The translations under genes and the position numbers were made by a program. 64,000 nucleotides of DNA. Origin: a virus. This document shows positions 1 through 64,000 of the stretch, in pieces. The notes under the pieces were generated by a model. It did no database searches and was not told the DNA's origin. It was given only the letters and a program-made list of their open reading frames with translations. Positions within the stretch are counted from its first letter, which is position 1, and the number at the start of each line of letters is the position of its first letter. The stretch lies in IMG/VR virus record IMGVR_UViG_3300028591_000144. One strand, given 5' to 3'.

Positions 1-1
1 C

Positions 2-163
2 ATGAATTATTTGAGAGATGATATTTTTAATCGGTTAATTGTATGGTTAATGAAACATTGTCATTGCTATACTACAGTATTGTATACAGCTTTTACTCGT
101 TATTGTCCTGGAGAGGTAAAGGTAATGTATGAAAGTTGGAAAGAATATAATGGGTTAGAATAA
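2..163 (+). CDS. Small ORF at the window edge (MNYLRDDIFNRLIVWLMKHCHCYTTV...). It may be partial or longer upstream.
   Basis: Open frame from the ATG at 2 to the TAA at 161-163. No promoter context is visible because of the window edge. Confidence 0.3.
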   Translation: MNYLRDDIFNRLIVWLMKHCHCYTTVLYTAFTRYCPGEVKVMYESWKEYNGLE

Positions 164-229
164 TCTAATTCCTTGCTCGGTATCCAGCAAAATACACAAA
201 ATTATAAGAAAAAAGATAAGGAGAAAAAA

Positions 230-535
230 ATGAAAACTAATCTTATTTATGGTACGAAATGCAAACTTACTGTTGTTGATCTGTTTAGTTGGCACTGGGA
301 GCTAACTGATGAATTTCATATGCTTCAAGATGCAGTAAATCGTGCACAAGATATTTTTAATGGTCTTTCTCAGTTTAATCCAGATCGCATTCTTGAAATT
401 TTTATTACAGATGTAAATACTGGTGAAATTCTTGCTGAATGTGAACATGATGATATTATAGAAGAATATGATCCATGGACTGAAGAAATTGATAACCCTA
501 ACTATGAACTTAATTCTATTAATTGGGACAGCTAA
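230..535 (+). CDS. Hypothetical protein (101 aa, acidic C-terminus)
   Basis: RBS AAGGAG 8 nt upstream of the ATG at 230. The track ORF 173..535 is in the same frame. Ends at TAA and is followed by a hairpin terminator. Confidence 0.6.
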   Translation: MKTNLIYGTKCKLTVVDLFSWHWELTDEFHMLQDAVNRAQDIFNGLSQFNPDRILEIFITDVNTGEILAECEHDDIIEEYDPWTEEIDNPNYELNSINWDS

Positions 536-580
536 TTTTTAATGGGGAGAGAAAAAATATCTCTACCCATTATTTTTATG

Positions 581-628
581 CGCGCCATTTTCGTGCGTAC
601 CTTACGAAAATGGCGCGATTTTTCTTTT
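581..628 (+). terminator. Rho-independent terminator (GCGCGCCATTTTCG...CGAAAATGGCGCG, then a T-tract)
   Basis: Perfect 13-bp stem followed by TTTTTCTTTT, directly read from the sequence. Confidence 0.7.
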
Positions 629-712
629 ATATACAATATGCACAATTTTTCCAGGATATATTTGTGCAAAATGCCATCTTGCATTTTTCCTGATAATATG
701 ATATATTATACT
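629..712 (+). promoter_or_regulatory. Early promoter/operator module, copy 1 of 10 (TGTGCAAAATGCCATCTTGCA operator-like palindrome overlapping the -35 TTGCAT; -10 TATATT)
   Basis: The ~85-bp element recurs at 1949, 2884, 3644, 4569, 5386, 5938, 6640, 8345 and 9381. Its core is TTGTGCAATATGCCATATTGCATTTTTCC, which contains the perfect inverted repeat TGCAATATG-C-CATATTGCA. Confidence 0.65.
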
Positions 713-737
713 TACAAAAAAGAAAGGAAGAAAAAAA

Positions 738-1883
738 ATGAACTACACTATGATTCGTGACAAGAATATGCTCCGCTTTACTTCTGATAATAATAAGAAT
801 TATACCTTTGATATTAATACTGGCATTTTTTATGGTATTTCTAACAAGCCTATTAAGACTCTCCCGACTGGTATGAGCACATGGCTGAATGATAATAAGC
901 ATGGGACAAATGCTCTTTTTCTTCTGGATTCTATTCGGCGCAATTACTGGCGCTATAATACCCCTATGCATAGCATGCCGAACCTGACTCAGATTGCTAA
1001 TAACTTTGGCAAGTATTTCAATCTGGTTGATCGGATTCAGAGTGTTGGCTATGTTGTTAATGATAGTTATGATTTTGATTTGGCAAGTCTTGATTATGTT
1101 GCTGAACATTTCAAAGTGTTTGCAAAATATATTAAAGAATTGCCAGAAGAAAGAAAGCGCAATTGTATCCGCCGTTTCATGTCAGATATGGGCGCAGAGA
1201 TTTTTGCGGAATCTCACAACCTTACTATTAATGAATATCTGAATGAAACCATGATTAGTGAAATTGCAGATTTTTGTAGGAGAAATCCTAAATATGATAC
1301 TCCGCAGTATGTCTCTTTGATTGTCTATTATATGACTCGTGGGCTTTGTGAGTTTCTTTCTTATCCTGAAGATTCTGAGTCTATTTATAAATTTGGCAAA
1401 GGACTTACATATATTTATAATTACTTTCAGATGTGTGAAGCTCTTGGTATTGTCCCTCAGAAAGAAAATTTCTTTAGTAGTTACATTAAAGTAATTAAAG
1501 AGTATCGGCTTAATAAAGAAAAGATCGACAATAAAAAAATTACAGATCATTACGCAAAAACTAATCTGTATTTTGAGGATGATAATTTCTTTACCTATAT
1601 TCCTCAGAGTCAGGAAGATTTTAAGCGTGAGGCTGATGCTCAGTCGAATTGTGTTTACTCTATGTATATGAAACAAGTTATGAAACATTCGACAAGCGTA
1701 GTTTTTGTCCGCAGGAAAGATGCTCCTGATACTTCGCTTATTACTTGTGAAGTTTCTAATACTGGGGAAATCTGGCAGTATCTTGCAAGATTTAATCATA
1801 GAGTACCAGAGAATACTCCTGAGCATGACTTTTATCTTAAATATAAGTCTTGGCTTAATAATAATTTTAAGACTGAGTGGTAA
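738..1883 (+). CDS. Hypothetical protein, 381 aa (possibly PcfJ-like)
   Basis: Long ORF with a strong RBS (AAGAAAGGAAG). Sits in its own promoter-terminator cassette. The PcfJ resemblance is only an impression from the C-terminal region. Confidence 0.7.
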   Translation: MNYTMIRDKNMLRFTSDNNKNYTFDINTGIFYGISNKPIKTLPTGMSTWLNDNKHGTNALFLLDSIRRNYWRYNTPMHSMPNLTQIANNFGKYFNLVDRIQSVGYVVNDSYDFDLASLDYVAEHFKVFAKYIKELPEERKRNCIRRFMSDMGAEIFAESHNLTINEYLNETMISEIADFCRRNPKYDTPQYVSLIVYYMTRGLCEFLSYPEDSESIYKFGKGLTYIYNYFQMCEALGIVPQKENFFSSYIKVIKEYRLNKEKIDNKKITDHYAKTNLYFEDDNFFTYIPQSQEDFKREADAQSNCVYSMYMKQVMKHSTSVVFVRRKDAPDTSLITCEVSNTGEIWQYLARFNHRVPENTPEHDFYLKYKSWLNNNFKTEW

Positions 1884-1902
1884 ATCCACTCAGTCTTTTT
1901 CC

Positions 1903-1951
1903 CGCCTGCTTCACGCACGTTCCTTTGTGTGAAGCAGGCGTCTTTCATTTT
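1903..1951 (+). terminator. Hairpin terminator CGCCTGCTTCAC-GCACGTTCCTTTGT-GTGAAGCAGGCG plus T-tract (second of a tandem pair)
   Basis: A first hairpin, ACTGAGTGG-TAAAT-CCACTCAGT, lies at 1870-1896. The loop sequence GCACGTTCCTTG is shared with the terminators at 3600, 4520 and 6592. Confidence 0.75.
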
Positions 1952-2037
1952 GTATATAGTTTATACAATTTCCAAGCTCTTTTTTTGTGCAATATGCCAT
2001 ATTGCATTTTTCCCGATAGTATGTTATATTATAAAAG
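1949..2037 (+). promoter_or_regulatory. Early promoter/operator module, copy 2
   Basis: Contains TTTTTTGTGCAATATGCCATATTGCATTTTTCCCGATAGTATGTTATATTATAAAAG, i.e. the palindrome, a -35 TTGCAT and a -10 TATATT. Confidence 0.65.
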
Positions 2038-2095
2038 CAATAGGAAATGATGATAAACCTATTGACATTAAAAAAATGAGGTAAAAAAAATTATT

Positions 2096-2791
2096 ATGGA
2101 AAAAGAAAAAGTTGAATTGACTTCTCAGTCTCGTATTATGATTATTGATACTGAAACTACCAATAGTCTTGATGATCCTGTGGTTTATGACGTTGGTTTT
2201 GAAGTTTTTGATCTGGAAGGAACTACTTATGAAAGTTGTTCCATGATTAATACTGAAGTATTTAATGACCCCGCGCTTATGTCTACGGCTTATTATGCTG
2301 ATAAGATTCCACAGTACATGGATAGAGTTCTGACTGGCCAGAGCGTTATGATTCCTTGGAAATCTATTAAAACTACTATTAAAAATAGTATTATTCGCAA
2401 TAATTGTGAAGTTGTTTGCGCTCATAATGCTCGTTTTGATAGTCATGCTTTGAACCTTACTCAGCGATATATTACTACCTCTAAGTGGAGATACTTTCTT
2501 CCTTATGGGACTTCTCAGTGGTGGGATACCCTTCGAATGGCAAGAGAAATCTTGAAAAATAATGCTGATTATAGACAGTTTTGTCTTGACAATGGATATG
2601 TAACCAGTCGAAATGTAAACCGCTATACAGCAGAAGTTATTTATCGTTTTCTTACTGGTGAAAATGATTTTAACGAAGCGCATATGGGTTTGGATGATGT
2701 ACGAATTGAAAAAGAGATTTTCCTTTACTGCATTCGCCAGAATCCGGAAATTGATGGTCGCCTTTGGAAGCCCAAAGATTCAATTACATAA
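2096..2791 (+). CDS. DEDDh-family 3'-5' exonuclease (DnaQ/epsilon-like), paralogue 1
   Basis: Exo I motif IIDTETT, Exo II motif CAHNARFD and Exo III motif HMGLDDV are all present, in the right order. Confidence 0.85.
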   Translation: MEKEKVELTSQSRIMIIDTETTNSLDDPVVYDVGFEVFDLEGTTYESCSMINTEVFNDPALMSTAYYADKIPQYMDRVLTGQSVMIPWKSIKTTIKNSIIRNNCEVVCAHNARFDSHALNLTQRYITTSKWRYFLPYGTSQWWDTLRMAREILKNNADYRQFCLDNGYVTSRNVNRYTAEVIYRFLTGENDFNEAHMGLDDVRIEKEIFLYCIRQNPEIDGRLWKPKDSIT

Positions 2792-2883
2792 TATATAAAT
2801 AGGAATGTATTTCTATACATTCCTATTTTAATTCACGCGCCATTTGCGAGTGTCCACCCCCGCAAATGGCGCGATTTTTCTTT

Positions 2884-2965
2884 TATATACAATATGCCCA
2901 ATTTTTCCAGGATATATTTGTGCATATTACCATATTGCAATTTTCCTATAATTTGATATAATAGA
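2884..2965 (+). promoter_or_regulatory. Early promoter/operator module, copy 3
   Basis: Conserved motif with the palindrome TGCATATTACCATATTGCA. Preceded by hairpin terminators at 2800-2830 and 2836-2886. Confidence 0.6.
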
Positions 2966-3009
2966 AACTGTCAAAAGGATAAAAAAAACATAATTATTAA
3001 AAAATCCTA

Positions 3010-3038
3010 TTGACAATTTTCATAAAATTTGTTATAAT
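3010..3038 (+). promoter_or_regulatory. Consensus sigma70 promoter (TTGACA, 17-nt spacer, TATAAT)
   Basis: -35 TTGACA at 3010-3015, exactly 17 nt of spacer, -10 TATAAT at 3033-3038. About 30 nt upstream of the HAD gene start. Confidence 0.75.
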
Positions 3039-3069
3039 ATAATTACCAAAAGAAAAGGAGAACAGAAAA

Positions 3070-3534
3070 ATGAGTAAAGCAATTTATTTTGACATGGATG
3101 GTACACTTGATGACCTTTATGGTGTAGATGGTTGGCTCGAAAGTCTGCGGAAGTTTCAGACTAAGCCTTACAGAGAAGCAAAGTCTTTGCAGGATATGAG
3201 ACTTTTAAGCAATTTGCTTCTTGATCTTCAAGCTCTTGGTTATCATATTGGAATTGTTTCATGGGGCAGTAAGCAGTCCACAGAGGAATATCTTGAAAGA
3301 GTCCGTACTGCTAAACTCAAGTGGCTTCAAAAGCATATGGGTAGAATTATTTTTGATGAAATTAAAATTGTGCAGTATGGAACGCCGAAAAGTTCTGTTG
3401 TAGATTTTAAAGATGGAATCCTGTTTGATGATGAACAGCAGAACAGAGAAAACTGGGAAGGCACTTCTTATGACGAGACTAATATCCTTGAGATTCTGTC
3501 TGGTCTGGTGCTGGATGAAGTAGGGCTTCTGTAA
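3070..3534 (+). CDS. HAD-superfamily phosphatase (motif I FDMDGTL)
   Basis: N-terminal DxDGT motif is typical of HAD phosphatases and nucleotidases. Own consensus promoter and triple-hairpin terminator. Confidence 0.75.
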   Translation: MSKAIYFDMDGTLDDLYGVDGWLESLRKFQTKPYREAKSLQDMRLLSNLLLDLQALGYHIGIVSWGSKQSTEEYLERVRTAKLKWLQKHMGRIIFDEIKIVQYGTPKSSVVDFKDGILFDDEQQNRENWEGTSYDETNILEILSGLVLDEVGLL

Positions 3535-3599
3535 AAAGAAGCCCTGTATAAAAATATTTAAAGAGAGTGTATAAAAATACACTCTCTTTAATTTGGCGC

Positions 3600-3640
3600 T
3601 TCCTCGGCGCACGTTCCTTGCGCTGAGGAAGCGAGTTTTC
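3600..3640 (+). terminator. Hairpin terminator CTTCCTCGGCGC-ACGTTCCT-TGCGCTGAGGAAG (third of three hairpins after 3534)
   Basis: Inverted repeats read directly. The loop is shared with other early-region terminators. Confidence 0.7.
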
Positions 3641-3643
3641 GAT

Positions 3644-3728
3644 ATTGTATAATATGTACAATTTTTCTAAGATATTTTTGTGCAATATGCCATATTGCAT
3701 TTTTCCTGATAGTGTGTTATATTATAAA
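3644..3728 (+). promoter_or_regulatory. Early promoter/operator module, copy 4
   Basis: TTGTATAATATGTACAATTTTTCTAAGATATTTTTGTGCAATATGCCATATTGCATTTTTCCTGATAGTGTGTTATATTAT. Confidence 0.65.
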
Positions 3729-3783
3729 AGCAATAAGGAATGATGATAAACCTATTGACATTAAAAAAAATGAGGTAAAAAAA

Positions 3784-4476
3784 ATGGACATGCCTAAGGT
3801 TGAATTGACAGAAGATTCTCGTATTATGATTATTGATACTGAAACGACCAACAGTCTCGATGATCCTGTAGTCTATGATGTTGGTTTTGAAGTTTTTGAT
3901 CTAGCTGGGAACACCTATGAGTCTTGCTCAATGATTAATACAGAGGTTTTTAACGACCCCTCTTTAATGAGTACTGCTTATTATGCCGATAAGATTCCTC
4001 TGTATATGGATAAAGTTTTGACTGGTCAAAGTGTTATGATTCCTTGGAAATCAATCAAAACTACTATTCGTAATAGCATTGAGCGTAATCATTGTGAGGT
4101 AGTGTGCGCACATAATGCAAGGTTTGACTGTAAGTCTCTTAATTTGACTCAGCGTTATATCACCACTTCTAAATGGAGATATTTTCTGCCTTATGGCACG
4201 CAGTGGTGGGACACTCTTAAAATGGCAAGAGAAATTCTTAAGCAGGATTCTAATTACCGGCAGTTTTGTCTTGATAATGGATATGTAACAGCAAAGAATG
4301 TTTCTAGATATACTGCTGAAGTCATTTATAGATATCTTTCTGGTGAAAATGATTTTAATGAAGCTCACATGGGGCTTGACGATGTGCGTATTGAAAAAGA
4401 AATTTTTCTTTATTGTATGCGTCAGAATCCAGAAATTGATGGGCGTCTGTGGAAGCCTAAAGATATTCTTGAATAA
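3784..4476 (+). CDS. DEDDh-family 3'-5' exonuclease, paralogue 2 (about 85% identical to the protein of 2096..2791)
   Basis: Same IIDTETT, CAHNARFD and HMGLDDV motifs. The promoter module and leader (CCTATTGACATTAAAAAAAATGAGG) are duplicated with the gene. Confidence 0.85.
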   Translation: MDMPKVELTEDSRIMIIDTETTNSLDDPVVYDVGFEVFDLAGNTYESCSMINTEVFNDPSLMSTAYYADKIPLYMDKVLTGQSVMIPWKSIKTTIRNSIERNHCEVVCAHNARFDCKSLNLTQRYITTSKWRYFLPYGTQWWDTLKMAREILKQDSNYRQFCLDNGYVTAKNVSRYTAEVIYRYLSGENDFNEAHMGLDDVRIEKEIFLYCMRQNPEIDGRLWKPKDILE

Positions 4477-4519
4477 TATATAAAAGGAGAGTGTATTTTT
4501 TATACACTCTCCTTTATTT

Positions 4520-4567
4520 GGCGCTTCCTCGGCGCACGTTCCTTGCGCTGAGGAAGCGAGTTTTCGA
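4520..4567 (+). terminator. Hairpin terminator GCGCTTCCTCGGCGC...TGCGCTGAGGAAGCG plus TTTTCG
   Basis: Preceded by a second hairpin, AGGAGAGTGTAT-TTTTT-ATACACTCTCCT. Confidence 0.7.
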
Positions 4568-4568
4568 T

Positions 4569-4650
4569 GTTGTATAATATGTACAATTTTTCCAGGATAT
4601 TTTTGTGCAATATGCCATATTGCATTTTTCCTAAAATCTGTTATAATAAT
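4569..4650 (+). promoter_or_regulatory. Early promoter/operator module, copy 5 (-10 TGTTATAAT, extended)
   Basis: TTGTATAATATGTACAATTTTTCCAGGATATTTTTGTGCAATATGCCATATTGCATTTTTCCTAAAATCTGTTATAATAATG. Confidence 0.65.
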
Positions 4651-4709
4651 GACTGTAAGGGAAACGAAGGTACTCCCTAACGAAATTAAAAATTAAGGAG
4701 ATTTAAAAA

Positions 4710-5309
4710 ATGGCAAAATATTCTATGGAAGATTGTAGAGAGAATAATCTGTTTGAAGAAGCAAAGGAGCGTTATGAAACTACTTCTCCTCGCTGGAAGA
4801 AATCTTGGTGGCAGGTCATCTGTGATATTTGGACAAGAGCAGGGGATTGGCATGAAAAATATGATCTTGATAAAATTGCAAAAGTAATTATTAACAAGAT
4901 CAAAGATGCTGTCGATCAGGTGAAGCGCGCAGTTACTCGGACAGGCATTAATATTATCGAGAGAGTTACAACCACTTTTGCGACTGGAACAAAGCTTTGT
5001 TATCTGTTTAAGTTTTATGACAGTAATGGGGATTTGCTCTTTTCTAAAGTTGGGACTACTGAGCGCACTATTCGGCAGAGACTTACAGAAGAAATCAAAT
5101 ATTATCGTAAACGTGGTATTGATGTTAATTATGCCACAGTTGAAAGTGTATTTGATACCGGAGATCTTGAGCCAGAAGGAGCACAGGATTTTGCTAAAGG
5201 GTATTACACTAAGAAGCATAAAGGACACTATATGCGGAATGATCGGTTTACTTGCGATATTAACGTAGAAGGATTTAATAAGCTGATTACAGACTATCTT
5301 GCCGCATAA
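4710..5309 (+). CDS. Hypothetical protein with a GIY-YIG / T5orf172-like segment (CYLFKFYDSNGDLLFSKVGTTERTIRQRL)
   Basis: The ORF has a clear RBS (TTAAGGAG). The domain call is pattern-based only: Y-x-F...KVG-T...R resembles the GIY-YIG/T5orf172 core. Confidence 0.5.
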   Translation: MAKYSMEDCRENNLFEEAKERYETTSPRWKKSWWQVICDIWTRAGDWHEKYDLDKIAKVIINKIKDAVDQVKRAVTRTGINIIERVTTTFATGTKLCYLFKFYDSNGDLLFSKVGTTERTIRQRLTEEIKYYRKRGIDVNYATVESVFDTGDLEPEGAQDFAKGYYTKKHKGHYMRNDRFTCDINVEGFNKLITDYLAA

Positions 5310-5385
5310 ATAAATACTTAGAAAAGAAGGCTTTAGCGCCTTCTTTTCGGGTGTCCACCCACGAAAAGAAGGCGTCTTTTTATTT

Positions 5386-5468
5386 CTATATAATTTATAT
5401 AATTTCCAGGCAAATTTTTTGTACAATATGCCATATTGCAATTTTCCTGATAATATGATAATATAGAA
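5386..5468 (+). promoter_or_regulatory. Early promoter/operator module, copy 6
   Basis: Contains TTTTTTGTACAATATGCCATATTGCAATTTTCCTGATAATATGATAATATAG. Confidence 0.6.
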
Positions 5469-5494
5469 CCATCAAGAGAAAGGAGATCAATATC

Positions 5495-5866
5495 GTGGCT
5501 ACTAAATTTAAAGAATCTGAGATTCAAAAAATGATGAGAAAGCTGGACTTGTCTCGTGAAGATGCAATTCAGCTTCTTCAAGATGATGAAGATGATGTAA
5601 CTGAAGAACTGACTAAAGAACAGGAAAAAGTCGTCAAAGAAATGACTCAAGCTGATCGGAAGAAAGAAAGCACTCCTCGAAAGAGAGAGAAAAAAGCTGA
5701 TGAAGATAAACGGCATCTAATGGCTCTGCTGGATATTGCAATCGGCCATAATCCTGATGTAACAGAATATACTGTAACAAATGCAGAACGAGAAGTTACA
5801 TTTCGTTACAAAAATACTCTGTATCGTCTGACTCTTATGAAACCCAGAGAGAAGAAAACTGAATAG
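5495..5866 (+). CDS. Hypothetical acidic/basic protein, family B (paralogue of 7313..7714). GTG start, TAG stop.
   Basis: RBS AAAGGAG upstream of the GTG. Shares the N-terminal motif MRKLDLSREDAIQLL with 7313's MQKLKISREEAIDML. This is the only early gene that ends in TAG. Confidence 0.6.
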   Translation: MATKFKESEIQKMMRKLDLSREDAIQLLQDDEDDVTEELTKEQEKVVKEMTQADRKKESTPRKREKKADEDKRHLMALLDIAIGHNPDVTEYTVTNAEREVTFRYKNTLYRLTLMKPREKKTE

Positions 5867-5890
5867 TTATAAGCGCCCACTCTTATGGGC

Positions 5891-5934
5891 GCTTTCTTGT
5901 CGGGTGTGAGCACTCGACAAGAAAGCGTATTTTC
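5891..5934 (+). terminator. Hairpin terminator GCTTTCTTGTCGGGTGTGAGCACTCGACAAGAAAGCG plus T-tract
   Basis: Preceded by the hairpin GCGCCCACTCTTATGGGCGC. Read directly. Confidence 0.7.
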
Positions 5935-5937
5935 GAT

Positions 5938-6022
5938 GTTGTATAATATATACAATTTCCAGGCAGATTTTTTGTATAATTTGCTATATTGCAATTTTCC
6001 TAAAATCTGATATAATAATAAT
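5938..6022 (+). promoter_or_regulatory. Early promoter/operator module, copy 7
   Basis: TTGTATAATATATACAATTTCCAGGCAGATTTTTTGTATAATTTGCTATATTGCAATTTTCCTAAAATCTGATATAATAAT. Confidence 0.6.
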
Positions 6023-6112
6023 TGTCGAGAGGGCAATAGCAAGCCAAAGGCCACGGCGAATGGAGATAAAGAATAAGGCTCTCCCAAATTACAAATAATT
6101 TGAAAAACCCTC

Positions 6113-6141
6113 TTGACATTGTAGAAAATCTGTGCTATAAT
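6113..6141 (+). promoter_or_regulatory. Consensus sigma70 promoter (TTGACA-17-TATAAT) inside a CCTCTTGACA inverted-repeat context
   Basis: -35 at 6113-6118, 17-nt spacer, -10 at 6136-6141. Same AAACCCTCTTGACA context as the 8.5-9.9 kb promoter arrays. Confidence 0.75.
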
Positions 6142-6173
6142 AAGCACATCAAATCAAGAAAGGAATTGATACT

Positions 6174-6539
6174 ATGGCAGATAAAGGAATGACTATTAAG
6201 CAGGGATTTACTCGTGCGCTGGAAGATTACCGCAAACTTGGTAATATTGAGATGGTAGAGTTTTTTGAGAAGCGTCTTGAACAGCTCAATAAAAAAAGTG
6301 ATGCTCCGAAGAAAAGAACTCCTCGTCAGATCGAAAATGATGCTTACAAGGAAATCATTCTCAATGGAATGAACGGAGAGACTGAGTATACTATTGATGA
6401 TATGCTGATGTACTTCGGACTTCCTCTTGAGATGAAAACTCAGCGTGTTTCTGCTCTTCTGTCTCAGTTGGTAGAAGAAAATAAAGTTGAGCGTGTTTCT
6501 GATACCAAGGGGCATCGTAAGTTTAAACTCGTAGCATAA
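6174..6539 (+). CDS. Small basic protein, family A (paralogues at 8810, 23213 and 51711)
   Basis: Shared architecture: a central K/R-rich stretch (KKSDAPKKRTPRQ) and a C-terminal hydrophobic-x-x-A end. The TTGATACTATG start context is shared with 8810. Confidence 0.7.
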   Translation: MADKGMTIKQGFTRALEDYRKLGNIEMVEFFEKRLEQLNKKSDAPKKRTPRQIENDAYKEIILNGMNGETEYTIDDMLMYFGLPLEMKTQRVSALLSQLVEENKVERVSDTKGHRKFKLVA

Positions 6540-6591
6540 GACCTGCTGGATTTTACCCCCTATGTAAAAACATAGGGGATTTTCTTTTTGG

Positions 6592-6640
6592 CGGTTCATT
6601 TGCGTGCGTTCCTTGCGCAAATGAACCGAATTATCTCTTT
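6592..6640 (+). terminator. Hairpin terminator CGGTTCATTTGCG-TGCGTTCCT-TGCGCAAATGAACCG
   Basis: Preceded by the hairpin CCCCTATG-TAAAAA-CATAGGGG. Read directly. Confidence 0.7.
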
Positions 6641-6753
6641 TGTATACTTTGCATAAAATTTATTATTATTTTTTGTATAATATTTTATATTGCATTTTTC
6701 CTAAAATCTGTTATAATAGTATATGTAAATAAGAAAAAAAAAGGAGATAAATA

Positions 6754-7185
6754 ATGAAGTATCTTATTATGAAATGTGAAGAATTGAATGACCAATACGA
6801 ATGTGACACTAATCGTACTCCTATTACTATGACAGATAATTGGAAAACTTGGTATAAAGATAATAACCCTGATTATTATTTTGAAGTTTATGAATATAAA
6901 AATAATCATTTTACTTGTATTAAAGACTATAATACTTCTATGGAAAATGGAATGGTTTTTGTCTGGTTTGATGAAGATACGCCAGAAGATGAGTTTAATG
7001 TAATTACACGTTTTCCAAATTATAATAGACATATGCCTATGCCAACAGACTTGTATGCCAGAGCAAAAAGAGGAGAAGATTTTGATGATTCGCTTTCAAG
7101 CTGTGGCTATGTCTCTTGGAATGAAGGCGATAAGTACTACGCTTATACAGAATATTATGATAATCGAATTTGTTGTCCTTATTAA
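6754..7185 (+). CDS. Hypothetical protein, 143 aa
   Basis: RBS AAAGGAG. Followed by the long hairpin TGCGCTTTACCAT...ATGGTAAAGCGCA. Confidence 0.65.
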   Translation: MKYLIMKCEELNDQYECDTNRTPITMTDNWKTWYKDNNPDYYFEVYEYKNNHFTCIKDYNTSMENGMVFVWFDEDTPEDEFNVITRFPNYNRHMPMPTDLYARAKRGEDFDDSLSSCGYVSWNEGDKYYAYTEYYDNRICCPY

Positions 7186-7254
7186 ATAAAAAATGCGCTT
7201 TACCATATAAAATAATTTATTTTTAAAAAAAAATGGTAAAGCGCATAACTTATA

Positions 7255-7290
7255 TTGACTTTATAAAAAAAATATGATATAATATATATA
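7255..7290 (+). promoter_or_regulatory. First copy of the second conserved promoter class (TTGACTTTATAAAAAAAATATGATATAATATATATAG)
   Basis: Same motif as the ~30 copies downstream (see the feature at 18863). Confidence 0.65.
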
Positions 7291-7312
7291 GTTAATATAA
7301 GGAGTATTAAAA

Positions 7313-7714
7313 ATGAGTAAAAAAGGCTTAGATGAAAATCAAATTACTTTTTTAATGCAAAAATTAAAAATATCTCGTGAAGAAGCTATTGATATGCTAG
7401 CTTATGATGATGATGTAAATCACGATCGTCCTACAGAGCATGACTTAACTCCAGATCAAAAAGCTTTTGTCCAAGATATGGTAAGACATTGTGAACATAA
7501 AAAATATGGCCATGTTGAAAGAAATCGTAAACCTAATGATTTAAAAATTGCAATTATGGCGGAAATTGCTGAATTTTTACGAGAAGATGCACAAGGTCAA
7601 GTGTATGAAGATGTAGAATTAACAAATATTTCTCGAATGATGCACTTTAAAGTAGGAAATAAAGAGTTTGATCTACAATTAATTGAAAAAAGACATCCAA
7701 ATAAAGAAAAATAA
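7313..7714 (+). CDS. Hypothetical protein, family B paralogue
   Basis: RBS AAGGAG. N-terminus similar to the protein of 5495..5866. Confidence 0.7.
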   Translation: MSKKGLDENQITFLMQKLKISREEAIDMLAYDDDVNHDRPTEHDLTPDQKAFVQDMVRHCEHKKYGHVERNRKPNDLKIAIMAEIAEFLREDAQGQVYEDVELTNISRMMHFKVGNKEFDLQLIEKRHPNKEK

Positions 7715-7971
7715 TATCTTTTTATGAGTTTTTAGGGTAAAAATAATACTTTTTACCCTATTTTTATATAATTTTATAATGGTATTTTTAGCGCATTCTC
7801 CACGCGCGTCCCTCGCCTGGAGAATGCGTTTTTACTATTATATTATACTTTTGTATTTTTTTTATATATTATTTTACTTTTTATACAAAATAATATTTTC
7901 CTGTAATACTTTTTCTTTTATTAATAACAGTCTAATAGCAATATGTTATAGTGGTTTACATAAGAAAGTCG

Positions 7972-8000
7972 TTGACATAATATCTTTTTTTTGTTATAAT
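7972..8000 (+). promoter_or_regulatory. Consensus sigma70 promoter (TTGACA-17-TATAAT)
   Basis: -35 at 7972-7977, 17-nt spacer, -10 at 7995-8000. Immediately upstream of the RBS and ATG at 8038. Confidence 0.7.
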
Positions 8001-8037
8001 GACCACAGAAACCAAGAGAAAAGGAGAGTACAGAAAA

Positions 8038-8133
8038 ATGACTTGGACTTTTATAATTTTGGGTACAATTATTGGATGTTTATGCGGCATGGCCGTATAT
8101 GTACAGATTGAAGAGTGGAAGGATCGACATTGA
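8038..8133 (+). CDS. Small hydrophobic peptide (31 aa, MTWTFIILGTIIGCLCGMAVYVQIEEWKDRH)
   Basis: Perfect RBS AAAAGGAGAG 8 nt upstream, consensus promoter, single predicted TM helix. Below the track's 60-aa cutoff. Confidence 0.5.
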   Translation: MTWTFIILGTIIGCLCGMAVYVQIEEWKDRH

Positions 8134-8279
8134 TGGATACTTATATTACTCTTACTATCCTTTTAGTTTTAAGTATATATGGCATTTATCATCTTCTAAA
8201 AGCTTTTGCAGAGCATGAGCAATTAGAAAAGCGCCAATTTTTTAAACCATTACCTCAATATAAAGGGAAGGATAGATAA
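8133..8279 (+). CDS. Small hydrophobic peptide (48 aa, MDTYITLTILLVLSIYGIYHLL...), start overlaps the previous stop (ATGA)
   Basis: Translationally coupled with 8038..8133. Followed by two hairpin terminators at 8264-8335. Confidence 0.45.
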   Translation: MDTYITLTILLVLSIYGIYHLLKAFAEHEQLEKRQFFKPLPQYKGKDR

Positions 8280-8344
8280 AAATCCTTCCCTTTAAAACGC
8301 TTTCTTGTCGGGCGCTCACCCCGGCAAGAAAGCGTGTTTGACTT

Positions 8345-8432
8345 ATTGTATAATAAATGTAATTTTCCAGGCGATCTTTTTGTGCAATATTCCATCTTGT
8401 ATTTTCCGAAAAACCTGCTATAATAATAAGTG
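8345..8432 (+). promoter_or_regulatory. Early promoter/operator module, copy 9
   Basis: TTGTATAATAAATGTAATTTTCCAGGCGATCTTTTTGTGCAATATTCCATCTTGTATTTTCCGAAAAACCTGCTATAATAATAAG. Confidence 0.6.
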
Positions 8433-8522
8433 TCAAGAGGGAGAGGCGCCGAGCCGCAAGAGTTATGGTTTATCTGCGCGGTTGCCAAAGCCATAAAAGA
8501 AAAATAAAATGCCGAAAACCTC

Positions 8523-8551
8523 TTGACAAGCCACTGAAAATGTGGTATAAT
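8523..8551 (+). promoter_or_regulatory. Consensus sigma70 promoter with extended -10 (TTGACA-17-TGGTATAAT), member of tandem array 1
   Basis: CCTCTTGACAAGCCACTGAAAATGTGGTATAATGAATACAGTCAAGAGG. The promoter is framed by the inverted repeat CCTCTTGAC/GTCAAGAGG. Confidence 0.75.
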
Positions 8552-8633
8552 GAATACAGTCAAGAGGGGTGGTTGGAGCCCATACCCCACGACCGCAAGG
8601 CCAAAAATTTTCAAAGAAATTTGAAAAACCCTC

Positions 8634-8662
8634 TTGACAAACCACACAATGTGTGCTATAAT
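8634..8662 (+). promoter_or_regulatory. Consensus sigma70 promoter (TTGACA-17-TATAAT), array 1
   Basis: -35 at 8634-8639, -10 at 8657-8662. Same CCTCTTGACAA framing. Confidence 0.75.
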
Positions 8663-8809
8663 AAGTATGTAAAGAGGACAGGGGAGAACGCAAGATAGAA
8701 ATTGGGACTTGCTAATGACCCTCCTCCCCCTCCTCTAAACATAAGCCTTGCCGTCGCTAAAAGGCATGAGAATCTGGCGACAAAAAAATTTAGTAAAGAG
8801 GTTGATACT

Positions 8810-9163
8810 ATGTCTACTAAGAAGATGTCCTATGTTGTTGCTGTTGAGAACGCTATCAATGGCAAGATTGATGATGAAGTCATTGAGCGCCTGACTGCGC
8901 TGAAGGCTTCGCTGGAGAAGCGTGCTTCGCGCAAGTCCGAAGGCCCCACCAAGGCGCAGAAGGCTAATGCTGAGCTGGCTGAGCGTATCGCTAATGCGAT
9001 GGTCGCTGGCACTGTCTACGATACCGAGAGTATCAAGGGGCTGGTCGAGGAACTGGCGAACGCCACTCCGCAGAAGGTGTCTCCCCTGATGAAGCACCTT
9101 GTTGCTGAGGGTCGTGTGACCTCTGAGAAGGTCAAGGGCAAGGCTACTTACACCCTTGCCTAA
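8810..9163 (+). CDS. Small basic protein, family A paralogue. Unusually GC-rich.
   Basis: Shares KRASRKSEGPTKAQKANAEL and the GKATYTLA C-terminus with the protein of 6174..6539. Codon usage is strongly G/C-biased compared with its neighbours. Driven by the promoter array at 8.4-8.7 kb. Confidence 0.75.
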   Translation: MSTKKMSYVVAVENAINGKIDDEVIERLTALKASLEKRASRKSEGPTKAQKANAELAERIANAMVAGTVYDTESIKGLVEELANATPQKVSPLMKHLVAEGRVTSEKVKGKATYTLA

Positions 9164-9193
9164 GTAAAAGAGGGGGACTTCCCCCTCTAAATA

Positions 9194-9305
9194 AAAAATC
9201 TTGCCCTTACATGGGCGCAGGGTGGAAGAGCCACGAAACTACAAGTTGCTCTTGCTTGTAATGTAGTGCCACTAAACTGCGTCAATGTAAGGGCAAGATT
9301 TTTTA
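9194..9305 (+). other. Long perfect hairpin (15-bp stem ATCTTGCCCTTACAT...ATGTAAGGGCAAGAT around a ~75-nt GC-rich loop). A structured RNA or elaborate terminator.
   Basis: Read directly. Flanked by the hairpins AAAGAGGGGGACTTCCCCCTCT (9168-9192) and TTTCTCGCTTGCTCAACGG...CGTTGAGCAAGCG (9325-9372). Confidence 0.5.
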
Positions 9306-9380
9306 TTTAAAGTTAAAAGAGTAGTTTCTCGCTTGCTCAACGGTGGTGCGCCATCGTTGAGCAAGCGTCTTTATCTTTTT

Positions 9381-9462
9381 ATACAAATTGCACAATTTCC
9401 AAGTAATATATTTGTGCAATATTCCATCTTGTAATTTTCCTGAAATCTGCTATAATAATAAG
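9381..9462 (+). promoter_or_regulatory. Early promoter/operator module, copy 10
   Basis: ATACAAATTGCACAATTTCCAAGTAATATATTTGTGCAATATTCCATCTTGTAATTTTCCTGAAATCTGCTATAATAATAAG. Confidence 0.6.
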
Positions 9463-9594
9463 TGTCAAGAGGGGACGTCGCCCAAAAGGGACTCCTCTGG
9501 GAGATAAGGATTGCTTGTGAAACCTTACTGCACTGTGGAGTAACAAGAACCAAATGGGACTTGAAAAATGTTGCAGTCTTTTTCAAAAAACCTC

Positions 9595-9623
9595 TTGACA
9601 AACCCCACGGAATGTGGTATAAT
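9595..9623 (+). promoter_or_regulatory. Consensus sigma70 promoter (TTGACA-17-TGGTATAAT), tandem array 2
   Basis: CCTCTTGACAAACCCCACGGAATGTGGTATAATAAAAGTGTCAAGAGG. Confidence 0.75.
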
Positions 9624-9713
9624 AAAAGTGTCAAGAGGGGAACCGAACAGGACAAGTAAGGCACCGCGGATGACCCCAAAGCGACGAGAGGTTGATAAAA
9701 GTTTAAAACCCTC

Positions 9714-9742
9714 TTGACAAACTATACAATGTGTGCTATAAT
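9714..9742 (+). promoter_or_regulatory. Consensus sigma70 promoter (TTGACA-17-TATAAT), array 2
   Basis: CCTCTTGACAAACTATACAATGTGTGCTATAATAAGAATGTCAAGAGG. Confidence 0.75.
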
Positions 9743-9857
9743 AAGAATGTCAAGAGGAATAGACCGAAACCTCCTGTGGAAGAGTTTCAAAAGTGGGAAT
9801 ACAAGGGCCTCCCAAACACTCAAAAAAATAATTGCGCAATAAAATTTGAGAAACCCC

Positions 9858-9886
9858 TTGACAAGCCTTAAAAAGTATGGTATAAT
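9858..9886 (+). promoter_or_regulatory. Consensus sigma70 promoter (TTGACA-17-TGGTATAAT), array 2, closest to the 9922 gene
   Basis: CCCCTTGACAAGCCTTAAAAAGTATGGTATAATAAATATAG. Confidence 0.75.
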
Positions 9887-9921
9887 AAATATAGAAAAAA
9901 ACAAGAAAGGAAATAAAAACA

Positions 9922-10152
9922 ATGGCTGAAATTACTTATGATGTGGTAAAAAATATTGGCGTGATTGCTGATAATGGCGCGTGGGAAACGCAGGTAAATA
10001 TGATTTCTTGGAATCACGGGGCGCCTAAATTTGACATTCGCAAGTGGAATGTTGAAACTGACCGTATGAGCAAGGGTATTTCTTTAACTGAAAGTGAAGC
10101 TCGTGAACTGGTAAAGGTTCTGACTAAATACTTTGAGGAAGAGGATGAATAA
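9922..10152 (+). CDS. PC4-like / YdbC-like ssDNA-binding protein (76 aa)
   Basis: The segment FDIRKWNVETDRMSKGISLTESEARELVKVL matches the PC4 C-terminal domain signature (IDIREYW...KGISLNPEQW..L). Confidence 0.6.
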   Translation: MAEITYDVVKNIGVIADNGAWETQVNMISWNHGAPKFDIRKWNVETDRMSKGISLTESEARELVKVLTKYFEEEDE

Positions 10153-10154
10153 CA

Positions 10155-10322
10155 ATGAAAACCTATGTTGTTAAAGAATATTTGAACAACTATAGGGGTT
10201 TTCGGTGGGTAACTGTTGCTTACAATCCTGAAGAAAAAGTAGAAGAGCATTGCAAACCACCTTGTCTTTTTGAGGACTATAAATCTACTGAAAGTAAAAT
10301 CCATAAGTATGAAGTTGAATAA
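10155..10322 (+). CDS. Small protein (55 aa, MKTYVVKEYLNNYRGFRWVTVAYNPEEK...)
   Basis: The ATG lies 2 nt after the upstream stop. Followed by the terminator at 10344-10392. Below the track cutoff. Confidence 0.45.
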   Translation: MKTYVVKEYLNNYRGFRWVTVAYNPEEKVEEHCKPPCLFEDYKSTESKIHKYEVE

Positions 10323-10343
10323 ACTTCATACTTTTTTTATTAG

Positions 10344-10392
10344 CGGTTTCTGCTCGGGCGCCTTTGGCGCGCAGAAACCGAGTTTTAATTAA
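10344..10392 (+). terminator. Hairpin terminator CGGTTTCTGC...GCAGAAACCG plus T-tract. Marks the end of the early cassette region.
   Basis: Read directly. Confidence 0.7.
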
Positions 10393-10689
10393 TTAAAAAA
10401 TAATGAAATTTTACACACAAAAAAGAAGCAATAGGTAACAAAGTTGTAATTCCCATTATCGCGGCTCGCAAGCGACCGCAGGGAGCGCAGCGATGCCGAA
10501 ATTTTCATTATACCATATTTTACAAATTTTGTCAACTGTTTTTTTGCACAAATTTCTTCGAAAATTTTTCCCATTTTTGTGCATAATGCCGAATTGTTAA
10601 TTAATTAACTAACAATCTGTAACCGTTTTGTAACTATTTGTTTCCAGCTTGTAACTTTTACCTTAAGCCAGCCCTTCCGCGGCGAATGA

Positions 10690-10930
10690 CCTAAAAAATA
10701 CCTATAAAGCCCTCGCGCGGTGACAAAAGTCGACCTCTAACTAAGCGCCCTATGGCGCAACAAATCAACTCTGGTCCGGCTGCCCGAGGACAACCTAGCC
10801 CGGGGACAAATATCGACCTAGCAAAACTCTATAAAGGCCCGGGGTGGTGACAAAAGTTGGCCTTCTAGATAACAAAAGTAGCATTTTCCTGAAAGTATAA
10901 CGCCGCAACAAAAGTTGACTTTTTAAAAAA
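10690..10930. repeat. Four or five dispersed copies of GGTGACAAAAGTYGRCC (GGTGACAAAAGTCGACC, GGGACAAATATCGACC, GGTGACAAAAGTTGGCC, GCAACAAAAGTTGAC)
   Basis: Read directly. Spacing is 40-60 bp. Confidence 0.55.
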
Positions 10931-10945
10931 AATTTGATATAATAT
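10913..10945 (+). promoter_or_regulatory. Class-2 phage promoter TTGACTTTTTAAAAAAAATTTGATATAATATT. It drives a short structured transcript rather than a CDS.
   Basis: Followed by the hairpins CCTCTTTTTTTGAGG and CCGCACG...CGTGCGG and then a T-tract. Confidence 0.55.
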
Positions 10946-11099
10946 TAAAAAAACCTCTTTTTTTGAGGCCGCACGCTCTTTAAACCGCCTGGTCTAAAAT
11001 CTCTGAACCGTGCGGCTATTATTTTTAGTCGAGCGGTCGATAAACGACAGTCGATTATAGAACAATTCCTGCTGTATCAACCTCTCTGCATTAATCAGT

Positions 11100-11700
11100 A
11101 TATATGTAACATTTTGTTACCTATATACAGTCACATAGTAACATTTTGTTACTTATATTTAAAACGACATTTTTGTCACCATTTTACGACATTTTTGTCG
11201 TTTTTAATTATCCGACATTTTTGTCGCAAAAACGACATTTTTGTCATATACACTGTTATTACGACATTTTTGTCGTTTTATTTAAAACGACATTTTTGTC
11301 GCCAGCACATCTTAATAAAACGACAATTTTGTCGTTTTCAGCAACAATTTTGTCACACCCTACTGTATAATAGTAACATTTTGTTACCTTCTAAGTAACA
11401 TTTTGTTACCTATACACAGTCATATAGTAACATTTTGTTACCTACAAAGTAACATTTTGTAACCATTTAGGTAACATTTTGTTACTTACACGCAGCACAA
11501 TAGTAACATTTTGTTACTTAAATTAAGTAACATTTTGTTACCATAACACCGTCATATAGTAACATTTTGTTACCTTTTAAGTAACATTTTGTTACTCACA
11601 CGCAGCGTAATAGTAACATTTTGTTACCTATATATCACTTATTAAAATAACATTTTGTTACCTATATACAGTCACATAGTAATATTTTGTTACCTGCAAG
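11100..11700. repeat. Array of about 20 copies of the inverted-repeat site GTAACATTTTGTTAC, interleaved at 11160-11360 with about 9 copies of ACGACATTTTTGTCGTT
   Basis: Each unit is a 5-bp arm, a 5-nt spacer and a 5-bp arm (GTAAC-N5-GTTAC, ACGAC-N5-GTCGT). Copies recur every 25-35 bp. Two minus-strand winged-helix genes are adjacent. Confidence 0.8.
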
Positions 11701-11704
11701 TGCA

Positions 11705-11732
11705 TAAAAAAAGAGCGCGCAATCGCGCACTC
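11705..11732. terminator. Bidirectional hairpin AAGAGCGCGCAATCGCGCACTCTT flanked by A- and T-runs
   Basis: It terminates the minus-strand genes 12225-11733. Confidence 0.65.
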
Positions 11733-12038
11733 TTAAAACATATCTACTACTCTTGGTTGATAGTAAAAGTTATATACGTTATTATTCATATCATATACTA
11801 GATAATGCTTATTCTTTAAATCGTTTAAACCTAAATAATATTGACGCTTAGTTATCTTATATTTATCTAGTATCTTTTGAGTTATTTCTAGTTCGCCATT
11901 CTCTTTTGGACTATCTATAATGGCGCAGTATACCAATATACCAGATTTATTTAAAATAGGAAATACTTGTGTATACAACCAAGTATTTGTTATACACTTT
12001 ACATTGTTATTTATTTTTATTCTAATTGCCATATGCAC
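11733..12038 (-). CDS. Winged-helix DNA-binding protein (101 aa). Candidate binder of the adjacent repeat array.
   Basis: The C-terminal segment GELEITQKILDKYKITKRQYYLGLNDLKNKHYLVY has an HTH-plus-wing pattern. This is one of the few minus-strand ORFs, and it sits next to the IR array. Confidence 0.5.
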   Translation of the reverse strand: MHMAIRIKINNNVKCITNTWLYTQVFPILNKSGILVYCAIIDSPKENGELEITQKILDKYKITKRQYYLGLNDLKNKHYLVYDMNNNVYNFYYQPRVVDMF

Positions 12039-12225
12039 TATCTCCTTGGCTGTTCATAATTTCTTTGATAGCCAATAATAATGCATCAGTTCTCTTAAAG
12101 ACCCAAGCAATATAATATTTATTGCGAGGATTCTCTGTGCGACCTATTGGATAAATGCCATAGTCATCTTCTAAAAGCTCTTTTATTCGCTTAGAATAAA
12201 TAACTTTACAATTCGTTCGCATCAT
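12022..12225 (-). CDS. Small minus-strand protein (67 aa). Overlaps 11733..12038 by 17 nt.
   Basis: A GGAGATAGG RBS-like sequence lies upstream on the minus strand. Confidence 0.4.
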   Translation of the reverse strand: MMRTNCKVIYSKRIKELLEDDYGIYPIGRTENPRNKYYIAWVFKRTDALLLAIKEIMNSQGDSAYGN

Positions 12226-12996
12226 TACTACCTATCTCCTACTTAGCATTTTGTTTATATCTATGTATAAACTCTTCTTTGACATTAGCATTTGTTTTGA
12301 TTATATTCAATTATATTCTATAAATATATTATACTATATTTTTTTTTAAAAGTCAACTATCGACCGTCAATCGACTATCGTTCATTGCCCAGTCATTTAA
12401 AAATATACTTCCCCATTATATTTTACCAAAAAATTTTTAAAAAGTCAAATGCGCACCTATATACCGTTATAATTTGACCCTCCTGGCTCTAGATTTATTT
12501 TTATTTGCCTAGCTCGAAAATTTCCTTACACTTTATCATTTTTTCACACAAGTCATAGCTACAGTTCAATACAACTCCATCAGAGCATAAAGCCAAAAGA
12601 GCTCAAGTGTTTAAAAAAATTCCAAGAGAGAGAAAGAAGAAAAAGCGCGCTTCACAGAACTCAAAATCTCTCAGCTCCAGTTACACAAAACTCAAAATCT
12701 TCCAGCTCCAGTGCAGCACCGCAGGAATGAGAATTCCCCAGCTCCAGTTTTATAAAAGAGGGTCTCCCTCCCTCCCACCCTTAATATTATAGCATATTTT
12801 TTTTAAAATTTCAATTGAAAGATTCAGAATTGACATTTTAAGCCGCCCTCTGAACTAAAAATGAACAAGTGTTCGTCCGTAGCTAATTTTAAATGGTAGC
12901 GTCGAAATGTAAATTGTAGAAGCTATTAAAAAGAGAGGCCGGAATCTTTAGAAAACTCCAAAAGGAAGAAAAATGAGGGTTTTGTAGTGCGCAGAC

Positions 12997-13032
12997 TTGA
13001 TTTTTAAAAAAAAATTTGTTATAATATATATA
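12997..13032 (+). promoter_or_regulatory. Class-2 phage promoter (TTGATTTTTAAAAAAAAATTTGTTATAATATATATAG)
   Basis: Motif match. Downstream there is only a 37-codon ORF, so it may drive an sRNA. Confidence 0.5.
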
Positions 13033-13254
13033 GGAAATGAGGAAATGAACTTTGACAGTGGAATATTTTTTGCGGTGGCGGAGACGAGGAATTTTAGAGA
13101 GCCATATAGACGCGGGGGAGCGCAGGGCTGTACTACTAAAAGTACCAAAACTACTTAAAATACCCCTATCCCTTTCCCCCTTATCATTCCTCTTCCTTTT
13201 TTAATAATAATCGTAAACCTTCTATTTCCCTTTCCCTTTATACCTCCGTTAGTG

Positions 13255-13470
13255 TTACCATTCTCTCCGCCTATATTTTCCTTTCCACCATTTGGCTCTC
13301 TTATCTTCATAAACAATTTCCACATCCATAGGCTCCCAGAAAGTATCAATCCCCAGGGCATTACCCCAAGTTCCTGGGTCGCCTCCTCCTTCTTCATTAG
13401 TGCGAATTTTAAGCATATAATCACGTATGCCTGTAAAATATCGCACTATTTTTTTTTGAACGATTTTCAC
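13255..13470 (-). CDS. Hypothetical minus-strand protein (71 aa, GTG start)
   Basis: RBS GGAGGA upstream on the minus strand. The downstream polypurine tract makes the competing 89-aa ORF unlikely. Confidence 0.3.
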   Translation of the reverse strand: MKIVQKKIVRYFTGIRDYMLKIRTNEEGGGDPGTWGNALGIDTFWEPMDVEIVYEDKRAKWWKGKYRRREW

Positions 13471-13559
13471 CAGTCATTCCTCCATTCGTCGAACGATTGT
13501 CGATCGATTGACGACTCCCCCTATGACTGGAAATTCTCTCTCTCGACATATATTTATTA

Positions 13560-13990
13560 ATTACTGCGTTAGCTTTACTTTAAAAAATATTTGGCGATAG
13601 CCTTATATTATATTACTAGATTTATATTATTTTACTACTTCAAAATTATGTTCTATAATATAATCTATAGTAGTATTTATATTATAATCCTACTACTCCC
13701 ATATATCTAATATATAATTACCATCTAACTATAATAAATTACATATATTACTAAATAATTCATATATACTATTTGTTAATAATATTTCATTAGGAGTAGT
13801 ATTATTTTTATCTAACTATATTAATATAATCCAAGTATTTAATATAGTATTTAATATATTTCTTATATTTTGTTCTTTCATATTACCATACCTTTATATA
13901 TTTATTAGATTTATATATATTATATATAATAAAATATATATATTATTATAGTAGTATCTATATTATTATTATATTATATATATTATATAT
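13560..13990. other. Extremely AT-rich stretch (long TA/TAT runs). Candidate DNA-unwinding element.
   Basis: Composition read directly. Lies immediately upstream of the iteron array. Confidence 0.55.
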
Positions 13991-14520
13991 ATATTAATAT
14001 TAATATTACTGGGTTCAGAACTGACCCCATTACGGCTATTTTGCGACACAATTTTATTTAAAAATAGAATATACGACCAGTTGCACGGTCGTGTGATGGA
14101 CGATTGTTTAACGAACGATAGTTTAATAATTATCCTGTGACGATATCTTTGCCCTATGTCTGTAATGGGTTCAAATCTGACCCCAGTCATTTTTGACCCC
14201 ATAACGGTATTGGGTTCAAAATTGGACCCTATTTCCGCTATCAAAATGCAAATTTGAACCCATTACACCTATCTAGGTCAATTCTGACCCCATTACAGTA
14301 ATGGGTTCAAATCTGACCGCATAGATTTTTATCATAGATAATTATTTAACTGGGTCAATTCTGACCCCATTACATACAATGGGTCCAATTTTGACCCCTA
14401 CCACAGTTTAATGGGTTCAGAATGGACCCCATTACCGCTATAAAAGGCCATCTTTGACCCCATTACAGCACATTAAGTGCAATTCTGACCCCATTACCGC
14501 AATGGGTTCAAATCTGCACT
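13990..14520. repeat. Iteron array: 12 or more copies of about 24 bp, (A)ATGGGTTCAAATCTGACCCCATTAC (an imperfect palindrome ATGGGT...ACCCCAT)
   Basis: Read directly. Variants include GGGTTCAGAACTGACCCCATTAC, GGGTCAATTCTGACCCCATTAC and GGGTTCAGAATGGACCCCATTAC. Confidence 0.8.
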
Positions 14521-14530
14521 CCGTTTCCCG

Positions 14531-14863
14531 TTAGAAATCCCATTTCATTTGTGGCGTGTCGTAAAATTCCAACGTCTTTTCGTCGCTTTCTATTAAGTAT
14601 CTTGCCTAAATTAAGTCTTCTTTTGCCCTCTTGAAAGTACTATCACTTATGCCGCATTCCTTCTGGATACGAGCTGGAGACATATCCTCTTCATACCCAT
14701 CTTGATTACTCGCAAAGTATAACCATAATTTAATGCCCCTATCTGATAGCCCACTCTAAAACAATTCTTTAATAGCTTCTACTGTTATTACTGTATAAGG
14801 ATTATCCGTACCAACTTTTCGTTTATGTATTTTAATATGTTTTTGATTAGGATATTTCGGCAC
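14531..14863 (-). CDS. Replication-initiator / replisome-organiser-like winged-helix protein (about 110 aa) with 2 in-frame TAG codons read as sense
   Basis: The minus-strand translation IKLWLYFASNQDGYEEDMSPARIQKECGISDSTFKRAKEDLI(Q)ARYLIESDEK is continuous only if TAG is decoded. RBS AGGTGA plus a GTG start. Lies directly beside the iterons. Confidence 0.5.
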
Positions 14864-14868
14864 TTAAA

Positions 14869-15048
14869 TCACCTGTCTTTCTAACAGACAAGTTCTTCAA
14901 ACACTTTCCTAAATTCGTCCGTATTCTCAAACAACCAACAATTATACTAAGGATATTGCGGATTCGGTGCAACTTTATCAAAAATAAATCCACGTTCCAT
15001 TAATAGCTCTGTTAATTTTTTAGAATACACAATTTGATATTTGCTCAT
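14869..15048 (-). CDS. Small minus-strand protein (59 aa, 2 in-frame TAGs). Either upstream partner of 14531..14863 or its frameshifted N-terminus.
   Basis: RBS GAGGT 9 nt upstream of the ATG (minus strand). Ends 6 nt before the GTG of the next ORF, in a different frame. Confidence 0.35.
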
Positions 15049-15087
15049 ATGTTTGTGTACCTCATCATAGTTTGTTATTTGTGACTC

Positions 15088-15140
15088 CATTTTACAAAAA
15101 AATTTGACTTTTGTCAAAAAAAATTATATAATAAATATAA
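15088..15140. promoter_or_regulatory. Divergent promoter pair sharing the palindromic -35 TTGACTTTTGTCAA. The plus side is a class-2 promoter; the minus side is TTGACA-17-TAAAAT.
   Basis: Plus strand: TTGACTTTTGTCAAAAAAAATTATATAATAAATAT. Minus strand: TTGACAAAAGTCAAATTTTTTTGTAAAAT. Confidence 0.6.
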
Positions 15141-15161
15141 GGATAATAAGGAGTGAAATAT

Positions 15162-15929
15162 ATGAAATTTTGTTTATCCTCAAGATAGACACCAGAATAT
15201 CTTAAACAAGCCGATTAGATTAAAGTAGCTTCACGAGATTATAAATAGATATATGATTTAATAGAAGAGTATCCAGATAAAGAAATTATTCTTAACTATT
15301 AGAATTTAACTGAAGATACTTTAAAAGAATTTAAAACTTTAAGTAAAGGAAATTTAACTCTATGCCTTTTCTCAATTGAGGACTTGCCGATTACCAAAAA
15401 ATTAGAAATTCCTTTCTATTTTTCATTACCAGTTACTACATTAGATTAGTTAAAAGCTGTTAAAAATTTGGGAGTGCGCTATGCCCTTTTAGATAATACT
15501 GTAGTACATCAACTTCATTATGCTAAAATGATTGGCGTTCCATTAAGATTAATTCCTAATTTGGCACACCTTGATGGTATACCAAGAGAAGATGGAGTAT
15601 GCGGTAATTGGTTTCGTCCTGAAAATGTAGATGATTATGATATCTATATAGATACTATCGAATTTGGGTTACAACCTGAACGTAGAGAATAGACTCTTTT
15701 TCGTCTTTACTCTAAAGATAAACAATGGCCTGGAGATTTAGGACGAATTGTGCAAGATTTAAATTATATTGGAAATAATTTAACGATTGATAATAATTTA
15801 GCTTTACGTCGAATAAATTGTGGATTAAAATGTTCTTATAATAATTGTAAATTATGTTATGATTTATTGAAAGTCAGTGATGCTATTCCAAAATTTGCGG
15901 ATTCAGCAACCAGTCTTATTAAAAAATAA
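15162..15929 (+). CDS. Hypothetical protein (255 aa) with 6 in-frame TAG codons
   Basis: RBS AAGGAG. Open from 15162 to the TAA at 15927-15929 only if TAG is sense. The track fragment 15468..15692 is in the same frame. Confidence 0.55.
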
Positions 15930-15948
15930 TAAATAAAGGAGAAAAATA

Positions 15949-16377
15949 ATGACTATTGAAGAAAGACTTAGACAAGGAGAAACTCCAGAAGATATTGCAG
16001 AAGAATTTGTTAATTCACTTAATGCTGCTTTGGCAATAATTAATCAAGAAAAAGATATTACTAATGATGCGCAGCTTACTGCTGATAGTTGGAATCATTT
16101 TGTTCATTCTTATTTTGTTGTTAATAAACTTCCAGAAGGAATGACTGAAAATGATTTTTATGTACAAGCTGAAGATATAGTAAAAATTCTTGATGCATTT
16201 GTAAAGACAATTCCTGCTCTTGATAAATATGCTAAATTGATAAATGATACTGAAGAAACTTTAAAGAAAGTTCAAAGCAAATTAAAAGAAGATGACTATT
16301 TTAAGAAAACTGTTGATAATACAGCTACGTCTTTTGATAAGGCTATGAAAGACTTCTTTAATAAAATGCATATTTAA
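15949..16377 (+). CDS. Hypothetical protein, 142 aa
   Basis: RBS AAAGGAG. Terminator hairpin follows. Confidence 0.7.
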   Translation: MTIEERLRQGETPEDIAEEFVNSLNAALAIINQEKDITNDAQLTADSWNHFVHSYFVVNKLPEGMTENDFYVQAEDIVKILDAFVKTIPALDKYAKLINDTEETLKKVQSKLKEDDYFKKTVDNTATSFDKAMKDFFNKMHI

Positions 16378-16608
16378 AAACAATTGACGAACGATAAATA
16401 ATCGCTCGTCGATTTTTTATTATATATTGACTATTTATAAAATAAATTGTATAATATATATAGAAATATATATTTATAGGAATTAATGTAATGGAATATA
16501 ATATTTATATAAAATAACATAAAGATAAAAGTTATAAATATAATAATTGATTTTTTAAATATTATATGATATAATATTTATAAAGAAAATAAAAAGGAGT
16601 GTATCATT

Positions 16609-16833
16609 ATGATTAATTATCGTAAACTAAAATTGCCTGGAAATGCAACTTTGCGCGTTAGAGCTGAGAATATCGTAGCAACTGTATCTGCTAAAGATAA
16701 AAATACTGTAGATATTTATGTAGCAGGTATTGCAACTCCTTTTCATGTGCCAATTATGGAAGAAGATACTCCCCGAGACATTATGAATTATATTTGGGAA
16801 CGAGAACGCATTGAAGATAGAGAGGAAGATTAA
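16609..16833 (+). CDS. Hypothetical protein, 74 aa
   Basis: RBS AAAAGGAG. Two class-2 promoters upstream (16426, 16548). Confidence 0.6.
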   Translation: MINYRKLKLPGNATLRVRAENIVATVSAKDKNTVDIYVAGIATPFHVPIMEEDTPRDIMNYIWERERIEDREED

Positions 16834-17085
16834 ATGAATTCTAATCTTTATTTTGTTGAAGTTAAATGGTATAGTGAATTTGAAGACACCTGTCATACTA
16901 ATTCTTTTTATGCTTTTGCAAAAGGTTTAGGTGATTTGGGAAGCCGTATTGATGATGCTTTTAAATATATCGAAAAAGTTAAGATTCAAGAAATTAATGA
17001 AGAATTAGATGACAGTAATTTCTTCTATGTAGATGGCCTTAGTAAAAATGTGATTGAGTTAATTGATGAAGCCAATAAGTTTTAA
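16834..17085 (+). CDS. Hypothetical acidic protein, 83 aa
   Basis: Start overlaps the previous stop (TAAATG). Confidence 0.6.
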   Translation: MNSNLYFVEVKWYSEFEDTCHTNSFYAFAKGLGDLGSRIDDAFKYIEKVKIQEINEELDDSNFFYVDGLSKNVIELIDEANKF

Positions 17086-17557
17086 ACCTTGTAAAACCTG
17101 TAGTCATAGGGGAGTCGCACGAGACGGCTCCCCTGCTTGCCTTGAACATCAAAAAATAATTACTAATATTGAAGAAGAAGGATGTACTTGGCATTTTGAT
17201 GAGAATGTTTTAATGCAATGTGATTTATGCCATAAAAAAGTACAACAGTTATTAATTTATCAATTAGAAGATGATAAAAATTATTGTTTTTGTACTGATT
17301 GTGCTAATAAATTATATACTTGTCATACCTGCGCTTATTCTAATGATTGCGGTTTTATAAATGACCATACTATGCCAGCTTATGTTATGCAACAAGTACA
17401 ACAAGGTTTTATGACCATGCAAACACAAGTAAAAAATCCTGCTATGATAGAAAAACATTGTATTAGTTGTCGTTGTTCAATAGACGATAAAGGTACTTGT
17501 GCTAAAGAAATAAACGCTGGTCAAGAATGCACTCATTGGGCGTTGCGTTCTATATAA
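17066..17557 (+). CDS. Cys-rich putative zinc-binding protein (about 163 aa)
   Basis: Multiple CxxC/CxC pairs (CKTCSH, CDLCHKK, CFCTDC, CHTC, CISCRC). Confidence 0.6.
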   Translation: MKPISFKPCKTCSHRGVARDGSPACLEHQKIITNIEEEGCTWHFDENVLMQCDLCHKKVQQLLIYQLEDDKNYCFCTDCANKLYTCHTCAYSNDCGFINDHTMPAYVMQQVQQGFMTMQTQVKNPAMIEKHCISCRCSIDDKGTCAKEINAGQECTHWALRSI

Positions 17558-17757
17558 CCAGCGTTTTTTAATTTATTCCAATTTATATTTAAAGCTCCAG
17601 ATTCATGTTCATATCCGACAATATGTCCATTATAATAAATTTTATAATGAAAAAGTCCTATTATATCAATAACAAAAAATCCTTTATTAAAAAAACTCTT
17701 AATTCGTGGGAATTTACTATACATAACATTTTTGTGTGATGTTAATTTTTTCCACAT
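17533..17757 (-). CDS. Hypothetical minus-strand protein, 74 aa
   Basis: RBS AGAGGGA plus ATG on the minus strand. Convergent with 17066..17557. Confidence 0.45.
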   Translation of the reverse strand: MWKKLTSHKNVMYSKFPRIKSFFNKGFFVIDIIGLFHYKIYYNGHIVGYEHESGALNINWNKLKNAGYIERNAQ

Positions 17758-17829
17758 TTAAAATCCCTCTTTTTTATTTTGATATAAATATTATATCAAA
17801 AAAATAAAAATTTGTAAAGGAGGAATAAC

Positions 17830-18600
17830 ATGAAAAAAATTATTTTAATAACAATAATTATTTTAGTTATTCTATTTATTTGCGCTCCTTTTGCAAATGC
17901 TGAGTAGCAAATTACTGTTACTGAATATCCAAAAGGAACTTCAGAATTATTAGATGGTGGATATTTACTTGTTGATATAAAATTAGATGATATTCATAAT
18001 TTACGTACTTATTAGGGGTCAGGTACTTTTTCAGAATTAGTAAAAGAAGCTGAAAAAGAAGATGATATTTTACTTGCTATTAATGGAGATTTTTGGAATT
18101 TTTTATCTTATGAAAGAATTATAGTAAGAAATGGTGAAGTATTATCAGAATTACAATCTCTTTCTCGTAGAGATTATTGTATAATTTATGAGAATGGAAC
18201 AATGTGGACTTATTCTTATAAAATTAAAAATCCAAATCGTTTGACTAACTGTTGGTAGTTATTTAGTTTTGGGCCTCGTCTTGTTCATAATTTTGAACCA
18301 ATTCTTAATTATTCAGACTGCTTTGATTATGATGTTGCTTGGAATTCTCATCCAAGAACTGCAATAGGATATTTTGAAAAAAATCATTTTTGTTTTTTAC
18401 TTGTTTATGGAAGAAATGAAGAAGACCATGGTTGTTATCTAGAAAATATGGCTTAGTTTCTTGCAGACTTAGGATGTAAAGAAGCGTATAATGTAGATGG
18501 GGGAAGTTCAAGTCATATATGGTATAATGGCAAAGAAATAGGGAAACCTAGTGCTGATAAATAGTTGTCTGACATTATTTATATTAGAAAGGATTCATAA
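17830..18600 (+). CDS. Secreted phosphodiester glycosidase-like protein (NAGPA/DUF2233-like), 256 aa, 4 in-frame TAG codons
   Basis: Signal peptide MKKIILITIIILVILFICAPFANA. The C-terminal segment NVDGGSSSHIWYNGKEIGKPS is typical of this family. Continuous only with TAG decoded. Confidence 0.55.
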
Positions 18601-18771
18601 ATGTATTATATTATACAAATTATTTTTGTTATTTTAAAATTAACTAATTTAATAGATTGGAGTTGGATAACTGTTTTTATTCCAACTTGGATTTTATTAG
18701 GTCTTGTCATTTTAGATTGGCTACAAGATATAGTTGAAAAATGGACAGATAATTATGATTATTTTAAATAA
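18601..18771 (+). CDS. Small membrane protein (56 aa), holin-like size and hydrophobicity
   Basis: Start overlaps the upstream stop (TAAATG). Two hydrophobic stretches. Confidence 0.4.
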   Translation: MYYIIQIIFVILKLTNLIDWSWITVFIPTWILLGLVILDWLQDIVEKWTDNYDYFK

Positions 18772-18774
18772 ATA

Positions 18775-18855
18775 AGGAAAATGCGCGAACCAGGTTAAAT
18801 GCCACGGAGAAATCTAGTTTAAAAGTGGCAGTTAAGCGGTTTGCGCATTTTTTTC
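18775..18855 (+). ncRNA. Conserved structured element, copy 1 (TGCGCGAACC...GCCACGGAGAAATCTAGTTTAAAAGTGGCAGTTAAGCGGTTTGCGCA)
   Basis: A second copy of about 75 nt at 28350-28440 shares the closing stem TGCGCGAACC / TTCGCGCA and the internal GCCACGG-AAA-CTAG-TTTA...AGTTAAGC. Confidence 0.5.
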
Positions 18856-18862
18856 TTTTTAA

Positions 18863-18905
18863 TTGATTTTATTAAAAAAATATTATATAATATTTATATA
18901 AAGTA
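18863..18905 (+). promoter_or_regulatory. Class-2 conserved phage promoter (TTGATTTTATTAAAAAAATATTATATAATATTTATATAAAG), representative of about 30 copies
   Basis: -35 TTGATTTT, an A-run, -10 TATAAT and a downstream TATTTATAG. Other copies begin near 20383, 21046, 22195, 22700, 22873, 23012, 23691, 28662, 31326, 33564, 34745, 37653, 40219, 44699, 48358, 49688, 51533, 52906, 54445, 60313, 61729, 62068 and 62279. Confidence 0.7.
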
Positions 18906-18930
18906 AAAAAGAAAAAGGAAGAATAATTAA

Positions 18931-19221
18931 ATGCGTATTATACCTTGTCCTGTTTGCGGTAGACAACCTAAAATTACTGAATGTGTTAGTTATACCAATA
19001 AACGGCGTAGGATGTGTGGTTGTCCTAATTATGATAGTATTCTCCCTGGTCGTAATGGTTTTAAACAATCATTTTTTATTTATGTTGGCGATGGCGATGA
19101 TAATGATATTTATAAACTTTGGAACATTGCTGTTGAATATTACAATAAAAATAAAGATATAATTAAAGGTTGGAGTTATAAAGTTCCAGCTTGGAAAAAT
19201 AATTCTCATATTGAATATTGA
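18931..19221 (+). CDS. Zn-ribbon protein (CPVCG...CGCPNY), 96 aa
   Basis: ORF with RBS AAAAGGAAG. Confidence 0.65.
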   Translation: MRIIPCPVCGRQPKITECVSYTNKRRRMCGCPNYDSILPGRNGFKQSFFIYVGDGDDNDIYKLWNIAVEYYNKNKDIIKGWSYKVPAWKNNSHIEY

Positions 19222-19244
19222 AAAAGGATAAAGGAGAGATTTAA

Positions 19245-19562
19245 ATGTATAGAACTGAGACTGAATTAATTTTTCTTAATAGAGGAGAGTTAAATGAATA
19301 TGTTAACTTTCTAGAAAAAATGGTAGATTCTTGTTTTAATACTATTTTTCAGACGTATGAAGCTTTAAACCTTTCCTATAACGCAGAAGATATTTTGAAT
19401 GATTATATTCATGAAGCTAAAGGGCCAACAATAATTGAATCTATCCTTATTAAAGAAGGCGAATGGTCTGAAGAAGAAGTAATGCGTAATTTTGCTAGGG
19501 AGCGCATGCTTAAAAAGATTCAAAAAATAATTGAAAAAAATAAAATTAATAACGGAGATTAA
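19245..19562 (+). CDS. Hypothetical protein, 105 aa
   Basis: RBS AAAGGAGAG. Confidence 0.65.
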   Translation: MYRTETELIFLNRGELNEYVNFLEKMVDSCFNTIFQTYEALNLSYNAEDILNDYIHEAKGPTIIESILIKEGEWSEEEVMRNFARERMLKKIQKIIEKNKINNGD

Positions 19563-19566
19563 AGGA

Positions 19567-19899
19567 ATGAAAGAACGTCATTATTCAATGGTTGGCTATG
19601 GTTTTCATATTCCTAAGTATGTAATTAATCAAATGAAAAAAGACACTAAACTATTTGAAAAGTTTAAAGAAAGTCATTATTCATATCCTACTGATGCTTT
19701 AAATGCAGATACTAGTGAATATTTCTTTGGTCTTGTAATTGATACTATTTATCCAACTTATATGCATCAGTTTAATATTCCTGTGCTTTGTCCTGATGAA
19801 CTTTATAGAAAAATGCTTAAAGAATATAGACGTTTTTTCCCAGATATGTATGAAGATAATTATACTCCAACTACTTGGATTATTTCTGGAGTAGATTAA
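19567..19899 (+). CDS. Hypothetical protein, family C (paralogue of 20438..20770; shared SPYFFG...WIISGV end)
   Basis: The internal ATG with RBS TAAAGGA is preferred over the track start at 19531. Confidence 0.6.
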   Translation: MKERHYSMVGYGFHIPKYVINQMKKDTKLFEKFKESHYSYPTDALNADTSEYFFGLVIDTIYPTYMHQFNIPVLCPDELYRKMLKEYRRFFPDMYEDNYTPTTWIISGVD

Positions 19900-19936
19900 A
19901 AAAATATTATATCATATATAAAGGAGTTTTTTTTAT

Positions 19937-20177
19937 GGGAAAAGAAATTTTTATAATTGTTAATTATGATTCAGCAGAAATTGAATATGCTTCAGAAAAT
20001 TATATTAATGTACAAGAAGTTCTATATGATTCATATATGGAAAATCTTTATTATGAATTTCTTTGGCATATTAATTATGAAGGAAAAACTGCAGCAGAAG
20101 CTTATCAAGAAGCTGTAAAATTAGTCCAGCCTTGGTTTCGTGATTATATTGTCGTAGAAAAGGTAGTTCTTGATTAA
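19937..20177 (+). CDS. Hypothetical protein, 80 aa
   Basis: RBS AAGGAG. Confidence 0.55.
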
Positions 20178-20371
20178 TGAAAGTTAAAGAATTTATTGAT
20201 TAGTTATATAATAATTTAAACCTTGATGCAGAATTAGATTTTCTTTGTATAGGTTATGATGATTGGTTTTGGCTTGATATCCGTGCAATTAATATGAATG
20301 CAGATATTGATGACCCAGACAATAAGAACCGTGGAGGAATAACTTTTACTCCTAGAGCAATAGATAGTTAA
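20177..20371 (+). CDS. Small protein, 64 aa, 1 in-frame TAG
   Basis: Coupled start (TAATG). Continuous only with TAG decoded. Confidence 0.35.
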
Positions 20372-20437
20372 TAATTCTTTATTTGATTTTATTAAAAAAA
20401 TATTATAAAATATATATATAAAAAGGAGGTTAAAAGA

Positions 20438-20770
20438 ATGAGTGTTGATTATCGTACTATGGTTGGATACGGTTATATGGTAACTCCTGCTATGCTTGAT
20501 ACGCTTTATCAGCGTGGTGGAAAAGACCTTCTTGAAGAATTTCAGGAAAGTGATTGGGCTTGTTCTGTGGATGATTATTGCTCTGATACTTCTCCTTATT
20601 TCTTTGGCATTATTCTGGAAGGAATTACCCCTGGTATGATTGCTCCTCTTCCTACTAAACGCAATTATAAGCACGAAGACCTTGATAATATGATAGAAGA
20701 ATTTAAAAAGTTTTTCCCTAATATGGAAGATTATATTTGCCGTGATTGGCTAATTTCAGGAGTAAATTAA
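20438..20770 (+). CDS. Hypothetical protein, family C paralogue
   Basis: RBS AAAGGAGG plus a class-2 promoter at 20383. Confidence 0.7.
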   Translation: MSVDYRTMVGYGYMVTPAMLDTLYQRGGKDLLEEFQESDWACSVDDYCSDTSPYFFGIILEGITPGMIAPLPTKRNYKHEDLDNMIEEFKKFFPNMEDYICRDWLISGVN

Positions 20771-20771
20771 A

Positions 20772-21032
20772 ATGAATAATAATGGAGCAATACTTTTTGA
20801 TAGAGTTTTAAAAATGCTCCCTAAATCTGTTCCACCAGAAGTAATTGTTGGAGTAGAATATAGACCCTTTAATGAAAAAGATGGCAACCCTAGCTATTGG
20901 GTATATCTTAAAGCAGGTTGGATTTGCCCTGAGATGGAATGTCATACTATTCACGAAGACACTTTGGCAAAACTTAGACCATATATAAGAAGCATTGAAC
21001 CTTGGCCTGACGACCCTGAATTAAATAGATAA
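20772..21032 (+). CDS. Hypothetical protein, 86 aa
   Basis: ORF immediately after 20770. Confidence 0.6.
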   Translation: MNNNGAILFDRVLKMLPKSVPPEVIVGVEYRPFNEKDGNPSYWVYLKAGWICPEMECHTIHEDTLAKLRPYIRSIEPWPDDPELNR

Positions 21033-21104
21033 ATTAATCTCTTATTTGATTTTTTTTAAAAAATATAATATAATATTTATAGAAAATAAGGGAAGGTGAT
21101 ATTT

Positions 21105-21395
21105 ATGCTTTATGAAAGAAAAGAACGATATATTACTGTTACTGATGATTGGCATCCTTGTTATGAAGAAAATAAAGTAAGATTAAGCCTTTCCCTTAAT
21201 CAGTGGAAAGATGAATATTATGTCAAAATTGCCGCTTGGGGTAATGATGATTATGGCCTCGAAGTTATATATGACAAATATAAAAATATTAAAGATGCTC
21301 GTGATAAGTATAATGCCCTTATTCCCATTTTTGATAGTATTCCTAATGGTATTAATAAGTATTGGTTTATTAATAGAGGTTGGAAGAGATTTTAA
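21105..21395 (+). CDS. Hypothetical protein, 96 aa
   Basis: RBS GGAAGGTG. Class-2 promoter at 21046. Confidence 0.6.
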   Translation: MLYERKERYITVTDDWHPCYEENKVRLSLSLNQWKDEYYVKIAAWGNDDYGLEVIYDKYKNIKDARDKYNALIPIFDSIPNGINKYWFINRGWKRF

Positions 21396-21410
21396 TTCGG
21401 AGTTAAAAAA

Positions 21411-21674
21411 ATGATAACAATAGTCAAACAACCAACAAAATTATATCAAGAGGAAGCAATCCAAAAGCATTTTAGATGTCGATATTGCGGCACAGAATGG
21501 ATTGCTGACCCCACTGATTATGTAATAAAAAGAGCAGAAGTATGGGTTAATAATATAGAGCAATGTAATTATTTAGCCAATTGTCCTATTTGTGGTCATT
21601 ACCATTGTTTTGAGTATTCTGATAAAGGAAAAACTTGGGATGATGTTACATATAGTTTTAGAAAATATAATTAA
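21411..21674 (+). CDS. Zn-ribbon protein, family D (IVKQPTKL...CRYCG...CPICG). Paralogues at 26780 and 29859.
   Basis: Shared N-terminal I-x-Q-P-T-K-L and two CxxC pairs. Confidence 0.65.
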   Translation: MITIVKQPTKLYQEEAIQKHFRCRYCGTEWIADPTDYVIKRAEVWVNNIEQCNYLANCPICGHYHCFEYSDKGKTWDDVTYSFRKYN

Positions 21675-21688
21675 GAGAGATAAGAAAT

Positions 21689-22183
21689 ATGCTTTTCGTT
21701 CATGAATTTATGGAGTTTAATGATGGTTCTGTCCGTGATAATGGATGGTGGGAGTATAATCCTGACACTGAAATTGTATATAACCGTAATGGTGGTTGGC
21801 ATCCTTATCATCATAGACCAGAAGAAGAAATAATTGAATCTACTTGGGATGAAATTCTAGCACGCACTATTCGTAATGATAGTTGCATAACTGGCTGGAT
21901 TGCACCTGATGGTGAATTTTTTGGGTGCGCCCCAATGGACCATGTGCGATTAGCTCAATATTATCTAAAAACTACGGAAGAGCACTTAGAGCAAAATGGT
22001 TGGATTAAGATTACCGAAGTGCCTTATTGGGCAAAAGAAAAATATCCAAATATTAATGGGCGTTATGAATATCATTTTTTCAATCCTTATAAGCATATTA
22101 CTCAAGCACAATATAAAACTCTTAAAGATAAAGGTCTTGAACTTGAAGAGTATGATTTAAAGTATAATCTTGCAATGGAATAA
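21689..22183 (+). CDS. Hypothetical protein, 164 aa
   Basis: ORF with RBS GAGAGA. Confidence 0.65.
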   Translation: MLFVHEFMEFNDGSVRDNGWWEYNPDTEIVYNRNGGWHPYHHRPEEEIIESTWDEILARTIRNDSCITGWIAPDGEFFGCAPMDHVRLAQYYLKTTEEHLEQNGWIKITEVPYWAKEKYPNINGRYEYHFFNPYKHITQAQYKTLKDKGLELEEYDLKYNLAME

Positions 22184-22235
22184 AAATCTCTTATTTGATT
22201 TTTTTAAAAAAATTTGGTAAAATATATATGTAATT

Positions 22236-22350
22236 AAGAGAGATAAGAAAAATCTCGACGGAGACATTGTGAAATGACAATAAACGGTTAGCGCGGAACA
22301 CCATCGCGCCTTATCTCTCTTATTATAAATATTTCTAAGAAGTGCTATTA
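22236..22350 (+). ncRNA. Promoter-driven leader or small RNA enclosed by the inverted repeat GAGAGATAAG...CTTATCTCTC, immediately upstream of a tRNA
   Basis: Class-2 promoter at 22195. The 10-bp bracket stem is read directly. Confidence 0.45.
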
Positions 22351-22353
22351 ATT

Positions 22354-22426
22354 GGGGATGTAGCTCAATTGGTAGAGTAGTGGTTTCTTAAATCATTGGT
22401 TGCGGGTTCAAGTCCCTCTATCCTCA
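22354..22426 (+). tRNA. tRNA, anticodon CTT (Lys) in the most consistent fold
   Basis: Acceptor GGGGATG/TATCCTC (2 G-U pairs), D-arm GCTCAATTGGTAGAG, anticodon arm GTGGT-TTCTTAA-ATCAT, T-loop TTCAAGT. The T-stem has one mismatch. Confidence 0.55.
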
Positions 22427-22429
22427 CTA

Positions 22430-22690
22430 TTAGGTCTATTCTTCATCCTAGTGCTACAATGAAGGAGCAAGATGTCAATGCAGAACATCCGTTTTGTTAA
22501 GGCTTTTTGAATGTGGAAAAGCTGAATGTGAGATTGCCACATGGGTAATCATGTCATCCAGCATAAAGTGGTGCGGGAGTTTTAGACCCCAGCTGGGCAA
22601 AGGCGTAGCGACCATCTAAGATAAAAGTCCCAATGGTGGAAGGGACAAAAAACCGGCATCTGGGCAAGCCACGCTTTAAGCGTTAAACCA
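22430..22690 (+). ncRNA. About 260-nt GC-rich non-coding region following the tRNA; a putative structured RNA
   Basis: No ORF. GC content is clearly above the surroundings. Ends at the next class-2 promoter. Confidence 0.35.
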
Positions 22691-22749
22691 AGACACCAAA
22701 AACCTTTATTTGATTTTTTAAAAAAAATTTGGTAAAATATATATGTAAG

Positions 22750-22865
22750 TTAAAGAACGGTAGCATAACCGTAAGCAAGGTGCTATGCTGGAATGGCAAT
22801 TCCAAAGGGTTCTGTGTTAACAGAAGTAAGGCAAGTGCAAATCCACCCTAAATTTCTTTAAGAAA
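22750..22865 (+). ncRNA. Promoter-driven small RNA bracketed by TTAAAGAA...TTCTTTAA. Contains T-arm-like hairpins (GGAATGGCAATTCC, GCAAGTGCAAATCC).
   Basis: Class-2 promoter at about 22700. No ORF. Confidence 0.45.
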
Positions 22866-22924
22866 TCTTTTAATTGATTTTTTAAAAAAAATATTATAAA
22901 ATATATATGTAAGATAAAGAAATG

Positions 22925-23000
22925 AGTTCTTTAAAAAGAACTTGCGGCCCAAACGGTGAGAGAGGGGCTGGGTTAATGCTCCTCCAAAAAAACTTAAAGA
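22925..23000 (+). ncRNA. Promoter-driven small RNA (hairpin AGTTCTTT-AAA-AAGAACT, a GC-rich stem, an A-run)
   Basis: Class-2 promoter at about 22873. No ORF. Confidence 0.4.
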
Positions 23001-23212
23001 ATCTCTCAATTGAAAATTTAAAAAAAATTTGGTAAAATATAAATGTAAGGTTGAGAGATAAAAAAAAATAAAGTGTCGAGGATATGGTGGTAGATGAGTG
23101 TCAGAGAGAAGCGTTCACTGCTAAGCACTCTCGCTAAGGAACCTCGTAAAAAAATAGCTAAGTGCAAAAATAAAAACTCCAAGTGTGAAGAAATACAAAA
23201 TTCTTATATGAG

Positions 23213-23605
23213 GTGTATACTATGGCTACTTCTAAGATTACTGAGCGCGATATCTACAATGCGATGATTGATGGCACGATTGATGCCGAGACGATGGCCG
23301 AGTTTGCTGAGAAGAAGCTGGCTCAGCTGGACAAGCGGAATGAGTCCGCGAAGAAGCGTGCTGCGAAGAAGCGCGCAGAGAGCGATGAGCTGACGGAGAA
23401 GATTTTTGAACTGCTCTCCGAAGAGGCTATGGACCGCGTAGCGGTGTTTGAGGCCCTGCAGGCCGACGGTGTAGAGACTACCCTGGGCAAGATTACTTCT
23501 CGTCTGAGCAACCTTGTAAAGGAAGGTCGCGCCAATAAGGCAAAGGGCAAGGCTCAGGGTGAAGATGGTAAGGCTCATGAGGTGACGTTCTACACTGTCG
23601 CCTGA
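23213..23605 (+). CDS. Small basic protein, family A paralogue. GC-rich.
   Basis: KKLAQLDKRNESAKKRAAKKRAESDELT is shared almost exactly with the protein of 51711..52043. C-terminus HEVTFYTVA. Long promoter-proximal leader. Confidence 0.75.
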   Translation: MYTMATSKITERDIYNAMIDGTIDAETMAEFAEKKLAQLDKRNESAKKRAAKKRAESDELTEKIFELLSEEAMDRVAVFEALQADGVETTLGKITSRLSNLVKEGRANKAKGKAQGEDGKAHEVTFYTVA

Positions 23606-23641
23606 GGTCTTCTCCTTAATTAAATAAGCTACCTCCTTTTT

Positions 23642-23690
23642 CTCCTAACCGAGTCTTCTCCTCCTTTCTCTCGGTTAGGAGATTTTTATT
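23642..23690 (+). terminator. Hairpin terminator CTCCTAACCGAG...CTCGGTTAGGAG plus T-tract
   Basis: Read directly. Confidence 0.7.
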
Positions 23691-23753
23691 TGATTTTATT
23701 AAAAAAATATTATATAATATATATATAAGATAAAGAAATGAGGAATTATAAAA

Positions 23754-24269
23754 ATGACTGCTATTAAGAATTTTCGTTCAACAATTATTAATTGGTTATG
23801 TAGTCATGGATTTTCTAATATTGATATTGATTTTAAAAAAGATTTTGGTTATACTATTGACCCAGACTCTAATATTCGATATATTAATATTGGCATAGAA
23901 GATTTTGAAGATACAAATAATTATTTTTCTCAATTTCTTTTTGAATATGGTTTAAAATATTTAAAAATTTCTGCTCCTGTTCTTGCGTTTTTTCATGAAC
24001 TTGGTCATCATATGACTTTAAATAATTTTACAGATGAAGAAATTTGGTTATGTTCTTTTGCTAAAGGTTTTGACAATGTTGGTTCAGAGCAAGATTGGTA
24101 TACAAATTATTGGCTTATTGGAGATGAATTTGCAGCTAATATTTGGGAAATTAATTATATTAATTCTCATATTGAAGATGTTCAAGAATTTTGTAATATC
24201 TTTGAAAAAGCCTGGTCAGCAATCTTTGAAGAAACCACTATGGAAGAACTGCTAAATGAGGTAATTTAA
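23754..24269 (+). CDS. Putative zinc metallopeptidase (HExxH motif: AFFHELGHHMT), 171 aa
   Basis: HEXXH motif only. The family was not resolved. Confidence 0.5.
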   Translation: MTAIKNFRSTIINWLCSHGFSNIDIDFKKDFGYTIDPDSNIRYINIGIEDFEDTNNYFSQFLFEYGLKYLKISAPVLAFFHELGHHMTLNNFTDEEIWLCSFAKGFDNVGSEQDWYTNYWLIGDEFAANIWEINYINSHIEDVQEFCNIFEKAWSAIFEETTMEELLNEVI

Positions 24270-24270
24270 T

Positions 24271-24393
24271 ATGAATGAAGTACTAGCAATATTCGCAGCT
24301 ATTGGAGTAATTTGTGTTGGTGTCTTTTTAATTTTTTGTATTGTTTGTGGAATAATGCAAATTGATAAGTGGATTGAAAAATTAAGAAAATAA
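24271..24393 (+). CDS. Small membrane peptide (40 aa, one TM helix)
   Basis: Coupled start. Hydrophobic core AIFAAIGVICVGVFLIFCIVCGI. Confidence 0.35.
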   Translation: MNEVLAIFAAIGVICVGVFLIFCIVCGIMQIDKWIEKLRK

Positions 24394-24408
24394 TAAGGAG
24401 GTAATATA

Positions 24409-24771
24409 ATGGCACTTCGAGACCTTAAGACTTTGAATCGTGGAAAGTATCAGCACGCAATGAATAAACTGGTACGTAAATTTAATAAGGATATTCAGGA
24501 AGACTGGCTGTGGAATTCAAGGTTTGTTATGCGGCAGAAGGCTTTTTATTGCCGTCCTTATGATGACCATAGTGGAATGGAATGTGATTTCATTCTTGAA
24601 CTGAAAGACACTAAGACTGGTAACGTGGAAATTAAACACGTTGACCAATACGATGCTAGCTATAGGATTTGGGAATGGGCTAATCGTTGTATCACTGAAA
24701 TCTGGAAAGTATGGGATGAAAATCCTAATCCTAATGAGCAAGCTCGTTTGGAGGGTCGTCAGCCAGAATGA
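24409..24771 (+). CDS. Hypothetical protein, 120 aa
   Basis: RBS AAGGAGG. Confidence 0.65.
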   Translation: MALRDLKTLNRGKYQHAMNKLVRKFNKDIQEDWLWNSRFVMRQKAFYCRPYDDHSGMECDFILELKDTKTGNVEIKHVDQYDASYRIWEWANRCITEIWKVWDENPNPNEQARLEGRQPE

Positions 24772-25571
24772 ATTGTGGTGATATAATGCAACTTATAATT
24801 TCATTTTTAATTACACCTATTATAATAGGAACTATGATATTCATAGTAGGAGGAATATCTAACCTAATTGATAAATTAATAGATAAAAAAGATCATAAGA
24901 AAGAAATAGAAAATAATTATAAAGCATATTTTTTTATTAATGGAAATGATTATCGTATTTGGCATCCAAAAAATTCAATAGCTAATAACTTAGCTTTTCC
25001 AGAAGATAAAAATCAACGTATTGTGGATATGCCAAGACTTACATTTGAAAGATGGCTTACTTTCTATAATCTTAATCCTGAAAACTGGATTATTCAAACA
25101 ACTAATGATGTTTATTATTTTCTTTATAGGGATATTCCATATTATGCAAAATTAAATGAAGATAAGAAATGGATAGTACTTCCTATATTTTGGTCCAGTC
25201 CAGAAGAAATGGGTAAATTTCGTGATTGGCTTGAAAATGTATATAAACAGGGAGATGCGCGCATCAATCAACAGCGACAAGAAAAAAATTATAAGAAACT
25301 TGTTGAGATAGTTGAAAATGATATAAAAGAAAGACAAGACAAGGTTCAGCAAGACCTTCTTAAAATGCGCGAAGAACTTCTTAATATTAAAAGAGAAGAA
25401 ACAATCCCTACTGAGGAAGAAACTGAAATAGTTCTTGGTTTACCTGATGGTACTACTTATAAAGTAAATAAGCAAGATTATGAATGGTATAAAAAGCATA
25501 CTCCAAATGGATATTGTTTTTATAAAGATGGAAAAATTATAAATGCAAATTCTTGTTTGGTAATAAAATAA
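24768..25571 (+). CDS. Membrane-anchored hypothetical protein with a C-terminal coiled coil, 267 aa
   Basis: N-terminal TM helix (LIISFLITPIIIGTMIFIVGG). The ORF overlaps the upstream stop. Confidence 0.65.
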   Translation: MNCGDIMQLIISFLITPIIIGTMIFIVGGISNLIDKLIDKKDHKKEIENNYKAYFFINGNDYRIWHPKNSIANNLAFPEDKNQRIVDMPRLTFERWLTFYNLNPENWIIQTTNDVYYFLYRDIPYYAKLNEDKKWIVLPIFWSSPEEMGKFRDWLENVYKQGDARINQQRQEKNYKKLVEIVENDIKERQDKVQQDLLKMREELLNIKREETIPTEEETEIVLGLPDGTTYKVNKQDYEWYKKHTPNGYCFYKDGKIINANSCLVIK

Positions 25572-25652
25572 TAAAAAAAGTAAAGTATTAAAATTTAATA
25601 CTTTACTTTTTATTTTTTATATGTTATAATATTTATAGGAAGTGATATTATT

Positions 25653-25853
25653 ATGGAAAAAAATATTGATTTTACAACTCAATTATATCGAGAAATATTA
25701 CATTATGCTACTGATGCAGATTATAATCTTAGTATGAAAGCTCTTGAGGAATTAGCTTATAAAGCAGGATATTCTAAAGATGAACTTGTTCAATTAATTA
25801 AAAACATTTATGAATCTTTACCTGTGGCTTTTAGTTTTCCACAAGAAAAATAA
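25653..25853 (+). CDS. Hypothetical protein, 66 aa
   Basis: ORF after the terminator at 25575-25610. Confidence 0.5.
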   Translation: MEKNIDFTTQLYREILHYATDADYNLSMKALEELAYKAGYSKDELVQLIKNIYESLPVAFSFPQEK

Positions 25854-25956
25854 TAAATTTTTAAACTAGGTAAAAAGTCTGCGCTTGCGCCGAGGACTGA
25901 CACCAAGTCGAAATTCAAAGATAAAATTTGTTTTGAAATTTTTGGAGGTAGTTTTT

Positions 25957-26142
25957 ATGAAAGGTATACTTCGTTATACAGTTATTAAAGAAAAAGAAAT
26001 TGAATTTGATGATGATACTTTTTCTAATACTTCAAACATTCAATCTTTTTGGTCTAATATGGCACAAAATGAAAATGATAAAGTGATTAAGATCAAAGGC
26101 AATTGGATTAAAGACGAACAAGGAAAGAAAGTGTATAATTAA
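25957..26142 (+). CDS. Hypothetical protein, 61 aa
   Basis: The internal ATG with RBS GGAGG is preferred over the track start. Confidence 0.5.
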   Translation: MKGILRYTVIKEKEIEFDDDTFSNTSNIQSFWSNMAQNENDKVIKIKGNWIKDEQGKKVYN

Positions 26143-26459
26143 TGTATAGAATGTATATTGATGATGAACGAATTCCAGTAGAGAAATATGATATTATTTG
26201 TCGTACACCTGATGAAGCAATTAAAGCATTTCGTAAAAAGTACAAAGCAGGTGGACGTCATTTCTTTCTTGAGATGGACTATGATAGCGGACTACCAAAG
26301 ACATTCGATGAAGTATTAAAAACTATTGAATCATATGTTCATCTTGGGAAAATGCGCGACCTAGATATTGATGTACATATCCATAGCGGGAACGCGGTTG
26401 GCAGAGAAAATATTAGACGTATTATTCAAGCTAATGATTATATATATGAGGTATATTAA
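26142..26459 (+). CDS. Hypothetical protein, 105 aa
   Basis: Coupled start (TAATG). Confidence 0.6.
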   Translation: MYRMYIDDERIPVEKYDIICRTPDEAIKAFRKKYKAGGRHFFLEMDYDSGLPKTFDEVLKTIESYVHLGKMRDLDIDVHIHSGNAVGRENIRRIIQANDYIYEVY

Positions 26460-26780
26460 ATGAATTATTTAAATTATATGTGTAATATGACAGGGTATTA
26501 GCCTTCTACTACCACTTACGAAGATTTTACAATTTCAGAAGAGTTTGGAGTTGCGGCAATAGAAACACTTTATATGCAGCTTTTTGAAAAATATAAAACT
26601 GATTATAAAAAATTGACTGAGCTTGTTATGATGTTAAATTGGAAAAGTTGGGAACATAATAGTTAGGGGAATTATGAAATATCAGAATTATATGCAGATT
26701 TATTTTATAAAGCAAGAGATTATGGATATGACCATCTTAAAGATGATGAATTATCTTATTTTTGGAGGACACTTGATTAA
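26460..26780 (+). CDS. Hypothetical protein, 106 aa, 2 in-frame TAG codons
   Basis: Coupled start. Continuous only if TAG is sense. Confidence 0.45.
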
Positions 26781-27037
26781 TGATTGAAATTATTCAATAT
26801 CCAACAAAAACTGATTGGCACACAATTAAGGTTAATTGTTAGTTTTGCGATTGTGCGATGGAGGCTACATTAAATGAATTTAAAAAAGCATATGATAAAG
26901 ATAATAATTTGTATTATGAAATTACTTGCCCTTTTTGCGGGCGTGATATTCTTGTTTCTCCTAGCTATGGTGCTGAAATTTGGATTAACGGTCCAGCCAC
27001 TCATGCTGGATATGATAAAAGAAAAGTGACAATATGA
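26780..27037 (+). CDS. Zn-ribbon protein, family D paralogue (IQYPTK...CQFCDC...CPFCG), 1 in-frame TAG
   Basis: Shared family motifs. The TAG codon lies inside the first zinc knuckle. Confidence 0.5.
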
Positions 27038-27249
27038 TTAATACTACAATAAAAAAAGGATATAAAGTTAAGTTATTTTCTAGTTTTGATGTGACTACGG
27101 AACTAGAACAATTTTTAAATGAAAATTCTATTATGCCTTCAGACATTGTATCTATTTCAATGGGATGCGATTCTAAAGCTCCTAATAGATTACTTCCATC
27201 TGGTATTAATAATATTCTTTTAGTTTATTTAGTTACAGAAAAATCATAA
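27034..27249 (+). CDS. Hypothetical protein, 71 aa
   Basis: Overlapping coupled start. Confidence 0.45.
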   Translation: MINTTIKKGYKVKLFSSFDVTTELEQFLNENSIMPSDIVSISMGCDSKAPNRLLPSGINNILLVYLVTEKS

Positions 27250-27270
27250 TAAAAAATAAGAGGATATGTT

Positions 27271-27783
27271 ATGAACGAATTAAATGTATTTAATAATACT
27301 TGGTGCCCTTGGAAATATCCTTCTAATTGGATTCATAATGTGCGTATGTTCTTTCGCCAGTTTAAATGGGCATATCAACGTGTGACTAGAGGTTATAGCG
27401 ACCCAGATTGGTATGATGCAGATGTTTATTTCTCTAGATTATTTACACAAATACTTAGAAAACTTGCTGATGAAGGAATGGGATATCCTGGAACTGAAGA
27501 ATTTCCTACTTATGAATCTTGGAAAGATTATCTTTATAAAATTATTTATTATTTTAATTACTCTTTACAAGATAATCTCCCTAATGAGTATAAAGATGCT
27601 TGGTTAAAAACTTGGGAAGATAAACCTATTGAAGAACAATTTAATGGAAAACATACTCCAGAAGAAAAAGAAATTATTAATAAATTTCTTGATAAAGAAA
27701 TAGATAATGATAATAAAAAAATTGAAGCACGTAAAAAGGCTTGGGCAATGCTTGACCACGTATATGAATCACTTTGGGATTAA
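27271..27783 (+). CDS. Hypothetical protein, 170 aa
   Basis: RBS AAGAGGA. Confidence 0.7.
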   Translation: MNELNVFNNTWCPWKYPSNWIHNVRMFFRQFKWAYQRVTRGYSDPDWYDADVYFSRLFTQILRKLADEGMGYPGTEEFPTYESWKDYLYKIIYYFNYSLQDNLPNEYKDAWLKTWEDKPIEEQFNGKHTPEEKEIINKFLDKEIDNDNKKIEARKKAWAMLDHVYESLWD

Positions 27784-27835
27784 TTGAAGAATATACAAAA
27801 ATTACTTTTTGGTTTGATATGGAGTATAACTAAAT

Positions 27836-28093
27836 ATGATAAATAAAGAAAAAATGAAAATCGTTATTGAAAATTATTTTAAAGATACTTGTGATATTAA
27901 CACTTCCATAAAAGAAGCTTTTATTAAAGGTTTTGAAATAGGCGTAGAAAAGGGTCAATCTTTAAAATCAGAAAGACAAATTGGCCATTGGGTTTATGAT
28001 ATGGGAGATTGGTATATCTGTTCTATTTGTCATAAATCCAGTATCAGAAATAATTATTGTCCTAATTGTGGAGCAAAGATGGAGAATATATGA
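27836..28093 (+). CDS. Zn-ribbon protein of the CPNCGA-K/R/D-M family (paralogues at 46662, 47187 and 59049)
   Basis: C-terminus CSICHK...YCPNCGAKMENI. Confidence 0.65.
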   Translation: MINKEKMKIVIENYFKDTCDINTSIKEAFIKGFEIGVEKGQSLKSERQIGHWVYDMGDWYICSICHKSSIRNNYCPNCGAKMENI

Positions 28094-28314
28094 AAGAATT
28101 TAAAGGTAGAGTTTTTGCGACTTCTAATGATTTCAGAGATGATGAATATGGAAAGTTTATTTTTCGATGGGATGATAATGTAATAAAAGTCAATTGTTTT
28201 AGTGATGAATCAGAATATAGTCCTGATAAATGGGAGGAATATGGTTTATTCGCTTACCATCCTGGATATACCCGTCATCAAGAGAGCGATTGGACAGTAA
28301 TTACATTAATTTAA
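28090..28314 (+). CDS. Hypothetical protein, 74 aa
   Basis: RBS GGAGA plus ATG overlapping the upstream stop. Confidence 0.5.
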   Translation: MKEFKGRVFATSNDFRDDEYGKFIFRWDDNVIKVNCFSDESEYSPDKWEEYGLFAYHPGYTRHQESDWTVITLI

Positions 28315-28349
28315 TGGGTATTATTAATTGAAAAAGACTAAAATTTTAA

Positions 28350-28440
28350 TTTCATATAGAGATTGCGCGAACCAGATTATCCGCCACGGGAAAACTAGAC
28401 TTTACCGAGTAGATTAAGCTATTCGCGCAGCTTTATAATA
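28350..28440 (+). ncRNA. Conserved structured element, copy 2 (ATTGCGCGAACCAGATTATCCGCCACGGGAAAACTAGACTTTACCGAGTAGATTAAGCTATTCGCGCAG)
   Basis: See copy 1 at 18775. Confidence 0.5.
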
Positions 28441-28455
28441 TAAGAAAGGTAAAAA

Positions 28456-28638
28456 ATGCAAGAAAAATTATTGCCATTAGATTATATTGAATTAAGAACT
28501 GCAATTCATAAAATTTTTAATGAATTATTAGATAGAGAGTTTGAATGTGCGCAGGCTAATGAATTTGATTATGAATATTTTGAAGCAAAAACTGATGATA
28601 TTTTAAGACTAATTAAAAGACAAAATCAAAATAATTAA
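28456..28638 (+). CDS. Hypothetical protein, 60 aa
   Basis: RBS AAGAAAGG. Confidence 0.5.
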   Translation: MQEKLLPLDYIELRTAIHKIFNELLDREFECAQANEFDYEYFEAKTDDILRLIKRQNQNN

Positions 28639-28713
28639 ATAATTTTGTATATTGATTTTTTTTAAATTATATGATATAATATTTATATAAAATATAGAAG
28701 GGAATATTTTATT

Positions 28714-28983
28714 ATGAAGAAAATTATCAATGTTTATCATGACCGCGTTAATCATGTTTTGTTTGCCGCAAAAGATTATAGAACTGCTGTGCAGACATTG
28801 TTTGGTGATAAATGGATTTCTACTAAAGAAGAAATTCAGATTGATAATGAATGGACTACACTTGAAGACTATTATTATCCTAAAGACCCAGCAGATTTAA
28901 TGGCAGACGACTGGGACATTGATATGTTTAATGAATTTTGGGCTAGAGACTTTTGGATGGAAGAAGTAGATTATATTGATTAA
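28714..28983 (+). CDS. Hypothetical protein, 89 aa
   Basis: Class-2 promoter at 28662. RBS AGAAGGGA. Confidence 0.6.
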   Translation: MKKIINVYHDRVNHVLFAAKDYRTAVQTLFGDKWISTKEEIQIDNEWTTLEDYYYPKDPADLMADDWDIDMFNEFWARDFWMEEVDYID

Positions 28984-29053
28984 AGGACTTTATAAACCGA
29001 TTATGAATTTTATGATTGGTTTTTTGCTTTTGAAGAAAACGAGGTAAATACTT

Positions 29054-29218
29054 ATGACTAATTTTGAATTACTTCAATATTTAAAAGATGAAGGTATCCT
29101 TTATTTTGAAGATTATTATATAGATAAGTCACAAGATTTTTATATAACAGCTTTTGATGGTGATGGTTGGAATTCTACGATTATTCATTTTAATAAGGAA
29201 GGAAATGTAATAAAATGA
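29054..29218 (+). CDS. Small protein, 54 aa
   Basis: RBS GAGGT. Ends with ATGA overlap into 29215. Confidence 0.4.
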   Translation: MTNFELLQYLKDEGILYFEDYYIDKSQDFYITAFDGDGWNSTIIHFNKEGNVIK

Positions 29219-29781
29219 TTGAAAGTCTTTATAAACCTTTCCAGAAGTGGGCAGAAAAAAATGCTATATGGATAATTTCTGACCTCCACTTTGGTGAGGA
29301 CGAAGACCTCCGTAAAGCATATCCTAATCGCCCTACTGCGGAAGAAATGATTAAAAATATCAACCAGAAGGTTGGTAAAAATGGCACCCTTATAGTTTGC
29401 GGAGATGCTGGTTTGCCCGAATATGTAAAACAGCTTAAAGGATATAAAGTTCTTATTAAAGGCAATCATGAACCTGGTCTTGCGAACTTTGATGGGATTT
29501 TTGATGAAGTATATGAAGGTATGCTTATTATTCATCCTCGTATTATTCTTTCTCATGAACCTTTTAAAACTCCTTATATGTACAATGTCCATGGTCATGT
29601 GCATGGTGGTGCTTTTTGTGAATATGGCTCTATGAATGTATGCGCTGATGTAATTGGATATTCTCCTATTAATTTTAATGCATTTATTAAATCTGGCAAA
29701 CTTAAAGAGTGCATTGATATTCATAGAGAAACTATTGATAAACAAACGGCAAATAAAAAGAAAAGAGGTCAGCGAAGATAG
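29215..29781 (+). CDS. Calcineurin-like metallophosphoesterase (lambda-PPase / Pnkp-phosphatase-like)
   Basis: Canonical motifs in order: ISDLHFG (DxH), GDAG (GDxx), GNHE, and GHVH...GG. Confidence 0.85.
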   Translation: MIESLYKPFQKWAEKNAIWIISDLHFGEDEDLRKAYPNRPTAEEMIKNINQKVGKNGTLIVCGDAGLPEYVKQLKGYKVLIKGNHEPGLANFDGIFDEVYEGMLIIHPRIILSHEPFKTPYMYNVHGHVHGGAFCEYGSMNVCADVIGYSPINFNAFIKSGKLKECIDIHRETIDKQTANKKKRGQRR

Positions 29782-29858
29782 GCTGGCCTCTATGAAGATT
29801 ATCCAGATATTGATATAATAGAAGCTATTACTTTATTTTGTTAAAAGGAAAAAATAAA

Positions 29859-30089
29859 ATGGTAACTATTATTCAAAGACCAACTAAACTAATTACTTAT
29901 TATGGTTTTAAATGTCTTAAATGTGGTTGTAAATTTACAGCAGATGAAGAAGATATTAATATAGACCCTGACATGGATAATGGTATCCTTTATACAGTTT
30001 ATAGTATTCAATGTCCTTGGTGTAAATCAATGGGATATTATTTAGAAGATGAAATAACGAGACTATGTCGCACTGAGGAGATAGAATGA
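29859..30089 (+). CDS. Zn-ribbon protein, family D paralogue (IIQRPTKL...CLKCGC...CPWC)
   Basis: Family motifs. RBS AAAGGA. Confidence 0.6.
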   Translation: MVTIIQRPTKLITYYGFKCLKCGCKFTADEEDINIDPDMDNGILYTVYSIQCPWCKSMGYYLEDEITRLCRTEEIE

Positions 30090-30283
30090 CTAAATATATT
30101 GCTAAAAAAGAACTTGCTGATGAAGATTGGAAAACGCAACTTGCCAAAGGATATGAAAATATTCCGCAAGGAGCAGAGTGCTAGTTTATTAAATCTGTTC
30201 ATAATTTCTATGGTAATTATATTTTAGTAGAATATAATAATCATACATATTATGTTAATCCTTGTGATTTAAAAAAAGTTTAA
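30086..30283 (+). CDS. Small protein, 65 aa, 1 in-frame TAG
   Basis: ATGA-coupled start. Continuous only with TAG decoded. Confidence 0.35.
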
Positions 30284-30297
30284 TAGGAGAATTATAT

Positions 30298-30552
30298 ATG
30301 AAAAAAATCTATGTGCTTTTTAATTATGATACCAATGAAATTATCCTTGCTACGGAAGATAAAGAATTTGCACAAGAATGTATGTGTGACTGTTTTATGG
30401 CTGATGTTAATTTCCAATGGTACTGGGAACAGCAGAATCGTGGTATCGGTGATACTTATGCTGAAAGATGTGAAACTGCTAAGAGTATTTGGTATGATAT
30501 GATAAACTGGTATAATAATTATATTGATATCACAGAAAGTGAGATCGTTTAA
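30298..30552 (+). CDS. Hypothetical protein, 84 aa (paralogue pair with 30569..30826)
   Basis: Both end WYNNYIDITESEIV / WYKEYYDISENRLI. Confidence 0.6.
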   Translation: MKKIYVLFNYDTNEIILATEDKEFAQECMCDCFMADVNFQWYWEQQNRGIGDTYAERCETAKSIWYDMINWYNNYIDITESEIV

Positions 30553-30568
30553 TTAAGGAGTATTATTT

Positions 30569-30826
30569 ATGATAGTTTATTCATTAGTTAATAAAGAATT
30601 TGGCGAAGTAGAATATGTTTCTATTGATAAAGAAGTAATTGAAGAAATTATGATGGATAATTTTATGCTTGATTTTCAGGGACAGTGTCAAGCAAGTGAA
30701 GATGAAGATTATATAAATGTAGAAGCTCCTAATGAAGATACATATACAATAATCAAAGATAATTGGGATATTCTTATGCGATGGTATAAAGAATATTATG
30801 ATATTAGTGAAAATAGATTGATATAA
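30569..30826 (+). CDS. Hypothetical protein, 85 aa, paralogue of 30298..30552
   Basis: Tandem duplicate. RBS AAGGAG. Confidence 0.6.
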   Translation: MIVYSLVNKEFGEVEYVSIDKEVIEEIMMDNFMLDFQGQCQASEDEDYINVEAPNEDTYTIIKDNWDILMRWYKEYYDISENRLI

Positions 30827-30848
30827 AAAATCTTGAAAGGATTTTAAA

Positions 30849-31073
30849 ATGAAACATAATAATAATGAATTTTATCGAGTAGTTCTTGATGGAGTAGAAG
30901 ATCAATATTTTTTCCATAATCATGAACATGCTTGTGCCTTTCTTCTAGAGTCTTATTTTGATGATTTTGAAGTTGAAGATAAAGATGAAATTGAACAAAT
31001 TAACGAAAATGTTCAAAACTACGACTCTATTGATGATTATGGATATATTGAAGTAGTATGTTTTGAAGATTAA
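30849..31073 (+). CDS. Hypothetical acidic protein, 74 aa
   Basis: ORF with RBS-like GAAAGGA. Confidence 0.55.
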   Translation: MKHNNNEFYRVVLDGVEDQYFFHNHEHACAFLLESYFDDFEVEDKDEIEQINENVQNYDSIDDYGYIEVVCFED

Positions 31074-31075
31074 TA

Positions 31076-31291
31076 ATGGAAACAATTTTTATTCTTACTT
31101 AGAAAGTACCTCGCGCAGAAACAACTGATACTTCAATTATTTTATCGAGCAACGATCGAACGACGGTCGAAGAATTATTGTTATCTATTTATCAAGAAGC
31201 AAAAGAAAAACATAATGATGATATTTTTTTGAGTCAATTTATTAATACATTTAATATCATCCAAGTCCCATTTATTCATAATTCTATATAA
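31076..31291 (+). CDS. Small protein, 71 aa, 1 in-frame TAG
   Basis: Coupled start. Continuous only if TAG is sense. Confidence 0.35.
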
Positions 31292-31388
31292 AAGATTTAA
31301 GAGACTATAATATATAGTCTCTTAATTGATTTTTTTAAAAAAATATTATATAATATTTATATAAAGTTAAGAAAGGAAAAAGTTTATT

Positions 31389-31595
31389 ATGATTACTTAT
31401 CGTCCTAAATCTTGGAGCGCACAAGCTCGTAATTTTGCAAATAATATTTATGAATCTGGTATATGGATGGTTGAACACGGGGAATGGACTGAAGCACAGC
31501 GGCGTCAGGAAATGATTAAAAGCTTTCAGCAAAGTTATCATAATAAATTGATTGTATATCGTGCAGCTAAGCGTGCTCACCGCAAAGGTTGGTAA
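31389..31595 (+). CDS. Hypothetical protein, 68 aa
   Basis: Class-2 promoter at 31326. RBS AAGGAAAAAG. Confidence 0.6.
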   Translation: MITYRPKSWSAQARNFANNIYESGIWMVEHGEWTEAQRRQEMIKSFQQSYHNKLIVYRAAKRAHRKGW

Positions 31596-31603
31596 TAAAG
31601 ACA

Positions 31604-31792
31604 ATGGAATTTATTAAGAATCATATTTATCAATGGAATATCAGTGGAGTTCCACAACAAGGTAAGTGGACAGGAAACCTTGACACTTATCCTGAATTTG
31701 AGAATAATTTGATTATGCAGAATGAAATGGGGGTTTTGTGGTCGATTAGCCCTCAGCATATTATTAAAGAAGTAAAACAGGAAAGTGAGTGA
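31604..31792 (+). CDS. Hypothetical protein, 62 aa
   Basis: The internal ATG is preferred. Confidence 0.45.
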   Translation: MEFIKNHIYQWNISGVPQQGKWTGNLDTYPEFENNLIMQNEMGVLWSISPQHIIKEVKQESE

Positions 31793-31798
31793 TATATT

Positions 31799-32542
31799 AT
31801 GCCAGCTTTGGTTGCTAAGTCATATCAGGGTTTAGAGCAGTTGTGTGAGCCTTATAAAATTAATGGAAAAGAATATGTAAAAGTGCGCCTCAAATCAGGG
31901 CAACTTAAACAAGTTCGTAGTTATACAGAAAAAGAATATGCTAAATATAATCCAAAAGTAGAAATTATTCAGCCTGCAAAAAGTCAGCGTGAAGTTTTTG
32001 GTTTTGGTGAACAAGGTTTTATTTGGGTATTTAAAGGTGATACTTATTCTTGCCTTGATTGGTTTCGTTGGGCTCCTACGAGATATGCTCGTCCATTTGG
32101 CTGGTATCTACCCTCTGATATGGAAATGCCTGAACCTTTGCCTGTTGGAGTTACTCCAGTAAAACTGCCTTGGGAAGCTGTAAAAGCAGATGATGAGCAT
32201 CTAAAATCTGAAAAAGAACTTGTAGATATTGTTGCTGATTATATTTATGATGCTGGCACTTCTGAATGGCTTGGCGAAATTGGTGATCGTATTCGTGATT
32301 TGGAAGTTGTTTGTACTCATATTGCTTGTGTAAATAATTTTTATGGGACTTCTAATATTATTACTTTTAAAGATAATAATGGTAATAATATAATGTGGGC
32401 TACTAGTTCTAATCAAAATATTGAGGAAGATAAACGATATCTTTTAAGTGGAACTATTAAAACTCTTGAAAAGTATCGTGCGCAGAAACAGACAGTTCTT
32501 AAAAATTGTCGTATTAAAGAGGTAGAAGAGTCAATCCTTTAA
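31799..32542 (+). CDS. Hypothetical protein, 247 aa
   Basis: Long ORF. Terminator at 32543-32570. Confidence 0.7.
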   Translation: MPALVAKSYQGLEQLCEPYKINGKEYVKVRLKSGQLKQVRSYTEKEYAKYNPKVEIIQPAKSQREVFGFGEQGFIWVFKGDTYSCLDWFRWAPTRYARPFGWYLPSDMEMPEPLPVGVTPVKLPWEAVKADDEHLKSEKELVDIVADYIYDAGTSEWLGEIGDRIRDLEVVCTHIACVNNFYGTSNIITFKDNNGNNIMWATSSNQNIEEDKRYLLSGTIKTLEKYRAQKQTVLKNCRIKEVEESIL

Positions 32543-32614
32543 TAGGATTGACTTTTTTTATTTTTTATAATATAATAATAATAGTTAAAGATTTAAGATA
32601 AAGGTGGTAAGTTA

Positions 32615-33514
32615 ATGGCAACAACAAATGCAACAATAACAGCAACTTCTAATAGCTCTTGTTGTACAGATACCATACAAGCATCATTAAATAATTGTAC
32701 TTATAGTGATAATACCTCAATTACAGGTAATTTATTATATGTAGATTCTATTCCTAGTAATATTAATTGGGGAACTTCTATACCTTCTGTAGGTGATGTT
32801 TATTGGAATCAAACTGATAATACAATGTATATTTATAATAATACAGAAAAAGATAAAGAAAAGGATAATAAAATAATGAATAACAATTTTAACTTTGGTA
32901 CTTATGATGCAAACAATATTCGTATGTCGCTTTATGGGACTGCAGTAAAAAGCAATGATAACAAATGGGTAGCTTATGATAAAAAAAGCAAGAAACTTAT
33001 TGATGTTGATGTATTCAATTTCAATATTGATTCTTCAAAAATCTTTTACAAGATTCCAAAAGCAATTGATGAAGTAGTAGAAGGTGATACTATCCTGCAT
33101 AATGGTAAAGTAGTATTCGTCGAATCAGTGCGCGAGGACAGTAAGTTTGACGTAATTGACCCCAGTGAGGGCACATTTATTACTATTCTTCCACTTGTTT
33201 CGCCTTTTGGCTATAGTTATCTTACTGTTATTATGTCACTTCTTGATTGTATGCCTGAAGCTAGTGAAGATAGTCCATTTGGTGGCCTGCTTCCTATTTT
33301 ACTTTCTGGAAGTAATAATAGCGCTGGTATGATGATGGCCATTATGCGTAATAAGAATTTTGATAAGCTTGACCCAATGCTTCTTATGCTTGCTTTTGGT
33401 AATCAAAATAATCTAGGTTTATATTATATGATGACTATGATGACAAAACAAAATAGTCAAAAAGAAAAAGCTAAAACAATTAGAGAAGCACTAAAGGAAA
33501 AAGAAGAAGAATAA
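32615..33514 (+). CDS. Hypothetical protein, 299 aa (S/T/N-rich N-terminus, Met-rich C-terminus)
   Basis: Long ORF with RBS AAAGGTGG. Confidence 0.7.
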   Translation: MATTNATITATSNSSCCTDTIQASLNNCTYSDNTSITGNLLYVDSIPSNINWGTSIPSVGDVYWNQTDNTMYIYNNTEKDKEKDNKIMNNNFNFGTYDANNIRMSLYGTAVKSNDNKWVAYDKKSKKLIDVDVFNFNIDSSKIFYKIPKAIDEVVEGDTILHNGKVVFVESVREDSKFDVIDPSEGTFITILPLVSPFGYSYLTVIMSLLDCMPEASEDSPFGGLLPILLSGSNNSAGMMMAIMRNKNFDKLDPMLLMLAFGNQNNLGLYYMMTMMTKQNSQKEKAKTIREALKEKEEE

Positions 33515-33520
33515 TAAATA

Positions 33521-33560
33521 ATTAATAATCGACCGACGATCGTTTGTCGGTCGATTATTT
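33521..33560 (+). terminator. Hairpin terminator AATCGACCGACGATCG-TTTG-TCGGTCGATT plus T-tract (a TCGACCGACGATCG-type motif also used at 48322)
   Basis: Read directly. Confidence 0.75.
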
Positions 33561-33623
33561 TTATTGATTTTATATAAAAAATATGATATAATATTTATAG
33601 AATTAATAAAAAGAGGTATTTTT

Positions 33624-33833
33624 ATGAATAATTTTTTTACAGTATTTTTGGAAGATGGAACTAATTATCATTTTAGAAATGAACTTAATGCTTATAAATT
33701 TCTTTGGGAAACTTATTTGCGCAATTGCCCAAATGAATCTGAAGATATGAAAGCTGAGGCTAAAGAACAGCTTGATGAGCACGGTCTTATTGATGGAATT
33801 GGTGCATATTATGAAAGTGATTTTGAGGATTAA
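33624..33833 (+). CDS. Hypothetical protein, 69 aa
   Basis: RBS AAGAGG. Class-2 promoter at 33564. Confidence 0.55.
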   Translation: MNNFFTVFLEDGTNYHFRNELNAYKFLWETYLRNCPNESEDMKAEAKEQLDEHGLIDGIGAYYESDFED

Positions 33834-33845
33834 TAAATAAAAATT

Positions 33846-34028
33846 ATGGAAACAAAAAAGCTTCTTAAATTGAATGAGCAAAAAACAGCTTATGATATTT
33901 TAAATGTAATTAAAGCTTATGCATATTCTAAAGAAAATGAATTTATTCAATTTCGTGTAAATAATGGTAGTAAAGGCGTTATTGATGCTATTATAAAATA
34001 TATTGAAACTACCTATTTAACTGATTAG
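33846..34028 (+). CDS. Hypothetical protein, 60 aa
   Basis: ORF. Confidence 0.45.
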   Translation: METKKLLKLNEQKTAYDILNVIKAYAYSKENEFIQFRVNNGSKGVIDAIIKYIETTYLTD

Positions 34029-34042
34029 GCAAAGGAGTAAAT

Positions 34043-34318
34043 ATGAACGAAGTCAGAATTAATTTAAATGAATTCGTAAAAGTTAAGTTGACTGACTTAG
34101 GCAAGGATATTTATTATCACCAATTCGACGAAATAAACCAACGATGGGGAAGAATTGTTTGCAAACCATCATTTCCAAAAGAAGACTCAGATGGATATAC
34201 GAAGTTTCAACTGTGGGAGTTCATAGAAATCTACGGCGAACACATTGGAATGACAAAGCCGAATGTAATTGAACCACTTGACATCATATATGAATTGCAG
34301 GGAGAGGAGAGCAAATAA
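34043..34318 (+). CDS. Hypothetical protein, 91 aa
   Basis: RBS AAGGAG. Confidence 0.6.
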   Translation: MNEVRINLNEFVKVKLTDLGKDIYYHQFDEINQRWGRIVCKPSFPKEDSDGYTKFQLWEFIEIYGEHIGMTKPNVIEPLDIIYELQGEESK

Positions 34319-34485
34319 TGAAAAAAATAATTGGATTCATTCTTATGGTTTTCGTCCTCGCTCTTTTGATTGGAGCCACTTGTTATGTGTGTGGTTGGAA
34401 GATAGGAATAACATTATGGGGAATAGGTTTTGTTTTGGCGTTGATGATTGTAATCGCCATATATCTAATTGAAGAGGGCGAATGA
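34318..34485 (+). CDS. Small membrane protein, 55 aa (two TM helices)
   Basis: Coupled start. Hydrophobic throughout. Confidence 0.45.
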   Translation: MKKIIGFILMVFVLALLIGATCYVCGWKIGITLWGIGFVLALMIVIAIYLIEEGE

Positions 34486-34688
34486 TGGCAGCGTTTTTCT
34501 CACAAAATGGATTTGCTTGTGCTTGTAACAAAAATGAGTGCGATGATTGCAATAAAAAATATACAGTTTCAACTAACGCCGACCGTATCCGTAGTATGTC
34601 AGATGAAGAGTTAGCTAAATGGATATGTGATATTTTAGATGATAATTGTTTCAAAGAATGGCTTAATTGGTTAAGGCAGGAGGAATAA
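34482..34688 (+). CDS. Cys-rich small protein of the NADRIRSM(S/T)D(E/D)ELA...WL(N/D)WLRQE family (paralogue 58044..58319)
   Basis: Motifs shared with the protein of 58044..58319. Confidence 0.6.
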   Translation: MMAAFFSQNGFACACNKNECDDCNKKYTVSTNADRIRSMSDEELAKWICDILDDNCFKEWLNWLRQEE

Positions 34689-34808
34689 AACGAAACTCTA
34701 TACTATTGAATTTGGCATAAAATTTTATTAATAAAATTACTTATTTGATTTTTTTTAAAAAATTTGGTATAATATTTATAGAATTAATAAAAAGGAGTAA
34801 AAATTATT

Positions 34809-35102
34809 ATGCCTGGTCGCAATTCTTCTAGCCCTTATACAACACAGATGACAAATGATATTACTATGCGCATTCTGGCTGTTCTTATTGAAAATCCACA
34901 GCCTATGACAATTAGTGAAATTTGTAATGCAGATTTGCTATTGCGTAATATTACATCACAGAAAATGACTCGTTCTTTGACAAGACTTTGTGATGCTGGA
35001 TTGATTCTTAAATCCAAGAGCAAGAGCAAAGGTAGAATGGTATATATGGATGCTGACGCCTTTGCTAAACAGGGATTTGATTTGGATAAAGTGGTTTGTT
35101 AG
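34809..35102 (+). CDS. Winged-helix transcriptional regulator-like protein, 97 aa
   Basis: The PMTISEICNADLL...TRSLTRLCDAGLILK pattern resembles ArsR/MarR-type wHTH. Confidence 0.55.
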   Translation: MPGRNSSSPYTTQMTNDITMRILAVLIENPQPMTISEICNADLLLRNITSQKMTRSLTRLCDAGLILKSKSKSKGRMVYMDADAFAKQGFDLDKVVC

Positions 35103-35134
35103 TAATATAATAAAATAATCTTAAGGAGTTAGCT

Positions 35135-35335
35135 ATGACAGTATATGAAAAGATTGATAAGGTATTGCGCGAACACGAGAATTATAAATATGCTACAAGG
35201 AGCCTTGATAGTCTAAGTGGATACATTGACTGGGCATGGAAATTCCGTAAGATTACGCCTGAGCAAAAAGATGAAGTATGTGATAGAATTTGCGCGCTTT
35301 ATGATAAAGAACTTACTTTAATGAAAAGGGGTTGA
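35135..35335 (+). CDS. Hypothetical protein, 66 aa
   Basis: RBS AAGGAG. Confidence 0.55.
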   Translation: MTVYEKIDKVLREHENYKYATRSLDSLSGYIDWAWKFRKITPEQKDEVCDRICALYDKELTLMKRG

Positions 35336-35340
35336 TACTT

Positions 35341-35877
35341 ATGAGAAAGATTATTCTACCTAAACTGCATATTTCCCTTGAGAGATGGAGATATAATAGA
35401 GAATACGATGTTTATGTATCTACTCTTGGCAGATTGAAAGATAAAGAAGGAAAAATTTGTTCAGTATGCAAGCACGAAGGATATTTGCAGTATCGCGGAA
35501 AGCCTGTACATCGTATTGTTGCAAAAACTTGGATTCCTACTCCAGGAAGTGCTTTTTTGACAGTCGATCATTTAAACCATAATACATTTGATAATAGAGT
35601 TTGTAATCTAGAAGTAGTAACAAAAGAAGAAAATGCAATGCGGGATAAAGCTGATTGTGCCGCAAACAAACCTACCCCCGAGTCTAAAAACGAAAAACCT
35701 ATTGGTTATGTTTTGCTGAATGGCGCAGAAGTAAAGCTATCTACTGCTAGAACGATTATGTATAATGATAAAGCTATTGGTAGCGCACGTCCACAGATTG
35801 ATAAACTTTTTAATCAAATTGAGAATGGGGCAACAGAAGGCAAATATGGAAATTATGTTCTGAAAAGAGTTGCTTAA
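35341..35877 (+). CDS. HNH endonuclease
   Basis: The HNH core VDHLNHNTFDNRVCNLEVVTKEEN is present, with upstream Cys/His ligands (CSVCKHEGY). Confidence 0.75.
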   Translation: MRKIILPKLHISLERWRYNREYDVYVSTLGRLKDKEGKICSVCKHEGYLQYRGKPVHRIVAKTWIPTPGSAFLTVDHLNHNTFDNRVCNLEVVTKEENAMRDKADCAANKPTPESKNEKPIGYVLLNGAEVKLSTARTIMYNDKAIGSARPQIDKLFNQIENGATEGKYGNYVLKRVA

Positions 35878-35879
35878 TT

Positions 35880-36050
35880 ATGGATAAAATAACTGATAGA
35901 CAAAAAGAATATATTCAAGAATTACAGGAAATGAGTATATATTCATTACCACAATTTAAAGGAACTACTAAGCAAGAAGCAGATAGGTATATCAGGCAAT
36001 ATGAAAAACTTGCTTATGAAAATGCATGGGCTATCACGAAAGGATATTAA
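35880..36050 (+). CDS. Small protein, 56 aa
   Basis: ORF between the HNH gene and 36052. Confidence 0.35.
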   Translation: MDKITDRQKEYIQELQEMSIYSLPQFKGTTKQEADRYIRQYEKLAYENAWAITKGY

Positions 36051-36051
36051 T

Positions 36052-36435
36052 ATGGAAAATCCAACAAAAGAAGGAAATTATACTACTATTTTTGCCGATG
36101 GTAGTGTTATATATGAAAATCCTTGGCTTATATTGCCAAATGGAAAAGGCAAATGGTATTGGAATGAAGAGTGTCGTGGTGGTGTCGTAGCATGGAATGA
36201 AATTCCAGAAGGTGGATATAAATTTCACAGATGGTATAAACTGCCCGAGGAAGAACTAGAAGAATTACTTGAAGCATGGCATCTTGTTAATGCGCTTGAT
36301 AAAGCTGGCGCATATGATTATGAAATATATAATCAAGCAATGCGCGATTATCTTGATAGTATGGATTGTGAAACATTTCAAGAAGTTATTAGAAATGATT
36401 TAGCTACTTATTATGCAGGCTATGAAGTAAAATGA
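36052..36435 (+). CDS. Hypothetical protein, 127 aa
   Basis: The internal ATG is preferred over the track start at 36001. Confidence 0.55.
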   Translation: MENPTKEGNYTTIFADGSVIYENPWLILPNGKGKWYWNEECRGGVVAWNEIPEGGYKFHRWYKLPEEELEELLEAWHLVNALDKAGAYDYEIYNQAMRDYLDSMDCETFQEVIRNDLATYYAGYEVK

Positions 36436-36542
36436 TGCGCTCATTCGTGCTTAACTACCTCCCTAAAGCTAGATAAAAAGTGGCAAATAAGCACGAATAA
36501 GCGCAGGATATAAATATAAAGAATAATTAATAAAGGTGAATT

Positions 36543-36908
36543 ATGGAGTTTTATAAAAAGTTAATATGGTATGCTGAAAAAATATATGATATTACTGTAA
36601 AACTTTCATTTTCAAAAGATAATTCTATTATGTTTATTCATACTCCGTTTGATGATTTTAAAATTTATCTTAAAGATAAAGAACGGTTTAACAATTATAC
36701 TGTGTCACATAAGAATAAAAAAGAGAATTGTAGTAATTGGCATACACAATTTAGATGTCGTGATTTAGATTATGGTATTTATATGTGCTTAGTTCATGGA
36801 TTTAATAAATGTCATAATATTTGGTCTTATGATCTTGATTATACTAGATTTAGAATTGATACTGTAAAAGCATATAATTATGAATTTGGAGTAAATTATG
36901 GAAATTAA
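36543..36908 (+). CDS. Hypothetical protein, 121 aa
   Basis: RBS AAAGGTG. Confidence 0.6.
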   Translation: MEFYKKLIWYAEKIYDITVKLSFSKDNSIMFIHTPFDDFKIYLKDKERFNNYTVSHKNKKENCSNWHTQFRCRDLDYGIYMCLVHGFNKCHNIWSYDLDYTRFRIDTVKAYNYEFGVNYGN

Positions 36909-46661: not shown

Positions 46662-46934
46662 ATGGAAAATACCTCAACAGCTGAATCTGTCTTTGATAGG
46701 CTTGTAAAGGTTCTTAATACGAATTGCGGTTATGTCGATGAAGAACCAGCAGAAAAGGTAGCAAGACGAATAATGAGAGCTGGACTTTTAAGAGAAGAAA
46801 AACCGCAAAAGTGGGAGTTTCTTTTCAATGCGCTTGATGGAACTCCACGTTACGGGTGTCCTGTTTGTAAGGAACTTGAATGGCGCAAAACAAACTTCTG
46901 CCCTAATTGTGGAGCAAGGATGGAGAAAAGCTGA
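46662..46934 (+). CDS. Zn-ribbon protein of the CPNCGA family (CPVCKELEWRKTNFCPNCGARMEKS)
   Basis: Family motif. Confidence 0.6.
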   Translation: MENTSTAESVFDRLVKVLNTNCGYVDEEPAEKVARRIMRAGLLREEKPQKWEFLFNALDGTPRYGCPVCKELEWRKTNFCPNCGARMEKS

Positions 46935-47004
46935 TGAGCATTTACATTAAAAACTATGAGCTTCTTAAAAAGCGGTAATCAAAACAAAGAAAGGAGGATA
47001 AATA

Positions 47005-47187
47005 ATGGCTCATTGGAAAAAGCATCCTGTGTATCATGGCGATGACACGAGTGGTTTTATTGATCCAAATTGGTGTTGCTCCAACTGCGGTGGACAAGCC
47101 CCGATAGACCCTTACTGGGGTATCTAGGATCTTGTTGATACTTGCCCACATTGCGGTGAAAAAATGAAATATGAGGAGGACGAATGA
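47005..47187 (+). CDS. Small Zn-ribbon protein, 60 aa, 1 in-frame TAG (CCSNCGG...CPHCGEKM)
   Basis: Perfect RBS AAGGAGG. Continuous only with TAG decoded. Confidence 0.4.
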
Positions 47188-47612
47188 TGACTAAGTACAT
47201 TGAATGCGAGAAAGTAATAGAAGCCTTTGACGACCCAACTGTAGAAAGACATTATGGTGATGTTTGCCCGGAGAGTGTTATTCGTGTCATCGAGCAAATC
47301 CCCGCAGCTGATGTACTACCTCGTGATGAAGCTATCAAAATGGGAGCTGAACTTGCTGCAATGCATGGTTCTGATGCCACTTCACAACAGCTTGAAGAAG
47401 CGTATCTCGAAGGCGTTGAGTACGGTATGACCCGGCGCGATGTACGACCTGTTGTGCAAGGGCGATGGGTTGAGTTTAAGGCAGACATGCCTCTCAGAAG
47501 AAATGAATGTTCGGAGTGTGGATACATTACAAATCCCTGGTTAGCTCATGTGTATAATTTCTGTCCTAACTGCGGCGCGGATATGCGAGAGTCATTGAAA
47601 GAGGAAAAATAA
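47187..47612 (+). CDS. Zn-ribbon protein of the CPNCGA family (CSECGY...FCPNCGADMRE), 141 aa
   Basis: Family motif. Confidence 0.6.
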   Translation: MTKYIECEKVIEAFDDPTVERHYGDVCPESVIRVIEQIPAADVLPRDEAIKMGAELAAMHGSDATSQQLEEAYLEGVEYGMTRRDVRPVVQGRWVEFKADMPLRRNECSECGYITNPWLAHVYNFCPNCGADMRESLKEEK

Positions 47613-47615
47613 AAT

Positions 47616-47960
47616 ATGATTTTTGAAAAAATATGTTTTTTCATTGTTATCCTTGCTATAGCTATAATTATTTATATAATTGGTTTTCTTACTGGAACTG
47701 CATATGAAGAAAATGAAATAAAAAAGAAAATAAATTCTGATGATTTTGTTATTCATCATATGCCAAAAACACCAGTTCAACTTTCTGCTTCTTTACATAT
47801 ACCAAATGGGGACGATATTTATGAAGATATAAATAAAAGTATTCTTATAGGAAAACTTGCTAAAGAGCTTCCACGCTTTTGGAGATTAGAAAAAGAATAT
47901 AGTGACCATTTACAATATACAGCTTACATAACAATAATTCCAGAAGATAAGGAGAATTAA
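47616..47960 (+). CDS. Membrane protein, 114 aa (N-terminal TM helix)
   Basis: ORF with the hydrophobic N-terminus IFEKICFFIVILAIAIIIYIIGF. Confidence 0.55.
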   Translation: MIFEKICFFIVILAIAIIIYIIGFLTGTAYEENEIKKKINSDDFVIHHMPKTPVQLSASLHIPNGDDIYEDINKSILIGKLAKELPRFWRLEKEYSDHLQYTAYITIIPEDKEN

Positions 47961-47965
47961 TAACT

Positions 47966-48319
47966 TTGAGAAATCGTGAAGAAAGACGTAAATATGAGCG
48001 TGCTATAAAGAAAGATAAACGTGCGTCTAAATGCCCGCTATGCGGTAGACCTGCCTTATTCTTTACTCAAGGTCGTATTAAACCAGGAGCAGAAGAAAAA
48101 GAAAAACTTGAAAAGGAAGATATTGATGTAGTTCTTGTTTGCGAGAACTGCGGCAAAGTTGTGTACGATGAACCTGAAATTGGCAAGCTTCTTCAACCTG
48201 GTGTGTATCTACCACTTAAACTAGATATTTTTGAATATGCTTTGCGGCATCCTGATGAAGTTGATAAGGCACTTGCTGAACCAGAAATTATTGATGCTGA
48301 TTTTACAGAAGTAGAATAA
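47966..48319 (+). CDS. Zn-ribbon protein (CPLCGRP...CENCGK). The start codon is uncertain (TTG).
   Basis: ORF from the track. RBS AAGGAGA 10 nt upstream of the TTG. Confidence 0.45.
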   Translation: MRNREERRKYERAIKKDKRASKCPLCGRPALFFTQGRIKPGAEEKEKLEKEDIDVVLVCENCGKVVYDEPEIGKLLQPGVYLPLKLDIFEYALRHPDEVDKALAEPEIIDADFTEVE

Positions 48320-48321
48320 TT

Positions 48322-48365
48322 AATAATCGACCGACGATCGATTGACGATTATCGGTTGATTTTTT
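48322..48365 (+). terminator. Hairpin terminator AATCGACCGACGATCGATTGACGATTATCGGTTGATT plus T-tract
   Basis: Read directly. Confidence 0.65.
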
Positions 48366-48424
48366 ATTTTTTTTATGTTATAATATATTTTGTAAAAAAT
48401 AAATAATGTTTTTAAGGAGATATT

Positions 48425-49630
48425 ATGAAGAAATTTATTTCTATTATCCTTGCGCTTATTATGGTCTTTGCGCTTTGCGCGTGTGGTGATACTGTTGCAC
48501 CAGCGCCTGTTCCCACTGAAGATGCTGGCGTGCATGGTATGAAAGTTGGTTTCATTTATCTGCACGACAATGCTAGCACATATGATAAGAATTTTCTAGA
48601 AGCTGCTGAGACCGCTTGCAACAATATGGGTGTAACTTGTATTAACAAGACAAATATCCCCGAAGGTGGCGAGTGCTATGACGCTGCTGCTGAATTGGTT
48701 GATATGGGTTGTAGTATTGTTTTTGCTGATAGTTTCGGGCACGAAAGTTATATGCTGCAGGCAGCTAAAGATTTTCCTGATGTTCAGTTTTGCCATGCTA
48801 CTGGTACTATGGCACATACTGAAAAACTTCCTAATTTCCATAATGCTTTCGCATCTATCTATGAAGGACGTTATCTTGCAGGCGTTGCAGCTGGTATGAA
48901 GCTTAATGAGATGCTTGATAATGGTACTATTCAGCCTGATGAAGTTGTTATTGGTTATATTGGAGCATATCCTTATGCTGAAGTTATTTCTGGTTATACT
49001 TCTTTTTTCCTTGGTGCGCGGTCCGTCTGCCCGTCCGCAACTATGAAAGTCCAGTATACAAACTCTTGGTATGATGAATCGCTTGAAAAAGAAGCTGCTA
49101 ATAATCTAATTGGGCAGGGCTGCGTTCTTATTTCACAGCACGCAGATTCTATGGGAGCACCTACGGCTTGTGAACTTGCTGGAGTTCCTAATGTTTCTTA
49201 TAATGGTAGCACTGTCGAAGCATGCCCAAACACATTTATCGTTTCTTCTAAGATTAACTGGGTGCCTTACTTTGAATATATAATTCAGTGTGTGGTTAAT
49301 GGTAATCCTATTGATACTGATTGGACGGGTACAATGGCAACTGGTTCTGTAATGCTTACTGATGTAAATACTAAGGTTGCGGCTGTTGGTACTGTTGAAA
49401 AGCTTGCTGAAGTTGCTGACCAGCTAATGCATGAAGAAATCCACGTATTTGATACTACTAAGTTTACTATTAATGGAGCGTTTCTTGATGAATATATGGC
49501 AGACGTAGATTCTGATACAGATTTTACACCTGATACTAATGTAATTAGTGATGGAGTATTCTGGGAAAGTTTTTATAGGTCTGCGCCTTATTTCGATATA
49601 ATTATTGATGGTATTACTGTCATTGGATAA
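48425..49630 (+). CDS. BMP-family (Med/TmpC/PnrA-like) nucleoside-binding lipoprotein, 401 aa
   Basis: Lipoprotein signal peptide with a lipobox (ALIMVFALCACG). Overall pattern of the BMP family of ABC-transporter substrate-binding proteins. The gene is GC-richer than its neighbours. Confidence 0.65.
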   Translation: MKKFISIILALIMVFALCACGDTVAPAPVPTEDAGVHGMKVGFIYLHDNASTYDKNFLEAAETACNNMGVTCINKTNIPEGGECYDAAAELVDMGCSIVFADSFGHESYMLQAAKDFPDVQFCHATGTMAHTEKLPNFHNAFASIYEGRYLAGVAAGMKLNEMLDNGTIQPDEVVIGYIGAYPYAEVISGYTSFFLGARSVCPSATMKVQYTNSWYDESLEKEAANNLIGQGCVLISQHADSMGAPTACELAGVPNVSYNGSTVEACPNTFIVSSKINWVPYFEYIIQCVVNGNPIDTDWTGTMATGSVMLTDVNTKVAAVGTVEKLAEVADQLMHEEIHVFDTTKFTINGAFLDEYMADVDSDTDFTPDTNVISDGVFWESFYRSAPYFDIIIDGITVIG

Positions 49631-49639
49631 AATTTAATA

Positions 49640-49690
49640 TACAACTGTTAATGAGGGAGGTATTTACTTCCCTCATTAATCTTTTTATTG
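49640..49690 (+). terminator. Hairpin terminator AATGAGGGAGGTATTTACTTCCCTCATT plus T-tract
   Basis: Read directly. Confidence 0.8.
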
Positions 49691-49752
49691 ATTTTATAAA
49701 AAAAATATGATATAATATTTATAGAAATTGAGAAATTGAGGTATTTTTTTAA

Positions 49753-51531
49753 ATGACTCCTTTTGAAAAGCTTTCTGAGAAAGATAAAGATTTAATTGAT
49801 GATTATATCACTGCATTTGCGTCAAAAGGCGATGATAGTATTATTCGTTATAATCGTTCAGACCTTAGTACTATTCTTAGCGAATGGAATACTGAAAAGC
49901 GGACTCTTTTTAAACTTCTTGGTGAAGAACTGATTCAGCGTCGTCTTTTCGTATATAAGCAGAATCCAGAAGGTTTGATTAAGAATTTTGAGTGTCACCA
50001 TGAAGATTCTCAGTATAAGAATTTTATCCAGTGGTGGTCTTGGCAAGTAAAGCATAAAGATAGTGCGAAATTTGAAATTGAGATGCCTGGGCGCACTCTT
50101 ACTTTTTCAAAATATTTTTATATTGAAGAAGCTTTTTCTGATAAATCTCTTGCAGAAAATTCGTATCCTGGTACAGATTATAAAGTAATATTTGATGACA
50201 AGTCTTCTTTCAAGGTTTCTTCTGGTATGAAGCCTATGAAAATTCTCCATAAGTTTATTGAAAAGTTTGGAACTCCAGAAGATGAAAAGATGTTTGAGGA
50301 GTTTCGCATTTGGCATTCTCAGCTTCTTAATCAAAAGACTGTTGATGGAGAATTGTGCCTTTCTATCCATCCGCTTGATTATATGACGATGAGTAGCAAT
50401 AATAATGGGTGGACTAGCTGTATGCGCTGGTCTGATAAATATGGCAATATTGAACATGGTGATTATTGCGCTGGTACTCTAGAGTGTATGAACTCACCTT
50501 ATATTGTTATTGCCTATCTACATAATCCTAAGCATACTTATAGTGTTAAAACTTATGGTAAGGTTGATAACTGGGAATGGAATAGTAAACAGTGGAGAGA
50601 ACTCTTTATTGTTAATGAAGGTGTAATCTCAGAGATAAAGGCTTATCCATATCAGGACGAGAATCTTACAAATGGCTGCATTACTTGGCTTAAGGAACTT
50701 TGCAATAAAAACCTTGACTGGAAATTTGAAGATGAAGAAATTGATGTTTCTAAGCCTATTGAAACAGCAGATAGTATTTATTATCTTGATTTCATTAAGC
50801 CTACTTATATGTATAAGGACATTGGCACCCTTAAAAAGCATGCCGGTCGTGTAAACTACGATGTTTTGCGTGATTCTAAAAAAATTATGCGTCATCAGTA
50901 TAATTTTAGTCGTAAAACTGAAGATAATAATAAAGAAGATTTCTTTCTCGATATTCCTTATGGTGGTATTGCTACTTGTATGTGGTGTGGTCATTATTTT
51001 GATGATGAAGGATATGATAATGCACTTTTGTGCCCCAATTGCGAATATGTAAAATGTTGTCCTATATGCGGAGAGCCAATTGATTCTGATAGCGTTTATA
51101 TTGAGGATGTTGAGGCTGAGATTTGTTATGATTGCTATGAAGATAAAACTTGTGTAGATTCTTTTAGTGGCGAATCTCATTTAATTGATAATATGGATAG
51201 TCTTTGTATTTTGCTGGGATATGACGAATATGAAAATCCGGTATATTATGATGAATGGGCTTATTGTTATTATCCAGAAAATAACTGGTCATATAAGGCT
51301 GTTATGACTAAGCTTCCTAAAGTAGAAAATTATCATAATTATGTTACTCTTGATATGATTCAGCCTGGTAAGACTGGAGATTTTGCTGATGCTTTTAATA
51401 TTTGGCTTGGTCGTGATAAGTCTGCAGACCTTATAAATTGGTATAGTAATTGTATTAATGAGTACAATTTGTACTATGATTGGAACAAGAATCCTCTGTT
51501 TGATGAAAATGACCAAATGATACTCTTTTAA
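49753..51531 (+). CDS. Large hypothetical protein, 592 aa, with a C-terminal Cys-cluster region (CMWCGHY...CPNCEYVKCCPICGE...CYDCYED)
   Basis: Long ORF. Class-2 promoter at 49688. Confidence 0.7.
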   Translation: MTPFEKLSEKDKDLIDDYITAFASKGDDSIIRYNRSDLSTILSEWNTEKRTLFKLLGEELIQRRLFVYKQNPEGLIKNFECHHEDSQYKNFIQWWSWQVKHKDSAKFEIEMPGRTLTFSKYFYIEEAFSDKSLAENSYPGTDYKVIFDDKSSFKVSSGMKPMKILHKFIEKFGTPEDEKMFEEFRIWHSQLLNQKTVDGELCLSIHPLDYMTMSSNNNGWTSCMRWSDKYGNIEHGDYCAGTLECMNSPYIVIAYLHNPKHTYSVKTYGKVDNWEWNSKQWRELFIVNEGVISEIKAYPYQDENLTNGCITWLKELCNKNLDWKFEDEEIDVSKPIETADSIYYLDFIKPTYMYKDIGTLKKHAGRVNYDVLRDSKKIMRHQYNFSRKTEDNNKEDFFLDIPYGGIATCMWCGHYFDDEGYDNALLCPNCEYVKCCPICGEPIDSDSVYIEDVEAEICYDCYEDKTCVDSFSGESHLIDNMDSLCILLGYDEYENPVYYDEWAYCYYPENNWSYKAVMTKLPKVENYHNYVTLDMIQPGKTGDFADAFNIWLGRDKSADLINWYSNCINEYNLYYDWNKNPLFDENDQMILF

Positions 51532-51710
51532 TTGATTTTTTAAAAAAAATATTATATAATATAATTGTAAATGAGAGAGAAATAAAAAACTCCACTCATT
51601 CATAAAAAAATAAAAAAAATATATTGAAAAGGAAATGTAAAAAAAATGTCTGAAGAACTTAAAATTACTGAACGTGAACTTTATACTCTATTATTGATGG
51701 GAACTTTGAT

Positions 51711-52043
51711 ATGAATGCACTGGTGGAGTTTGCTAATAAGAAACTCGCCCAGCTGGATAAGCGTAATGAGAGCGCTAAGAAACGTGCTGCTAAGAAACGT
51801 GCGGAGAATGATGAGCTTACTCAGGTCGTTCTTGGTGTCCTGACTAGTGAACCTCTGTCTCGTGGTGATGTCCTTGAGGCTGTACTTGCTACTGGTGAGT
51901 ATACTGAAGAGGCTATGACTCTTGGTCGTGTCGGTTATCAATTGAGTAAATTGGTTCGAGAAGGTTTCGCCGTCAAACAGGAGGCAGTTATTGAAGGAGA
52001 GGATGGCAAGAATAAGCATATTGCTGTTTATTCTCGCGCCTAA
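51711..52043 (+). CDS. Small basic protein, family A paralogue. A possible N-terminal extension starts at 51647 in another frame.
   Basis: KKLAQLDKRNESAKKRAAKKRAENDELT. The upstream 22-codon ORF (MSEELKITERELYTLLLMGTLI) matches the N-terminus of the 23213 paralogue but is in a different frame. Confidence 0.6.
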   Translation: MNALVEFANKKLAQLDKRNESAKKRAAKKRAENDELTQVVLGVLTSEPLSRGDVLEAVLATGEYTEEAMTLGRVGYQLSKLVREGFAVKQEAVIEGEDGKNKHIAVYSRA

Positions 52044-52055
52044 TATCTAATAAAA

Positions 52056-52092
52056 AAAATAAACCCCTCTAGTAAAATACTAGAGGGGTTTT
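52056..52092 (+). terminator. Hairpin terminator AAACCCCTCTAGTAAAATACTAGAGGGGTTT
   Basis: Read directly. Confidence 0.8.
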
Positions 52093-52233
52093 CTAGATTA
52101 AGGGTTGCTTGTGCGGTTCATGGCGGCAAGTACCGACAGGTGAAAAGAAAATGCCTTTTGAAATTTTTAATTGCATTTCTATAAATAATATGATAAAATA
52201 TTAATAGAATAAAAATATAAGGAGTGTTGACTT

Positions 52234-52536
52234 ATTGCTAGAGGAGCTGTAGCTAAAAGCGTAGTTGAGGATAAACTAAGAGAAGCTTTTGGCAAAGATT
52301 TTATTGGTGTTGATTTAAGTACGAAAAAAATTTATGTTTAGGCAATGGAAGATGGCGAGATGGTACAAGTTGCCGTAACATTAACTTGCCCCAAGATTCC
52401 ATTCAGTCCAGATGCGGTGCCCGGTGATGGCTTCCCTGCCGGGAATTTTGGTGAACCTACTCAATATAAACCTGCTGAAATGACAGAAAATGAAATAAAG
52501 AATGCTAGAAAACTAATTAAAGAATTAGGATTATAA
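52234..52536 (+). CDS. Hypothetical protein with 2 in-frame TAG codons. Start codon unclear: no in-frame ATG before 52345, possibly ATT at 52234.
   Basis: RBS AAGGAGTG at 52219-52226. The frame is open from 52231 to the TAA at 52534-52536 only if TAG is sense. Confidence 0.3.
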
Positions 52537-52537
52537 A

Positions 52538-52801
52538 ATGATTCATTTTATAGAGTATAAGCATGCTTATATTAATGAAGTATTAAATCTTAATCATCCA
52601 GATGAAATAGAACAAATAATTTGGAAAAATTTTTGTAATTTTTATAAGCCTACAACTTATAATTGTTCCATTCGTTTTTATGTTCCAAGAAATATAAAAG
52701 AACTTAAAGAATTAGATTATAAAGATTGGCAAATAGAAATTATAAATCGTCTTGAAAATGCTGGAGTCGCATTAGGTACTGTTATATATTTAGATATGTA
52801 A
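52538..52801 (+). CDS. Hypothetical protein, 87 aa
   Basis: Coupled ORF. Confidence 0.55.
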   Translation: MIHFIEYKHAYINEVLNLNHPDEIEQIIWKNFCNFYKPTTYNCSIRFYVPRNIKELKELDYKDWQIEIINRLENAGVALGTVIYLDM

Positions 52802-52804
52802 ACA

Positions 52805-52872
52805 AAAAAAATTGCGGTTTACCAAAAAACTAGAAATTAAATTCTAAAAAATTGGTAAACCGCAATTTTTTT
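52805..52872 (+). terminator. Long hairpin ATTGCGGTTTACCAA...TTGGTAAACCGCAAT plus T-tract
   Basis: Read directly. Confidence 0.75.
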
Positions 52873-52957
52873 GTTATTGTCCAAAAATCTTAACATTGAT
52901 TTTTTAATAAAAATATTATATAATATATATATAAAGAAAAAGAGAAGGTGTTATTTT

Positions 52958-53815
52958 ATGGCTATTCAATCCCTTAGTATTCTTGTCCCTTGTGGAGGAA
53001 AATGTTGGAATAATTGTCATTTTTGCGTTTCAATGCAGCATGATGAACATTATTCTAAAGATATTATTACTACTAATAATATTCCTCAGTCATATCTTGA
53101 CCGCATGCAGTGGACTAGAGACGCTGGATGTGATAGCCTTATTTTTACAGGAGTAACTGAACCTCAGCAAAATCTTCCATTTATTTATAAACTTTTGACT
53201 CTTAATCGCACTTTGCGTACTCCTTTTTATAATATTTCTATTCAGACAACTGGAACTGCACTAACTCCAGGAGAAATAGAAAGATTGGCGCAGGCAGGAA
53301 TTAATACTATTGCACTTTCTATTTCTTCTTTTAATGACCAAAGAAATTGGGATATTATTCGAGCTCCTGAAAAAGTACGCACTATGAGCATTGTAGATAT
53401 TATAAGCTGTGCTAAAGAAAATGGAATGAATGTGCGCGCCTGCTTAAATCTTACTAATGAATTTAATGTTTTTTTCCCTTGGAATTATTTTGATTGGGCA
53501 TGTGTATACAATGTTGACCAACTTACTTTTCGTAAAATTTATAGTAGTGGTGATAATGAACAGTCTACTTGGATAAAAGAACATGAATTTGATAGTAACA
53601 GATTTGAAAGCATTCGTCAATTTATTATTGAACGTGGGATGGTTGTCCGTCGGCTACCTTTTGGCGCTTTGCTATATGATGTCAATGGGGTAAGCACTGT
53701 AATTGATGAAGATTGTATGGCAGAACACAACATTGAAGAGATTCGTTATGCAGTTCTCCGTGCAAATAATCATCTTTATTCTAGTTGGAACAAAAAGGGT
53801 AGTTTAATTTTTTAA
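52958..53815 (+). CDS. Radical SAM domain protein (CWNNCHFC = CxxxCxxC), 285 aa. Possibly a QueE-like or activase-type enzyme.
   Basis: Canonical radical-SAM cysteine triad near the N-terminus. FTGVTEPQQN resembles the SAM-binding GGE-like segment. The subfamily was not resolved. Confidence 0.6.
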   Translation: MAIQSLSILVPCGGKCWNNCHFCVSMQHDEHYSKDIITTNNIPQSYLDRMQWTRDAGCDSLIFTGVTEPQQNLPFIYKLLTLNRTLRTPFYNISIQTTGTALTPGEIERLAQAGINTIALSISSFNDQRNWDIIRAPEKVRTMSIVDIISCAKENGMNVRACLNLTNEFNVFFPWNYFDWACVYNVDQLTFRKIYSSGDNEQSTWIKEHEFDSNRFESIRQFIIERGMVVRRLPFGALLYDVNGVSTVIDEDCMAEHNIEEIRYAVLRANNHLYSSWNKKGSLIF

Positions 53816-53833
53816 AATAAAGGGGAAAATAAA

Positions 53834-54016
53834 ATGGAAGAAATGTCTTGGCTTGAAAAGATTAAAGAAGGTATGGAATTGATTGCTTCTGGATGTGATG
53901 ATAATAAATCTTTTAATAATTGTGCTTTTTGCCCTATGGACAAATACTGTGATGCAATTCAAGTTGGTGCAGAAGCTGGTCTTGAAGTTGAGATTCCTGA
54001 GACTTGGTGGCATTAA
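53834..54016 (+). CDS. Cys-containing small protein, 60 aa
   Basis: RBS AAAGGGGAAAA. Confidence 0.45.
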   Translation: MEEMSWLEKIKEGMELIASGCDDNKSFNNCAFCPMDKYCDAIQVGAEAGLEVEIPETWWH

Positions 54017-54225
54017 TGGAAGATAAAGATATTAATAAAATAGAAAAAAAAGTAGCATATATTTCAGCTTTATTTTCTTTAATTTTATTTGCATTTAATA
54101 TCTTTATGTTCCGTTATACTGGGTCTTTTTTATGGATGTTATTTTCAGGTTTTTGGGCGCTAGAAGGTATTTTAGATTTAGCAAAAGATGGAACAGATGA
54201 CATTAATAATTTAATGAATAGATAA
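54004..54225 (+). CDS. Small membrane protein, 73 aa
   Basis: Two hydrophobic segments. Confidence 0.45.
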   Translation: MVALMEDKDINKIEKKVAYISALFSLILFAFNIFMFRYTGSFLWMLFSGFWALEGILDLAKDGTDDINNLMNR

Positions 54226-54236
54226 GGAGTTTAATT

Positions 54237-54428
54237 ATGAAAGAAACTTATAAAATGACTATTAAAATTGAAGATATGCAGGGAGCAACTATTTTTTCTA
54301 AAGAATTTGAAGGAGAGGCTCCTAATACTTATAATTTTGCAAATTTCTGTCATTCTGCAGGAATTGCCTATGGATTTGCTGAAAAATCAATGGATCGACT
54401 CATTGAGTATAATTGGGATTATAATTAA
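54237..54428 (+). CDS. Hypothetical protein, 63 aa
   Basis: RBS AAGGAG. Confidence 0.5.
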   Translation: MKETYKMTIKIEDMQGATIFSKEFEGEAPNTYNFANFCHSAGIAYGFAEKSMDRLIEYNWDYN

Positions 54429-54812
54429 TTAAAAAATCTTTAAATTGATTTTTTAAAAAAAATTTGGTATAATATATATGTAAGGTTGAGAGAGATAAAG
54501 AATTGATCATCTTTGCTACTTTCTTCCTTGACCAAGCAAGACTGGCTGAAAACTTGTAAAAATTTGATCAGTTGACTTTTGGTACGTCTGACATATTCCC
54601 CAGTGGTTTTAATAGGAAAACCAAAGGCAGTCATATGTCCCTTGCGTTTAAGGTAGGTTAGGTTGAGGAAGTAACAACTATTCAGCGGATAACCTCCAAG
54701 TTAGCTAACGGGTTTCGCTTGACCTCACTGTGGTGAAATAAGCAAGTTATAAAAACTGCTGCGGCTCAGTTTGAATAGGATGGGATTCCCTATGTTTATA
54801 ACCGCAAATAAA

Positions 54813-54987
54813 AACTGCGTGGCGGAATAGGTAGACGCAAATACAAATTCATGGGGATTCAACAGTTAACGGTTGGCTGTCATGCGAGAGTTGAGACTTC
54901 GTGCCGAAAAAGTGGAACTATCCGGGAGGATTATCTAAACCATGAAGAAAAAGACAGTATGCAAGGTGCAAATCCTTGCCACAGTTT
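54813..54987 (+). ncRNA. tRNA-Leu-like gene carrying a ~125-nt structured insertion in place of a normal anticodon/variable region (copy 1)
   Basis: Acceptor AACTGCG/CACAGTT (1 mismatch), a Leu-type D-arm TGGCGGAATAGGTAGACGC, T-arm GCAAGG-TGCAAAT-CCTTGC. The inserted domain is closed by TTCATGG...CCATGAA. Confidence 0.45.
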
Positions 54988-55263
54988 CAATTCAATAGAA
55001 TTTAGTTAAATGTAGCATCGCCTTGAAATAAGAATAGTTCCGAGAACACCTCTGATGCAAGCACACCATTTTCAGAGTTTTTAATGTAATAAACTGCAGC
55101 GGCTCAGTTCTGGACTGCCTGATTCATTAGACCGAAGTAGGTTTAATCAGTCGGGGGTCTTATAACCGCCAAGGTCATTGAAACTTAGTTATGCCGTAGA
55201 AGTTATAGGGAATCATAACCTGACCCATTATGATTTTTGAGTTACAAACGGTACGGGTCACGA

Positions 55264-55367
55264 AACTGTGTGGCGGAATAGGTAAACGCTTAAAACGTAA
55301 GGAAAGATACAAGCCGGATGTCGGAGAGAATACTTTTCATGCAAGGTGCAAATCTTTGCCGCAGTTT
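55264..55367 (+). ncRNA. tRNA-Leu-like gene, copy 2, with a shorter (~50-nt) non-canonical middle region
   Basis: Acceptor AACTGTG/CGCAGTT, D-arm TGGCGGAATAGGTAAACGC, T-arm GCAAGG-TGCAAAT-CTTTGC. Each copy is preceded by a related ~120-nt hairpin unit (CTGCGGCTCAGTT...ATAACCGC). Confidence 0.45.
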
Positions 55368-55783
55368 TAATGATGTAGGACATATGGGCCTATGGTCGGC
55401 TTGGCGACGATAAATACCAAGCGGATGGGTAATCAAGAATTAAAAGATACTAAGACAATAGGAGCGTAGGAAAGGAACACTTTGAGGACTAACTCAACAG
55501 AGGACTTCGTTGTGACTCAATTGACAAAGTTGTGAAATCCTGATACGCTGCGCGTGATTGCGGCAAATAGAGTGAAGATTTGACATTCCACTTGATGCTT
55601 ACTGCACGCCCCATCCATTGTACAGTATAAACAAGCGAATAGCGACTTAATAGAAGCAACAACACTCTATTAAGTGACCACGAAAGACGGGTGGTTGTTT
55701 TACCGTAGGGGAGTTGTCCCTGGCTGATCTCTAAAGAAGTTCTCACAGGTCCAAGTCGAAATGAGAAGTAGTGTTAAGTTTAT

Positions 55784-56125
55784 GGGGATGTTATGGTTTC
55801 GACATGGTTAGAAGGAAATAATAAGCGAGTAGAGTGTCTACTTTACAGACAAAATTTTTTTATAAATTAAATAACGATTACGAATATCTTTGCGCTGCTT
55901 GATTTATAAGCGGCTGTTCTACTGAGAAGACTACGCATCAGATAGAGCATCGACTAGTAGTAAATGTGAATACGTTATGTCTCGACCGTATCACACAAAA
56001 GAGACTATAGATTTAAGAGTTTGTTAATGGACTTTTAATTTCTAGAATAAAATCATTAACTACACTCGTAGAAAATTGTTTTTAACTAGTTATGGACACG
56101 AGTTCGATTCTCGTCATCTCCACCA
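55784..56125 (+). ncRNA. ssrA: tmRNA (ssrA), about 342 nt
   Basis: The 5' end GGGGATGTTATGGTTTCGACATGG matches the tmRNA 5' consensus GGGGnUGnnnUGGnUUCGACnnGG. The 3' end has T-arm ACGAG-TTCGATT-CTCGT, acceptor CATCTCC pairing with GGGGATG, then discriminator A and CCA. A candidate tag reading frame at about 55871-55903 gives ...NNDYEYLCAA-TGA. Confidence 0.65.
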
Positions 56126-56159
56126 TTTAAAACTAGAAAAATAGTAAGGAAAAACTAAA

Positions 56160-56417
56160 ATGAAAACAACATTAGAGAATTGGATAGATATTTATAAACC
56201 TGATAATATATTTGAATATGATATTAATAAATGTATATTTGTAAAAAATAATCATATACATTTTGTTATGTGGGAATTATCAGGGGTAGAAGCTATTCAT
56301 TTAATTGATGAAGAAATTAAAAAAGTTATTAATTTAGATTATGAAGTTCTTGAGCAAATGTTCAAAGAATATTTAAAAAAAGATTTAAAAGAGCATTATA
56401 ATTCTAATATTATTTAA
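56160..56417 (+). CDS. Hypothetical protein, 85 aa
   Basis: RBS AAGGAAAAA. Located between the tmRNA and a tRNA. Confidence 0.55.
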   Translation: MKTTLENWIDIYKPDNIFEYDINKCIFVKNNHIHFVMWELSGVEAIHLIDEEIKKVINLDYEVLEQMFKEYLKKDLKEHYNSNII

Positions 56418-56427
56418 AGTTAATTTT

Positions 56428-64000: not shown

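What the first reader, a model, noticed from the sequence alone, without database searches (positions are those of the whole stretch)
560..10392. Early region built from ~13 single-gene cassettes with a shared operator-containing promoter and stereotyped multi-hairpin terminators
Ten copies of an ~85-bp element precede successive genes. Its centre is the perfect 19-bp palindrome TGCAATATGCCATATTGCA, overlapping a -35 TTGCAT and followed by a TATATT/TATAAT -10. Every gene then ends in two or three consecutive hairpins. Several share loop sequences (GCACGTTCCTTGCG, GTGTCCACCC) although their stems differ. This compensatory change argues that the hairpins are functional. The result is a tandem array of insulated, co-regulated but independently terminated units. 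A genome-wide palindromic operator fits a single phage or host repressor or activator switching the whole early class. The products are nucleic-acid-oriented: two DEDDh exonuclease paralogues, a HAD phosphatase, a GIY-YIG-like protein, a PC4-like ssDNA binder and small basic proteins.
Basis: seen in the sequence. Interest (0 to 1): 0.7.

Follow-up and report, generated by a model that had tools for sequence, protein, structure and literature searches.

The report
Phage early-gene terminator–promoter cassette array
A large rumen phage drives about a dozen small early genes from ten copies of one 135-base "terminator hairpin plus promoter" module, a layout already known from T4-like phages; the new point is that the promoter core recurs almost letter for letter in many other gut phages and mobile elements, so some common, still unknown factor may read it.

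Summary
Ten same-strand copies of a repeated element lie between 581 and 9456, and there are none in the other 54 kb. The unit is about 135 nt, longer than the ~85 bp reported. It has a GC-clamped 15-bp hairpin with very strong covariation (98.7% of cells paired, 11 of 15 pairs with double changes), then a T tract, then a sigma-A-type extended -10 promoter (TGnTATAAT) whose weak -35 (TTGYAW) sits inside a conserved core. The exact 9-1-9 palindrome occurs in only 3 of the 10 copies. The family consensus, TTTGTGCAATATTCCATCTTGCAA, is an imperfect dyad. The module is conserved in relatives. Cassette order and content differ between relatives, with breaks at module edges, as in the PeSL cassettes of T4-type phages. 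The consensus 21-mer occurs in 109 metagenome contigs, giving 84 non-redundant sites, and 80 of these have a -10 at the correct distance. In many lineages the two segments flanking the core carry lineage-specific perfect palindromes. I therefore read the core as a constant promoter-recognition element and the flanking segments as the likelier repressor sites. No binding protein was identified. Two paralogous winged-helix proteins encoded in the array are candidates. "Genome-wide" is not supported.

The parts
581..707 (+). Module 1: hairpin 581-617, core/palindrome 665-683, -35 679-684, -10 702-707; drives the PcfJ-like gene 738-1883
   Evidence: PcfJ Pfam 2.9e-17
1903..2030 (+). Module 2: hairpin 1903-1940, exact palindrome 1988-2006, -10 2025-2030; drives exonuclease paralogue 2096-2791
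2836..2962 (+). Module 3: hairpin 2836-2873, core 2921-2939, -35/-10 2935-2962; followed by a perfect consensus promoter at 3010-3038; drives the HAD-like gene 3070-3534
3597..3723 (+). Module 4: hairpin 3597-3633, exact palindrome 3681-3699, -10 3718-3723; drives exonuclease paralogue 3784-4476
4522..4647 (+). Module 5: hairpin 4522-4558, exact palindrome 4606-4624, -10 4642-4647; drives the 199-aa gene 4710-5309
5336..5464 (+). Module 6: hairpin 5336-5374, core 5422-5440, -10 about 5457-5464; drives the 123-aa gene 5495-5866
5889..6016 (+). Module 7: hairpin 5889-5928, core 5975-5993, -35/-10 5989-6016; followed by a leader unit and consensus promoter 6113-6141; drives the winged-helix 121-aa gene 6174-6539
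6592..6717 (+). Module 8: hairpin 6592-6628, diverged core 6676-6694, -10 6712-6717; drives the 143-aa gene 6754-7185
7790..7901 (+). Decayed module: family hairpin 7790-7828 and TTTTCC 7896-7901 in exact register (68 nt after the hairpin), but core and -10 lost; the downstream genes 8038-8279 use the consensus promoter 7972-8000
   Evidence: read against the consensus
8297..8424 (+). Module 9: hairpin 8297-8335, core 8383-8401 (equals the family consensus), -10 8419-8424; followed by leader units and consensus promoters 8523-8551 and 8634-8662; drives the winged-helix paralogue 8810-9163
9330..9456 (+). Module 10: hairpin 9330-9367, core 9415-9433, -35/-10 9429-9456; followed by leader units and consensus promoters 9595-9623, 9714-9742 and 9858-9886; drives the PC4-like gene 9922-10152 plus 10155-10322
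10343..10380 (+). Family-type GC-clamped hairpin that closes the array, with no promoter attached
   Evidence: read
7255..7760 (+). Cassette without the module: promoter TTGACT-17-TGATATAATATATATAG (the promoter class used by the rest of the genome), gene 7313-7714, hairpin 7733-7760. Its counterpart in relative L121 lies at a different place.

Best explanation
The region is the right-hand part of an early-gene ('host-takeover'-type) cassette array of a large, low-GC rumen phage. Each cassette is bounded by a composite terminator-promoter module of about 135 nt.

Module layout, from 5' to 3':
1. A GC-clamped 15-bp hairpin plus T tract. Together with a gene-specific AU-rich hairpin just upstream, it terminates and insulates the preceding unit.
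2. Box 1, TTGCACAA, at about -74.
3. Slot 1, AATTTTCCAGG.
4. A conserved core, TTTGTGCAAtATnCCATnTTGCAa, from about -52 to -29.
5. Slot 2, TTTTCCT, from -27 to -22.
6. An extended -10, TGnTATAAT.

Transcription starts about 7 nt after the -10. The RNA begins with a leader whose 5' end is sequestered in a stem (GUCAAGAGG...CCUCUUGAC), followed by a strong ribosome-binding site and a small gene.

What is shown:
- the anatomy of the module;
- selection on hairpin pairing;
- a sigma-A-type extended -10 geometry;
- conservation of the module in relatives, with orthologous copies keeping their own peculiarities, so the similarity between copies is not just recent copying;
- confinement to one region of the window;
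- cassette rearrangements between relatives that break at module edges.

What is inferred:
- Host sigma-A RNA polymerase transcribes these units early in infection.
- The repeated modules supply the homology for gain, loss and shuffling of cassettes, as PeSLs do in T4-type phages.
- The conserved core is read by a sequence-specific factor shared by many gut Clostridia phages and mobile elements. I favour an activator or recruitment element centred near -40.
- The lineage-specific flanking slots are where this phage's own shut-off regulator would bind.
For: Copy number, strand and confinement.

Hairpin:
- Fixed register in 35 distinct copies.
- 98.7% of 525 cells paired, 11 of 15 pairs with changes on both sides, 136 such cells. 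Slid controls pair in 36-50% of cells. 0 of 500 shuffles reach the observed score.
- 8 of 10 pass a terminator scan, and the region holds 23 terminator-like sites against 6.1 expected.

Promoter:
- TG extension in 31 of 35 copies, TATAAT or TATATT in 31 of 35, spacer 16-17 nt in 33 of 35.
- The -35 is always TTGYWW and never TTGACA.

Conservation:
- 14 copies in L121 and 9 in L124 (exonuclease 87% and 80% identical).
- A diverged form is present in L128 (56% identical).

Cassette plasticity:
- Gene order is scrambled between the window and L124.
- Whole cassettes are present or absent between the window and L121.
- Homology between window module 10 and its L121 orthologue ends within about 5 nt after the -10, and different cargo follows.

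Precedent: PeSLs are ~100-bp sigma-70 promoter plus stem-loop motifs that flank ORFans and mediate indels (PMC2839356; PMC4122927).

Wider family:
- The 21-mer occurs in 109 metagenome contigs, giving 84 non-redundant sites.
- 80 have a -10 with at least 5 of 6 matches at 15-17 nt, 55 have the TG, and 62 have a box-1-like motif.
- 28 share an 8-mer or longer between slot 1 and slot 2, including perfect palindromes.
- 42 of the 109 contigs encode homologues of this array's genes.

Leader stems: all 8 units fold with the closing stem, with z-scores from -1.05 to -4.6.

Other promoter classes in the window:
- Perfect consensus promoters cluster at 3-11 kb.
- TATAATATATATAG occurs 18 times against 0.29 expected, across the rest of the window.
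Against: - There are no transcript data, so start sites, termination and early timing are inferred from sequence alone.
- The T tracts after the module hairpin are modest: 3-5 T after a 2-nt gap.
- The one window-specific cassette (7255-7789) is not flanked by two intact modules, so not every rearrangement is module-mediated.
- The comparison shows a break at the module edge, but it does not show a clean reciprocal product.
- Sites for the wider-family analysis were chosen by an exact 21-mer, so conservation inside those 21 positions cannot be judged from that set.
- No protein has been tied to the core, to box 1 or to the slots.
Confidence: 0.7

Rival explanations
1. The 19-bp dyad is the operator of one dimeric repressor or activator, phage or host, which switches the whole class on or off by binding over the -35.
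For: - The dyad TGCAAnAT-N3-ATnTTGCA is kept in close and distant relatives.
- It is centred near -39/-40 and overlaps the -35.
- Its -35 half is never allowed to become the TTGACA consensus, although perfect TTGACA promoters exist a few hundred bases away. This suggests a constraint other than sigma binding.
- Box 1 is the reverse complement of the left arm (TTGCACAA), giving three related boxes.
- The array encodes two paralogous proteins with a C-terminal winged helix. The AlphaFold2 model has pLDDT 83.5, and the Foldseek top hits are the DNA-binding domains of Fur/PerR, MarR, ArsR and MecI. Fur boxes are also 9-1-9 dyads (my own knowledge).
Against: - The dyad is perfect in only 3 of 10 copies.
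- The best-conserved positions (central CCAT, spacer TTTTCC) are not symmetric.
- The same core is shared by lineages with unrelated gene content. These carry their own perfect palindromes in the spacer and upstream, next to a divergent small ribbon-helix-helix-like gene, which is the usual arrangement for a repressor.
- It is not genome-wide.
- No cognate protein has been shown to bind it.
Confidence: 0.3
2. The modules are promoters for a phage-encoded sigma factor, a sigma-appropriation complex (like T4 MotA/AsiA) or a phage RNA polymerase. On this reading they belong to a middle class, not an immediate-early class, and the perfect consensus promoters are the true immediate-early set.
For: - About 45 bp upstream of the -10 is conserved, far more than sigma-A needs.
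- The -35 is non-consensus while the -10 is extended, as in T4 middle promoters (my own knowledge).
- Several genes carry a module promoter and consensus promoters in tandem, which resembles the dual early-plus-middle control seen in T4.
Against: - The -10 is a textbook TGnTATAAT at 16-17 nt from a TTG, which suffices for host sigma-A.
- No sigma-factor or RNA polymerase domain was found among the window's ORFs. The window is only part of the genome.
- The core is also used by small mobile elements that are unlikely to carry their own polymerase.
Confidence: 0.12
3. The hairpin-bearing repeats are sites for a site-specific cassette recombinase, like integron attC sites. The promoter activity is secondary.
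For: - The layout is an array of cassettes.
- The hairpins keep their structure while their sequence varies.
- Cassette content and order differ between relatives.
Against: - The stems are perfect, with no extrahelical bases, and there is no GTTRRRY-type core.
- No integrase or recombinase family hit was found in the window.
- Every module carries a complete promoter in fixed register.
- Homologous recombination between ~135-nt repeats explains the rearrangements without a dedicated enzyme.
Confidence: 0.04
4. The repeats are selfish miniature mobile elements with no regulatory role.
For: There are many copies, and they are also found in unrelated sequence contexts.
Against: - All copies point the same way and are always intergenic, at a fixed distance before a ribosome-binding site and gene.
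- There are no terminal inverted repeats or target duplications.
- Orthologous copies keep their own peculiarities across relatives.
- The copy whose gene acquired another promoter has decayed (7790-7901), as expected if the others are kept by selection.
Confidence: 0.02

Closest known systems
PeSL (promoter-early stem-loop) cassettes of T4-type phages (Arbiol et al. 2010, PMC2839356; Comeau et al. 2014, PMC4122927)
   Same: - A repeated ~100-bp intergenic motif that combines a strong sigma-70-type promoter with a stable stem-loop acting as terminator or attenuator.
- Placed before small genes of mostly unknown function in a plastic region.
- Differences between relatives are whole cassettes bounded by the motifs.
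   Different: - The host type and the phage are unrelated to T4: the promoter style is Firmicutes-like and no T4 core genes are seen.
- The hairpin here always lies upstream of the promoter, at one fixed distance, and has covarying stems. PeSL stem-loops occupy five different positions relative to the -35 and -10 boxes.
- The promoter carries a long conserved core that is not explained by sigma binding.
- Mini-circles were not tested.
[quoted passage not shown] 1998, as described in PMC6873191)
   Same: - A Gram-positive-type lytic phage.
- About two dozen small early genes packed into roughly 12 kb as many short operons, with strong host-type promoters and strong ribosome-binding sites.
   Different: - No single repeated composite module or shared dyad has been described there, as far as I know.
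- It is not known whether the present array lies in a terminal repeat.
Activator-dependent phage promoters with sites at or around the -35: T4 middle promoters (MotA box plus extended -10) and lambda cII sites (TTGC-N6-TTGC) (my own knowledge)
   Same: - A non-consensus -35 embedded in a conserved protein-recognition sequence.
- A good, extended -10.
- A temporal class defined by that sequence.
   Different: - There is no sequence similarity to either.
- No MotA, AsiA or cII homologue was found.
- Dependence on an activator is untested.
Multi-copy phage operators: cluster A mycobacteriophage stoperators (PMC9283540, PMC6550527) and P1 C1 operators (my own knowledge)
   Same: One recognition sequence repeated many times in intergenic regions, with one orientation relative to transcription.
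   Different: - Stoperators are 13-14-bp asymmetric sites spread over the whole genome that stop elongation.
- Here the sites are always part of a promoter, are confined to one 9-kb region, and are shared across elements with different putative repressors.

Membership tests
PeSL-type composite promoter/terminator cassette | Repeated intergenic motif that contains a sigma-70-type promoter | tested here: met
   TTGYWW, 16-17 nt, TGnTATAAT in the module copies
PeSL-type composite promoter/terminator cassette | Stable stem-loop that is part of the same motif | tested here: met
   15-bp GC-clamped hairpin in a gap-free register 68 nt before the spacer TTTTCC in 35 copies; 98.7% of cells paired
PeSL-type composite promoter/terminator cassette | Located mainly before small genes of unknown function in a variable region | tested here: met
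   Most products have no function-bearing family hit; the region differs in order and content between relatives
PeSL-type composite promoter/terminator cassette | Insertions, deletions and replacements between relatives are bounded by the motifs | tested here: inconclusive
   Breaks of homology fall at module edges in several cases. One window-specific cassette (7255-7789) lacks intact flanking modules, and no clean reciprocal product was seen.
PeSL-type composite promoter/terminator cassette | Promoter and terminator activity shown in vivo; excised mini-circles | not testable with these tools
   Needs reporter assays and PCR or sequencing of circles from infected cells
PeSL-type composite promoter/terminator cassette | Host genome is a T4-type myovirus | tested here: not met
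   No T4-like core gene among the window's families and no megablast match to 50,697 phage records. The array works like PeSLs but is not a member of that phage lineage.
Intrinsic (Rho-independent) terminator | GC-rich stem followed by a T run on the transcribed strand | tested here: met
   8 of 10 module hairpins and most gene-proximal hairpins pass the scan; 23 sites against 6.1 expected. The T runs are short.
Palindromic operator of a dimeric regulator | Dyad symmetry kept across copies and relatives | tested here: inconclusive
   The consensus keeps 7 of 9 symmetric positions. The dyad is exact in only 3 of 10 copies, and the strongest conservation is asymmetric.
Palindromic operator of a dimeric regulator | A cognate DNA-binding protein | not testable with these tools
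   The candidates are only inferred: winged-helix paralogues 6174-6539 and 8810-9163
Integron attC cassette | Imperfect hairpin with extrahelical bases and GTTRRRY core, with a linked IntI integrase | tested here: not met
   The stems are perfect, no such core is seen in the alignment, and there is no integrase hit in the window
Stoperator-type genome-wide operator | Sites spread over the whole genome, independent of promoters | tested here: not met
   All ten sites lie within 9 kb, each inside a promoter, and there are none in the other 54 kb

The most novel reading that the evidence does not exclude
The ~24-bp core, TTTGTGCAATATTCCATCTTGCAA, with its partner box TTGCACAA about 22 bp upstream, is a previously undescribed promoter element. 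It would be read by one conserved factor, either a host protein of gut Clostridia or a protein common to many of their phages and mobile elements. It would serve as a portable 'chassis': different lineages plug their own operators into the two flanking slots. The huge-phage early arrays would be one use of this chassis, multiplied by duplication.
Probability: 0.3. Interest if true: 0.75.

Novelty: new variant of a known kind. Interest (0 to 1): 0.55.

Why it matters
- It extends the PeSL principle, in which repeated promoter-terminator modules both organise early expression and drive cassette shuffling, from T4-like phages of Gram-negative hosts to an unrelated large phage of the rumen.
- The fixed-register, strongly covarying hairpin is an unusually clean natural example of a selected terminator/insulator.
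- The conserved core gives a simple sequence handle for finding early regions and switch regions in uncultivated gut phages and mobile elements.
- If one factor reads the core, that factor would be a general entry point into transcription control of these elements. The core and its slots would also be a ready-made, insulated and regulatable promoter design for gut Clostridia.

Tried and rejected
1. Megablast of 560-10392 against 50,697 phage records gave no match.
2. IMG/VR scans gave only chance hits or nothing. The exact palindrome gave one chance hit inside a coding region. ATATTGCAWTTTTCCT gave 118 single chance hits. The protein-based IMG/VR scan with the exonuclease found nothing.
3. The genome-contig scan with the degenerate palindrome gave 120 or more single hits, almost all inside genes of unrelated taxa. 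Only about 5 have the family context (Lachnospiraceae and Clostridia MAGs). There is no sign of a host regulon.
4. Rfam at a permissive threshold over 1-17 kb gave only sub-threshold microRNA-type chance hits, and no known RNA family for the hairpins or leaders.
5. The palindrome arms, and box 1 versus box 2, do not covary, so a cruciform or RNA stem made from the dyad is rejected.
6. A second, upstream promoter inside the module (the TATAAT-like string in TTGTATAATATG) is rejected. It has no usable -35 spacing and the string is not conserved in relatives.
7. A tblastn search for a ribbon-helix-helix repressor like those next to the core in other elements found no homologue in the window.
8. 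A literature search for the motif strings found nothing.
9. GIY-YIG for the 199-aa protein had no support.
10. NCBI contig GCA_016648615.1, which carries a 58%-identical exonuclease, could not be read because no DNA was returned.

Full report
**Observation.** The exact palindrome TGCAATATG-C-CATATTGCA (9-bp arms around a central C) occurs at 1988, 3681 and 4606. With up to 3 mismatches seven sites are found against 0.03 expected by chance. Reading the region adds three more diverged copies, at 2921, 5975 and 6676. A profile built from the ten finds all ten on the + strand (E 1e-10 to 7e-22). The next hit in the 64-kb window has E=0.29, and a relaxed pattern again finds only these ten. The element is local to one region, not genome-wide.

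**Anatomy.** The repeated unit is longer than reported. I extracted 35 distinct copies from the window and from relatives L121, L122 and L124. In all of them the hairpin that precedes the promoter lies in the same gap-free register. Positions are given relative to a start assumed 7 nt after the -10.
- Hairpin: about -132 to -95.
- T tract.
- Box 1, TTGCACAA plus TTTTCC: about -74 to -62.
- CCAGG.
- Core, TTTGTGCAAtATnCCATnTTGCAa: about -52 to -29.
- TTTTCC: -27 to -22. This has the highest information content in the alignment.
- Extended -10, TGnTATAAT.

The -10 is TATAAT or TATATT in 31 of 35 copies. The TG extension is present in 31 of 35, and the spacer is 16-17 nt in 33 of 35. The -35 is TTGCAA, TTGCAT, TTGTAA or TTGTAT, and never TTGACA. 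Box 1 is the reverse complement of the left arm of the dyad. Neither the two arms of the dyad nor box 1 and box 2 covary. These are therefore sequence-recognition sites, not a nucleic-acid stem.

**Hairpins.** Each intergenic region holds a gene-proximal AU-rich hairpin with a T run, and sometimes two. The GC-clamped module hairpin follows.
- The terminator scan finds 23 sites against 6.1 expected, and these include 8 of the 10 module hairpins.
- On an alignment of 35 module hairpins (A1), 98.7% of 525 cells form standard pairs.
- 11 of 15 pairs show changes on both sides, in 136 cells.
- When the partner column is slid by 1-3 positions, pairing falls to 36-50%. None of 500 shuffles reaches the observed score.

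The shared 'loop' strings also include the conserved top of the stem.

**Genes.** There are about 12 transcription units with 15 genes:
- a PcfJ-like protein;
- two exonuclease paralogues (PHROG 192 and 17; DxE, NARFD and HxxxxD motifs visible);
- a weakly HAD-like or deoxyribonucleotidase-like protein;
- a PC4-like protein (2e-8);
- several small proteins without family hits.

GIY-YIG is not confirmed. The 121-aa (6174-6539) and 117-aa (8810-9163) proteins are paralogues. The AlphaFold2 model of the first has pLDDT 83.5 and a C-terminal winged helix. Its best structural neighbours are the DNA-binding domains of Fur/PerR, MarR, ArsR/SmtB and MecI, although the E-values are weak.

**The phage.** The window carries a tmRNA, a ROOL RNA, ten tRNAs, an MVP-like protein, an RNA ligase, and SPFH and radical-SAM proteins. 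The same DNA occurs in an ENA metagenome assembly (ERZ27256846), and a closely related contig (L122) is from a bovine metagenome. There is no close match among deposited phages. Three promoter-like classes coexist.
- The module class: ten copies, 0.6-9.5 kb.
- Perfect TTGACA-17-TGnTATAAT promoters: 11 of the 15 best matches in 64 kb lie at 3-11 kb, often in tandem downstream of a module.
- TATAATATATATAG: 18 matches against 0.29 expected, spread over 7-62 kb.

This partition fits a temporal or regional promoter class. Timing itself is not shown.

**Relatives.** Homologues of the exonuclease led to related contigs.
- The module profile finds 14 copies in L121 (exonuclease 87% identical) and 9 in L124 (80%).
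- A diverged version is present in L128 (56%): TGCACAAAAAA, about 20 nt, TTTTGTGCAAAATnCCATCTTGC, 17 nt, TATAAT.
- Orthologous copies share their peculiarities. For example, the window copy at 6631 and the L121 copy at 9185 both lack CCAGG. The similarity among paralogous copies therefore reflects selection rather than recent homogenisation.
- One copy in the window has decayed in exact register (7790-7901). Its downstream genes have a consensus promoter at 7972.

**Cassette plasticity.** The window and L121 are collinear at about 92% identity over 224-7267, but differ by whole cassettes. The 7255-7789 cassette lies elsewhere in L121. About 2.3 kb of L121, holding two extra cassettes with modules, is absent from the window. 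Between the window and L124 the gene order is scrambled, and the matching segments start or end at modules. Window module 10 matches its L121 orthologue through the -10. Homology stops about 5 nt later and different cargo follows. This is the behaviour described for PeSLs of T4-type phages: ~100-bp sigma-70 promoter plus stem-loop motifs before ORFans, which mediate indels and mini-circles. The match is functional and architectural. This phage is not T4-like.

**The wider family.** This part changes the interpretation. A metagenome scan with the family-consensus 21-mer TTTGTGCAATATTCCATCTTG returned 109 contigs. They yield 84 sites that are less than 80% identical over 200 nt.
- 80 have a -10 with at least 5 of 6 matches at 15-17 nt.
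- 55 have the TG extension.
- 62 have a box-1-like motif.
- 42 of the 109 contigs encode homologues of this array's genes.

Other contigs have no such homologues and instead carry a divergently transcribed small ribbon-helix-helix-like gene. In many lineages the segment between box 1 and the core (slot 1) and the -35/-10 spacer (slot 2) carry the same lineage-specific perfect palindrome:
- ATACTAACGTTAGTAT in L320 and L294;
- ATACCCAnnnGGGTAT in L271 and L301;
- ATCTACATGTAGAT in L341;
- and others.

In the window's lineage both slots carry AATTTTCC. The simplest reading is a constant core used for promoter recognition or activation, with exchangeable operator slots beside it. The 21 positions themselves were fixed by the search, so their conservation cannot be judged from this set. 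The flanks are free of that bias.

**What could not be settled.**
- No protein is tied to the core.
- The bacterial-genome scan gave almost only chance hits.
- No sigma factor, RNA polymerase or integrase was found in the window, but the window is only part of the genome.
- The motif strings do not occur in the searched literature.

**Verdict.** The best explanation is a PeSL-like array of insulated early cassettes driven by sigma-A-type extended -10 promoters (confidence about 0.7). The single-operator model remains possible (about 0.3, and not exclusive of the main explanation), but the comparative data weaken it. The most novel reading still open is a shared, undescribed promoter element of gut Clostridia mobile elements with plug-in operator slots (about 0.3).

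Noticed in passing
window 2962-3019, 6017-6125, 8425-8809, 9458-9921: The leaders downstream of module and consensus promoters begin (T)GTCAAGAGG. This pairs with a CCTCTTGAC that contains the -35 of the next perfect consensus promoter. The result is tandem units of ~90-140 nt (one of ~50 nt), GC-richer than their surroundings and closed by an 8-10-bp stem. All 8 fold that way, with z-scores from -1.05 to -4.6. They could be 5' stabilisers, small RNAs or something else. There is no Rfam match.
   Followed up: partly
window 7278-62315 (18 sites): A third promoter-like motif, TGnTATAATATATATAG, has 18 matches against 0.29 expected. Nearly all are on the + strand and they are spread over the rest of the window. 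It probably marks the promoter class of the non-early genes.
   Followed up: partly
window 3010-9886: There are eight perfect 12/12 TTGACA-17-TGnTATAAT promoters on the + strand, often two or three in tandem before one gene (8810-9163; 9922-10152). The genes they precede include the two winged-helix paralogues and the PC4-like protein.
   Followed up: partly
window 9190-9310: A hairpin of about 110 nt with a long, nearly perfect stem lies between gene 8810-9163 and module 10. It has only a sub-threshold microRNA-type Rfam hit.
   Followed up: no
window 10640-14520: Three arrays of short repeats lie next to the array's end. GACAAAAGTYGRCC is at 10.7-10.9 kb. About 25 palindromes of the form GTAACATTTTGTTAC or CGACATTTTTGTCG are at 11.07-11.70 kb. 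GGGTTCAAATCTGACCCCATTAC is at 14.0-14.5 kb, beside a very AT-rich stretch at 13.6-14.0 kb. GC skew reverses here. The region looks like a replication origin or partition region.
   Followed up: no
window 15164-15930 and 61786-61856: The ORF starting at 15164 has several in-frame TAG codons, and a tRNA with anticodon TCA is encoded at 61786. This could be stop-codon recoding in part of the genome, or a pseudogene.
   Followed up: no
window 55784-56125, 56428-56574, 60103-63973, 62393-63012: The window holds a tmRNA, a 147-nt Rfam tRNA match not called by ARAGORN (possibly interrupted), a cluster of tRNAs, and a full-length ROOL RNA (274 bits).
   Followed up: no
window 37716-40163: An 815-aa protein carries major-vault-protein shoulder and repeat domains (1e-19), which is unusual in a phage.
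   Followed up: no
window 8001-10000: GC content is 42% here, against 30-36% in the neighbouring 2-kb windows. Gene 8810-9163 and the leader units look compositionally foreign.
   Followed up: no
window 10556-10606: A partial copy of the core (TTTTTGTGCATAATGCCGAATTGTTA) without a -10 lies next to a minus-strand perfect consensus promoter (10535-10507).
   Followed up: no
loci L252, L255, L261, L279, L284, L333, L341 (around the core site): In other metagenomic elements the same core promoter faces a divergent TTGACA-17-TGGTATAAT promoter and a small ribbon-helix-helix-like gene (GKTS..YNAK.YD...GES.N.FI..AI.ETMERD). Lineage-specific palindromes sit on both sides of the core, an arrangement that looks like a genetic switch.
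   Followed up: partly

What the first reader, a model, noticed from the sequence alone, without database searches (positions are those of the whole stretch)
6174..52043. A GC-rich small basic protein family (four copies) sits behind the strongest promoter stacks
The proteins of 6174..6539, 8810..9163, 23213..23605 and 51711..52043 are about 110-130 aa. They share a Lys/Arg-rich centre (KKLAQLDKRNESAKKRAAKKRAE in two members) and a conserved C-terminal hydrophobic-x-x-A. Their GC content and codon usage are far above the genome average. Three of them share an identical translation start context (TTGATACTATG). The 8810 copy is fed by four tandem consensus promoters. The product is probably very abundant and DNA- or RNA-binding, i.e. 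histone-like or nucleoid-remodelling. The 51711 copy appears split by a frame change: the 22-codon ORF at 51647 matches the N-terminus of the 23213 paralogue.
Basis: seen in the sequence. Interest (0 to 1): 0.55.

Follow-up and report, generated by a model that had tools for sequence, protein, structure and literature searches.

The report
Highly expressed winged-helix phage protein family
Four related small genes in this AT-rich giant-phage fragment encode winged-helix nucleic-acid-binding proteins that look built for very high expression (stacked promoters, a conserved folded RNA leader, a strong ribosome site, G/C-ending codons); they belong to a large family so far seen only in uncultured rumen and gut phages, and its role is untested.

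Summary
The four ORFs are real homologues. Profile-profile E-values are 1e-12 to 3e-7, and C and D are 52% identical. Both AlphaFold models (pLDDT 89-90) show an N-terminal helical module followed by a winged helix-turn-helix.

The composition anomaly is real for B and C (GC 0.54, GC3 0.63, z about 4). It is weaker for D and absent for A. It is a family trait: in about 70 rumen and pig-gut phage loci, members have GC 0.50-0.61 while their flanks have 0.27-0.42. About 40% of codons at identical residues differ between orthologues, so the bias is old. It is also codon-specific: A-ending codons make up 8%, GGG, AGA and ATA are avoided, and T-ending codons are kept.

GC-rich members carry a conserved structured 5' leader not in Rfam (65 hits; 10 of 15 pairs covary) and a GAGGTG ribosome site. 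Isolated tRNA-Lys(CUU) or tRNA-Gln(CUG) genes sit beside some of them.

The D frameshift is one missing T at 51687/51688. It occurs only on this contig, and close relatives are intact, so it is not programmed.

Errors in the finding: the proteins are not uniformly basic (pI 5.4-9.3), only two share TTGATACTATG, and the strongest promoter stack feeds a PC4-like gene.

Function is inferred: an abundant early nucleic-acid-binding protein. "Histone-like" is unproven.

The parts
6174..6539 (+). Family member A (121 aa, pI 8.8). Composition is ordinary for this genome (GC 0.396, GC3 0.36). It has a short leader and an AAAGGA ribosome site.
6113..6141 (+). Perfect extended consensus promoter (TTGACA-N14-TGC-TATAAT) in front of A. 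A weaker one lies at 5989-6016.
8523..8662 (+). Two perfect extended consensus promoters in tandem (8523-8551 and 8634-8662) in front of B. Weaker look-alikes lie at about 8398-8426 and 8482-8510.
8669..8809 (+). 5' leader of B (type II). It holds a putative H-type pseudoknot: H1 8745-8749 with 8761-8765, and H2 8753-8757 with 8777-8781. H2 covaries with L069 (GTCGC/GCGAC versus CCTAC/GTAGG). The leader ends in AAAGAGGTTGATACT before the ATG.
   Evidence: only two sequence variants support it, so it is tentative
8810..9163 (+). Family member B (117 aa, pI 9.3). GC 0.542, GC3 0.636, Lys AAG 14 of 14. AlphaFold pLDDT 90: helices 8-16, 22-41 and 48-63, then a winged helix.
22354..22427 (+). Isolated tRNA-Lys(CUU), which reads AAG only, about 0.8 kb upstream of C and far from the main tRNA cluster at 60-64 kb. 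Lys(CUU) or Gln(CUG) genes lie next to GC-rich members in L002, L020, L024 and L042 too.
22710..23038 (+). Three tandem class-2 promoters (TTGATT/TTGAAA-17-TAAAAT) at 22710-22738, 22874-22902 and 23010-23038, upstream of C. A conserved element of about 95 nt (about 22757-22850) lies between the first two.
23067..23221 (+). Conserved structured 5' leader (type I) of C. P1 is 23077-23081 with 23142-23146. P2 is 23096-23100 with 23126-23130. P3 is 23110-23113 with 23119-23122. An almost invariant A-rich linker follows, then AAGTG (23181-23185) and the SD GAGGTG (23210-23215).
   Evidence: no Rfam match
23222..23605 (+). Family member C (127 aa from the ATG at 23222, pI 5.6). GC 0.536, GC3 0.625, Lys AAG 15 of 15. 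AlphaFold pLDDT 89: helix 8-17, long helix 22-64, then a winged helix. A terminator-like hairpin lies at 23643-23681.
51532..51560 (+). Single class-2 promoter in front of D.
51646..51714 (+). N-terminal fragment of D (22 codons, GC 0.29). One T is missing between 51687 and 51688 relative to L063 and L064. Its TGA stop overlaps the ATG of the next ORF (ATGA).
51711..52043 (+). Rest of family member D (110 aa as called; the intact orthologue P0121 is 132 aa, pI 5.35). GC 0.46, GC3 0.37. A terminator hairpin lies at 52061-52091.

Best explanation
The four genes are paralogues of a large, unnamed family of proteins of about 115-135 aa. Each has a conserved N-terminal helical module, including a Lys/Arg-rich helix, followed by a C-terminal winged helix-turn-helix.

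Each gene is its own expression cassette: one to three sigma-70-type promoters, a leader, a ribosome site, the ORF and a terminator. In the GC-rich members (B and C here, and most relatives) the cassette carries features expected of very high output. These are tandem promoters, a conserved folded 5' leader with an A-rich linker, an extended GAGGTG Shine-Dalgarno, and an ORF written almost without A-ending or rare codons.

My reading is that these proteins are made in large amounts early in infection by the host RNA polymerase and bind nucleic acid, most likely DNA, through the winged helix. They would act as abundant architectural proteins or global regulators of transcription. The divergent N-terminal modules would give the paralogues different partners or targets. 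The leader would stabilise the mRNA, enhance its translation or mediate autoregulation.

Shown: homology, fold, composition and its conservation, leader covariation, promoter matches, and the non-conserved frameshift. Inferred: abundance, timing, DNA binding and any role of the leader.
For: Homology among the four.

Family size: 4083 clusters at 50% identity with E <= 1e-3. Members lie on contigs of 97-343 kb packed with small ORFs, often with 2-5 paralogues per 10 kb.

Composition: members have GC 0.50-0.61 and flanks 0.27-0.42 in about 70 loci. The third position is A in 7.9% of codons against 26% in flanking ORFs. Usage is AAG 0.88, CAG 0.98, CTG 0.55, GGG 0.02, CGA 0.02, ATA 0.00, while GCT, ACT, GTT and CGT remain the commonest codons of their boxes. 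This is a preference for particular codons, not plain GC enrichment.

Age of the bias: 28-53% of codons at identical residues differ between C and GC-rich orthologues of 56-78% identity, so it has been maintained and is not a recent import.

Link to the ribosome site: members with a GAGGTG SD have median GC3 0.634 against 0.48 for the rest.

Leader: 65 covariance-model hits in 448 kb, all on the + strand. In every hit I cross-checked, the 3' end falls on a family start codon. 96.2% of cells are paired against 83% in shuffles (0 of 500 reach it), 10 of 15 pairs show double changes, and slid controls give 23-48%.

Promoters: 15 near-perfect extended consensus sites against 0.06 expected. In L069 and L070, three perfect promoters precede a B homologue.

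Specificity: other genes behind equally perfect promoters have ordinary codons (GC3 0.13-0.38), so the bias belongs to this family.
Against: No expression data of any kind exist, and abundance is inferred from sequence design alone.

A and D lack the bias, the strong SD and the type I leader, so the design is not universal in the family.

C and intact D are acidic overall, which is unusual for a DNA-coating protein.

The winged helix is a generic fold that also serves in protein-protein and RNA contacts.

The host is unknown, so I could not test whether the preferred codons match the host's abundant tRNAs. Lys(CUU) and Gln(CUG) tRNA genes next to several members suggest the host may not serve these codons well. 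That fits a simple host-adaptation account poorly.

The leader alignment was fitted to the model, which inflates the pair counts somewhat.
Confidence: 0.5

Rival explanations
1. The proteins are ordinary sequence-specific transcription regulators, such as repressors or activators of the temporal switch or autorepressors of the early promoters. Each paralogue would recognise a different operator, and abundance would be unremarkable.
Against: Regulators needed in small numbers do not usually show extreme codon bias, tandem consensus promoters, an extended SD and a conserved leader. No dimerisation or sensor domain of the Fur, PadR or MarR type is present. No Pfam family reaches its threshold.
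Confidence: 0.25
2. The codon bias is not about expression level. It is a private codon-tRNA channel. The family is written in G-ending codons (AAG, CAG, GAG) that phage-encoded C34 tRNAs read. Its translation would then be independent of the host's U34 tRNAs for Lys, Gln and Glu, which are favoured targets of anticodon nucleases, or independent of a host pool that lacks C34 isoacceptors.
For: Lys is AAG in 29 of 29 codons of B and C. Family-wide, AAG is 0.88, CAG 0.98 and GAG 0.71. Isolated tRNA-Lys(CUU) or tRNA-Gln(CUG) genes lie within about 1 kb of GC-rich members in the window, L002, L020, L024 and L042. Every isolated tRNA gene found within about 1 kb of a GC-rich member is one of these two; other tRNA genes do occur further off in loci that carry GC-rich members (for example Ile(UAU) in L027 and L036, and Leu(UAG) and Ala(UGC) in L010). 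An RNA ligase gene lies in the window. tRNA-Lys cleavage by defence systems, and rescue by phage tRNAs, is documented (PMC10264068, PMC11464382).
Against: The bias also covers Leu, Gly, Arg, Ala, Thr and Ile codons that have nothing to do with U34 tRNAs. Only 4-5 of about 50 distinct loci show the tRNA linkage. No tRNA-Glu(CUC) was seen. Other early genes use AAA freely.
Confidence: 0.1
3. The GC-rich genes are foreign cassettes recently acquired from a higher-GC donor, or are spreading horizontally among these phages. The composition would simply be unameliorated.
For: The GC step at the gene borders is sharp. Copies lie at several positions and in tandem arrays. Homing-endonuclease-like genes lie nearby in L065 and L067. 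The leader is more conserved than the coding sequence. Members range from AT-like to GC-rich, as amelioration would produce.
Against: The anomaly peaks at the third codon position and is codon-specific (GGG, CGA and AGG are avoided, T-ending codons are kept). It persists across orthologues that differ at about 40% of synonymous codons. No bacterial donor was found: one hit in 185,579 genomes, on a 6-kb AT-rich contig of a metagenome bin. All homologues with context sit in AT-rich flanks.
Confidence: 0.07
4. The split of D is a programmed -1 ribosomal frameshift.
For: The downstream frame is -1 relative to the 22-codon ORF, and the ORFs overlap.
Against: L063 and L064 are identical over 270 nt except for one extra T, and they encode an intact 132-aa protein. 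Eight of the nine members of the 90% cluster are 129-133 aa, and the 110-aa form occurs only on the 97,480-bp contig. There is no slippery heptamer at the site.
Confidence: 0.02

Closest known systems
Winged helix-turn-helix regulators of the Fur, PadR, ArsR and MarR classes (for example M. tuberculosis FurB 2o03, Rv3488 5zhc, H. salinarum RosR 6ez1)
   Different: No Pfam model reaches its threshold. There is no metal site, sensor domain or C-terminal dimerisation helix. In their place is a conserved N-terminal module (TERxIY...G..D, then a Lys/Arg-rich helix) that matched nothing in Pfam or PDB. Sequence identity to the structural matches is 8-24%.
Abundant early DNA-binding proteins of Firmicute phages: phi29 p6 and SPO1 TF1 (from general knowledge, not tested here)
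   Same: They are small proteins made early from strong host-type promoters in very high copy number. They bind phage DNA and remodel it for replication or transcription.
   Different: There is no sequence or fold relationship: TF1 is HU-like and p6 has its own fold. Abundance and DNA binding are only inferred for the family here, and two of the four members are acidic.
Archaeal winged-helix chromatin proteins Sso10a and Lrs14
   Different: In Sso10a the long helix is C-terminal and forms the dimer rod, whereas here it is N-terminal. The similarity is no better than to any other winged helix.
T4 gene 32 translational operator (a 5' leader pseudoknot bound by its own product; general knowledge)
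   Same: A conserved structured 5' leader sits in front of an abundant phage nucleic-acid-binding protein. Autogenous control is a natural hypothesis for the type I leader and for the putative pseudoknot in front of B.
   Different: There is no sequence or structural similarity, and binding of the protein to its leader is untested.
Zalpha (Z-DNA/Z-RNA-binding) domains
   Different: No Pfam z-alpha hit appeared in the scans run (E <= 1 for the four window proteins; E <= 0.01 for 143 relatives, of which only the 25 most frequent families were shown). PDB profile E-values are only 0.13-0.7. By eye, the Z-DNA contact residues Asn and Tyr of helix 3 are not conserved; I did not test this formally.

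Membership tests
Winged helix-turn-helix superfamily (fold level) | A three-helix core with a helix-turn-helix, followed by a beta-hairpin wing | tested here: met
PadR, MarR, ArsR (HTH_20) and Fur Pfam families | A score above the Pfam gathering threshold for the family model | tested here: not met
   The four window proteins give only sub-threshold hits (MarR_2 12 bits against 27). Among 143 diverse relatives, HTH_20 matches 7, PadR 2 and FUR 1 at E <= 0.01.
PadR, MarR and Fur families | A dimerisation or sensor element (C-terminal helix, metal-binding domain) | tested here: not met
   The protein ends with the wing (..Y-x-x-A). The extra module is N-terminal and unrelated.
Bacterial and phage histone-like proteins (HU/IHF/TF1, H-NS, phi29 p6) | Sequence or fold similarity to HU/IHF or H-NS, and a net basic charge | tested here: not met
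Histone-like proteins (functional sense) | Very high copy number and binding with low sequence specificity | not testable with these tools
   Only indirect design features are available.
Zalpha domain | A Pfam z-alpha match and the conserved Asn/Tyr (helix 3) and Trp (wing) contacts | tested here: not met
   No z-alpha hit appeared in the Pfam scans run (E <= 1 for the four window proteins; E <= 0.01 for 143 relatives, top 25 families shown). PDB profile E-values are 0.13-0.7. The contact residues were inspected by eye only.
Programmed ribosomal frameshift | The frame change is conserved in relatives and sits on a slippery site | tested here: not met
   Relatives are intact, and the site is ACT|CTA with one T missing from a TT.
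Known RNA families (Rfam 15) for the 5' leader | A covariance-model match | tested here: not met
   No relevant match at E <= 1 in 22300-23800 or 5800-10400, or at gathering thresholds in the whole window.

The most novel reading that the evidence does not exclude
These phages keep a private translation channel for a set of early proteins. The family is written almost wholly in G-ending codons (AAG 88%, CAG 98%). In several phages it is physically linked to phage tRNA-Lys(CUU) and tRNA-Gln(CUG) genes and preceded by a dedicated structured leader. These proteins would then still be made when the host's U34 tRNAs (Lys, Gln, Glu) are scarce or are cut by anticodon-nuclease defences. The leader would be the operator through which the winged-helix protein controls its own synthesis.
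Probability: 0.1. Interest if true: 0.8.

Novelty: new variant of a known kind. Interest (0 to 1): 0.55.

Why it matters
If the reading is right, this family (more than 4000 sequence clusters, no Pfam model, PHROG "unknown function") would be among the most strongly expressed early products of a widespread group of large rumen and gut phages. It would be a good entry point to how they take over the cell.

The gene-specific, long-maintained codon bias in a 33% GC genome gives a clean natural case for separating three things: translational selection, tRNA supply by the phage, and evasion of tRNA-targeting defences.

The type I leader is a new, well-supported structured RNA motif (65 copies, 10 of 15 pairs covarying) tied to one protein family. 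That makes it a candidate cis-regulatory element that can be tested directly.

The correction also matters in practice. The apparent frameshift is a one-base difference private to this contig and should not be annotated as recoding.

Tried and rejected
Searches for relatives in cultured or catalogued phages found nothing.
- Megablast of 6000-12000 against INPHARED phages: no match.
- tblastn of A, B, C and two distant relatives against INPHARED: no match. No cultured phage could be used for annotation or host.
- IMG/VR pattern scan: no confirmed relative.
- GTDB genomes: one hit, on a 6-kb AT-rich contig of a pig-gut bin. It is probably a mis-binned phage and gives no evidence for a bacterial donor.

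Family and structure libraries gave no named match.
- Pfam and PHROGs on the four proteins and on 143 relatives gave only sub-threshold winged-helix hits and PHROG 19455/30233, both "unknown function".
- PDB sequence profiles gave nothing below E 0.01.
- Foldseek against BFVD gave only unnamed viral proteins. The afdb50 library was unavailable.
- Rfam on the promoter and leader regions gave only chance matches.

Other dead ends.
- The MFE fold of the B leader alone was not better than shuffles (z -0.65). The pseudoknot idea rests only on covariation with L069.
- Reading TGA as Trp (a tRNA with anticodon UCA is present) does not rescue D. The read-through frame gives unrelated sequence.
- Literature searches found no description of this family or of GC-rich gene islands in these phages.

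Ideas rejected.
- The ORFs are not non-coding GC islands: the substitution pattern is synonymous and the folds are confident.
- Avoidance of poly-A runs in a Lys-rich gene is not the sole cause of the bias, because GCA, GGA, ACA and GTA are avoided as well.


Full report
SETTING. The window has 33.6% GC. It is packed with short ORFs, mostly on the + strand. It holds a tRNA cluster, a tmRNA, a ROOL RNA and an RNA ligase gene. It matches no cultured phage. Proteins identical to its own lie on a 97,480-bp JGI contig. Homologues lie on contigs of 119-343 kb from rumen and pig-gut metagenomes that consist of small unannotated ORFs. This is an early and middle region of a large uncultured phage whose host uses TTGACA/TATAAT promoters and GGAGG-type ribosome sites.

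THE OBSERVATION. The four ORFs exist at the stated coordinates. C most likely starts at the ATG at 23222, as all its homologues do. They are truly related. C and D are 52% identical (E 1e-33), and the other pairs give E of about 1e-5. Profiles built from separate sets of database homologues align end to end: B-family vs C/D-family prob 97.8%, E 1e-12; A vs B-family 6e-10; A vs C-family 3e-7. No fifth copy is present. The block KKLAQLDKRNESAKKRAAKKRAE is identical in C and D, but its DNA differs at 13 of 69 bases, all synonymous. The identity is therefore kept by selection on the protein and not by recent gene conversion.

COMPOSITION. Against 29 long ORFs of the window, B and C are outliers (GC z about 4, GC3 z about 4.4). 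D is moderately high and A is ordinary. B and C use AAG for all 29 lysines, against 34% in the reference genes, and CTG for 14 of 18 leucines.

PROMOTERS AND START CONTEXT. Promoter claims are partly right. Perfect TTGACA-N14-TGN-TATAAT sites number 10 in the window. With one mismatch allowed there are 15, against 0.06 expected. One precedes A and two precede B, but three precede a PC4-like ORF at 9922-10152. C and D use a second promoter class with an A/T spacer: 19 copies against 0 expected, three before C and one before D. TTGATACTATG is exact only at A and B. The proteins are not uniformly basic.

THE FRAMESHIFT IN D. A search with the repaired D sequence found P0121, which is 95% identical, 132 aa long and intact. 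Its two contigs come from independent assemblies. They are identical to the window over 270 nt except for one extra T, so TATACTTCTATT there reads TATAC-TCTATT here. The missing base lies between 51687 and 51688. In the 90% cluster, eight members are 129-133 aa, and the 110-aa form occurs only on the window's source contig. The frame change is therefore private to this assembly: a strain mutation or an assembly error, not programmed recoding. The ATGA overlap of stop and start could allow re-initiation and an N-terminally truncated protein. That is an inference.

THE COMPOSITION ANOMALY IS A FAMILY TRAIT. In about 70 loci fetched from metagenomes, family genes have GC 0.50-0.61 (GC3 up to 0.84) while the rest of each locus has 0.27-0.42. 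A minority of members are AT-like, as A and D are here.

Across 75 distinct genes the third position is A in 7.9% of codons, against 26% in neighbouring ORFs. The preference is codon-specific. AAG is 0.88, CAG 0.98, CTG 0.55 and GGC plus GGT 0.90. GGG is 0.02, CGA 0.02, AGA 0.09 and ATA 0.00. GCT, ACT, GTT and CGT remain the most used codons of their boxes. Selection for GC content alone would not keep T-ending codons or avoid GGG. The pattern is the one expected from selection on translation.

At residues identical between C and its GC-rich orthologues of 56-78% identity, 28-53% of codons differ. The bias has therefore been maintained through long divergence and is not a fresh import. It is sharpest at the third position and stops at the gene borders. 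Other genes behind equally perfect promoters have ordinary codons, so the bias is a property of this family and not of early genes in general.

A CONSERVED STRUCTURED LEADER. Upstream of the GC-rich members the 150 nt before the ATG are more conserved than the coding sequence. By eye, and in part by RNAalifold, they form three nested helices (P1-P3). An almost invariant A-rich stretch follows (AATAGYTAAGWGCAAAAATAAAAAAC), then AAGTG, and then an extended Shine-Dalgarno GAGGTG 6-7 nt before ATG-GCT/ACT.

A covariance model built on 36 of these leaders finds 65 copies in 448 kb. All are on the + strand, and every one I cross-checked ends at a family start codon. In the window there is one, at 23067-23224 in front of C.

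On the model-guided alignment 96.2% of cells are paired, against 83.4% in shuffles (0 of 500 reach it). Ten of 15 pairs show changes on both sides. Sliding the partners drops pairing to 23-48%. The alignment is fitted to the model, which favours the structure, but P1 alone shows CG/AU/UA, GC/CG/UA, GC/AU and AU/GC alternations in dozens of sequences. Rfam has nothing like it.

Members with the GAGGTG site have higher GC3 than the rest (median 0.634 against 0.48, not corrected for relatedness).

B in this window has a different leader. Two short helices there are arranged as a pseudoknot, and one of them covaries with the B homologue of L069. This support is thin. Other B homologues carry the type I leader.

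LINKED tRNA GENES. The only tRNA gene outside the main cluster of the window is tRNA-Lys(CUU), at 22354-22427, about 0.8 kb upstream of C. In L002 a Lys(CUU) gene and a Gln(CUG) gene lie just upstream of two tandem members. In L020, L024 and L042 a Gln(CUG) gene lies beside a member. These tRNAs read exactly the codons the family uses almost exclusively. The sample is small (4-5 independent loci), but the association is specific.

INTERPRETATION. All of these point to very high output: tandem strong promoters, monocistronic units ending in terminators, a conserved 5' structure, an extended SD, favoured second codons, a strict codon choice and nearby matching tRNAs. The fold points to nucleic-acid binding. 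I therefore think the family encodes abundant early winged-helix proteins that bind DNA, either as architectural proteins or as global regulators. The leader would serve mRNA stability, translation or autoregulation.

"Histone-like" remains a guess. There is no relation to HU, IHF or H-NS, two members are acidic, and a set of sequence-specific regulators with different N-terminal partners fits the fold equally well.

The tRNA linkage leaves room for a more unusual reading, in which the codon dialect and the phage tRNAs form a channel that does not depend on host U34 tRNAs. Defence systems that cut tRNA-Lys, and phage tRNAs that rescue infection, are documented (PMC10264068, PMC11464382). Because the bias also covers many codons unrelated to U34 tRNAs, I give this about 10%.

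NOVELTY. The fold is well known, and the idea that highly expressed phage genes are codon-selected is established. Three things appear to be undescribed: the family itself, the extent and persistence of its gene-specific bias inside 30-40% GC genomes, and the covarying leader RNA tied to it. I rate it a new variant of a known kind, of moderate interest.

Noticed in passing
window 6024-6117, 8432-8527, 8559-8638, 9464-9599, 9630-9718, 9749-9863; also L067-L070: Each early consensus promoter has its -35 box inside CCCTCTTGAC, and its transcript starts with the reverse complement GTCAAGAGGG (12 copies against 1.2 expected). RNA running from one promoter to the next is predicted to close into a long-range hairpin (z -2.9 to -5.2 for four of six). 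This could be a processing site, an insulator or an operator. The motif recurs in related phages.
   Followed up: partly
window 9922-10152: A 76-aa PC4/YdbC-like single-stranded-DNA-binding ORF (Pfam PF02229, E 2e-8) sits behind the strongest promoter stack of the window (perfect promoters at 9595, 9714 and 9858). A PC4-like gene also lies next to B homologues in L069-L072: just downstream in L071 and L072, as here, and just upstream in L069 and L070.
   Followed up: partly
window 22757-22850; L002 7680-7775; L003, L007, L009, L016: A conserved non-coding element of about 95 nt (about 85% identical between phages whose adjacent proteins are about 60% identical) lies between promoters or between tandem family genes. 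It may be a small RNA or a UTR element. It has no Rfam match, and the single-sequence fold is not significant (z -1.4).
   Followed up: partly
window 61786-61856: A tRNA with anticodon UCA (called tRNA-SeC by ARAGORN; Rfam tRNA score just above threshold). It may be a UGA suppressor, hinting at stop-codon recoding in other parts of this phage. L021 has a CUA-anticodon tRNA.
   Followed up: no
window 55784-56125, 62393-63012, 56428-56574: A phage-borne tmRNA (127 bits), a full-length ROOL RNA (274 bits) next to the tRNA cluster, and a 147-nt tRNA match that may contain an intron.
   Followed up: no
window 5495-5866 and 7313-7714: A second pair of early paralogues (30% identity, E 4e-9) with no Pfam match. 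They are interleaved with family members A and B.
   Followed up: partly
window, 19 sites from 7255 to 62307: A second promoter class, TTGATTTTTTAAAAAAAATATTATAWAAT (0 expected by chance), drives many genes and, in L002, a tRNA-Lys gene. The same sequence is conserved in related phages.
   Followed up: partly
window 23754-24269: The gene just downstream of C (171 aa, contains HELGHH, GC3 0.13) keeps its position next to C homologues in L001-L003. It may be a small metalloprotease-like protein. No Pfam hit.
   Followed up: no
window 13601-14000: A 400-bp stretch of only 13% GC lies in the minus-strand block (10.4-15.2 kb).
   Followed up: no
window 9177-9322: A long, nearly perfect hairpin (AAAAAATCTTGCCCTTACAT...ATGTAAGGGCAAGATTTTTT) lies between B and the next terminator and promoter module.
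   Followed up: no

What the first reader, a model, noticed from the sequence alone, without database searches (positions are those of the whole stretch)
8396..9900. Two tandem arrays of textbook sigma70 promoters, each wrapped in a CCTCTTGACA...TGTCAAGAGG inverted repeat
There are promoters at 8523, 8634, 9595, 9714 and 9858, plus 6113 and weaker ones at 8396 and 9440. They have exactly TTGACA, a 17-nt spacer and TATAAT, most with the extended-10 TGG. The promoters are stacked 100-120 bp apart upstream of two small genes (8810 and 9922). The -35 hexamer is always embedded in AAACC(C)TCTTGACAA and the transcribed +8 to +16 region is GTCAAGAGG. So every promoter sits inside an ~45-bp-spaced 9-bp inverted repeat. 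That repeat could be a protein binding site, given the paired half-sites. It could also be an RNA stem-loop in read-through transcripts from the upstream promoter. The short GC-rich inter-promoter segments (e.g. 8560-8620 with the hairpin TTTTCAAAGAAATTTGAAAA) could be abundant small RNAs in their own right. Stacked consensus promoters are what phages such as T5 and T7 use to titrate host RNA polymerase early in infection.
Basis: seen in the sequence. Interest (0 to 1): 0.7.

Follow-up and report, generated by a model that had tools for sequence, protein, structure and literature searches.

The report
Promoter arrays interleaved with closed RNA modules

Summary
The promoters are real: nine perfect TTGACA-17-TATAAT matches occur in the window against 0.03 expected, six of them in the arrays at 6113, 8523/8634 and 9595/9714/9858.

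The inverted repeat is real but was mis-assigned. GTCAAGAGG lies 6-7 nt after a -10, at the predicted RNA 5' end. It pairs with CCTCTTGAC at the -35 of the NEXT promoter, bracketing the transcribed segment between promoters. All seven such segments in the window have both arms. Promoters 6113 and 9858 have no downstream arm.

Across 1096 promoters from related contigs, the 5' motif is associated with CCTC at the next promoter (odds ratio 10, p = 2e-9) and not with its own (odds ratio 0.5). The arms covary (GAGG/CCTC against GGGG/CCCC).

In a set chosen independently of both arms, 29 of 39 had a perfect partner 60-183 nt downstream, against 0 of 39 in a control.

Two window segments (8432-8527 and 9749-9862) belong to conserved RNA families with nine compensatory base pairs each. 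Relatives place them next to different promoters and genes.

Best reading: arrays of promoter-driven, stem-closed structured early RNAs in phages of gut Clostridia. Their function is unknown and no match was found in Rfam or the searchable literature.

The parts
2935..2962 (+). Upstream 'P0'-type promoter of mini-module Z (TTGCAA-16-TATAAT with extended -10 TG)
   Evidence: one of five copies of a conserved ~95-nt promoter region (alignment A3)
2970..3014 (+). Mini-unit Z. 5' arm GTCAAAAGGAT (2970-2980), a 23-nt A/T-rich loop, 3' arm ATCCTATTGAC (3004-3014). 10 of 11 positions pair and there is no GC-rich core.
   Evidence: read directly from the sequence
3010..3038 (+). Perfect consensus promoter; its -35 lies inside the 3' arm of unit Z. 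It drives gene 3070-3534.
5889..5928 (+). Terminator-like hairpin that opens module A
5989..6016 (+). P0-type promoter of module A (TTGCAA-16-TATAAT)
6024..6117 (+). Unit A RNA. 5' arm GTCGAGAGGG (6024-6033) pairs with 3' arm CCCTCTTGAC (6108-6117), 10 bp including one G.U.
   Evidence: MFE -27.3 kcal/mol, z = -4.6, with the terminal helix in the MFE and centroid structures
6113..6141 (+). Perfect consensus promoter, gene-proximal, with no downstream arm. It drives gene 6174-6539.
8297..8335 (+). Terminator-like hairpin that opens module B
8397..8424 (+). P0-type promoter of module B (TTGTAT-16-TATAAT with extended -10 TG)
8432..8527 (+). Unit B1 RNA. Arms at 8432-8440 and 8519-8527. Member of a conserved structured family, with a possible pseudoknot.
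   Evidence: Seven members: 92.7% of cells paired against 84.4% in shuffles (0/500); 9 pairs with changes on both sides. CM score 82.8 bits.
8523..8551 (+). Perfect consensus promoter; its -35 lies inside the 3' arm of B1. It drives unit B2.
8559..8638 (+). Unit B2 RNA. Arms at 8559-8568 and 8629-8638. It contains the A/U hairpin 8608-8627.
   Evidence: MFE -30.1 kcal/mol, z = -4.3
8634..8662 (+). Perfect consensus promoter, gene-proximal in module B
8669..8809 (+). 140-nt leader of gene 8810. Its 5' end GTAAAGAGGACAGGGGAG pairs with the pyrimidine run 8729-8750, not with a promoter. The same 9-mer GTAAAGAGG recurs at 8793 as the ribosome-binding site.
8810..9163 (+). 117-aa gene of unknown function, a distant paralogue of gene 6174-6539
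9330..9367 (+). Terminator-like hairpin that opens module C
9429..9456 (+). P0-type promoter of module C (TTGTAA-16-TATAAT)
9464..9599 (+). Unit C1 RNA. Arms at 9464-9472 and 9591-9599.
   Evidence: z = -2.5
9595..9623 (+). Perfect consensus promoter that drives unit C2
9630..9718 (+). Unit C2 RNA. Arms at 9630-9639 and 9709-9718.
   Evidence: the terminal helix is in the MFE and centroid structures; the interior is weakly structured (z = -2.0)
9714..9742 (+). Perfect consensus promoter that drives unit C3
9749..9862 (+). Unit C3 RNA. Arms GTCAAGAGG (9749-9757) and CCCCTTGAC (9854-9862) with one A.C mismatch. Member of a conserved structured family.
   Evidence: Six members: 91.7% of cells paired against 87.0% in shuffles (0/500); 9 pairs with changes on both sides. 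The L009 orthologue has the matched arms GTCGAGGGG and CCCCTTGAC.
9858..9886 (+). Perfect consensus promoter, gene-proximal, with no downstream arm and an unstructured 35-nt leader
9922..10152 (+). 76-aa YdbC/PC4-like single-stranded-DNA-binding protein
   Evidence: PF02229 at 2e-8; PDB 3pm7 at 4e-15 and 2ltd at 8e-13

Best explanation
The region holds three modules, at 5889-6173, 8297-8809 and 9330-9921, plus a mini-module at 2935-3038. Each has the same layout: a terminator hairpin; a conserved extended -10 promoter ('P0'); one to three short transcribed units, each ended by a perfect sigmaA/sigma70 consensus promoter; then a small gene.

Shown:
- Each unit starts with GTCAAGAGG(G), 6-7 nt after a -10.
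- Each unit ends with (C)CCTCTTGAC, whose TTGAC is the -35 of the next promoter.
- The two arms are complementary, and they covary across phages.
- At least two of the window's units have conserved, covarying internal helices.

Inferred: RNA made from promoter i reads into promoter i+1, and its first 9-11 nt pair with the RNA copy of that promoter's -35 region. This closes the segment into a compact domain with both ends buried. Because TTGAC is fixed by the sigma factor and CC(T/C)C is shared by many promoters of these phages, the 5' arm works as a universal adaptor. Any [promoter + 5' arm + core] can then be placed in front of any such promoter and still close. This would explain why unrelated cores carry the same arms and why units are shuffled among contexts.

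Most likely function (inferred, not shown): the arrays make large amounts of small, stem-closed, nuclease-resistant structured RNAs immediately after infection. These RNAs are either released from read-through transcripts or kept as 5' leader domains. The last promoter of each array makes the mRNA of a small early gene. The purine-rich 5' arm probably also helps RNA polymerase escape from these very tight promoters. What the individual cores do is unknown.
For: 1. Promoters. Nine perfect matches in the window against 0.03 expected.

2. Position of the motif. In loci not selected for the 5' arm, the 9-mer occurs 148 times as a -35 region, 21 times just after a -10 (16 of those at 6-7 nt), and only 7 times elsewhere.

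3. Which arm goes with which.
- Promoters selected by the 3' arm (n = 121): an exact GTCAAGAGG lies within 220 nt upstream in 10, always just after another promoter's -10, and in their own +1 region in 1.
- Promoters selected by the 5' arm: an exact CCTCTTGAC lies downstream in 16 of 95, at the promoter's own -35 in 6, and in an upstream control stretch in 1.
- 1096 pooled promoters: odds ratio 10.2 (p = 2e-9) with the next promoter and 0.53 with the promoter's own -35.
- Independent collection of bacterial genome contigs: 22 of 51 have the exact partner downstream, always in promoter context.
- Set selected only by the P0 upstream sequence: 29 of 39 have a 9/9 pairable partner 60-183 nt downstream, against 0 of 39 in a reversed control. 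28 of the 29 partners are the -35 region of a promoter.

4. Covariation of the arms.
- GAGG with CCTC 22 times and GGGG with CCCC 10 times; the two crossed combinations once each.
- Orthologues of unit B1 and of unit C3 carry matched arm variants.
- The P0 copy at 6628 has no unit after it, and its 5' arm has decayed to GTAAATAAG.

5. Folding. All units fold with the terminal helix.

6. Cores.
- B1 family (7 members): 9 pairs with changes on both sides against 4.3 in shuffles (0/500).
- C3 family (6 members): 9 against 4.0 (0/500). Paired cells fall to 30-58% when the partners are slid.
- In B1 a 19-nt loop is conserved while the helix around it has five different sequences.

7. Modularity. 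Relatives of the B1 and C3 units sit between different promoters and in front of unrelated genes.

8. Abundance. About 159 non-redundant bracketed units were found in the fetched loci. A covariance model of B1 finds about 115 further units at low score.

9. Host. The contigs with this motif are mostly binned with Clostridia.

10. Escape. A purine-rich initial transcribed sequence aids escape from the T5 N25 promoter (PMC12464699).
Against: - There are no transcript data. Transcription start sites are predicted from -10 spacing only, and read-through into the next promoter is assumed.
- No terminator lies between promoters, so no 3' end for a free small RNA is evident.
- Non-Watson-Crick positions in the arms are G.U 20 against A.C 13, which is not significant. 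The arms alone therefore cannot tell RNA pairing from a DNA-level inverted repeat.
- The mini-unit at 2970-3014 has no core. Four of the window's units (A, B2, C1, C2) have no detectable relatives, and C2 is only weakly structured.
- Burying the 5' end is not a general feature of leaders in these phages. Mean pairing probability of the first 8 nt is 0.38, against 0.34 and 0.39 in shifted controls. Only about 10% are strongly paired, and gene-proximal leaders such as that of 9858 are unstructured.
- The core families are small (6-7 sequences), and the structures were predicted from the same alignments on which they were scored.
Confidence: 0.6

Rival explanations
1. The closing helix is purely a cis-acting leader device. 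It buries the 5' end of transcripts from upstream promoters to protect them from 5'-end-dependent decay (RppH, RNase J1 or RNase Y in Firmicutes). It may also mask the anti-Shine-Dalgarno-like CCUCUU of the next promoter. On this view the cores are only well-folded spacers that keep the promoters 90-140 bp apart.
For: - The 5' arm starts at the predicted +1.
- Many single promoters in relatives carry a local 5' hairpin, CAAGAGG-loop-CCTCTTG.
- The 8669-8809 leader also pairs its 5' end with a downstream pyrimidine run.
- Mini-unit Z has arms but no core.
- 5'-terminal base pairing and 5' stem-loops are established mRNA stabilisers; see the references to Bouvet and Belasco 1992, Emory 1992 and Hambraeus 2002 in PMC3997798.
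Against: - The strongest, gene-proximal promoters bypass the units, and their leaders are mostly not 5'-paired. The mRNAs therefore do not seem to need this device.
- The 19-nt loop of B1 is conserved while its helix is replaced five times. This points to a sequence-specific role beyond 'any stable fold'.
- The units travel independently of the genes.
Confidence: 0.25
2. The repeat is a DNA-level operator. A phage or host protein binds CCTCTTGACA and its inverted copy on either side of each promoter to switch the early promoters off or on.
For: - Within the arrays the arms around a promoter are at a fixed 38-39 bp.
- Covariation of the two arms would also be expected for a symmetric protein site.
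- G.U does not significantly outnumber A.C in the arms.
- The genes served (6174, 8810) may encode winged-helix-like proteins, but the Pfam hits are weak and below threshold.
Against: - The 5' arm is not associated with CCTC at its own promoter (odds ratio 0.53) but with the next one (odds ratio 10.2).
- P0 promoters carry the 5' arm without any upstream arm, and 6113 and 9858 carry the upstream arm only.
- The arms that go together are 60-183 nt apart at variable distance.
- The fixed 38-bp spacing follows from promoter geometry alone.
Confidence: 0.05
3. The arms have no function of their own. They are recombination scars: promoter cassettes and leaders are shuffled by recombination at the shared CCTCTTGAC/GTCAAGAGG sequences, so the arms simply travel with the cassettes.
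For: - Homology between the window and L009 breaks exactly at the 5' arm and just after the start codon.
- Only the promoter cassettes are widely conserved by blastn.
- The window's C3 unit has a mismatched arm (A.C), as expected after a cassette swap.
Against: - Recombination at a direct repeat would not create an inverted pair.
- It would not explain the matched GAGG/CCTC against GGGG/CCCC classes.
- It would not explain why 126 of 159 units keep a perfect 9/9 match, or why the arm decays where no partner follows.
Confidence: 0.07

Closest known systems
Tandem early promoters A1, A2, A3 of phage T7 and the strong early promoters of T5 such as PN25
   Same: - Several very strong host-polymerase promoters are stacked about 110-140 bp apart ahead of the first small early genes.
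- The initial transcribed sequence is purine-rich, which in T5 N25 speeds promoter escape (PMC12464699).
- The T7 spacing is from my own knowledge.
   Different: - Here each inter-promoter segment is bracketed by a covarying inverted repeat that uses the next promoter's -35 as one arm.
- At least some segments are conserved structured RNAs.
- The hosts appear to be Clostridia, not E. coli.
- No RNase III site like T7 R0.3 has been shown.
5'-terminal stem-loop and polypurine mRNA stabilisers (E. coli ompA and papA; B. subtilis aprE leader; STAB-SD; the phage SP82 polypurine element)
   Same: A helix, or a purine-rich Shine-Dalgarno-like sequence, at the very 5' end of a transcript. These are known to block 5'-end-dependent decay (references listed in PMC3997798).
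   Different: - The partner strand lies 60-180 nt away and doubles as a promoter element.
- The helix encloses a whole domain, not a small hairpin.
- The gene-proximal leaders mostly lack it.
- No stability data exist.
Small RNAs derived from 5' untranslated regions, and stable RNAs whose 5' and 3' ends pair (tRNA acceptor stem, Y RNA, 6S RNA)
   Same: A short structured RNA whose two ends form the closing helix, made in front of an mRNA.
   Different: - No processing or termination signal has been identified.
- No Rfam family matches.
- There are many unrelated cores.
HK022 put RNAs (cis-acting antitermination RNAs just downstream of early promoters)
   Same: Structured RNA encoded immediately after phage early promoters, in a region full of terminators, that could act whatever the downstream gene.
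   Different: - The cores here fall into many unrelated families, whereas put is one two-hairpin fold.
- Polymerases that start at the next promoter would lack the element.
- This idea was not tested.
Correia elements and invertible promoters (promoter-bearing segments flanked by inverted repeats)
   Same: Short inverted repeats associated with promoters; transcribed copies of Correia elements form hairpins.
   Different: - The repeats here flank the transcribed unit, not the promoter.
- The interiors are unrelated to one another.
- Inverting a unit would leave both promoters unchanged.

Membership tests
sigma70/sigmaA consensus promoter | -35 TTGACA, 17-bp spacer, -10 TATAAT | tested here: met
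   Six perfect matches in the arrays and nine in the window, against 0.03 expected.
sigma70/sigmaA consensus promoter | Extended -10 TG and an A/T-rich UP-like region upstream of -35 | tested here: met
   TGG or TGC precedes every -10, and A-tracts precede CCTC.
sigma70/sigmaA consensus promoter | Transcription starts there with host holoenzyme | not testable with these tools
   No transcript data are available.
T7/T5-type stacked early promoter array | Two or more strong host-polymerase promoters in tandem, about 100-150 bp apart, ahead of early genes | tested here: met
   Spacings are 111, 119 and 144 bp. Stacks of two to five promoters recur in relatives.
T7/T5-type stacked early promoter array | Located in the first-entering, early-expressed part of the genome | not testable with these tools
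   The position of the window in the genome and the timing of expression are unknown.
5'-terminal stem-loop mRNA stabiliser | The helix begins within 0-2 nt of the transcript's 5' end | tested here: inconclusive
   The arm starts 6-7 nt after the -10 in 16 of 21 unselected cases, but the start site is only predicted.
5'-terminal stem-loop mRNA stabiliser | Present on the leader of the mRNA it protects | tested here: not met
   The leaders of gene-proximal promoters 9858 and 3010 are short and unstructured. Only about 10% of leaders in related loci have a strongly paired 5' end.
5'-terminal stem-loop mRNA stabiliser | Lengthens RNA half-life | not testable with these tools
   This needs decay measurements.
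Operator with half-sites flanking a promoter | Both half-sites belong to the same promoter | tested here: not met
   Odds ratio 0.53 with the promoter's own -35, against 10.2 with the next promoter. Orphan arms occur at 6113, 9858 and all P0 promoters.
Operator with half-sites flanking a promoter | A cognate DNA-binding protein | not tested
   Only weak, sub-threshold winged-helix hints exist for the 8810 protein.
Structured non-coding RNA (generic criteria) | Conserved secondary structure supported by compensatory changes | tested here: met
   Met for units B1 and C3: 9 pairs each with changes on both sides, 0 of 500 shuffles as high. Units A, B2, C1 and C2 have no relatives and could not be tested.
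Structured non-coding RNA (generic criteria) | Membership of a described Rfam family | tested here: not met
   No match at the gathering thresholds or at E up to 5.
Type III antitoxin-like RNA array (ToxI type) | Tandem direct repeats of one 34-45-nt unit | tested here: not met
   The cores of neighbouring units are unrelated; each window core matches only itself or its orthologues elsewhere.
Miniature inverted-repeat element or invertible promoter | Terminal inverted repeats around a conserved interior or an invertible promoter | tested here: not met
   The interiors fall into many unrelated families, and the repeats flank the transcribed unit, not the promoter. No search for a recombinase was made.
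Small protein-coding gene inside the units | A conserved open reading frame | tested here: not met
   The 77-aa frame 8465-8698 runs through two promoters. In B1 relatives the frame is 7 to 13 aa long, or has no ATG at all (L406), and substitutions are compensatory for RNA helices.

The most novel reading that the evidence does not exclude
The units are a new class of modular, promoter-capped phage small RNAs. Each is made from its own strong promoter. Each is closed by a universal adaptor helix that uses the next promoter's -35 as its 3' arm. Each is released or terminated at that promoter, for example by the polymerase sitting there or by cleavage in the A/U-rich promoter RNA. The RNAs would then act in trans early in infection, for instance as decoys or sponges for host defence or RNA-binding proteins. 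Different cores would be swapped between phages like cassettes.
Probability: 0.2. Interest if true: 0.85.

Novelty: new variant of a known kind. Interest (0 to 1): 0.62.

Why it matters
- **New RNA candidates.** Early regions of large uncultured gut phages are annotated as strings of hypothetical genes separated by 'intergenic' DNA. This work shows that the DNA between stacked promoters encodes conserved folded RNAs. It gives at least two to four new candidate RNA families and a simple signature for finding hundreds more: GTCAAGAGG just after a -10, and CC(T/C)CTTGAC at the next -35.
- **Unusual economy of sequence.** One DNA element appears to serve both as a promoter -35 and as the 3' strand of an RNA closing helix. 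This could explain how such modules are shuffled between phages.
- **Possible biological role.** If the RNAs act in trans, they would be a new layer of early host takeover in phages of Clostridia.
- **Practical use.** The promoters and closing stems are ready-made strong expression and insulation parts for Gram-positive anaerobes.

Tried and rejected
- **Half-sites around each promoter.** Rejected by the own-promoter versus next-promoter association test and by orphan arms.
- **Known RNA families.** No Rfam match for any unit at the gathering thresholds or at E up to 5.
- **Coding potential.** The frames are not conserved.
- **Terminators inside the arrays.** None found.
- **Strand asymmetry of wobble pairs in the arms.** G.U 20 against A.C 13, not significant. 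An earlier tally was biased by my own selection and was discarded.
- **A general rule that early leaders bury their 5' ends.** Not supported.
- **Antisense targets of conserved loops within the window.** Nothing convincing.
- **Relatives of the 8810 protein.** None in the phage records, in viral contigs or among solved structures.
- **Orthologues of the cores by exact pattern in viral contigs.** Only the two loci already in hand were found.
- **Stop-codon recoding in this window.** No clear signal.
- **Literature search for the motif.** Only unrelated primer and shRNA sequences came up. One paper (PMC177050) was not available.
- **Mobile element or invertible segment.** The interiors are unrelated, and inversion would change nothing.
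Full report

Reading 5900-10400 and the consensus scan confirm perfect TTGACA-17-TATAAT promoters starting at 6113, 8523, 8634, 9595, 9714 and 9858. Each has an extended -10 TG. The whole 64-kb window, which is 33.6% G+C, has nine perfect matches against 0.03 expected from shuffles.

Weaker promoters with a 16-bp spacer lie at 5989, 8397 and 9429. CCTCTTGACA with at most one mismatch occurs 23 times against 2.5 expected. GTCAAGAGG with at most one mismatch occurs 27 times against 6 expected.

- The downstream arm begins 6-7 nt after the -10. That is the predicted +1, not +8.
- The extended -10 is TGG in three promoters and TGC in three.
- Not every promoter is wrapped. Promoters 6113 and 9858 have no downstream arm, and the weak promoters have no upstream arm.

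**2. Re-reading the repeat**

Call the arm just after a -10 'a' (GTCAAGAGG) and the arm containing a -35 'b' (CCTCTTGAC). In the window every transcribed segment between two promoters has an a at its start and a b at its end:
- 6024-6117
- 8432-8527
- 8559-8638
- 9464-9599
- 9630-9718
- 9749-9862
- a mini-unit at 2970-3014, in front of the consensus promoter at 3010

Reading the repeat as flanking the units leaves one orphan arm. Reading it as flanking the promoters leaves five. Each unit folds with the a/b helix closing it. The full leader of gene 8810 folds as a1-b1 and a2-b2, with a third 5' arm pairing to a downstream pyrimidine run.

**3. Test in related sequences**

The only annotated relative is phage phAss-1 (OQ749652), from the human gut and assigned to the code-15 clade. 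It has the same stacked arrangement. Its authors infer a host in the Clostridia (PMC10607447).

I fetched four sets of loci:
- 120 from viral contigs, selected by b
- 116 from viral contigs, selected by a
- 49 from bacterial genome contigs, selected by a with a promoter
- 120 from metagenomes, selected only by the conserved upstream part of the P0 promoter, independent of a and b

Results:
- Of 121 b-selected promoters, 10 have an exact a within 220 nt upstream, each just after another promoter's -10. Only 1 has it in its own +1 region.
- Of 95 a-selected sites, 16 have an exact b downstream, 6 have it at their own -35, and 1 has it in an upstream control stretch.
- Pooling 1096 non-redundant promoters, an a-type start is associated with CCTC at the next promoter (odds ratio 10.2, p = 2e-9). 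It is not associated with CCTC at its own promoter (odds ratio 0.53).
- In the genome collection, 22 of 51 have the exact partner downstream, always as AAAACCTCTTGACAAA.
- In the P0-selected set, 29 of 39 a-type starts have a fully pairable partner 60-183 nt downstream, against 0 of 39 in a reversed control. 28 of the 29 partners are the -35 region of a promoter.
- The 9-mer hardly occurs outside these two contexts: 148 as -35 regions, 21 just after a -10, 7 elsewhere.

**4. Covariation of the arms**

Two matched classes exist: GAGG with CCTC (22 cases) and GGGG with CCCC (10 cases). The crossed combinations occur once each. The same pattern appears in the P0-selected set.

Orthologues support this:
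- The orthologue of unit B1 in L082 has GTTAAGGGG and CCCCTTGAC.
- The orthologue of C3 in L009 has GTCGAGGGG and CCCCTTGAC. The window's copy, with a different upstream promoter, has an A.C mismatch.

The window holds five copies of the conserved P0 region. The one at 6628 is followed directly by a gene, and its a arm has decayed.

A formal count on 58 a/next-b pairs gives 67.6% paired against 64.6 ± 0.8 in shuffles (0/500).

Among 159 non-redundant units, 126 have a perfect 9/9 match. The non-Watson-Crick positions are G.U 20, A.C 13 and other 7, which is not a significant asymmetry. The arms alone therefore do not prove that the pairing is in RNA. The case for RNA rests on three things: the variable distance between arms, the position of a at the 5' end, and the cores.

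**5. The cores are structured RNAs**

By blastn, only the promoter cassettes are widely conserved. Clustering the units nevertheless reveals families.

Unit B1 (8432-8527) has six relatives.
- RNAalifold predicts 26 pairs. 92.7% of cells are paired, against 84.4 ± 1.5 in shuffles (0/500).
- Nine pairs change on both sides, against 4.3 in shuffles (0/500).
- Pairing drops to 34-43% when the partners are slid.
- The 19-nt loop GAGUUAUGGYUUAUCUGCG is conserved while the helix around it takes five different sequences.
- UGGCUU in the loop can pair with the downstream AAGCCA. One member has UCGCU with AGCGA instead. This suggests a pseudoknot (sequences; not formally scored).

Unit C3 (9749-9862) has five relatives.
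- It has 28 predicted pairs, 91.7% paired against 87.0% in shuffles (0/500).
- Nine pairs change on both sides, against 4.0 in shuffles (0/500).

A third family without a window member has four compensatory pairs among three sequences.

The caveats are that the families are small and that the structures were predicted on the alignments they were scored on.

Other points:
- No unit matches Rfam.
- A covariance model of B1 scores true members at 82 bits or more. It picks up about 115 other a-to-b units at 25-45 bits.
- Relatives of B1 and C3 sit between different promoters and ahead of unrelated genes.
- Units A, B2, C1 and C2 have no detectable relatives.

**6. Mechanism**

Shown: the anatomy, the a-to-next-b association, the arm covariation and the core covariation.

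Inferred: transcripts start at a and read through the next promoter, and a pairs with the RNA copy of b to close the unit.

TTGAC is fixed by the sigma factor and CC(T/C)C is common in these phages' promoters, so a can act as a universal adaptor. This would let units be shuffled between contexts.

I favour the view that the arrays produce stem-closed structured RNAs early in infection, whether released or retained as leader domains, together with the mRNA of a small gene from the last promoter.

A purely cis-acting 5'-protection role is the main rival.
- For it: 5'-terminal pairing is an established stabiliser (references in PMC3997798), and local 5' hairpins with the same sequence occur at single promoters.
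- Against it: gene-proximal leaders are mostly not 5'-paired, and the conserved B1 loop implies more than a stable fold.

The purine-rich a arm probably also aids escape from these very tight promoters, as shown for T5 N25 (PMC12464699).

A promoter-flanking operator is not supported. Recombination scars alone do not explain matched inverted arms.

**7. Genes served**

- 9922-10152 encodes a YdbC/PC4-like single-stranded-DNA-binding protein.
- 6174-6539 and 8810-9163 are distant paralogues of unknown function.

**8. Host and spread**

Contigs with an a-type promoter are mostly binned with Oscillospiraceae, Acutalibacteraceae, Ruminococcus, Lachnospiraceae and other Clostridia. The closest viral contigs are 128-165 kb long.

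**9. Novelty**

Stacked early promoters and 5' stem-loops are each well known. What I did not find described is a covarying closing helix that uses the next promoter's -35 as one strand and brackets diverse conserved RNA modules. It is absent from Rfam and from the searchable literature.

I rate it a new variant of a known kind, with interest 0.62. What the RNAs do remains open.

Noticed in passing
window 37716-40163 (+): An 815-aa ORF matches the major vault protein shoulder domain (PF11978, 1e-19) and vault repeat 3 (PF17795, 4e-9). This is unusual in a phage.
   Followed up: no
window 55784-56125, 62393-63012, 60103-63973: The phage carries three kinds of RNA gene. It has a tmRNA (127 bits), a full-length ROOL RNA (274 bits) and a cluster of about ten tRNAs. 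One tRNA has anticodon TCA (61786-61856), which would read UGA. A simple stop-codon test showed no clear recoding in this window.
   Followed up: partly
window 2866-2990, 5925-6045, 6628-6750, 8335-8452, 9368-9485: There are five copies of a conserved ~95-nt promoter region. Its consensus is TTTGTGCAAtaTtCCATcTTGcAatTTTCC..CTGnTATAAT. Each copy follows a G+C-rich terminator hairpin.
   Followed up: partly
window 9833-9842; L009, L399 and L314 orthologues: The perfect palindrome ATTGCGCAAT lies about 15 nt upstream of the -35 of promoter 9858, inside unit C3. It stays palindromic in relatives although its sequence changes (ATTGTACAAT, TCTAGA). This could be a DNA site for a dimeric protein or a self-complementary RNA loop.
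   Followed up: no
window 9190-9310: A very long, near-perfect hairpin lies after gene 8810 (AAATAAAAAATCTTGCCCTTACATGGGCGCAG ... CTGCGTCAATGTAAGGGCAAGATTTTTTATTT). It gave a chance-level Rfam hit to a plant microRNA precursor. It is followed by a second terminator at 9330.
   Followed up: no
window 10400-10900: This is a G+C-rich stretch with no obvious gene. A perfect consensus promoter on the minus strand (10535-10507) points into a structured ~100-nt region. On the plus strand, two 49-nt direct repeats lie at 10688-10736 and 10815-10863, 76% identical. No Rfam match was found there.
   Followed up: partly
related loci, e.g. L065, L032, L077, L038, L056: Gene-proximal promoters in relatives often start their RNA with a small hairpin. 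Its loop is the purine-rich, Shine-Dalgarno-like AAGGAAAA, as in GGGAAGGAAAACCC and AGAGGAAGGAAAACCTC. It resembles a protein-binding or ribosome-binding 5' element.
   Followed up: no
window 8669-8677 and 8793-8801: The 9-mer GTAAAGAGG occurs twice: at the predicted 5' end of the gene 8810 leader and again as its ribosome-binding site. Both copies can pair with the pyrimidine run at 8729-8750. This could be a translational switch.
   Followed up: no
window 738-1883, 40278-41531, 48425-49630: The window also encodes a PcfJ-like protein, an RNA ligase with an OB-fold domain, and a PnrA-like substrate-binding protein.
   Followed up: no
window 2024-2084 and 3717-3760 (-): Two nearly identical minus-strand promoter-like segments (TTATCA-17-TATAAT, preceded by TTTAATGTCAATAGG) suggest a local duplication.
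   Followed up: no

Follow-up and report, generated by a model that had tools for sequence, protein, structure and literature searches.

The block described here lies in a 64-kb window (the whole stretch of DNA that was analysed, 64,000 nucleotides) from an uncultured gut phage, whose genetic code reads TAG as glutamine and whose host is probably a member of the Firmicutes. Spanning 4.7 kb and facing the minus strand, it consists of two paralogous cassettes, each running in the order small DUF5659-like gene, stand-alone winged-helix (wHTH) gene and palindrome array. The first-pass annotation treated the palindromic arrays as separate from the genes; instead, arrays A and B each lie directly downstream of their own paralogous gene pair. 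It was right that the plus strand is essentially non-coding, since only spurious ORFs occur there between 10.6 and 15.1 kb. Also real, and well beyond what chance would give, are the repeats, the AT-rich block, the in-frame TAG codons of minus-strand genes and the overlapping divergent promoters.

A promoter scan placed overlapping back-to-back promoters, with 11/12 matches each, at 15089-15132. The minus-strand promoter (TTGACA-17-TAAAAT, 15117-15089) and the plus-strand promoter (TTGACT-17-TATAAT, 15104-15132) have -35 hexamers that overlap within the palindrome TTGACTTTTGTCAA (15104-15117), so that the divergent promoter with a palindromic -35 proposed earlier holds for both; the pair is identical in relative L023. 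The small gene of cassette A (14869-15048, minus strand; 59 aa in translation, with two in-frame TAG codons) was missed by the first-pass annotation, whereas public contig L004 has it annotated at 59 aa. Its homolog in L003 matched DUF5659 with E=0.02, and in L011 the small protein encoded just before the wHTH gene reached 23.0 bits, the cutoff being 23.6. The winged-helix gene of cassette A (14531-14863, minus strand) has a GTG start preceded by AGGTGA and encodes 110 aa, with two in-frame TAG codons read as glutamine. Use of TAG as a sense codon is borne out by the L003 homolog (73% identical), which exchanges TAG with CAA/CAG at three glutamine positions. The 110-aa protein is predicted to be a DNA-binding domain only, with no coiled-coil and no extra domain. 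An AlphaFold model of P0001, also 73% identical to it, has a wHTH topology (pLDDT 89), and a PDB fold search returned generic winged helices only, which does not separate those of initiators, TubR and repressors.

Array A (14006-14526) begins within ~5-20 bp of the stop codon of gene 14531-14863 and is made up of 19 half-sites of TGACCCCATTAC, TGA(C/A)CCCATTAC, 11 in plus and 8 in minus orientation. At ≤4 mismatches, 19 such 12-bp half-sites occur at 14006-14510, with 2.4 expected for that length, and TCTGACCCCATTAC has 10 matches at ≤2 mismatches against 0.29 expected. The iterons described earlier are therefore real, although they are not 12 or more 24-bp units but half-sites in both orientations. 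These combine into at least seven imperfect 28-bp palindromes, GTAATGGGTTCA-N4-TGACCCCATTAC, with plus-oriented copies spaced ~30-31 bp, and a gap at 14073-14125 contains a hairpin with a 7-bp stem (ACGACCGTGCAACTGGTCGT) as well as a CGA-rich box (GGACGATTGTTTAACGAACGATAG). The array is nearly identical in L023, where the block is ~95% identical overall. The first palindrome is abutted by a TA-repeat tract (13894-14005), a candidate DNA-unwinding element in which the window and L023 differ by many indels. Here lies the 100-bp stretch of lowest stability in the whole window (~13908-14008, 97% AT); the value at 13908-14007 is -0.82 kcal/mol per bp, whereas the mean is -1.23 (sd 0.10). The surrounding block at 13560-13990 is AT-rich, as had been noted, but not almost pure A/T: it is 85% A+T, reaches 97% only at 13909-14008 and is mostly occupied by a conserved ORF (13627-13881, minus strand; 84 codons, four in-frame TAG), annotated in L004, L007 and L023. 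Whether this ORF is protein-coding is uncertain; its DNA is conserved, yet about five of the six codons that differ in L023 encode another amino acid, a family search of it gave no match, and we estimate that sequence of this composition would leave such a frame open with a probability of ~0.1.

Between the cassettes lies a variable island (12357-13560) in which the promoter scan found small promoter units, some on the plus and some on the minus strand. Within it are CGA-rich boxes at 12357-12383 and 13487-13516 and a 53-aa minus-strand ORF (13255-13416) annotated in L004 and L023; in relatives L006 and L024 other promoter and terminator units take the place of the island sequence. The similarity of L006 to the window sets in exactly at the cassette B promoter (TTGACT-17-TATAAT in the scan; 12328-12356, minus strand), whose leader contains a degenerate GTAAC-like site, TTAGCATTTTGTTTA (12243-12257, 11/15 positions). 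Two small wHTH genes had been assigned to 11733-12225. Only 11733-12032 (minus strand, 99 aa, no TAG) is one, whereas 12022-12225 (minus strand) encodes a DUF5659-like paralog of the cassette A small protein (E=3e-7) of 67 aa, or 72 aa if the terminal TAG is read through. The 99-aa protein gave no match in a BLASTP search, and homologs at 95% identity exist; aligned to the family profile with hhalign (probability 79%, E=1.6e-5, 71 columns, taking in a C-terminal Y-x-F-Y-x-x-P motif), it is distantly paralogous to the winged-helix protein of cassette A. At the DNA level, cassette B is ~81% identical in L024. An intrinsic terminator (11711-11734, minus strand; -17.3 kcal/mol, z=-3.6, with a U-run after it) separates its genes from array B.

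Array B (11106-11693) contains 14 copies of GTAACATTTTGTTAC (arms GTAACA/TGTTAC; ≤2 mismatches), where 0.22 would be expected in the whole window; the GTAAC-N5-GTTAC array reported earlier is thus confirmed, at 14 rather than ~20 copies. All centres share one orientation and the spacing alternates between 22 and 32 bp, forming six 47-bp composite units, each of two sites around a conserved 17-bp core. Array C (11161-11355; 7-8 copies of ACGACATTTTTGTCGT, arms ACGACA/TGTCGT) is inserted within it, leaving two array B sites to the left and twelve to the right. It has one central T more than array B and lacks an adjacent cognate gene. The ACGAC-N5-GTCGT array had been put at ~9 copies and is likewise real, with seven copies of CGACATTTTTGTCG at 11165-11334 and a degenerate one near 11342 (0.35 expected). 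In the bovine relative L024, array C is absent and array B is continuous, with 16-18 sites at the same 22/24/32 spacing. Over 30 sites from the two phages the 15-bp core is nearly invariant while the flanks hold little information; with cassettes ~19% diverged and spacers drifting, the array sites are under selection. Because arrays A and B are both kept in related phages while spacers diverge, absence of the repeats from relatives is no objection to the first-pass reading.

On its other side, array B is faced by a plus-strand promoter (TTGACT-17-TATAAT with a TG, promoter scan; whole element 10915-11057), 3' of which lie a hairpin and T-run (10968-11027) and then a CGA-rich box (11028-11057). 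In L024 the hairpin and U-run are kept with different pairing partners. Together with the terminator at 11711-11734, this element shields array B from transcription entering from either side. Further out, at 10715-10925, two 49-nt direct repeats in a stretch of 40-42% GC hold the predicted 4-5 copies of GGTGACAAAAGTYGRCC, three of them good (10719, 10797, 10845) and two weak (10868, 10905). Their GAC-AAAA-GTC core resembles the palindromic -35 at 15104-15117. No array sites were found at other promoters anywhere in the 64 kb.

To place the winged-helix proteins, we compared them with profile collections. Direct matches of the 110-aa protein were below threshold: Phage_rep_O (E=2e-3; 18.8 bits against a Pfam cutoff of 28.7), HTH_36 (E=2e-3; 18.2 against 25) and RepO-like, DnaD-like and replication-initiation PHROGs (E ~2e-4), all three best PHROG matches being initiator families. 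The likeness to an initiator winged helix claimed earlier thus holds in kind, below threshold directly and more strongly via homologs. The family has 509 homologs; among the best 80 of these, HTH_36 was matched by 30 and PHROG 270 'replication initiation protein' by 29, others matched DnaD-like loader and RepO-like PHROGs, and one matched a 'transcriptional regulator' PHROG. Homologs of 218-380 aa align to initiator profiles across 150-200 residues, and the window proteins align with the N-terminal 100 residues of profiles that have 300-380 positions. In small plasmids HTH_36 proteins serve as the REP type (PMC6209633), and in Stx phages they occur within the replication region (PMC8951638).

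In other phages, in elements from metagenome-assembled genomes (MAGs) and on one plasmid, the gene is again followed directly by an array of its own, and the site sequences differ. Four to five sites follow the gene in L008 and L009, then a TA-rich stretch; seven in L013 and L014; three in L015; two in L011; three in plasmid pRGF00006; and 2-3 in MAG loci L016, L019 and L022. Homologous cassettes also occur in small integrase-bearing Clostridia elements. Such recurrence with differing sites has the appearance expected of co-evolving protein-site pairs. Sites are 21-23 bp apart in homologous cassettes, ~31 bp in array A and 22/32 bp in array B; all these spacings are whole helical turns, the usual iteron periodicity.

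Taken together, the block is best read as a probable iteron-type origin and replication-control region built of two paralogous protein-array cassettes, a reading to which we give a probability of about 0.45. It draws on the family links to initiators, weak directly and stronger transitively through homologs; on imperfect 28-bp inverted repeats flanking the least stable 100 bp, as in lambda; on whole-turn spacing, the recurrent layout and selection on the sites; and on a local minimum of cumulative GC skew at ~15.0-15.2 kb. The lambda origin has 19-bp imperfect inverted repeats with an AT-rich tract alongside (PMC7466680). The phage block is like a lambda-type origin in its initiator-type N-terminal winged helix, by profile similarity, and in its helically phased, imperfect inverted-repeat sites adjoining an easily melted AT-rich tract. 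In lambda, the N-terminal part of O binds the iterons. However, lambda's origin is located within the O gene, with 4-6 iterons of 19 bp each, whereas here the array follows the gene and comprises at least seven 28-bp palindromes plus solitary half-sites; unlike lambda O, the phage protein lacks a C-terminal domain that recruits the helicase loader, and its match to Phage_rep_O falls short of the Pfam cutoff. Iteron plasmids (F, RK2, R6K) and prophage P1 (incA), which use extra iteron clusters for copy control, also have repeats ~22 bp apart, but plasmid Rep proteins carry two winged-helix domains and recognise direct repeats in monomeric form, in contrast to a single small wHTH, palindromic sites, which imply dimers, and two adjacent paralogous protein-array pairs. 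SaPI/PICI elements (pri-rep then ori) similarly place short repeats around an AT-rich stretch immediately 3' of the initiator gene, yet SaPI Rep is a helicase, whereas the phage cassette has no helicase or primase domain and its MAG-element neighbours are HNH-like.

Several observations count against an origin. Negative GC skew is confined to ~10.4-15.1 kb, with positive skew on either side within the 64-kb window, and it switches exactly where gene direction switches; the skew thus tracks transcription, unlike that of a bidirectional origin, and the skew check proposed in the first-pass annotation is uninformative for one. Phased repeats do abut the least stable DNA, as the proposed layout of iterons, unwinding region and initiator requires, but the window proteins are DNA-binding domains only that miss curated Pfam cutoffs, and helicase, loader and primase PHROGs were absent among the 46 TAG-free ORFs of the window. 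The fold search is ambiguous and no DnaA-box cluster was found. Cassette A carries TAG codons; in recoded phages, TAG is typical of late genes, and use of the alternative code by replication genes is variable (10.1101/2021.08.26.457843). In the complete plasmid pRGF00006 the cassette sits beside a complete Rep3 initiator with its own 22-bp iterons, so it is not always the primary origin, and four of seven MAG loci have an HNH-endonuclease-like gene, rather than replication genes, directly upstream of the wHTH gene. Finally, 14-18 insulated sites exceed the need of any origin.

Another reading is a transcription-control hub, in which the wHTH proteins would be repressors or activators. The arrays would serve as clusters of operators or as sinks of binding sites, setting the level of free regulator and silencing or insulating adjoining early transcription units. 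Strong promoters crowd both strands, including the overlapping divergent pair; 2-3 sites sit in intergenic space ahead of the next gene in L015 and L019, and in L008 two additional copies cover its own promoter; TTAGCATTTTGTTTA lies in the cassette B leader; and the fold is as similar to ArsR and MarR repressors as to anything. We nevertheless consider this doubtful, as arrays B and C have no promoters or genes to control and are bracketed by terminators, array sites occur at no other promoter in 64 kb, retention of 14-18 perfect sites is hard to account for as operators, and the profile matches are to initiators, with a regulator PHROG in only 1/80 members.

It is unlikely that the block is a centromere-like or genome-positioning locus, whose wHTH proteins would act as centromere-binding proteins (like TubR, SopB/ParB or Par of pSK1, a single-protein system) coating the arrays to segregate, pair or place phage genomes, for instance during a carrier or plasmid-like state. 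Like sopABC/parABS and tubZRC, it has many phased palindromes directly after a small DNA-binding-protein gene (sopC has 12 repeats, located after sopB), and TubR is likewise a winged-helix protein of ~100 aa and a weak fold match (3m9a, E=0.15). The insulation of array B, its 14-18 sites and the accessory position beside Rep3 also fit. However, no ParA-, ParM- or TubZ-type NTPase PHROG was found among the 46 window ORFs or in homologous loci, which leaves the partition sites of the first-pass annotation without support; in addition, the family aligns to initiator profiles and not to those of ParB, SopB, ParR or TubR, and the proteins lack a coiled-coil or extra domain. A DNA-packaging region, with terminase small-subunit-like wHTH proteins on pac/cos recognition sites, is very improbable: small terminase subunits are indeed small wHTH proteins that bind repeat arrays, the pairing with an HNH-like gene directly upstream, as in the four MAG loci, is known from cos packaging modules, and TGTAACATTTTGTTACA repeats in the unrelated phage contig L001 adjoin a gene judged TerS-like by eye only, but neither window protein nor any of the 80 homologs matched a terminase family (Pfam, PHROGs), no large terminase gene was found nearby, and a single pac site is not expected to have two or three different adjacent arrays.

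If the block is instead an iteron-type origin and control region, we infer both its replication activity and the assignment of each protein to an array. The 110-aa protein would occupy, as dimers, the 28-bp palindromes of array A, which are spaced by about three turns of the helix, giving a wrapped nucleoprotein complex resembling the lambda O-some, and the stress from this complex would open the adjoining TA-repeat tract as a loading site for replication proteins, of phage or host, encoded elsewhere. The 99-aa paralog would coat array B, shielded from transcription by terminators, and array C would represent an inserted site set of a third specificity. Array B may then be a second origin or, like the second cluster of initiator sites that lies outside the origin and downstream of rep at P1 incA, an iteron-type control or incompatibility locus.

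The block from ~10.4 to 15.1 kb is a minus-strand island in a window whose genes lie nearly all on the plus strand, and it holds two paralogous cassettes. In cassette A, a promoter (15117-15089, -) is followed by a small gene (15048-14869, -; 59 aa, two TAG codons), a winged-helix (wHTH) gene (14863-14531, -; 110 aa, two TAG codons), array A (14526-14006) and a TA tract (14005-13894). Cassette B consists of a promoter (12356-12328, -), a small gene (12225-12022, -), a wHTH gene (12032-11733, -; 99 aa), a terminator (11734-11711, -) and array B (11693-11106). The two small proteins are paralogous to each other (E=3e-7). Neither matched DUF5659 (PF18903; gathering cutoff 23.6 bits) at E<=0.1, and the cutoff was not reached by the borderline scores of a homolog on contig L003 (E=0.02) or of the small protein at locus L011 (23.0 bits); on these scores, the small upstream proteins are best termed "DUF5659-like" only. 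BLASTP did not align the 110-aa and 99-aa wHTH proteins, and hhalign of the 99-aa protein against the 110-aa family profile gave a probability of 79% (E=1.6e-5), with the C-terminal Y-x-F-Y-x-x-P motif included.

We consider the block to be best read, tentatively and with a probability of about 0.45, as an iteron-type origin and replication-control region. On this view, much as at ori-lambda, imperfect palindromes that are phased and lie next to readily melting DNA would be bound by a winged helix of the initiator type. The other of the two paralogous protein-array pairs would serve either as an additional origin or as a control cluster resembling incA, the control and incompatibility cluster of P1. 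The iterons of ori-lambda are themselves 19-bp imperfect inverted repeats adjoining an AT-rich region (PMC7466680), and phased repeats with an adjoining AT-rich element are what the window has in common with iteron-type theta origins (lambda ori, iteron plasmids).

A first-pass annotation had proposed a theta-type origin here from iterons, an AT-rich unwinding stretch and an adjacent initiator. All of the features that it listed were recovered where it had placed them and far above chance expectation, but its palindrome counts of ~20 and ~9 were too high. Over the whole window, GTAACATTTTGTTAC was found 14 times (0.22 expected by chance), CGACATTTTTGTCG seven times (0.35 expected) and TCTGACCCCATTAC, allowing <=2 mismatches, 10 times (0.29 expected), while 12-bp half-sites with <=4 mismatches numbered 19 at 14006-14510 against 2.4 expected in a stretch of equal length. 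These motifs are essentially missing from the remaining 59 kb. The repeats termed iterons are real; they are, however, half-sites in both orientations that pair into imperfect 28-bp palindromes, with the plus-oriented copies recurring every 30-31 bp. Where an iteron origin calls for at least three phased repeats, array A offers 19 half-sites in at least seven palindromes, which are predicted initiator sites. Similarly, the supposedly almost pure A/T block is 85% A+T overall and extreme only in its last ~100 bp (13908-14007), which are 97% AT, the least stable 100 bp in the window (4 sd from the mean) and abut the first array A palindrome, the position expected of an unwinding element. The 85% AT block also contains an 84-codon ORF (13627-13881, -) with four in-frame TAG codons, called as a gene by public pipelines; it is conserved in contig L023, yet about five of the six codon differences change the amino acid, and we regard it as only possibly coding. 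The divergent promoters were borne out as well, their -35 hexamers overlapping.

Sites in array B have 6-bp arms (GTAACA/TGTTAC) at spacings that alternate between 22 and 32 bp, i.e., two and three helical turns. Array C (11161-11355), 7-8 copies of ACGACA-TTTT-TGTCGT, lies inside array B, and convergent terminators bracket the latter, one after the cassette genes and the other after a plus-strand promoter at 10915. Variants of TCGAC, CGATTG and ACGA make up four CGA-rich boxes (11028-11057, 12357-12383, 13487-13516 and 14098-14125), which lie at array boundaries and beside the promoter of cassette B and might be recognised by a further factor; the bovine contig L024 retains the box at 11028, and L023 the two at 13487 and 14098. 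Several other identities for the arrays were rejected. Rfam gave only spurious microRNA-like hairpin matches to them, a CRISPR-like reading was discarded because the units are palindromes of 15 bp whose spacers measure 7 or 17 bp, and by-eye comparison showed the palindromes to be unlike the consensuses of the host operators LexA Cheo box, TnrA, Rex and CtsR. An exact-pattern scan for paired GTAACATTTTGTTAC sites matched only two unrelated, higher-GC phage contigs, taken as convergent or chance; there, non-coding clusters of TGTAACATTTTGTTACA and related GTTAC(A/C)GT motifs (L001 4860-5008; L002 13440-13780) lie beside small DNA-binding genes, and may represent convergent use of the same palindrome.

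The first-pass description of the 110-aa protein as initiator-like holds in part: it resembles initiator profiles, but its direct scores fall below the Pfam cutoffs and its link to HTH_36 is transitive only. It scored 18.2 bits against HTH_36 (PF13730; gathering cutoff 25) and 18.8 bits (E=2.3e-3) against Phage_rep_O (PF04492; cutoff 28.7), aligning residues 16-96 with positions 2-85 of the latter's 95-position profile. Its three best PHROG matches were RepO-like, a DnaD-like loader and a replication initiation protein, all over the N-terminal ~100 positions of profiles 300-380 positions long. A word-indexed search of 5.8 billion proteins returned one homolog; when that single homolog was run with HMMER against the full set of 1.8 billion cluster representatives, 509 relatives were recovered. 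Among the top 80 of these, HTH_36 was matched by 30 (E<=1e-3), PHROG 270 "replication initiation protein" by 29, and DnaD-like and other initiator PHROGs by 13, 8 and 6; longer family members (218-380 aa) align to initiator profiles across 150-200 residues. Some small plasmids use HTH_36 proteins as an established type of Rep (PMC6209633), and Stx phages encode such proteins in their replication region (PMC8951638). An AlphaFold model of a family member (pLDDT 89) predicts a plain winged helix, and its Foldseek matches in the PDB (CvfB, ArsR, TubR, DnaD-N and MarR, all E>0.02) do not single out one kind of winged helix.

To the extent that downstream sequence was available, a stand-alone wHTH gene was followed by direct repeats in all homologous loci except L018, and the repeats were palindromic in the loci checked for inverted repeats. 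They mostly begin within tens of bases of the gene (270 bp downstream in L017 and ~765 bp in L020), at a spacing of ~21-23 bp, and the site sequence differs in each locus. L008 and L009 carry TTATCAATCTGATAA in 4-5 copies followed by a TA-rich stretch, with two more copies over the promoter; L013 and L014 carry seven copies of CCTGTCAAAATGACAGG; L015 carries three of TTCGGTAATTTTTACCGAA; L011 has two repeat units and a DUF5659-like gene upstream; the plasmid pRGF00006 has three copies of 22-bp units; and the loci L016, L019 and L022, from metagenome-assembled genomes (MAGs), have 2-3 copies of various sites. The arrays of the window are unusually large versions. Since the gene-then-array layout recurs with locus-specific sites, there is strong circumstantial evidence that each wHTH protein binds the array behind its own gene. 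In four of seven Clostridia MAG loci (L016, L017, L018 and L021), an HNH-endonuclease-like gene (PHROG 953, 959 or 59) lies directly upstream of the wHTH gene; L016-L018 also encode an integrase or serine recombinase and a J-domain protein, and loci of this type may be small integrative elements or satellites.

The first-pass annotation would have been undermined by repeats absent from relatives, and they are retained. L023, ~90-95% identical to the window, keeps array A almost base for base, with the TA tract beside the first palindrome rich in indels. L024 carries cassette B at ~81% identity with 16-18 GTAAC sites, spaced as in the window, in a continuous array B that lacks array C (window 11161-11355 vs. 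L024 1380-1890); because both flanks match, the difference is evidently an insertion or deletion. The 15-bp core is nearly invariant over 30 sites in these two phages, and the flanks carry little information. In contig L006, similarity to the window stops at the cassette B promoter, and the different promoter units upstream are the same foreign ones as in L024, so the cassette is modular. From one close relative to another, arrays of sites appear, disappear and change in size. The cassette-bearing public contigs L003, L006, L023 and L025 end at or just before the first array repeats; the arrays break up short-read assemblies, so that loci of this kind may be overlooked in metagenomes.

The window (GC ~33%) derives from a large, uncultured, phage-like genome. 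Near-identical copies of the stretch occur in ENA and Logan assemblies (L004/L007, 99.96-99.98%; L005, 100%). No close relative was found among 50,697 GenBank phage records, and neither megablast of window 9-17 kb against GenBank phages nor tblastn against phages with the 110-aa protein, a homolog and a family consensus gave a match; IMG/VR scans with both wHTH proteins and a JGI metagenome scan likewise returned no relatives, and searches for the locus by alignment had no conserved stretch to work from. Consensus sigma-70 promoters with an extended -10, together with family members on Clostridia MAG contigs, lead us to infer a Firmicutes host. Seven perfect 12/12 sigma-70 promoters with a TG-extended -10 (7972-9886, +, and 10535-10507, -), several of them in tandem and followed by a conserved GTCAAGAGGGG start region, and an intergenic promoter element of ~110 nt in at least eight copies upstream of the block, with repeats between ~600 and 9500, make this region look like early genes driven by host RNA polymerase. 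Elsewhere, a segmental duplication (1914-2971/3608-4656; 77.6% identity) holds two DEDD-type exonuclease-like genes that match DNA polymerase exonuclease PHROGs, and an 817-aa protein (37716-40169, +) has a major-vault-protein shoulder and repeat domains (E=1e-19), unusual in a phage.

TAG serves as a sense codon in a minority of window genes, and its interchange with CAA or CAG at three positions between a window protein and the 73%-identical homolog on L003 indicates that it is read as glutamine. A tmRNA, a ROOL RNA and a tRNA cluster occupy a set of positions (55784-56125, 62393-63012, 60103-63973, 56428-56577 and 61786-61856). Although TAG is read as glutamine, the window contains no tRNA with a CTA (TAG-suppressor) anticodon; the intron-bearing tRNA at 56428 was rejected as the suppressor, being tRNA-Arg(tcg) with a 74-nt intron, and a weak tRNA (30 bits) has the anticodon tca.

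Conceivably, though we think it improbable, the two cassettes form a replication switch whose gate is the genetic code. In cassette B, neither gene is interrupted by an in-frame TAG, the small gene's sole TAG lying at its 3' end, where it may be the stop; both cassette A genes need TAG as glutamine, and their TAG positions are kept in L023, with five in L003. Cassette B would be translatable on entry into a standard-code host and its protein would occupy array B, and the array A origin, owing to the need of the cassette A genes for TAG read as glutamine, would fire only once the phage suppressor tRNA was active. The 5.2-kb circular pRGF00006 (HG796773.1) carries a wHTH-family gene (~580-934, -) with six in-frame TAG codons, the invariant PNQK and NQD glutamines among them, and TAG-free rep (Rep3) and resolvase genes. 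Such a mixed-code element would have a cassette gene translatable only when TAG is suppressed, and might be a satellite sensing infection by a recoded phage. In-frame TAG in wHTH genes is limited to the phage's close relatives and pRGF00006; because the MAG homologs are standard-code, gating would be restricted to one sub-lineage. Selective TAG interruption of the wHTH gene in the MAG elements was rejected, the TAGs there being stop codons or upstream of the start. Late genes are proposed to be delayed by recoding, which replication genes use to a variable extent (10.1101/2021.08.26.457843). Comparing the TAG-containing cassette with the other one would test directly whether replication is timed by recoding.

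The origin reading is held at its modest level for several reasons. Binding and initiation are presumed from the layout; an initiator at an iteron-type theta origin recruits helicase or loader by a domain of its own or a partner gene, whereas the 110-aa protein is predicted to be a wHTH only, both wHTH proteins lack a part that could recruit a helicase, and a PHROG scan of 46 window ORFs turned up no helicase, loader or primase. No DnaA-box cluster was found. GC skew, which the first-pass annotation took as a check, does change sign at 10.4 and 15.1 kb, but it stays positive on either flank of the block and the changes coincide with gene direction, which would account for them; the inversion extends even to the non-coding arrays. 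In addition, pRGF00006 encodes, besides the cassette, a complete Rep3 initiator that has 22-bp iterons of its own, and HNH-endonuclease-like genes accompany the wHTH gene in 4/7 MAG loci. Finally, 14-18 transcription-insulated sites resemble a sink or a centromere more than an origin. They could constitute a regulatory hub or binding-site sink, an unlikely reading given that promoters are missing from the arrays and that the window has no such sites outside them. A centromere-like locus, which the same sites would also suit, is somewhat less likely again: type III (TubZRC) and type I (ParABS/SopABC) partition systems encode an NTPase with the DNA-binding protein, and the earlier suggestion of partition sites has no support, in that neither TubZ nor ParA was found in the cassettes, the 46 window ORFs or the homologous loci. 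A packaging site is very improbable, since a terminase small subunit with its pac site would show TerS homology and an adjacent large terminase gene, and neither a terminase family in Pfam/PHROG scans of both proteins or 80 homologs nor a nearby TerL was found.

The components of the proposed origin are of known kinds, i.e., a winged-helix site-binding protein, phased repeats and an AT tract. Our literature search yielded origin papers on classical systems only, with no mention of DUF5659, and we found no account of a recurring cassette that swaps specificity and in which a stand-alone wHTH of the initiator type has a DUF5659-like partner and is followed by a palindrome array, of the duplication of such a cassette with arrays this large, or of its occurrence in TAG-recoded elements. 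Phages, one plasmid and MAG elements that also encode an integrase or serine recombinase all carry the cassette, which appears to swap specificity by protein-site co-evolution. More speculatively, and with the same low probability as code gating, a stand-alone wHTH of the initiator type plus its downstream palindrome array might be a mobile cassette for replicon control, so far undescribed, among the mobile elements of Firmicutes. To our knowledge, the origins of uncultured, stop-codon-recoded gut phages have so far been inferred from GC skew only, and the locus provides a concrete, testable origin candidate with defined proteins and sites. If replication activity is borne out, the cassette would supply replicon parts for Clostridia genetic tools, a marker for locating origins in metagenomic phage contigs and an explanation for assembly breaks at these loci.
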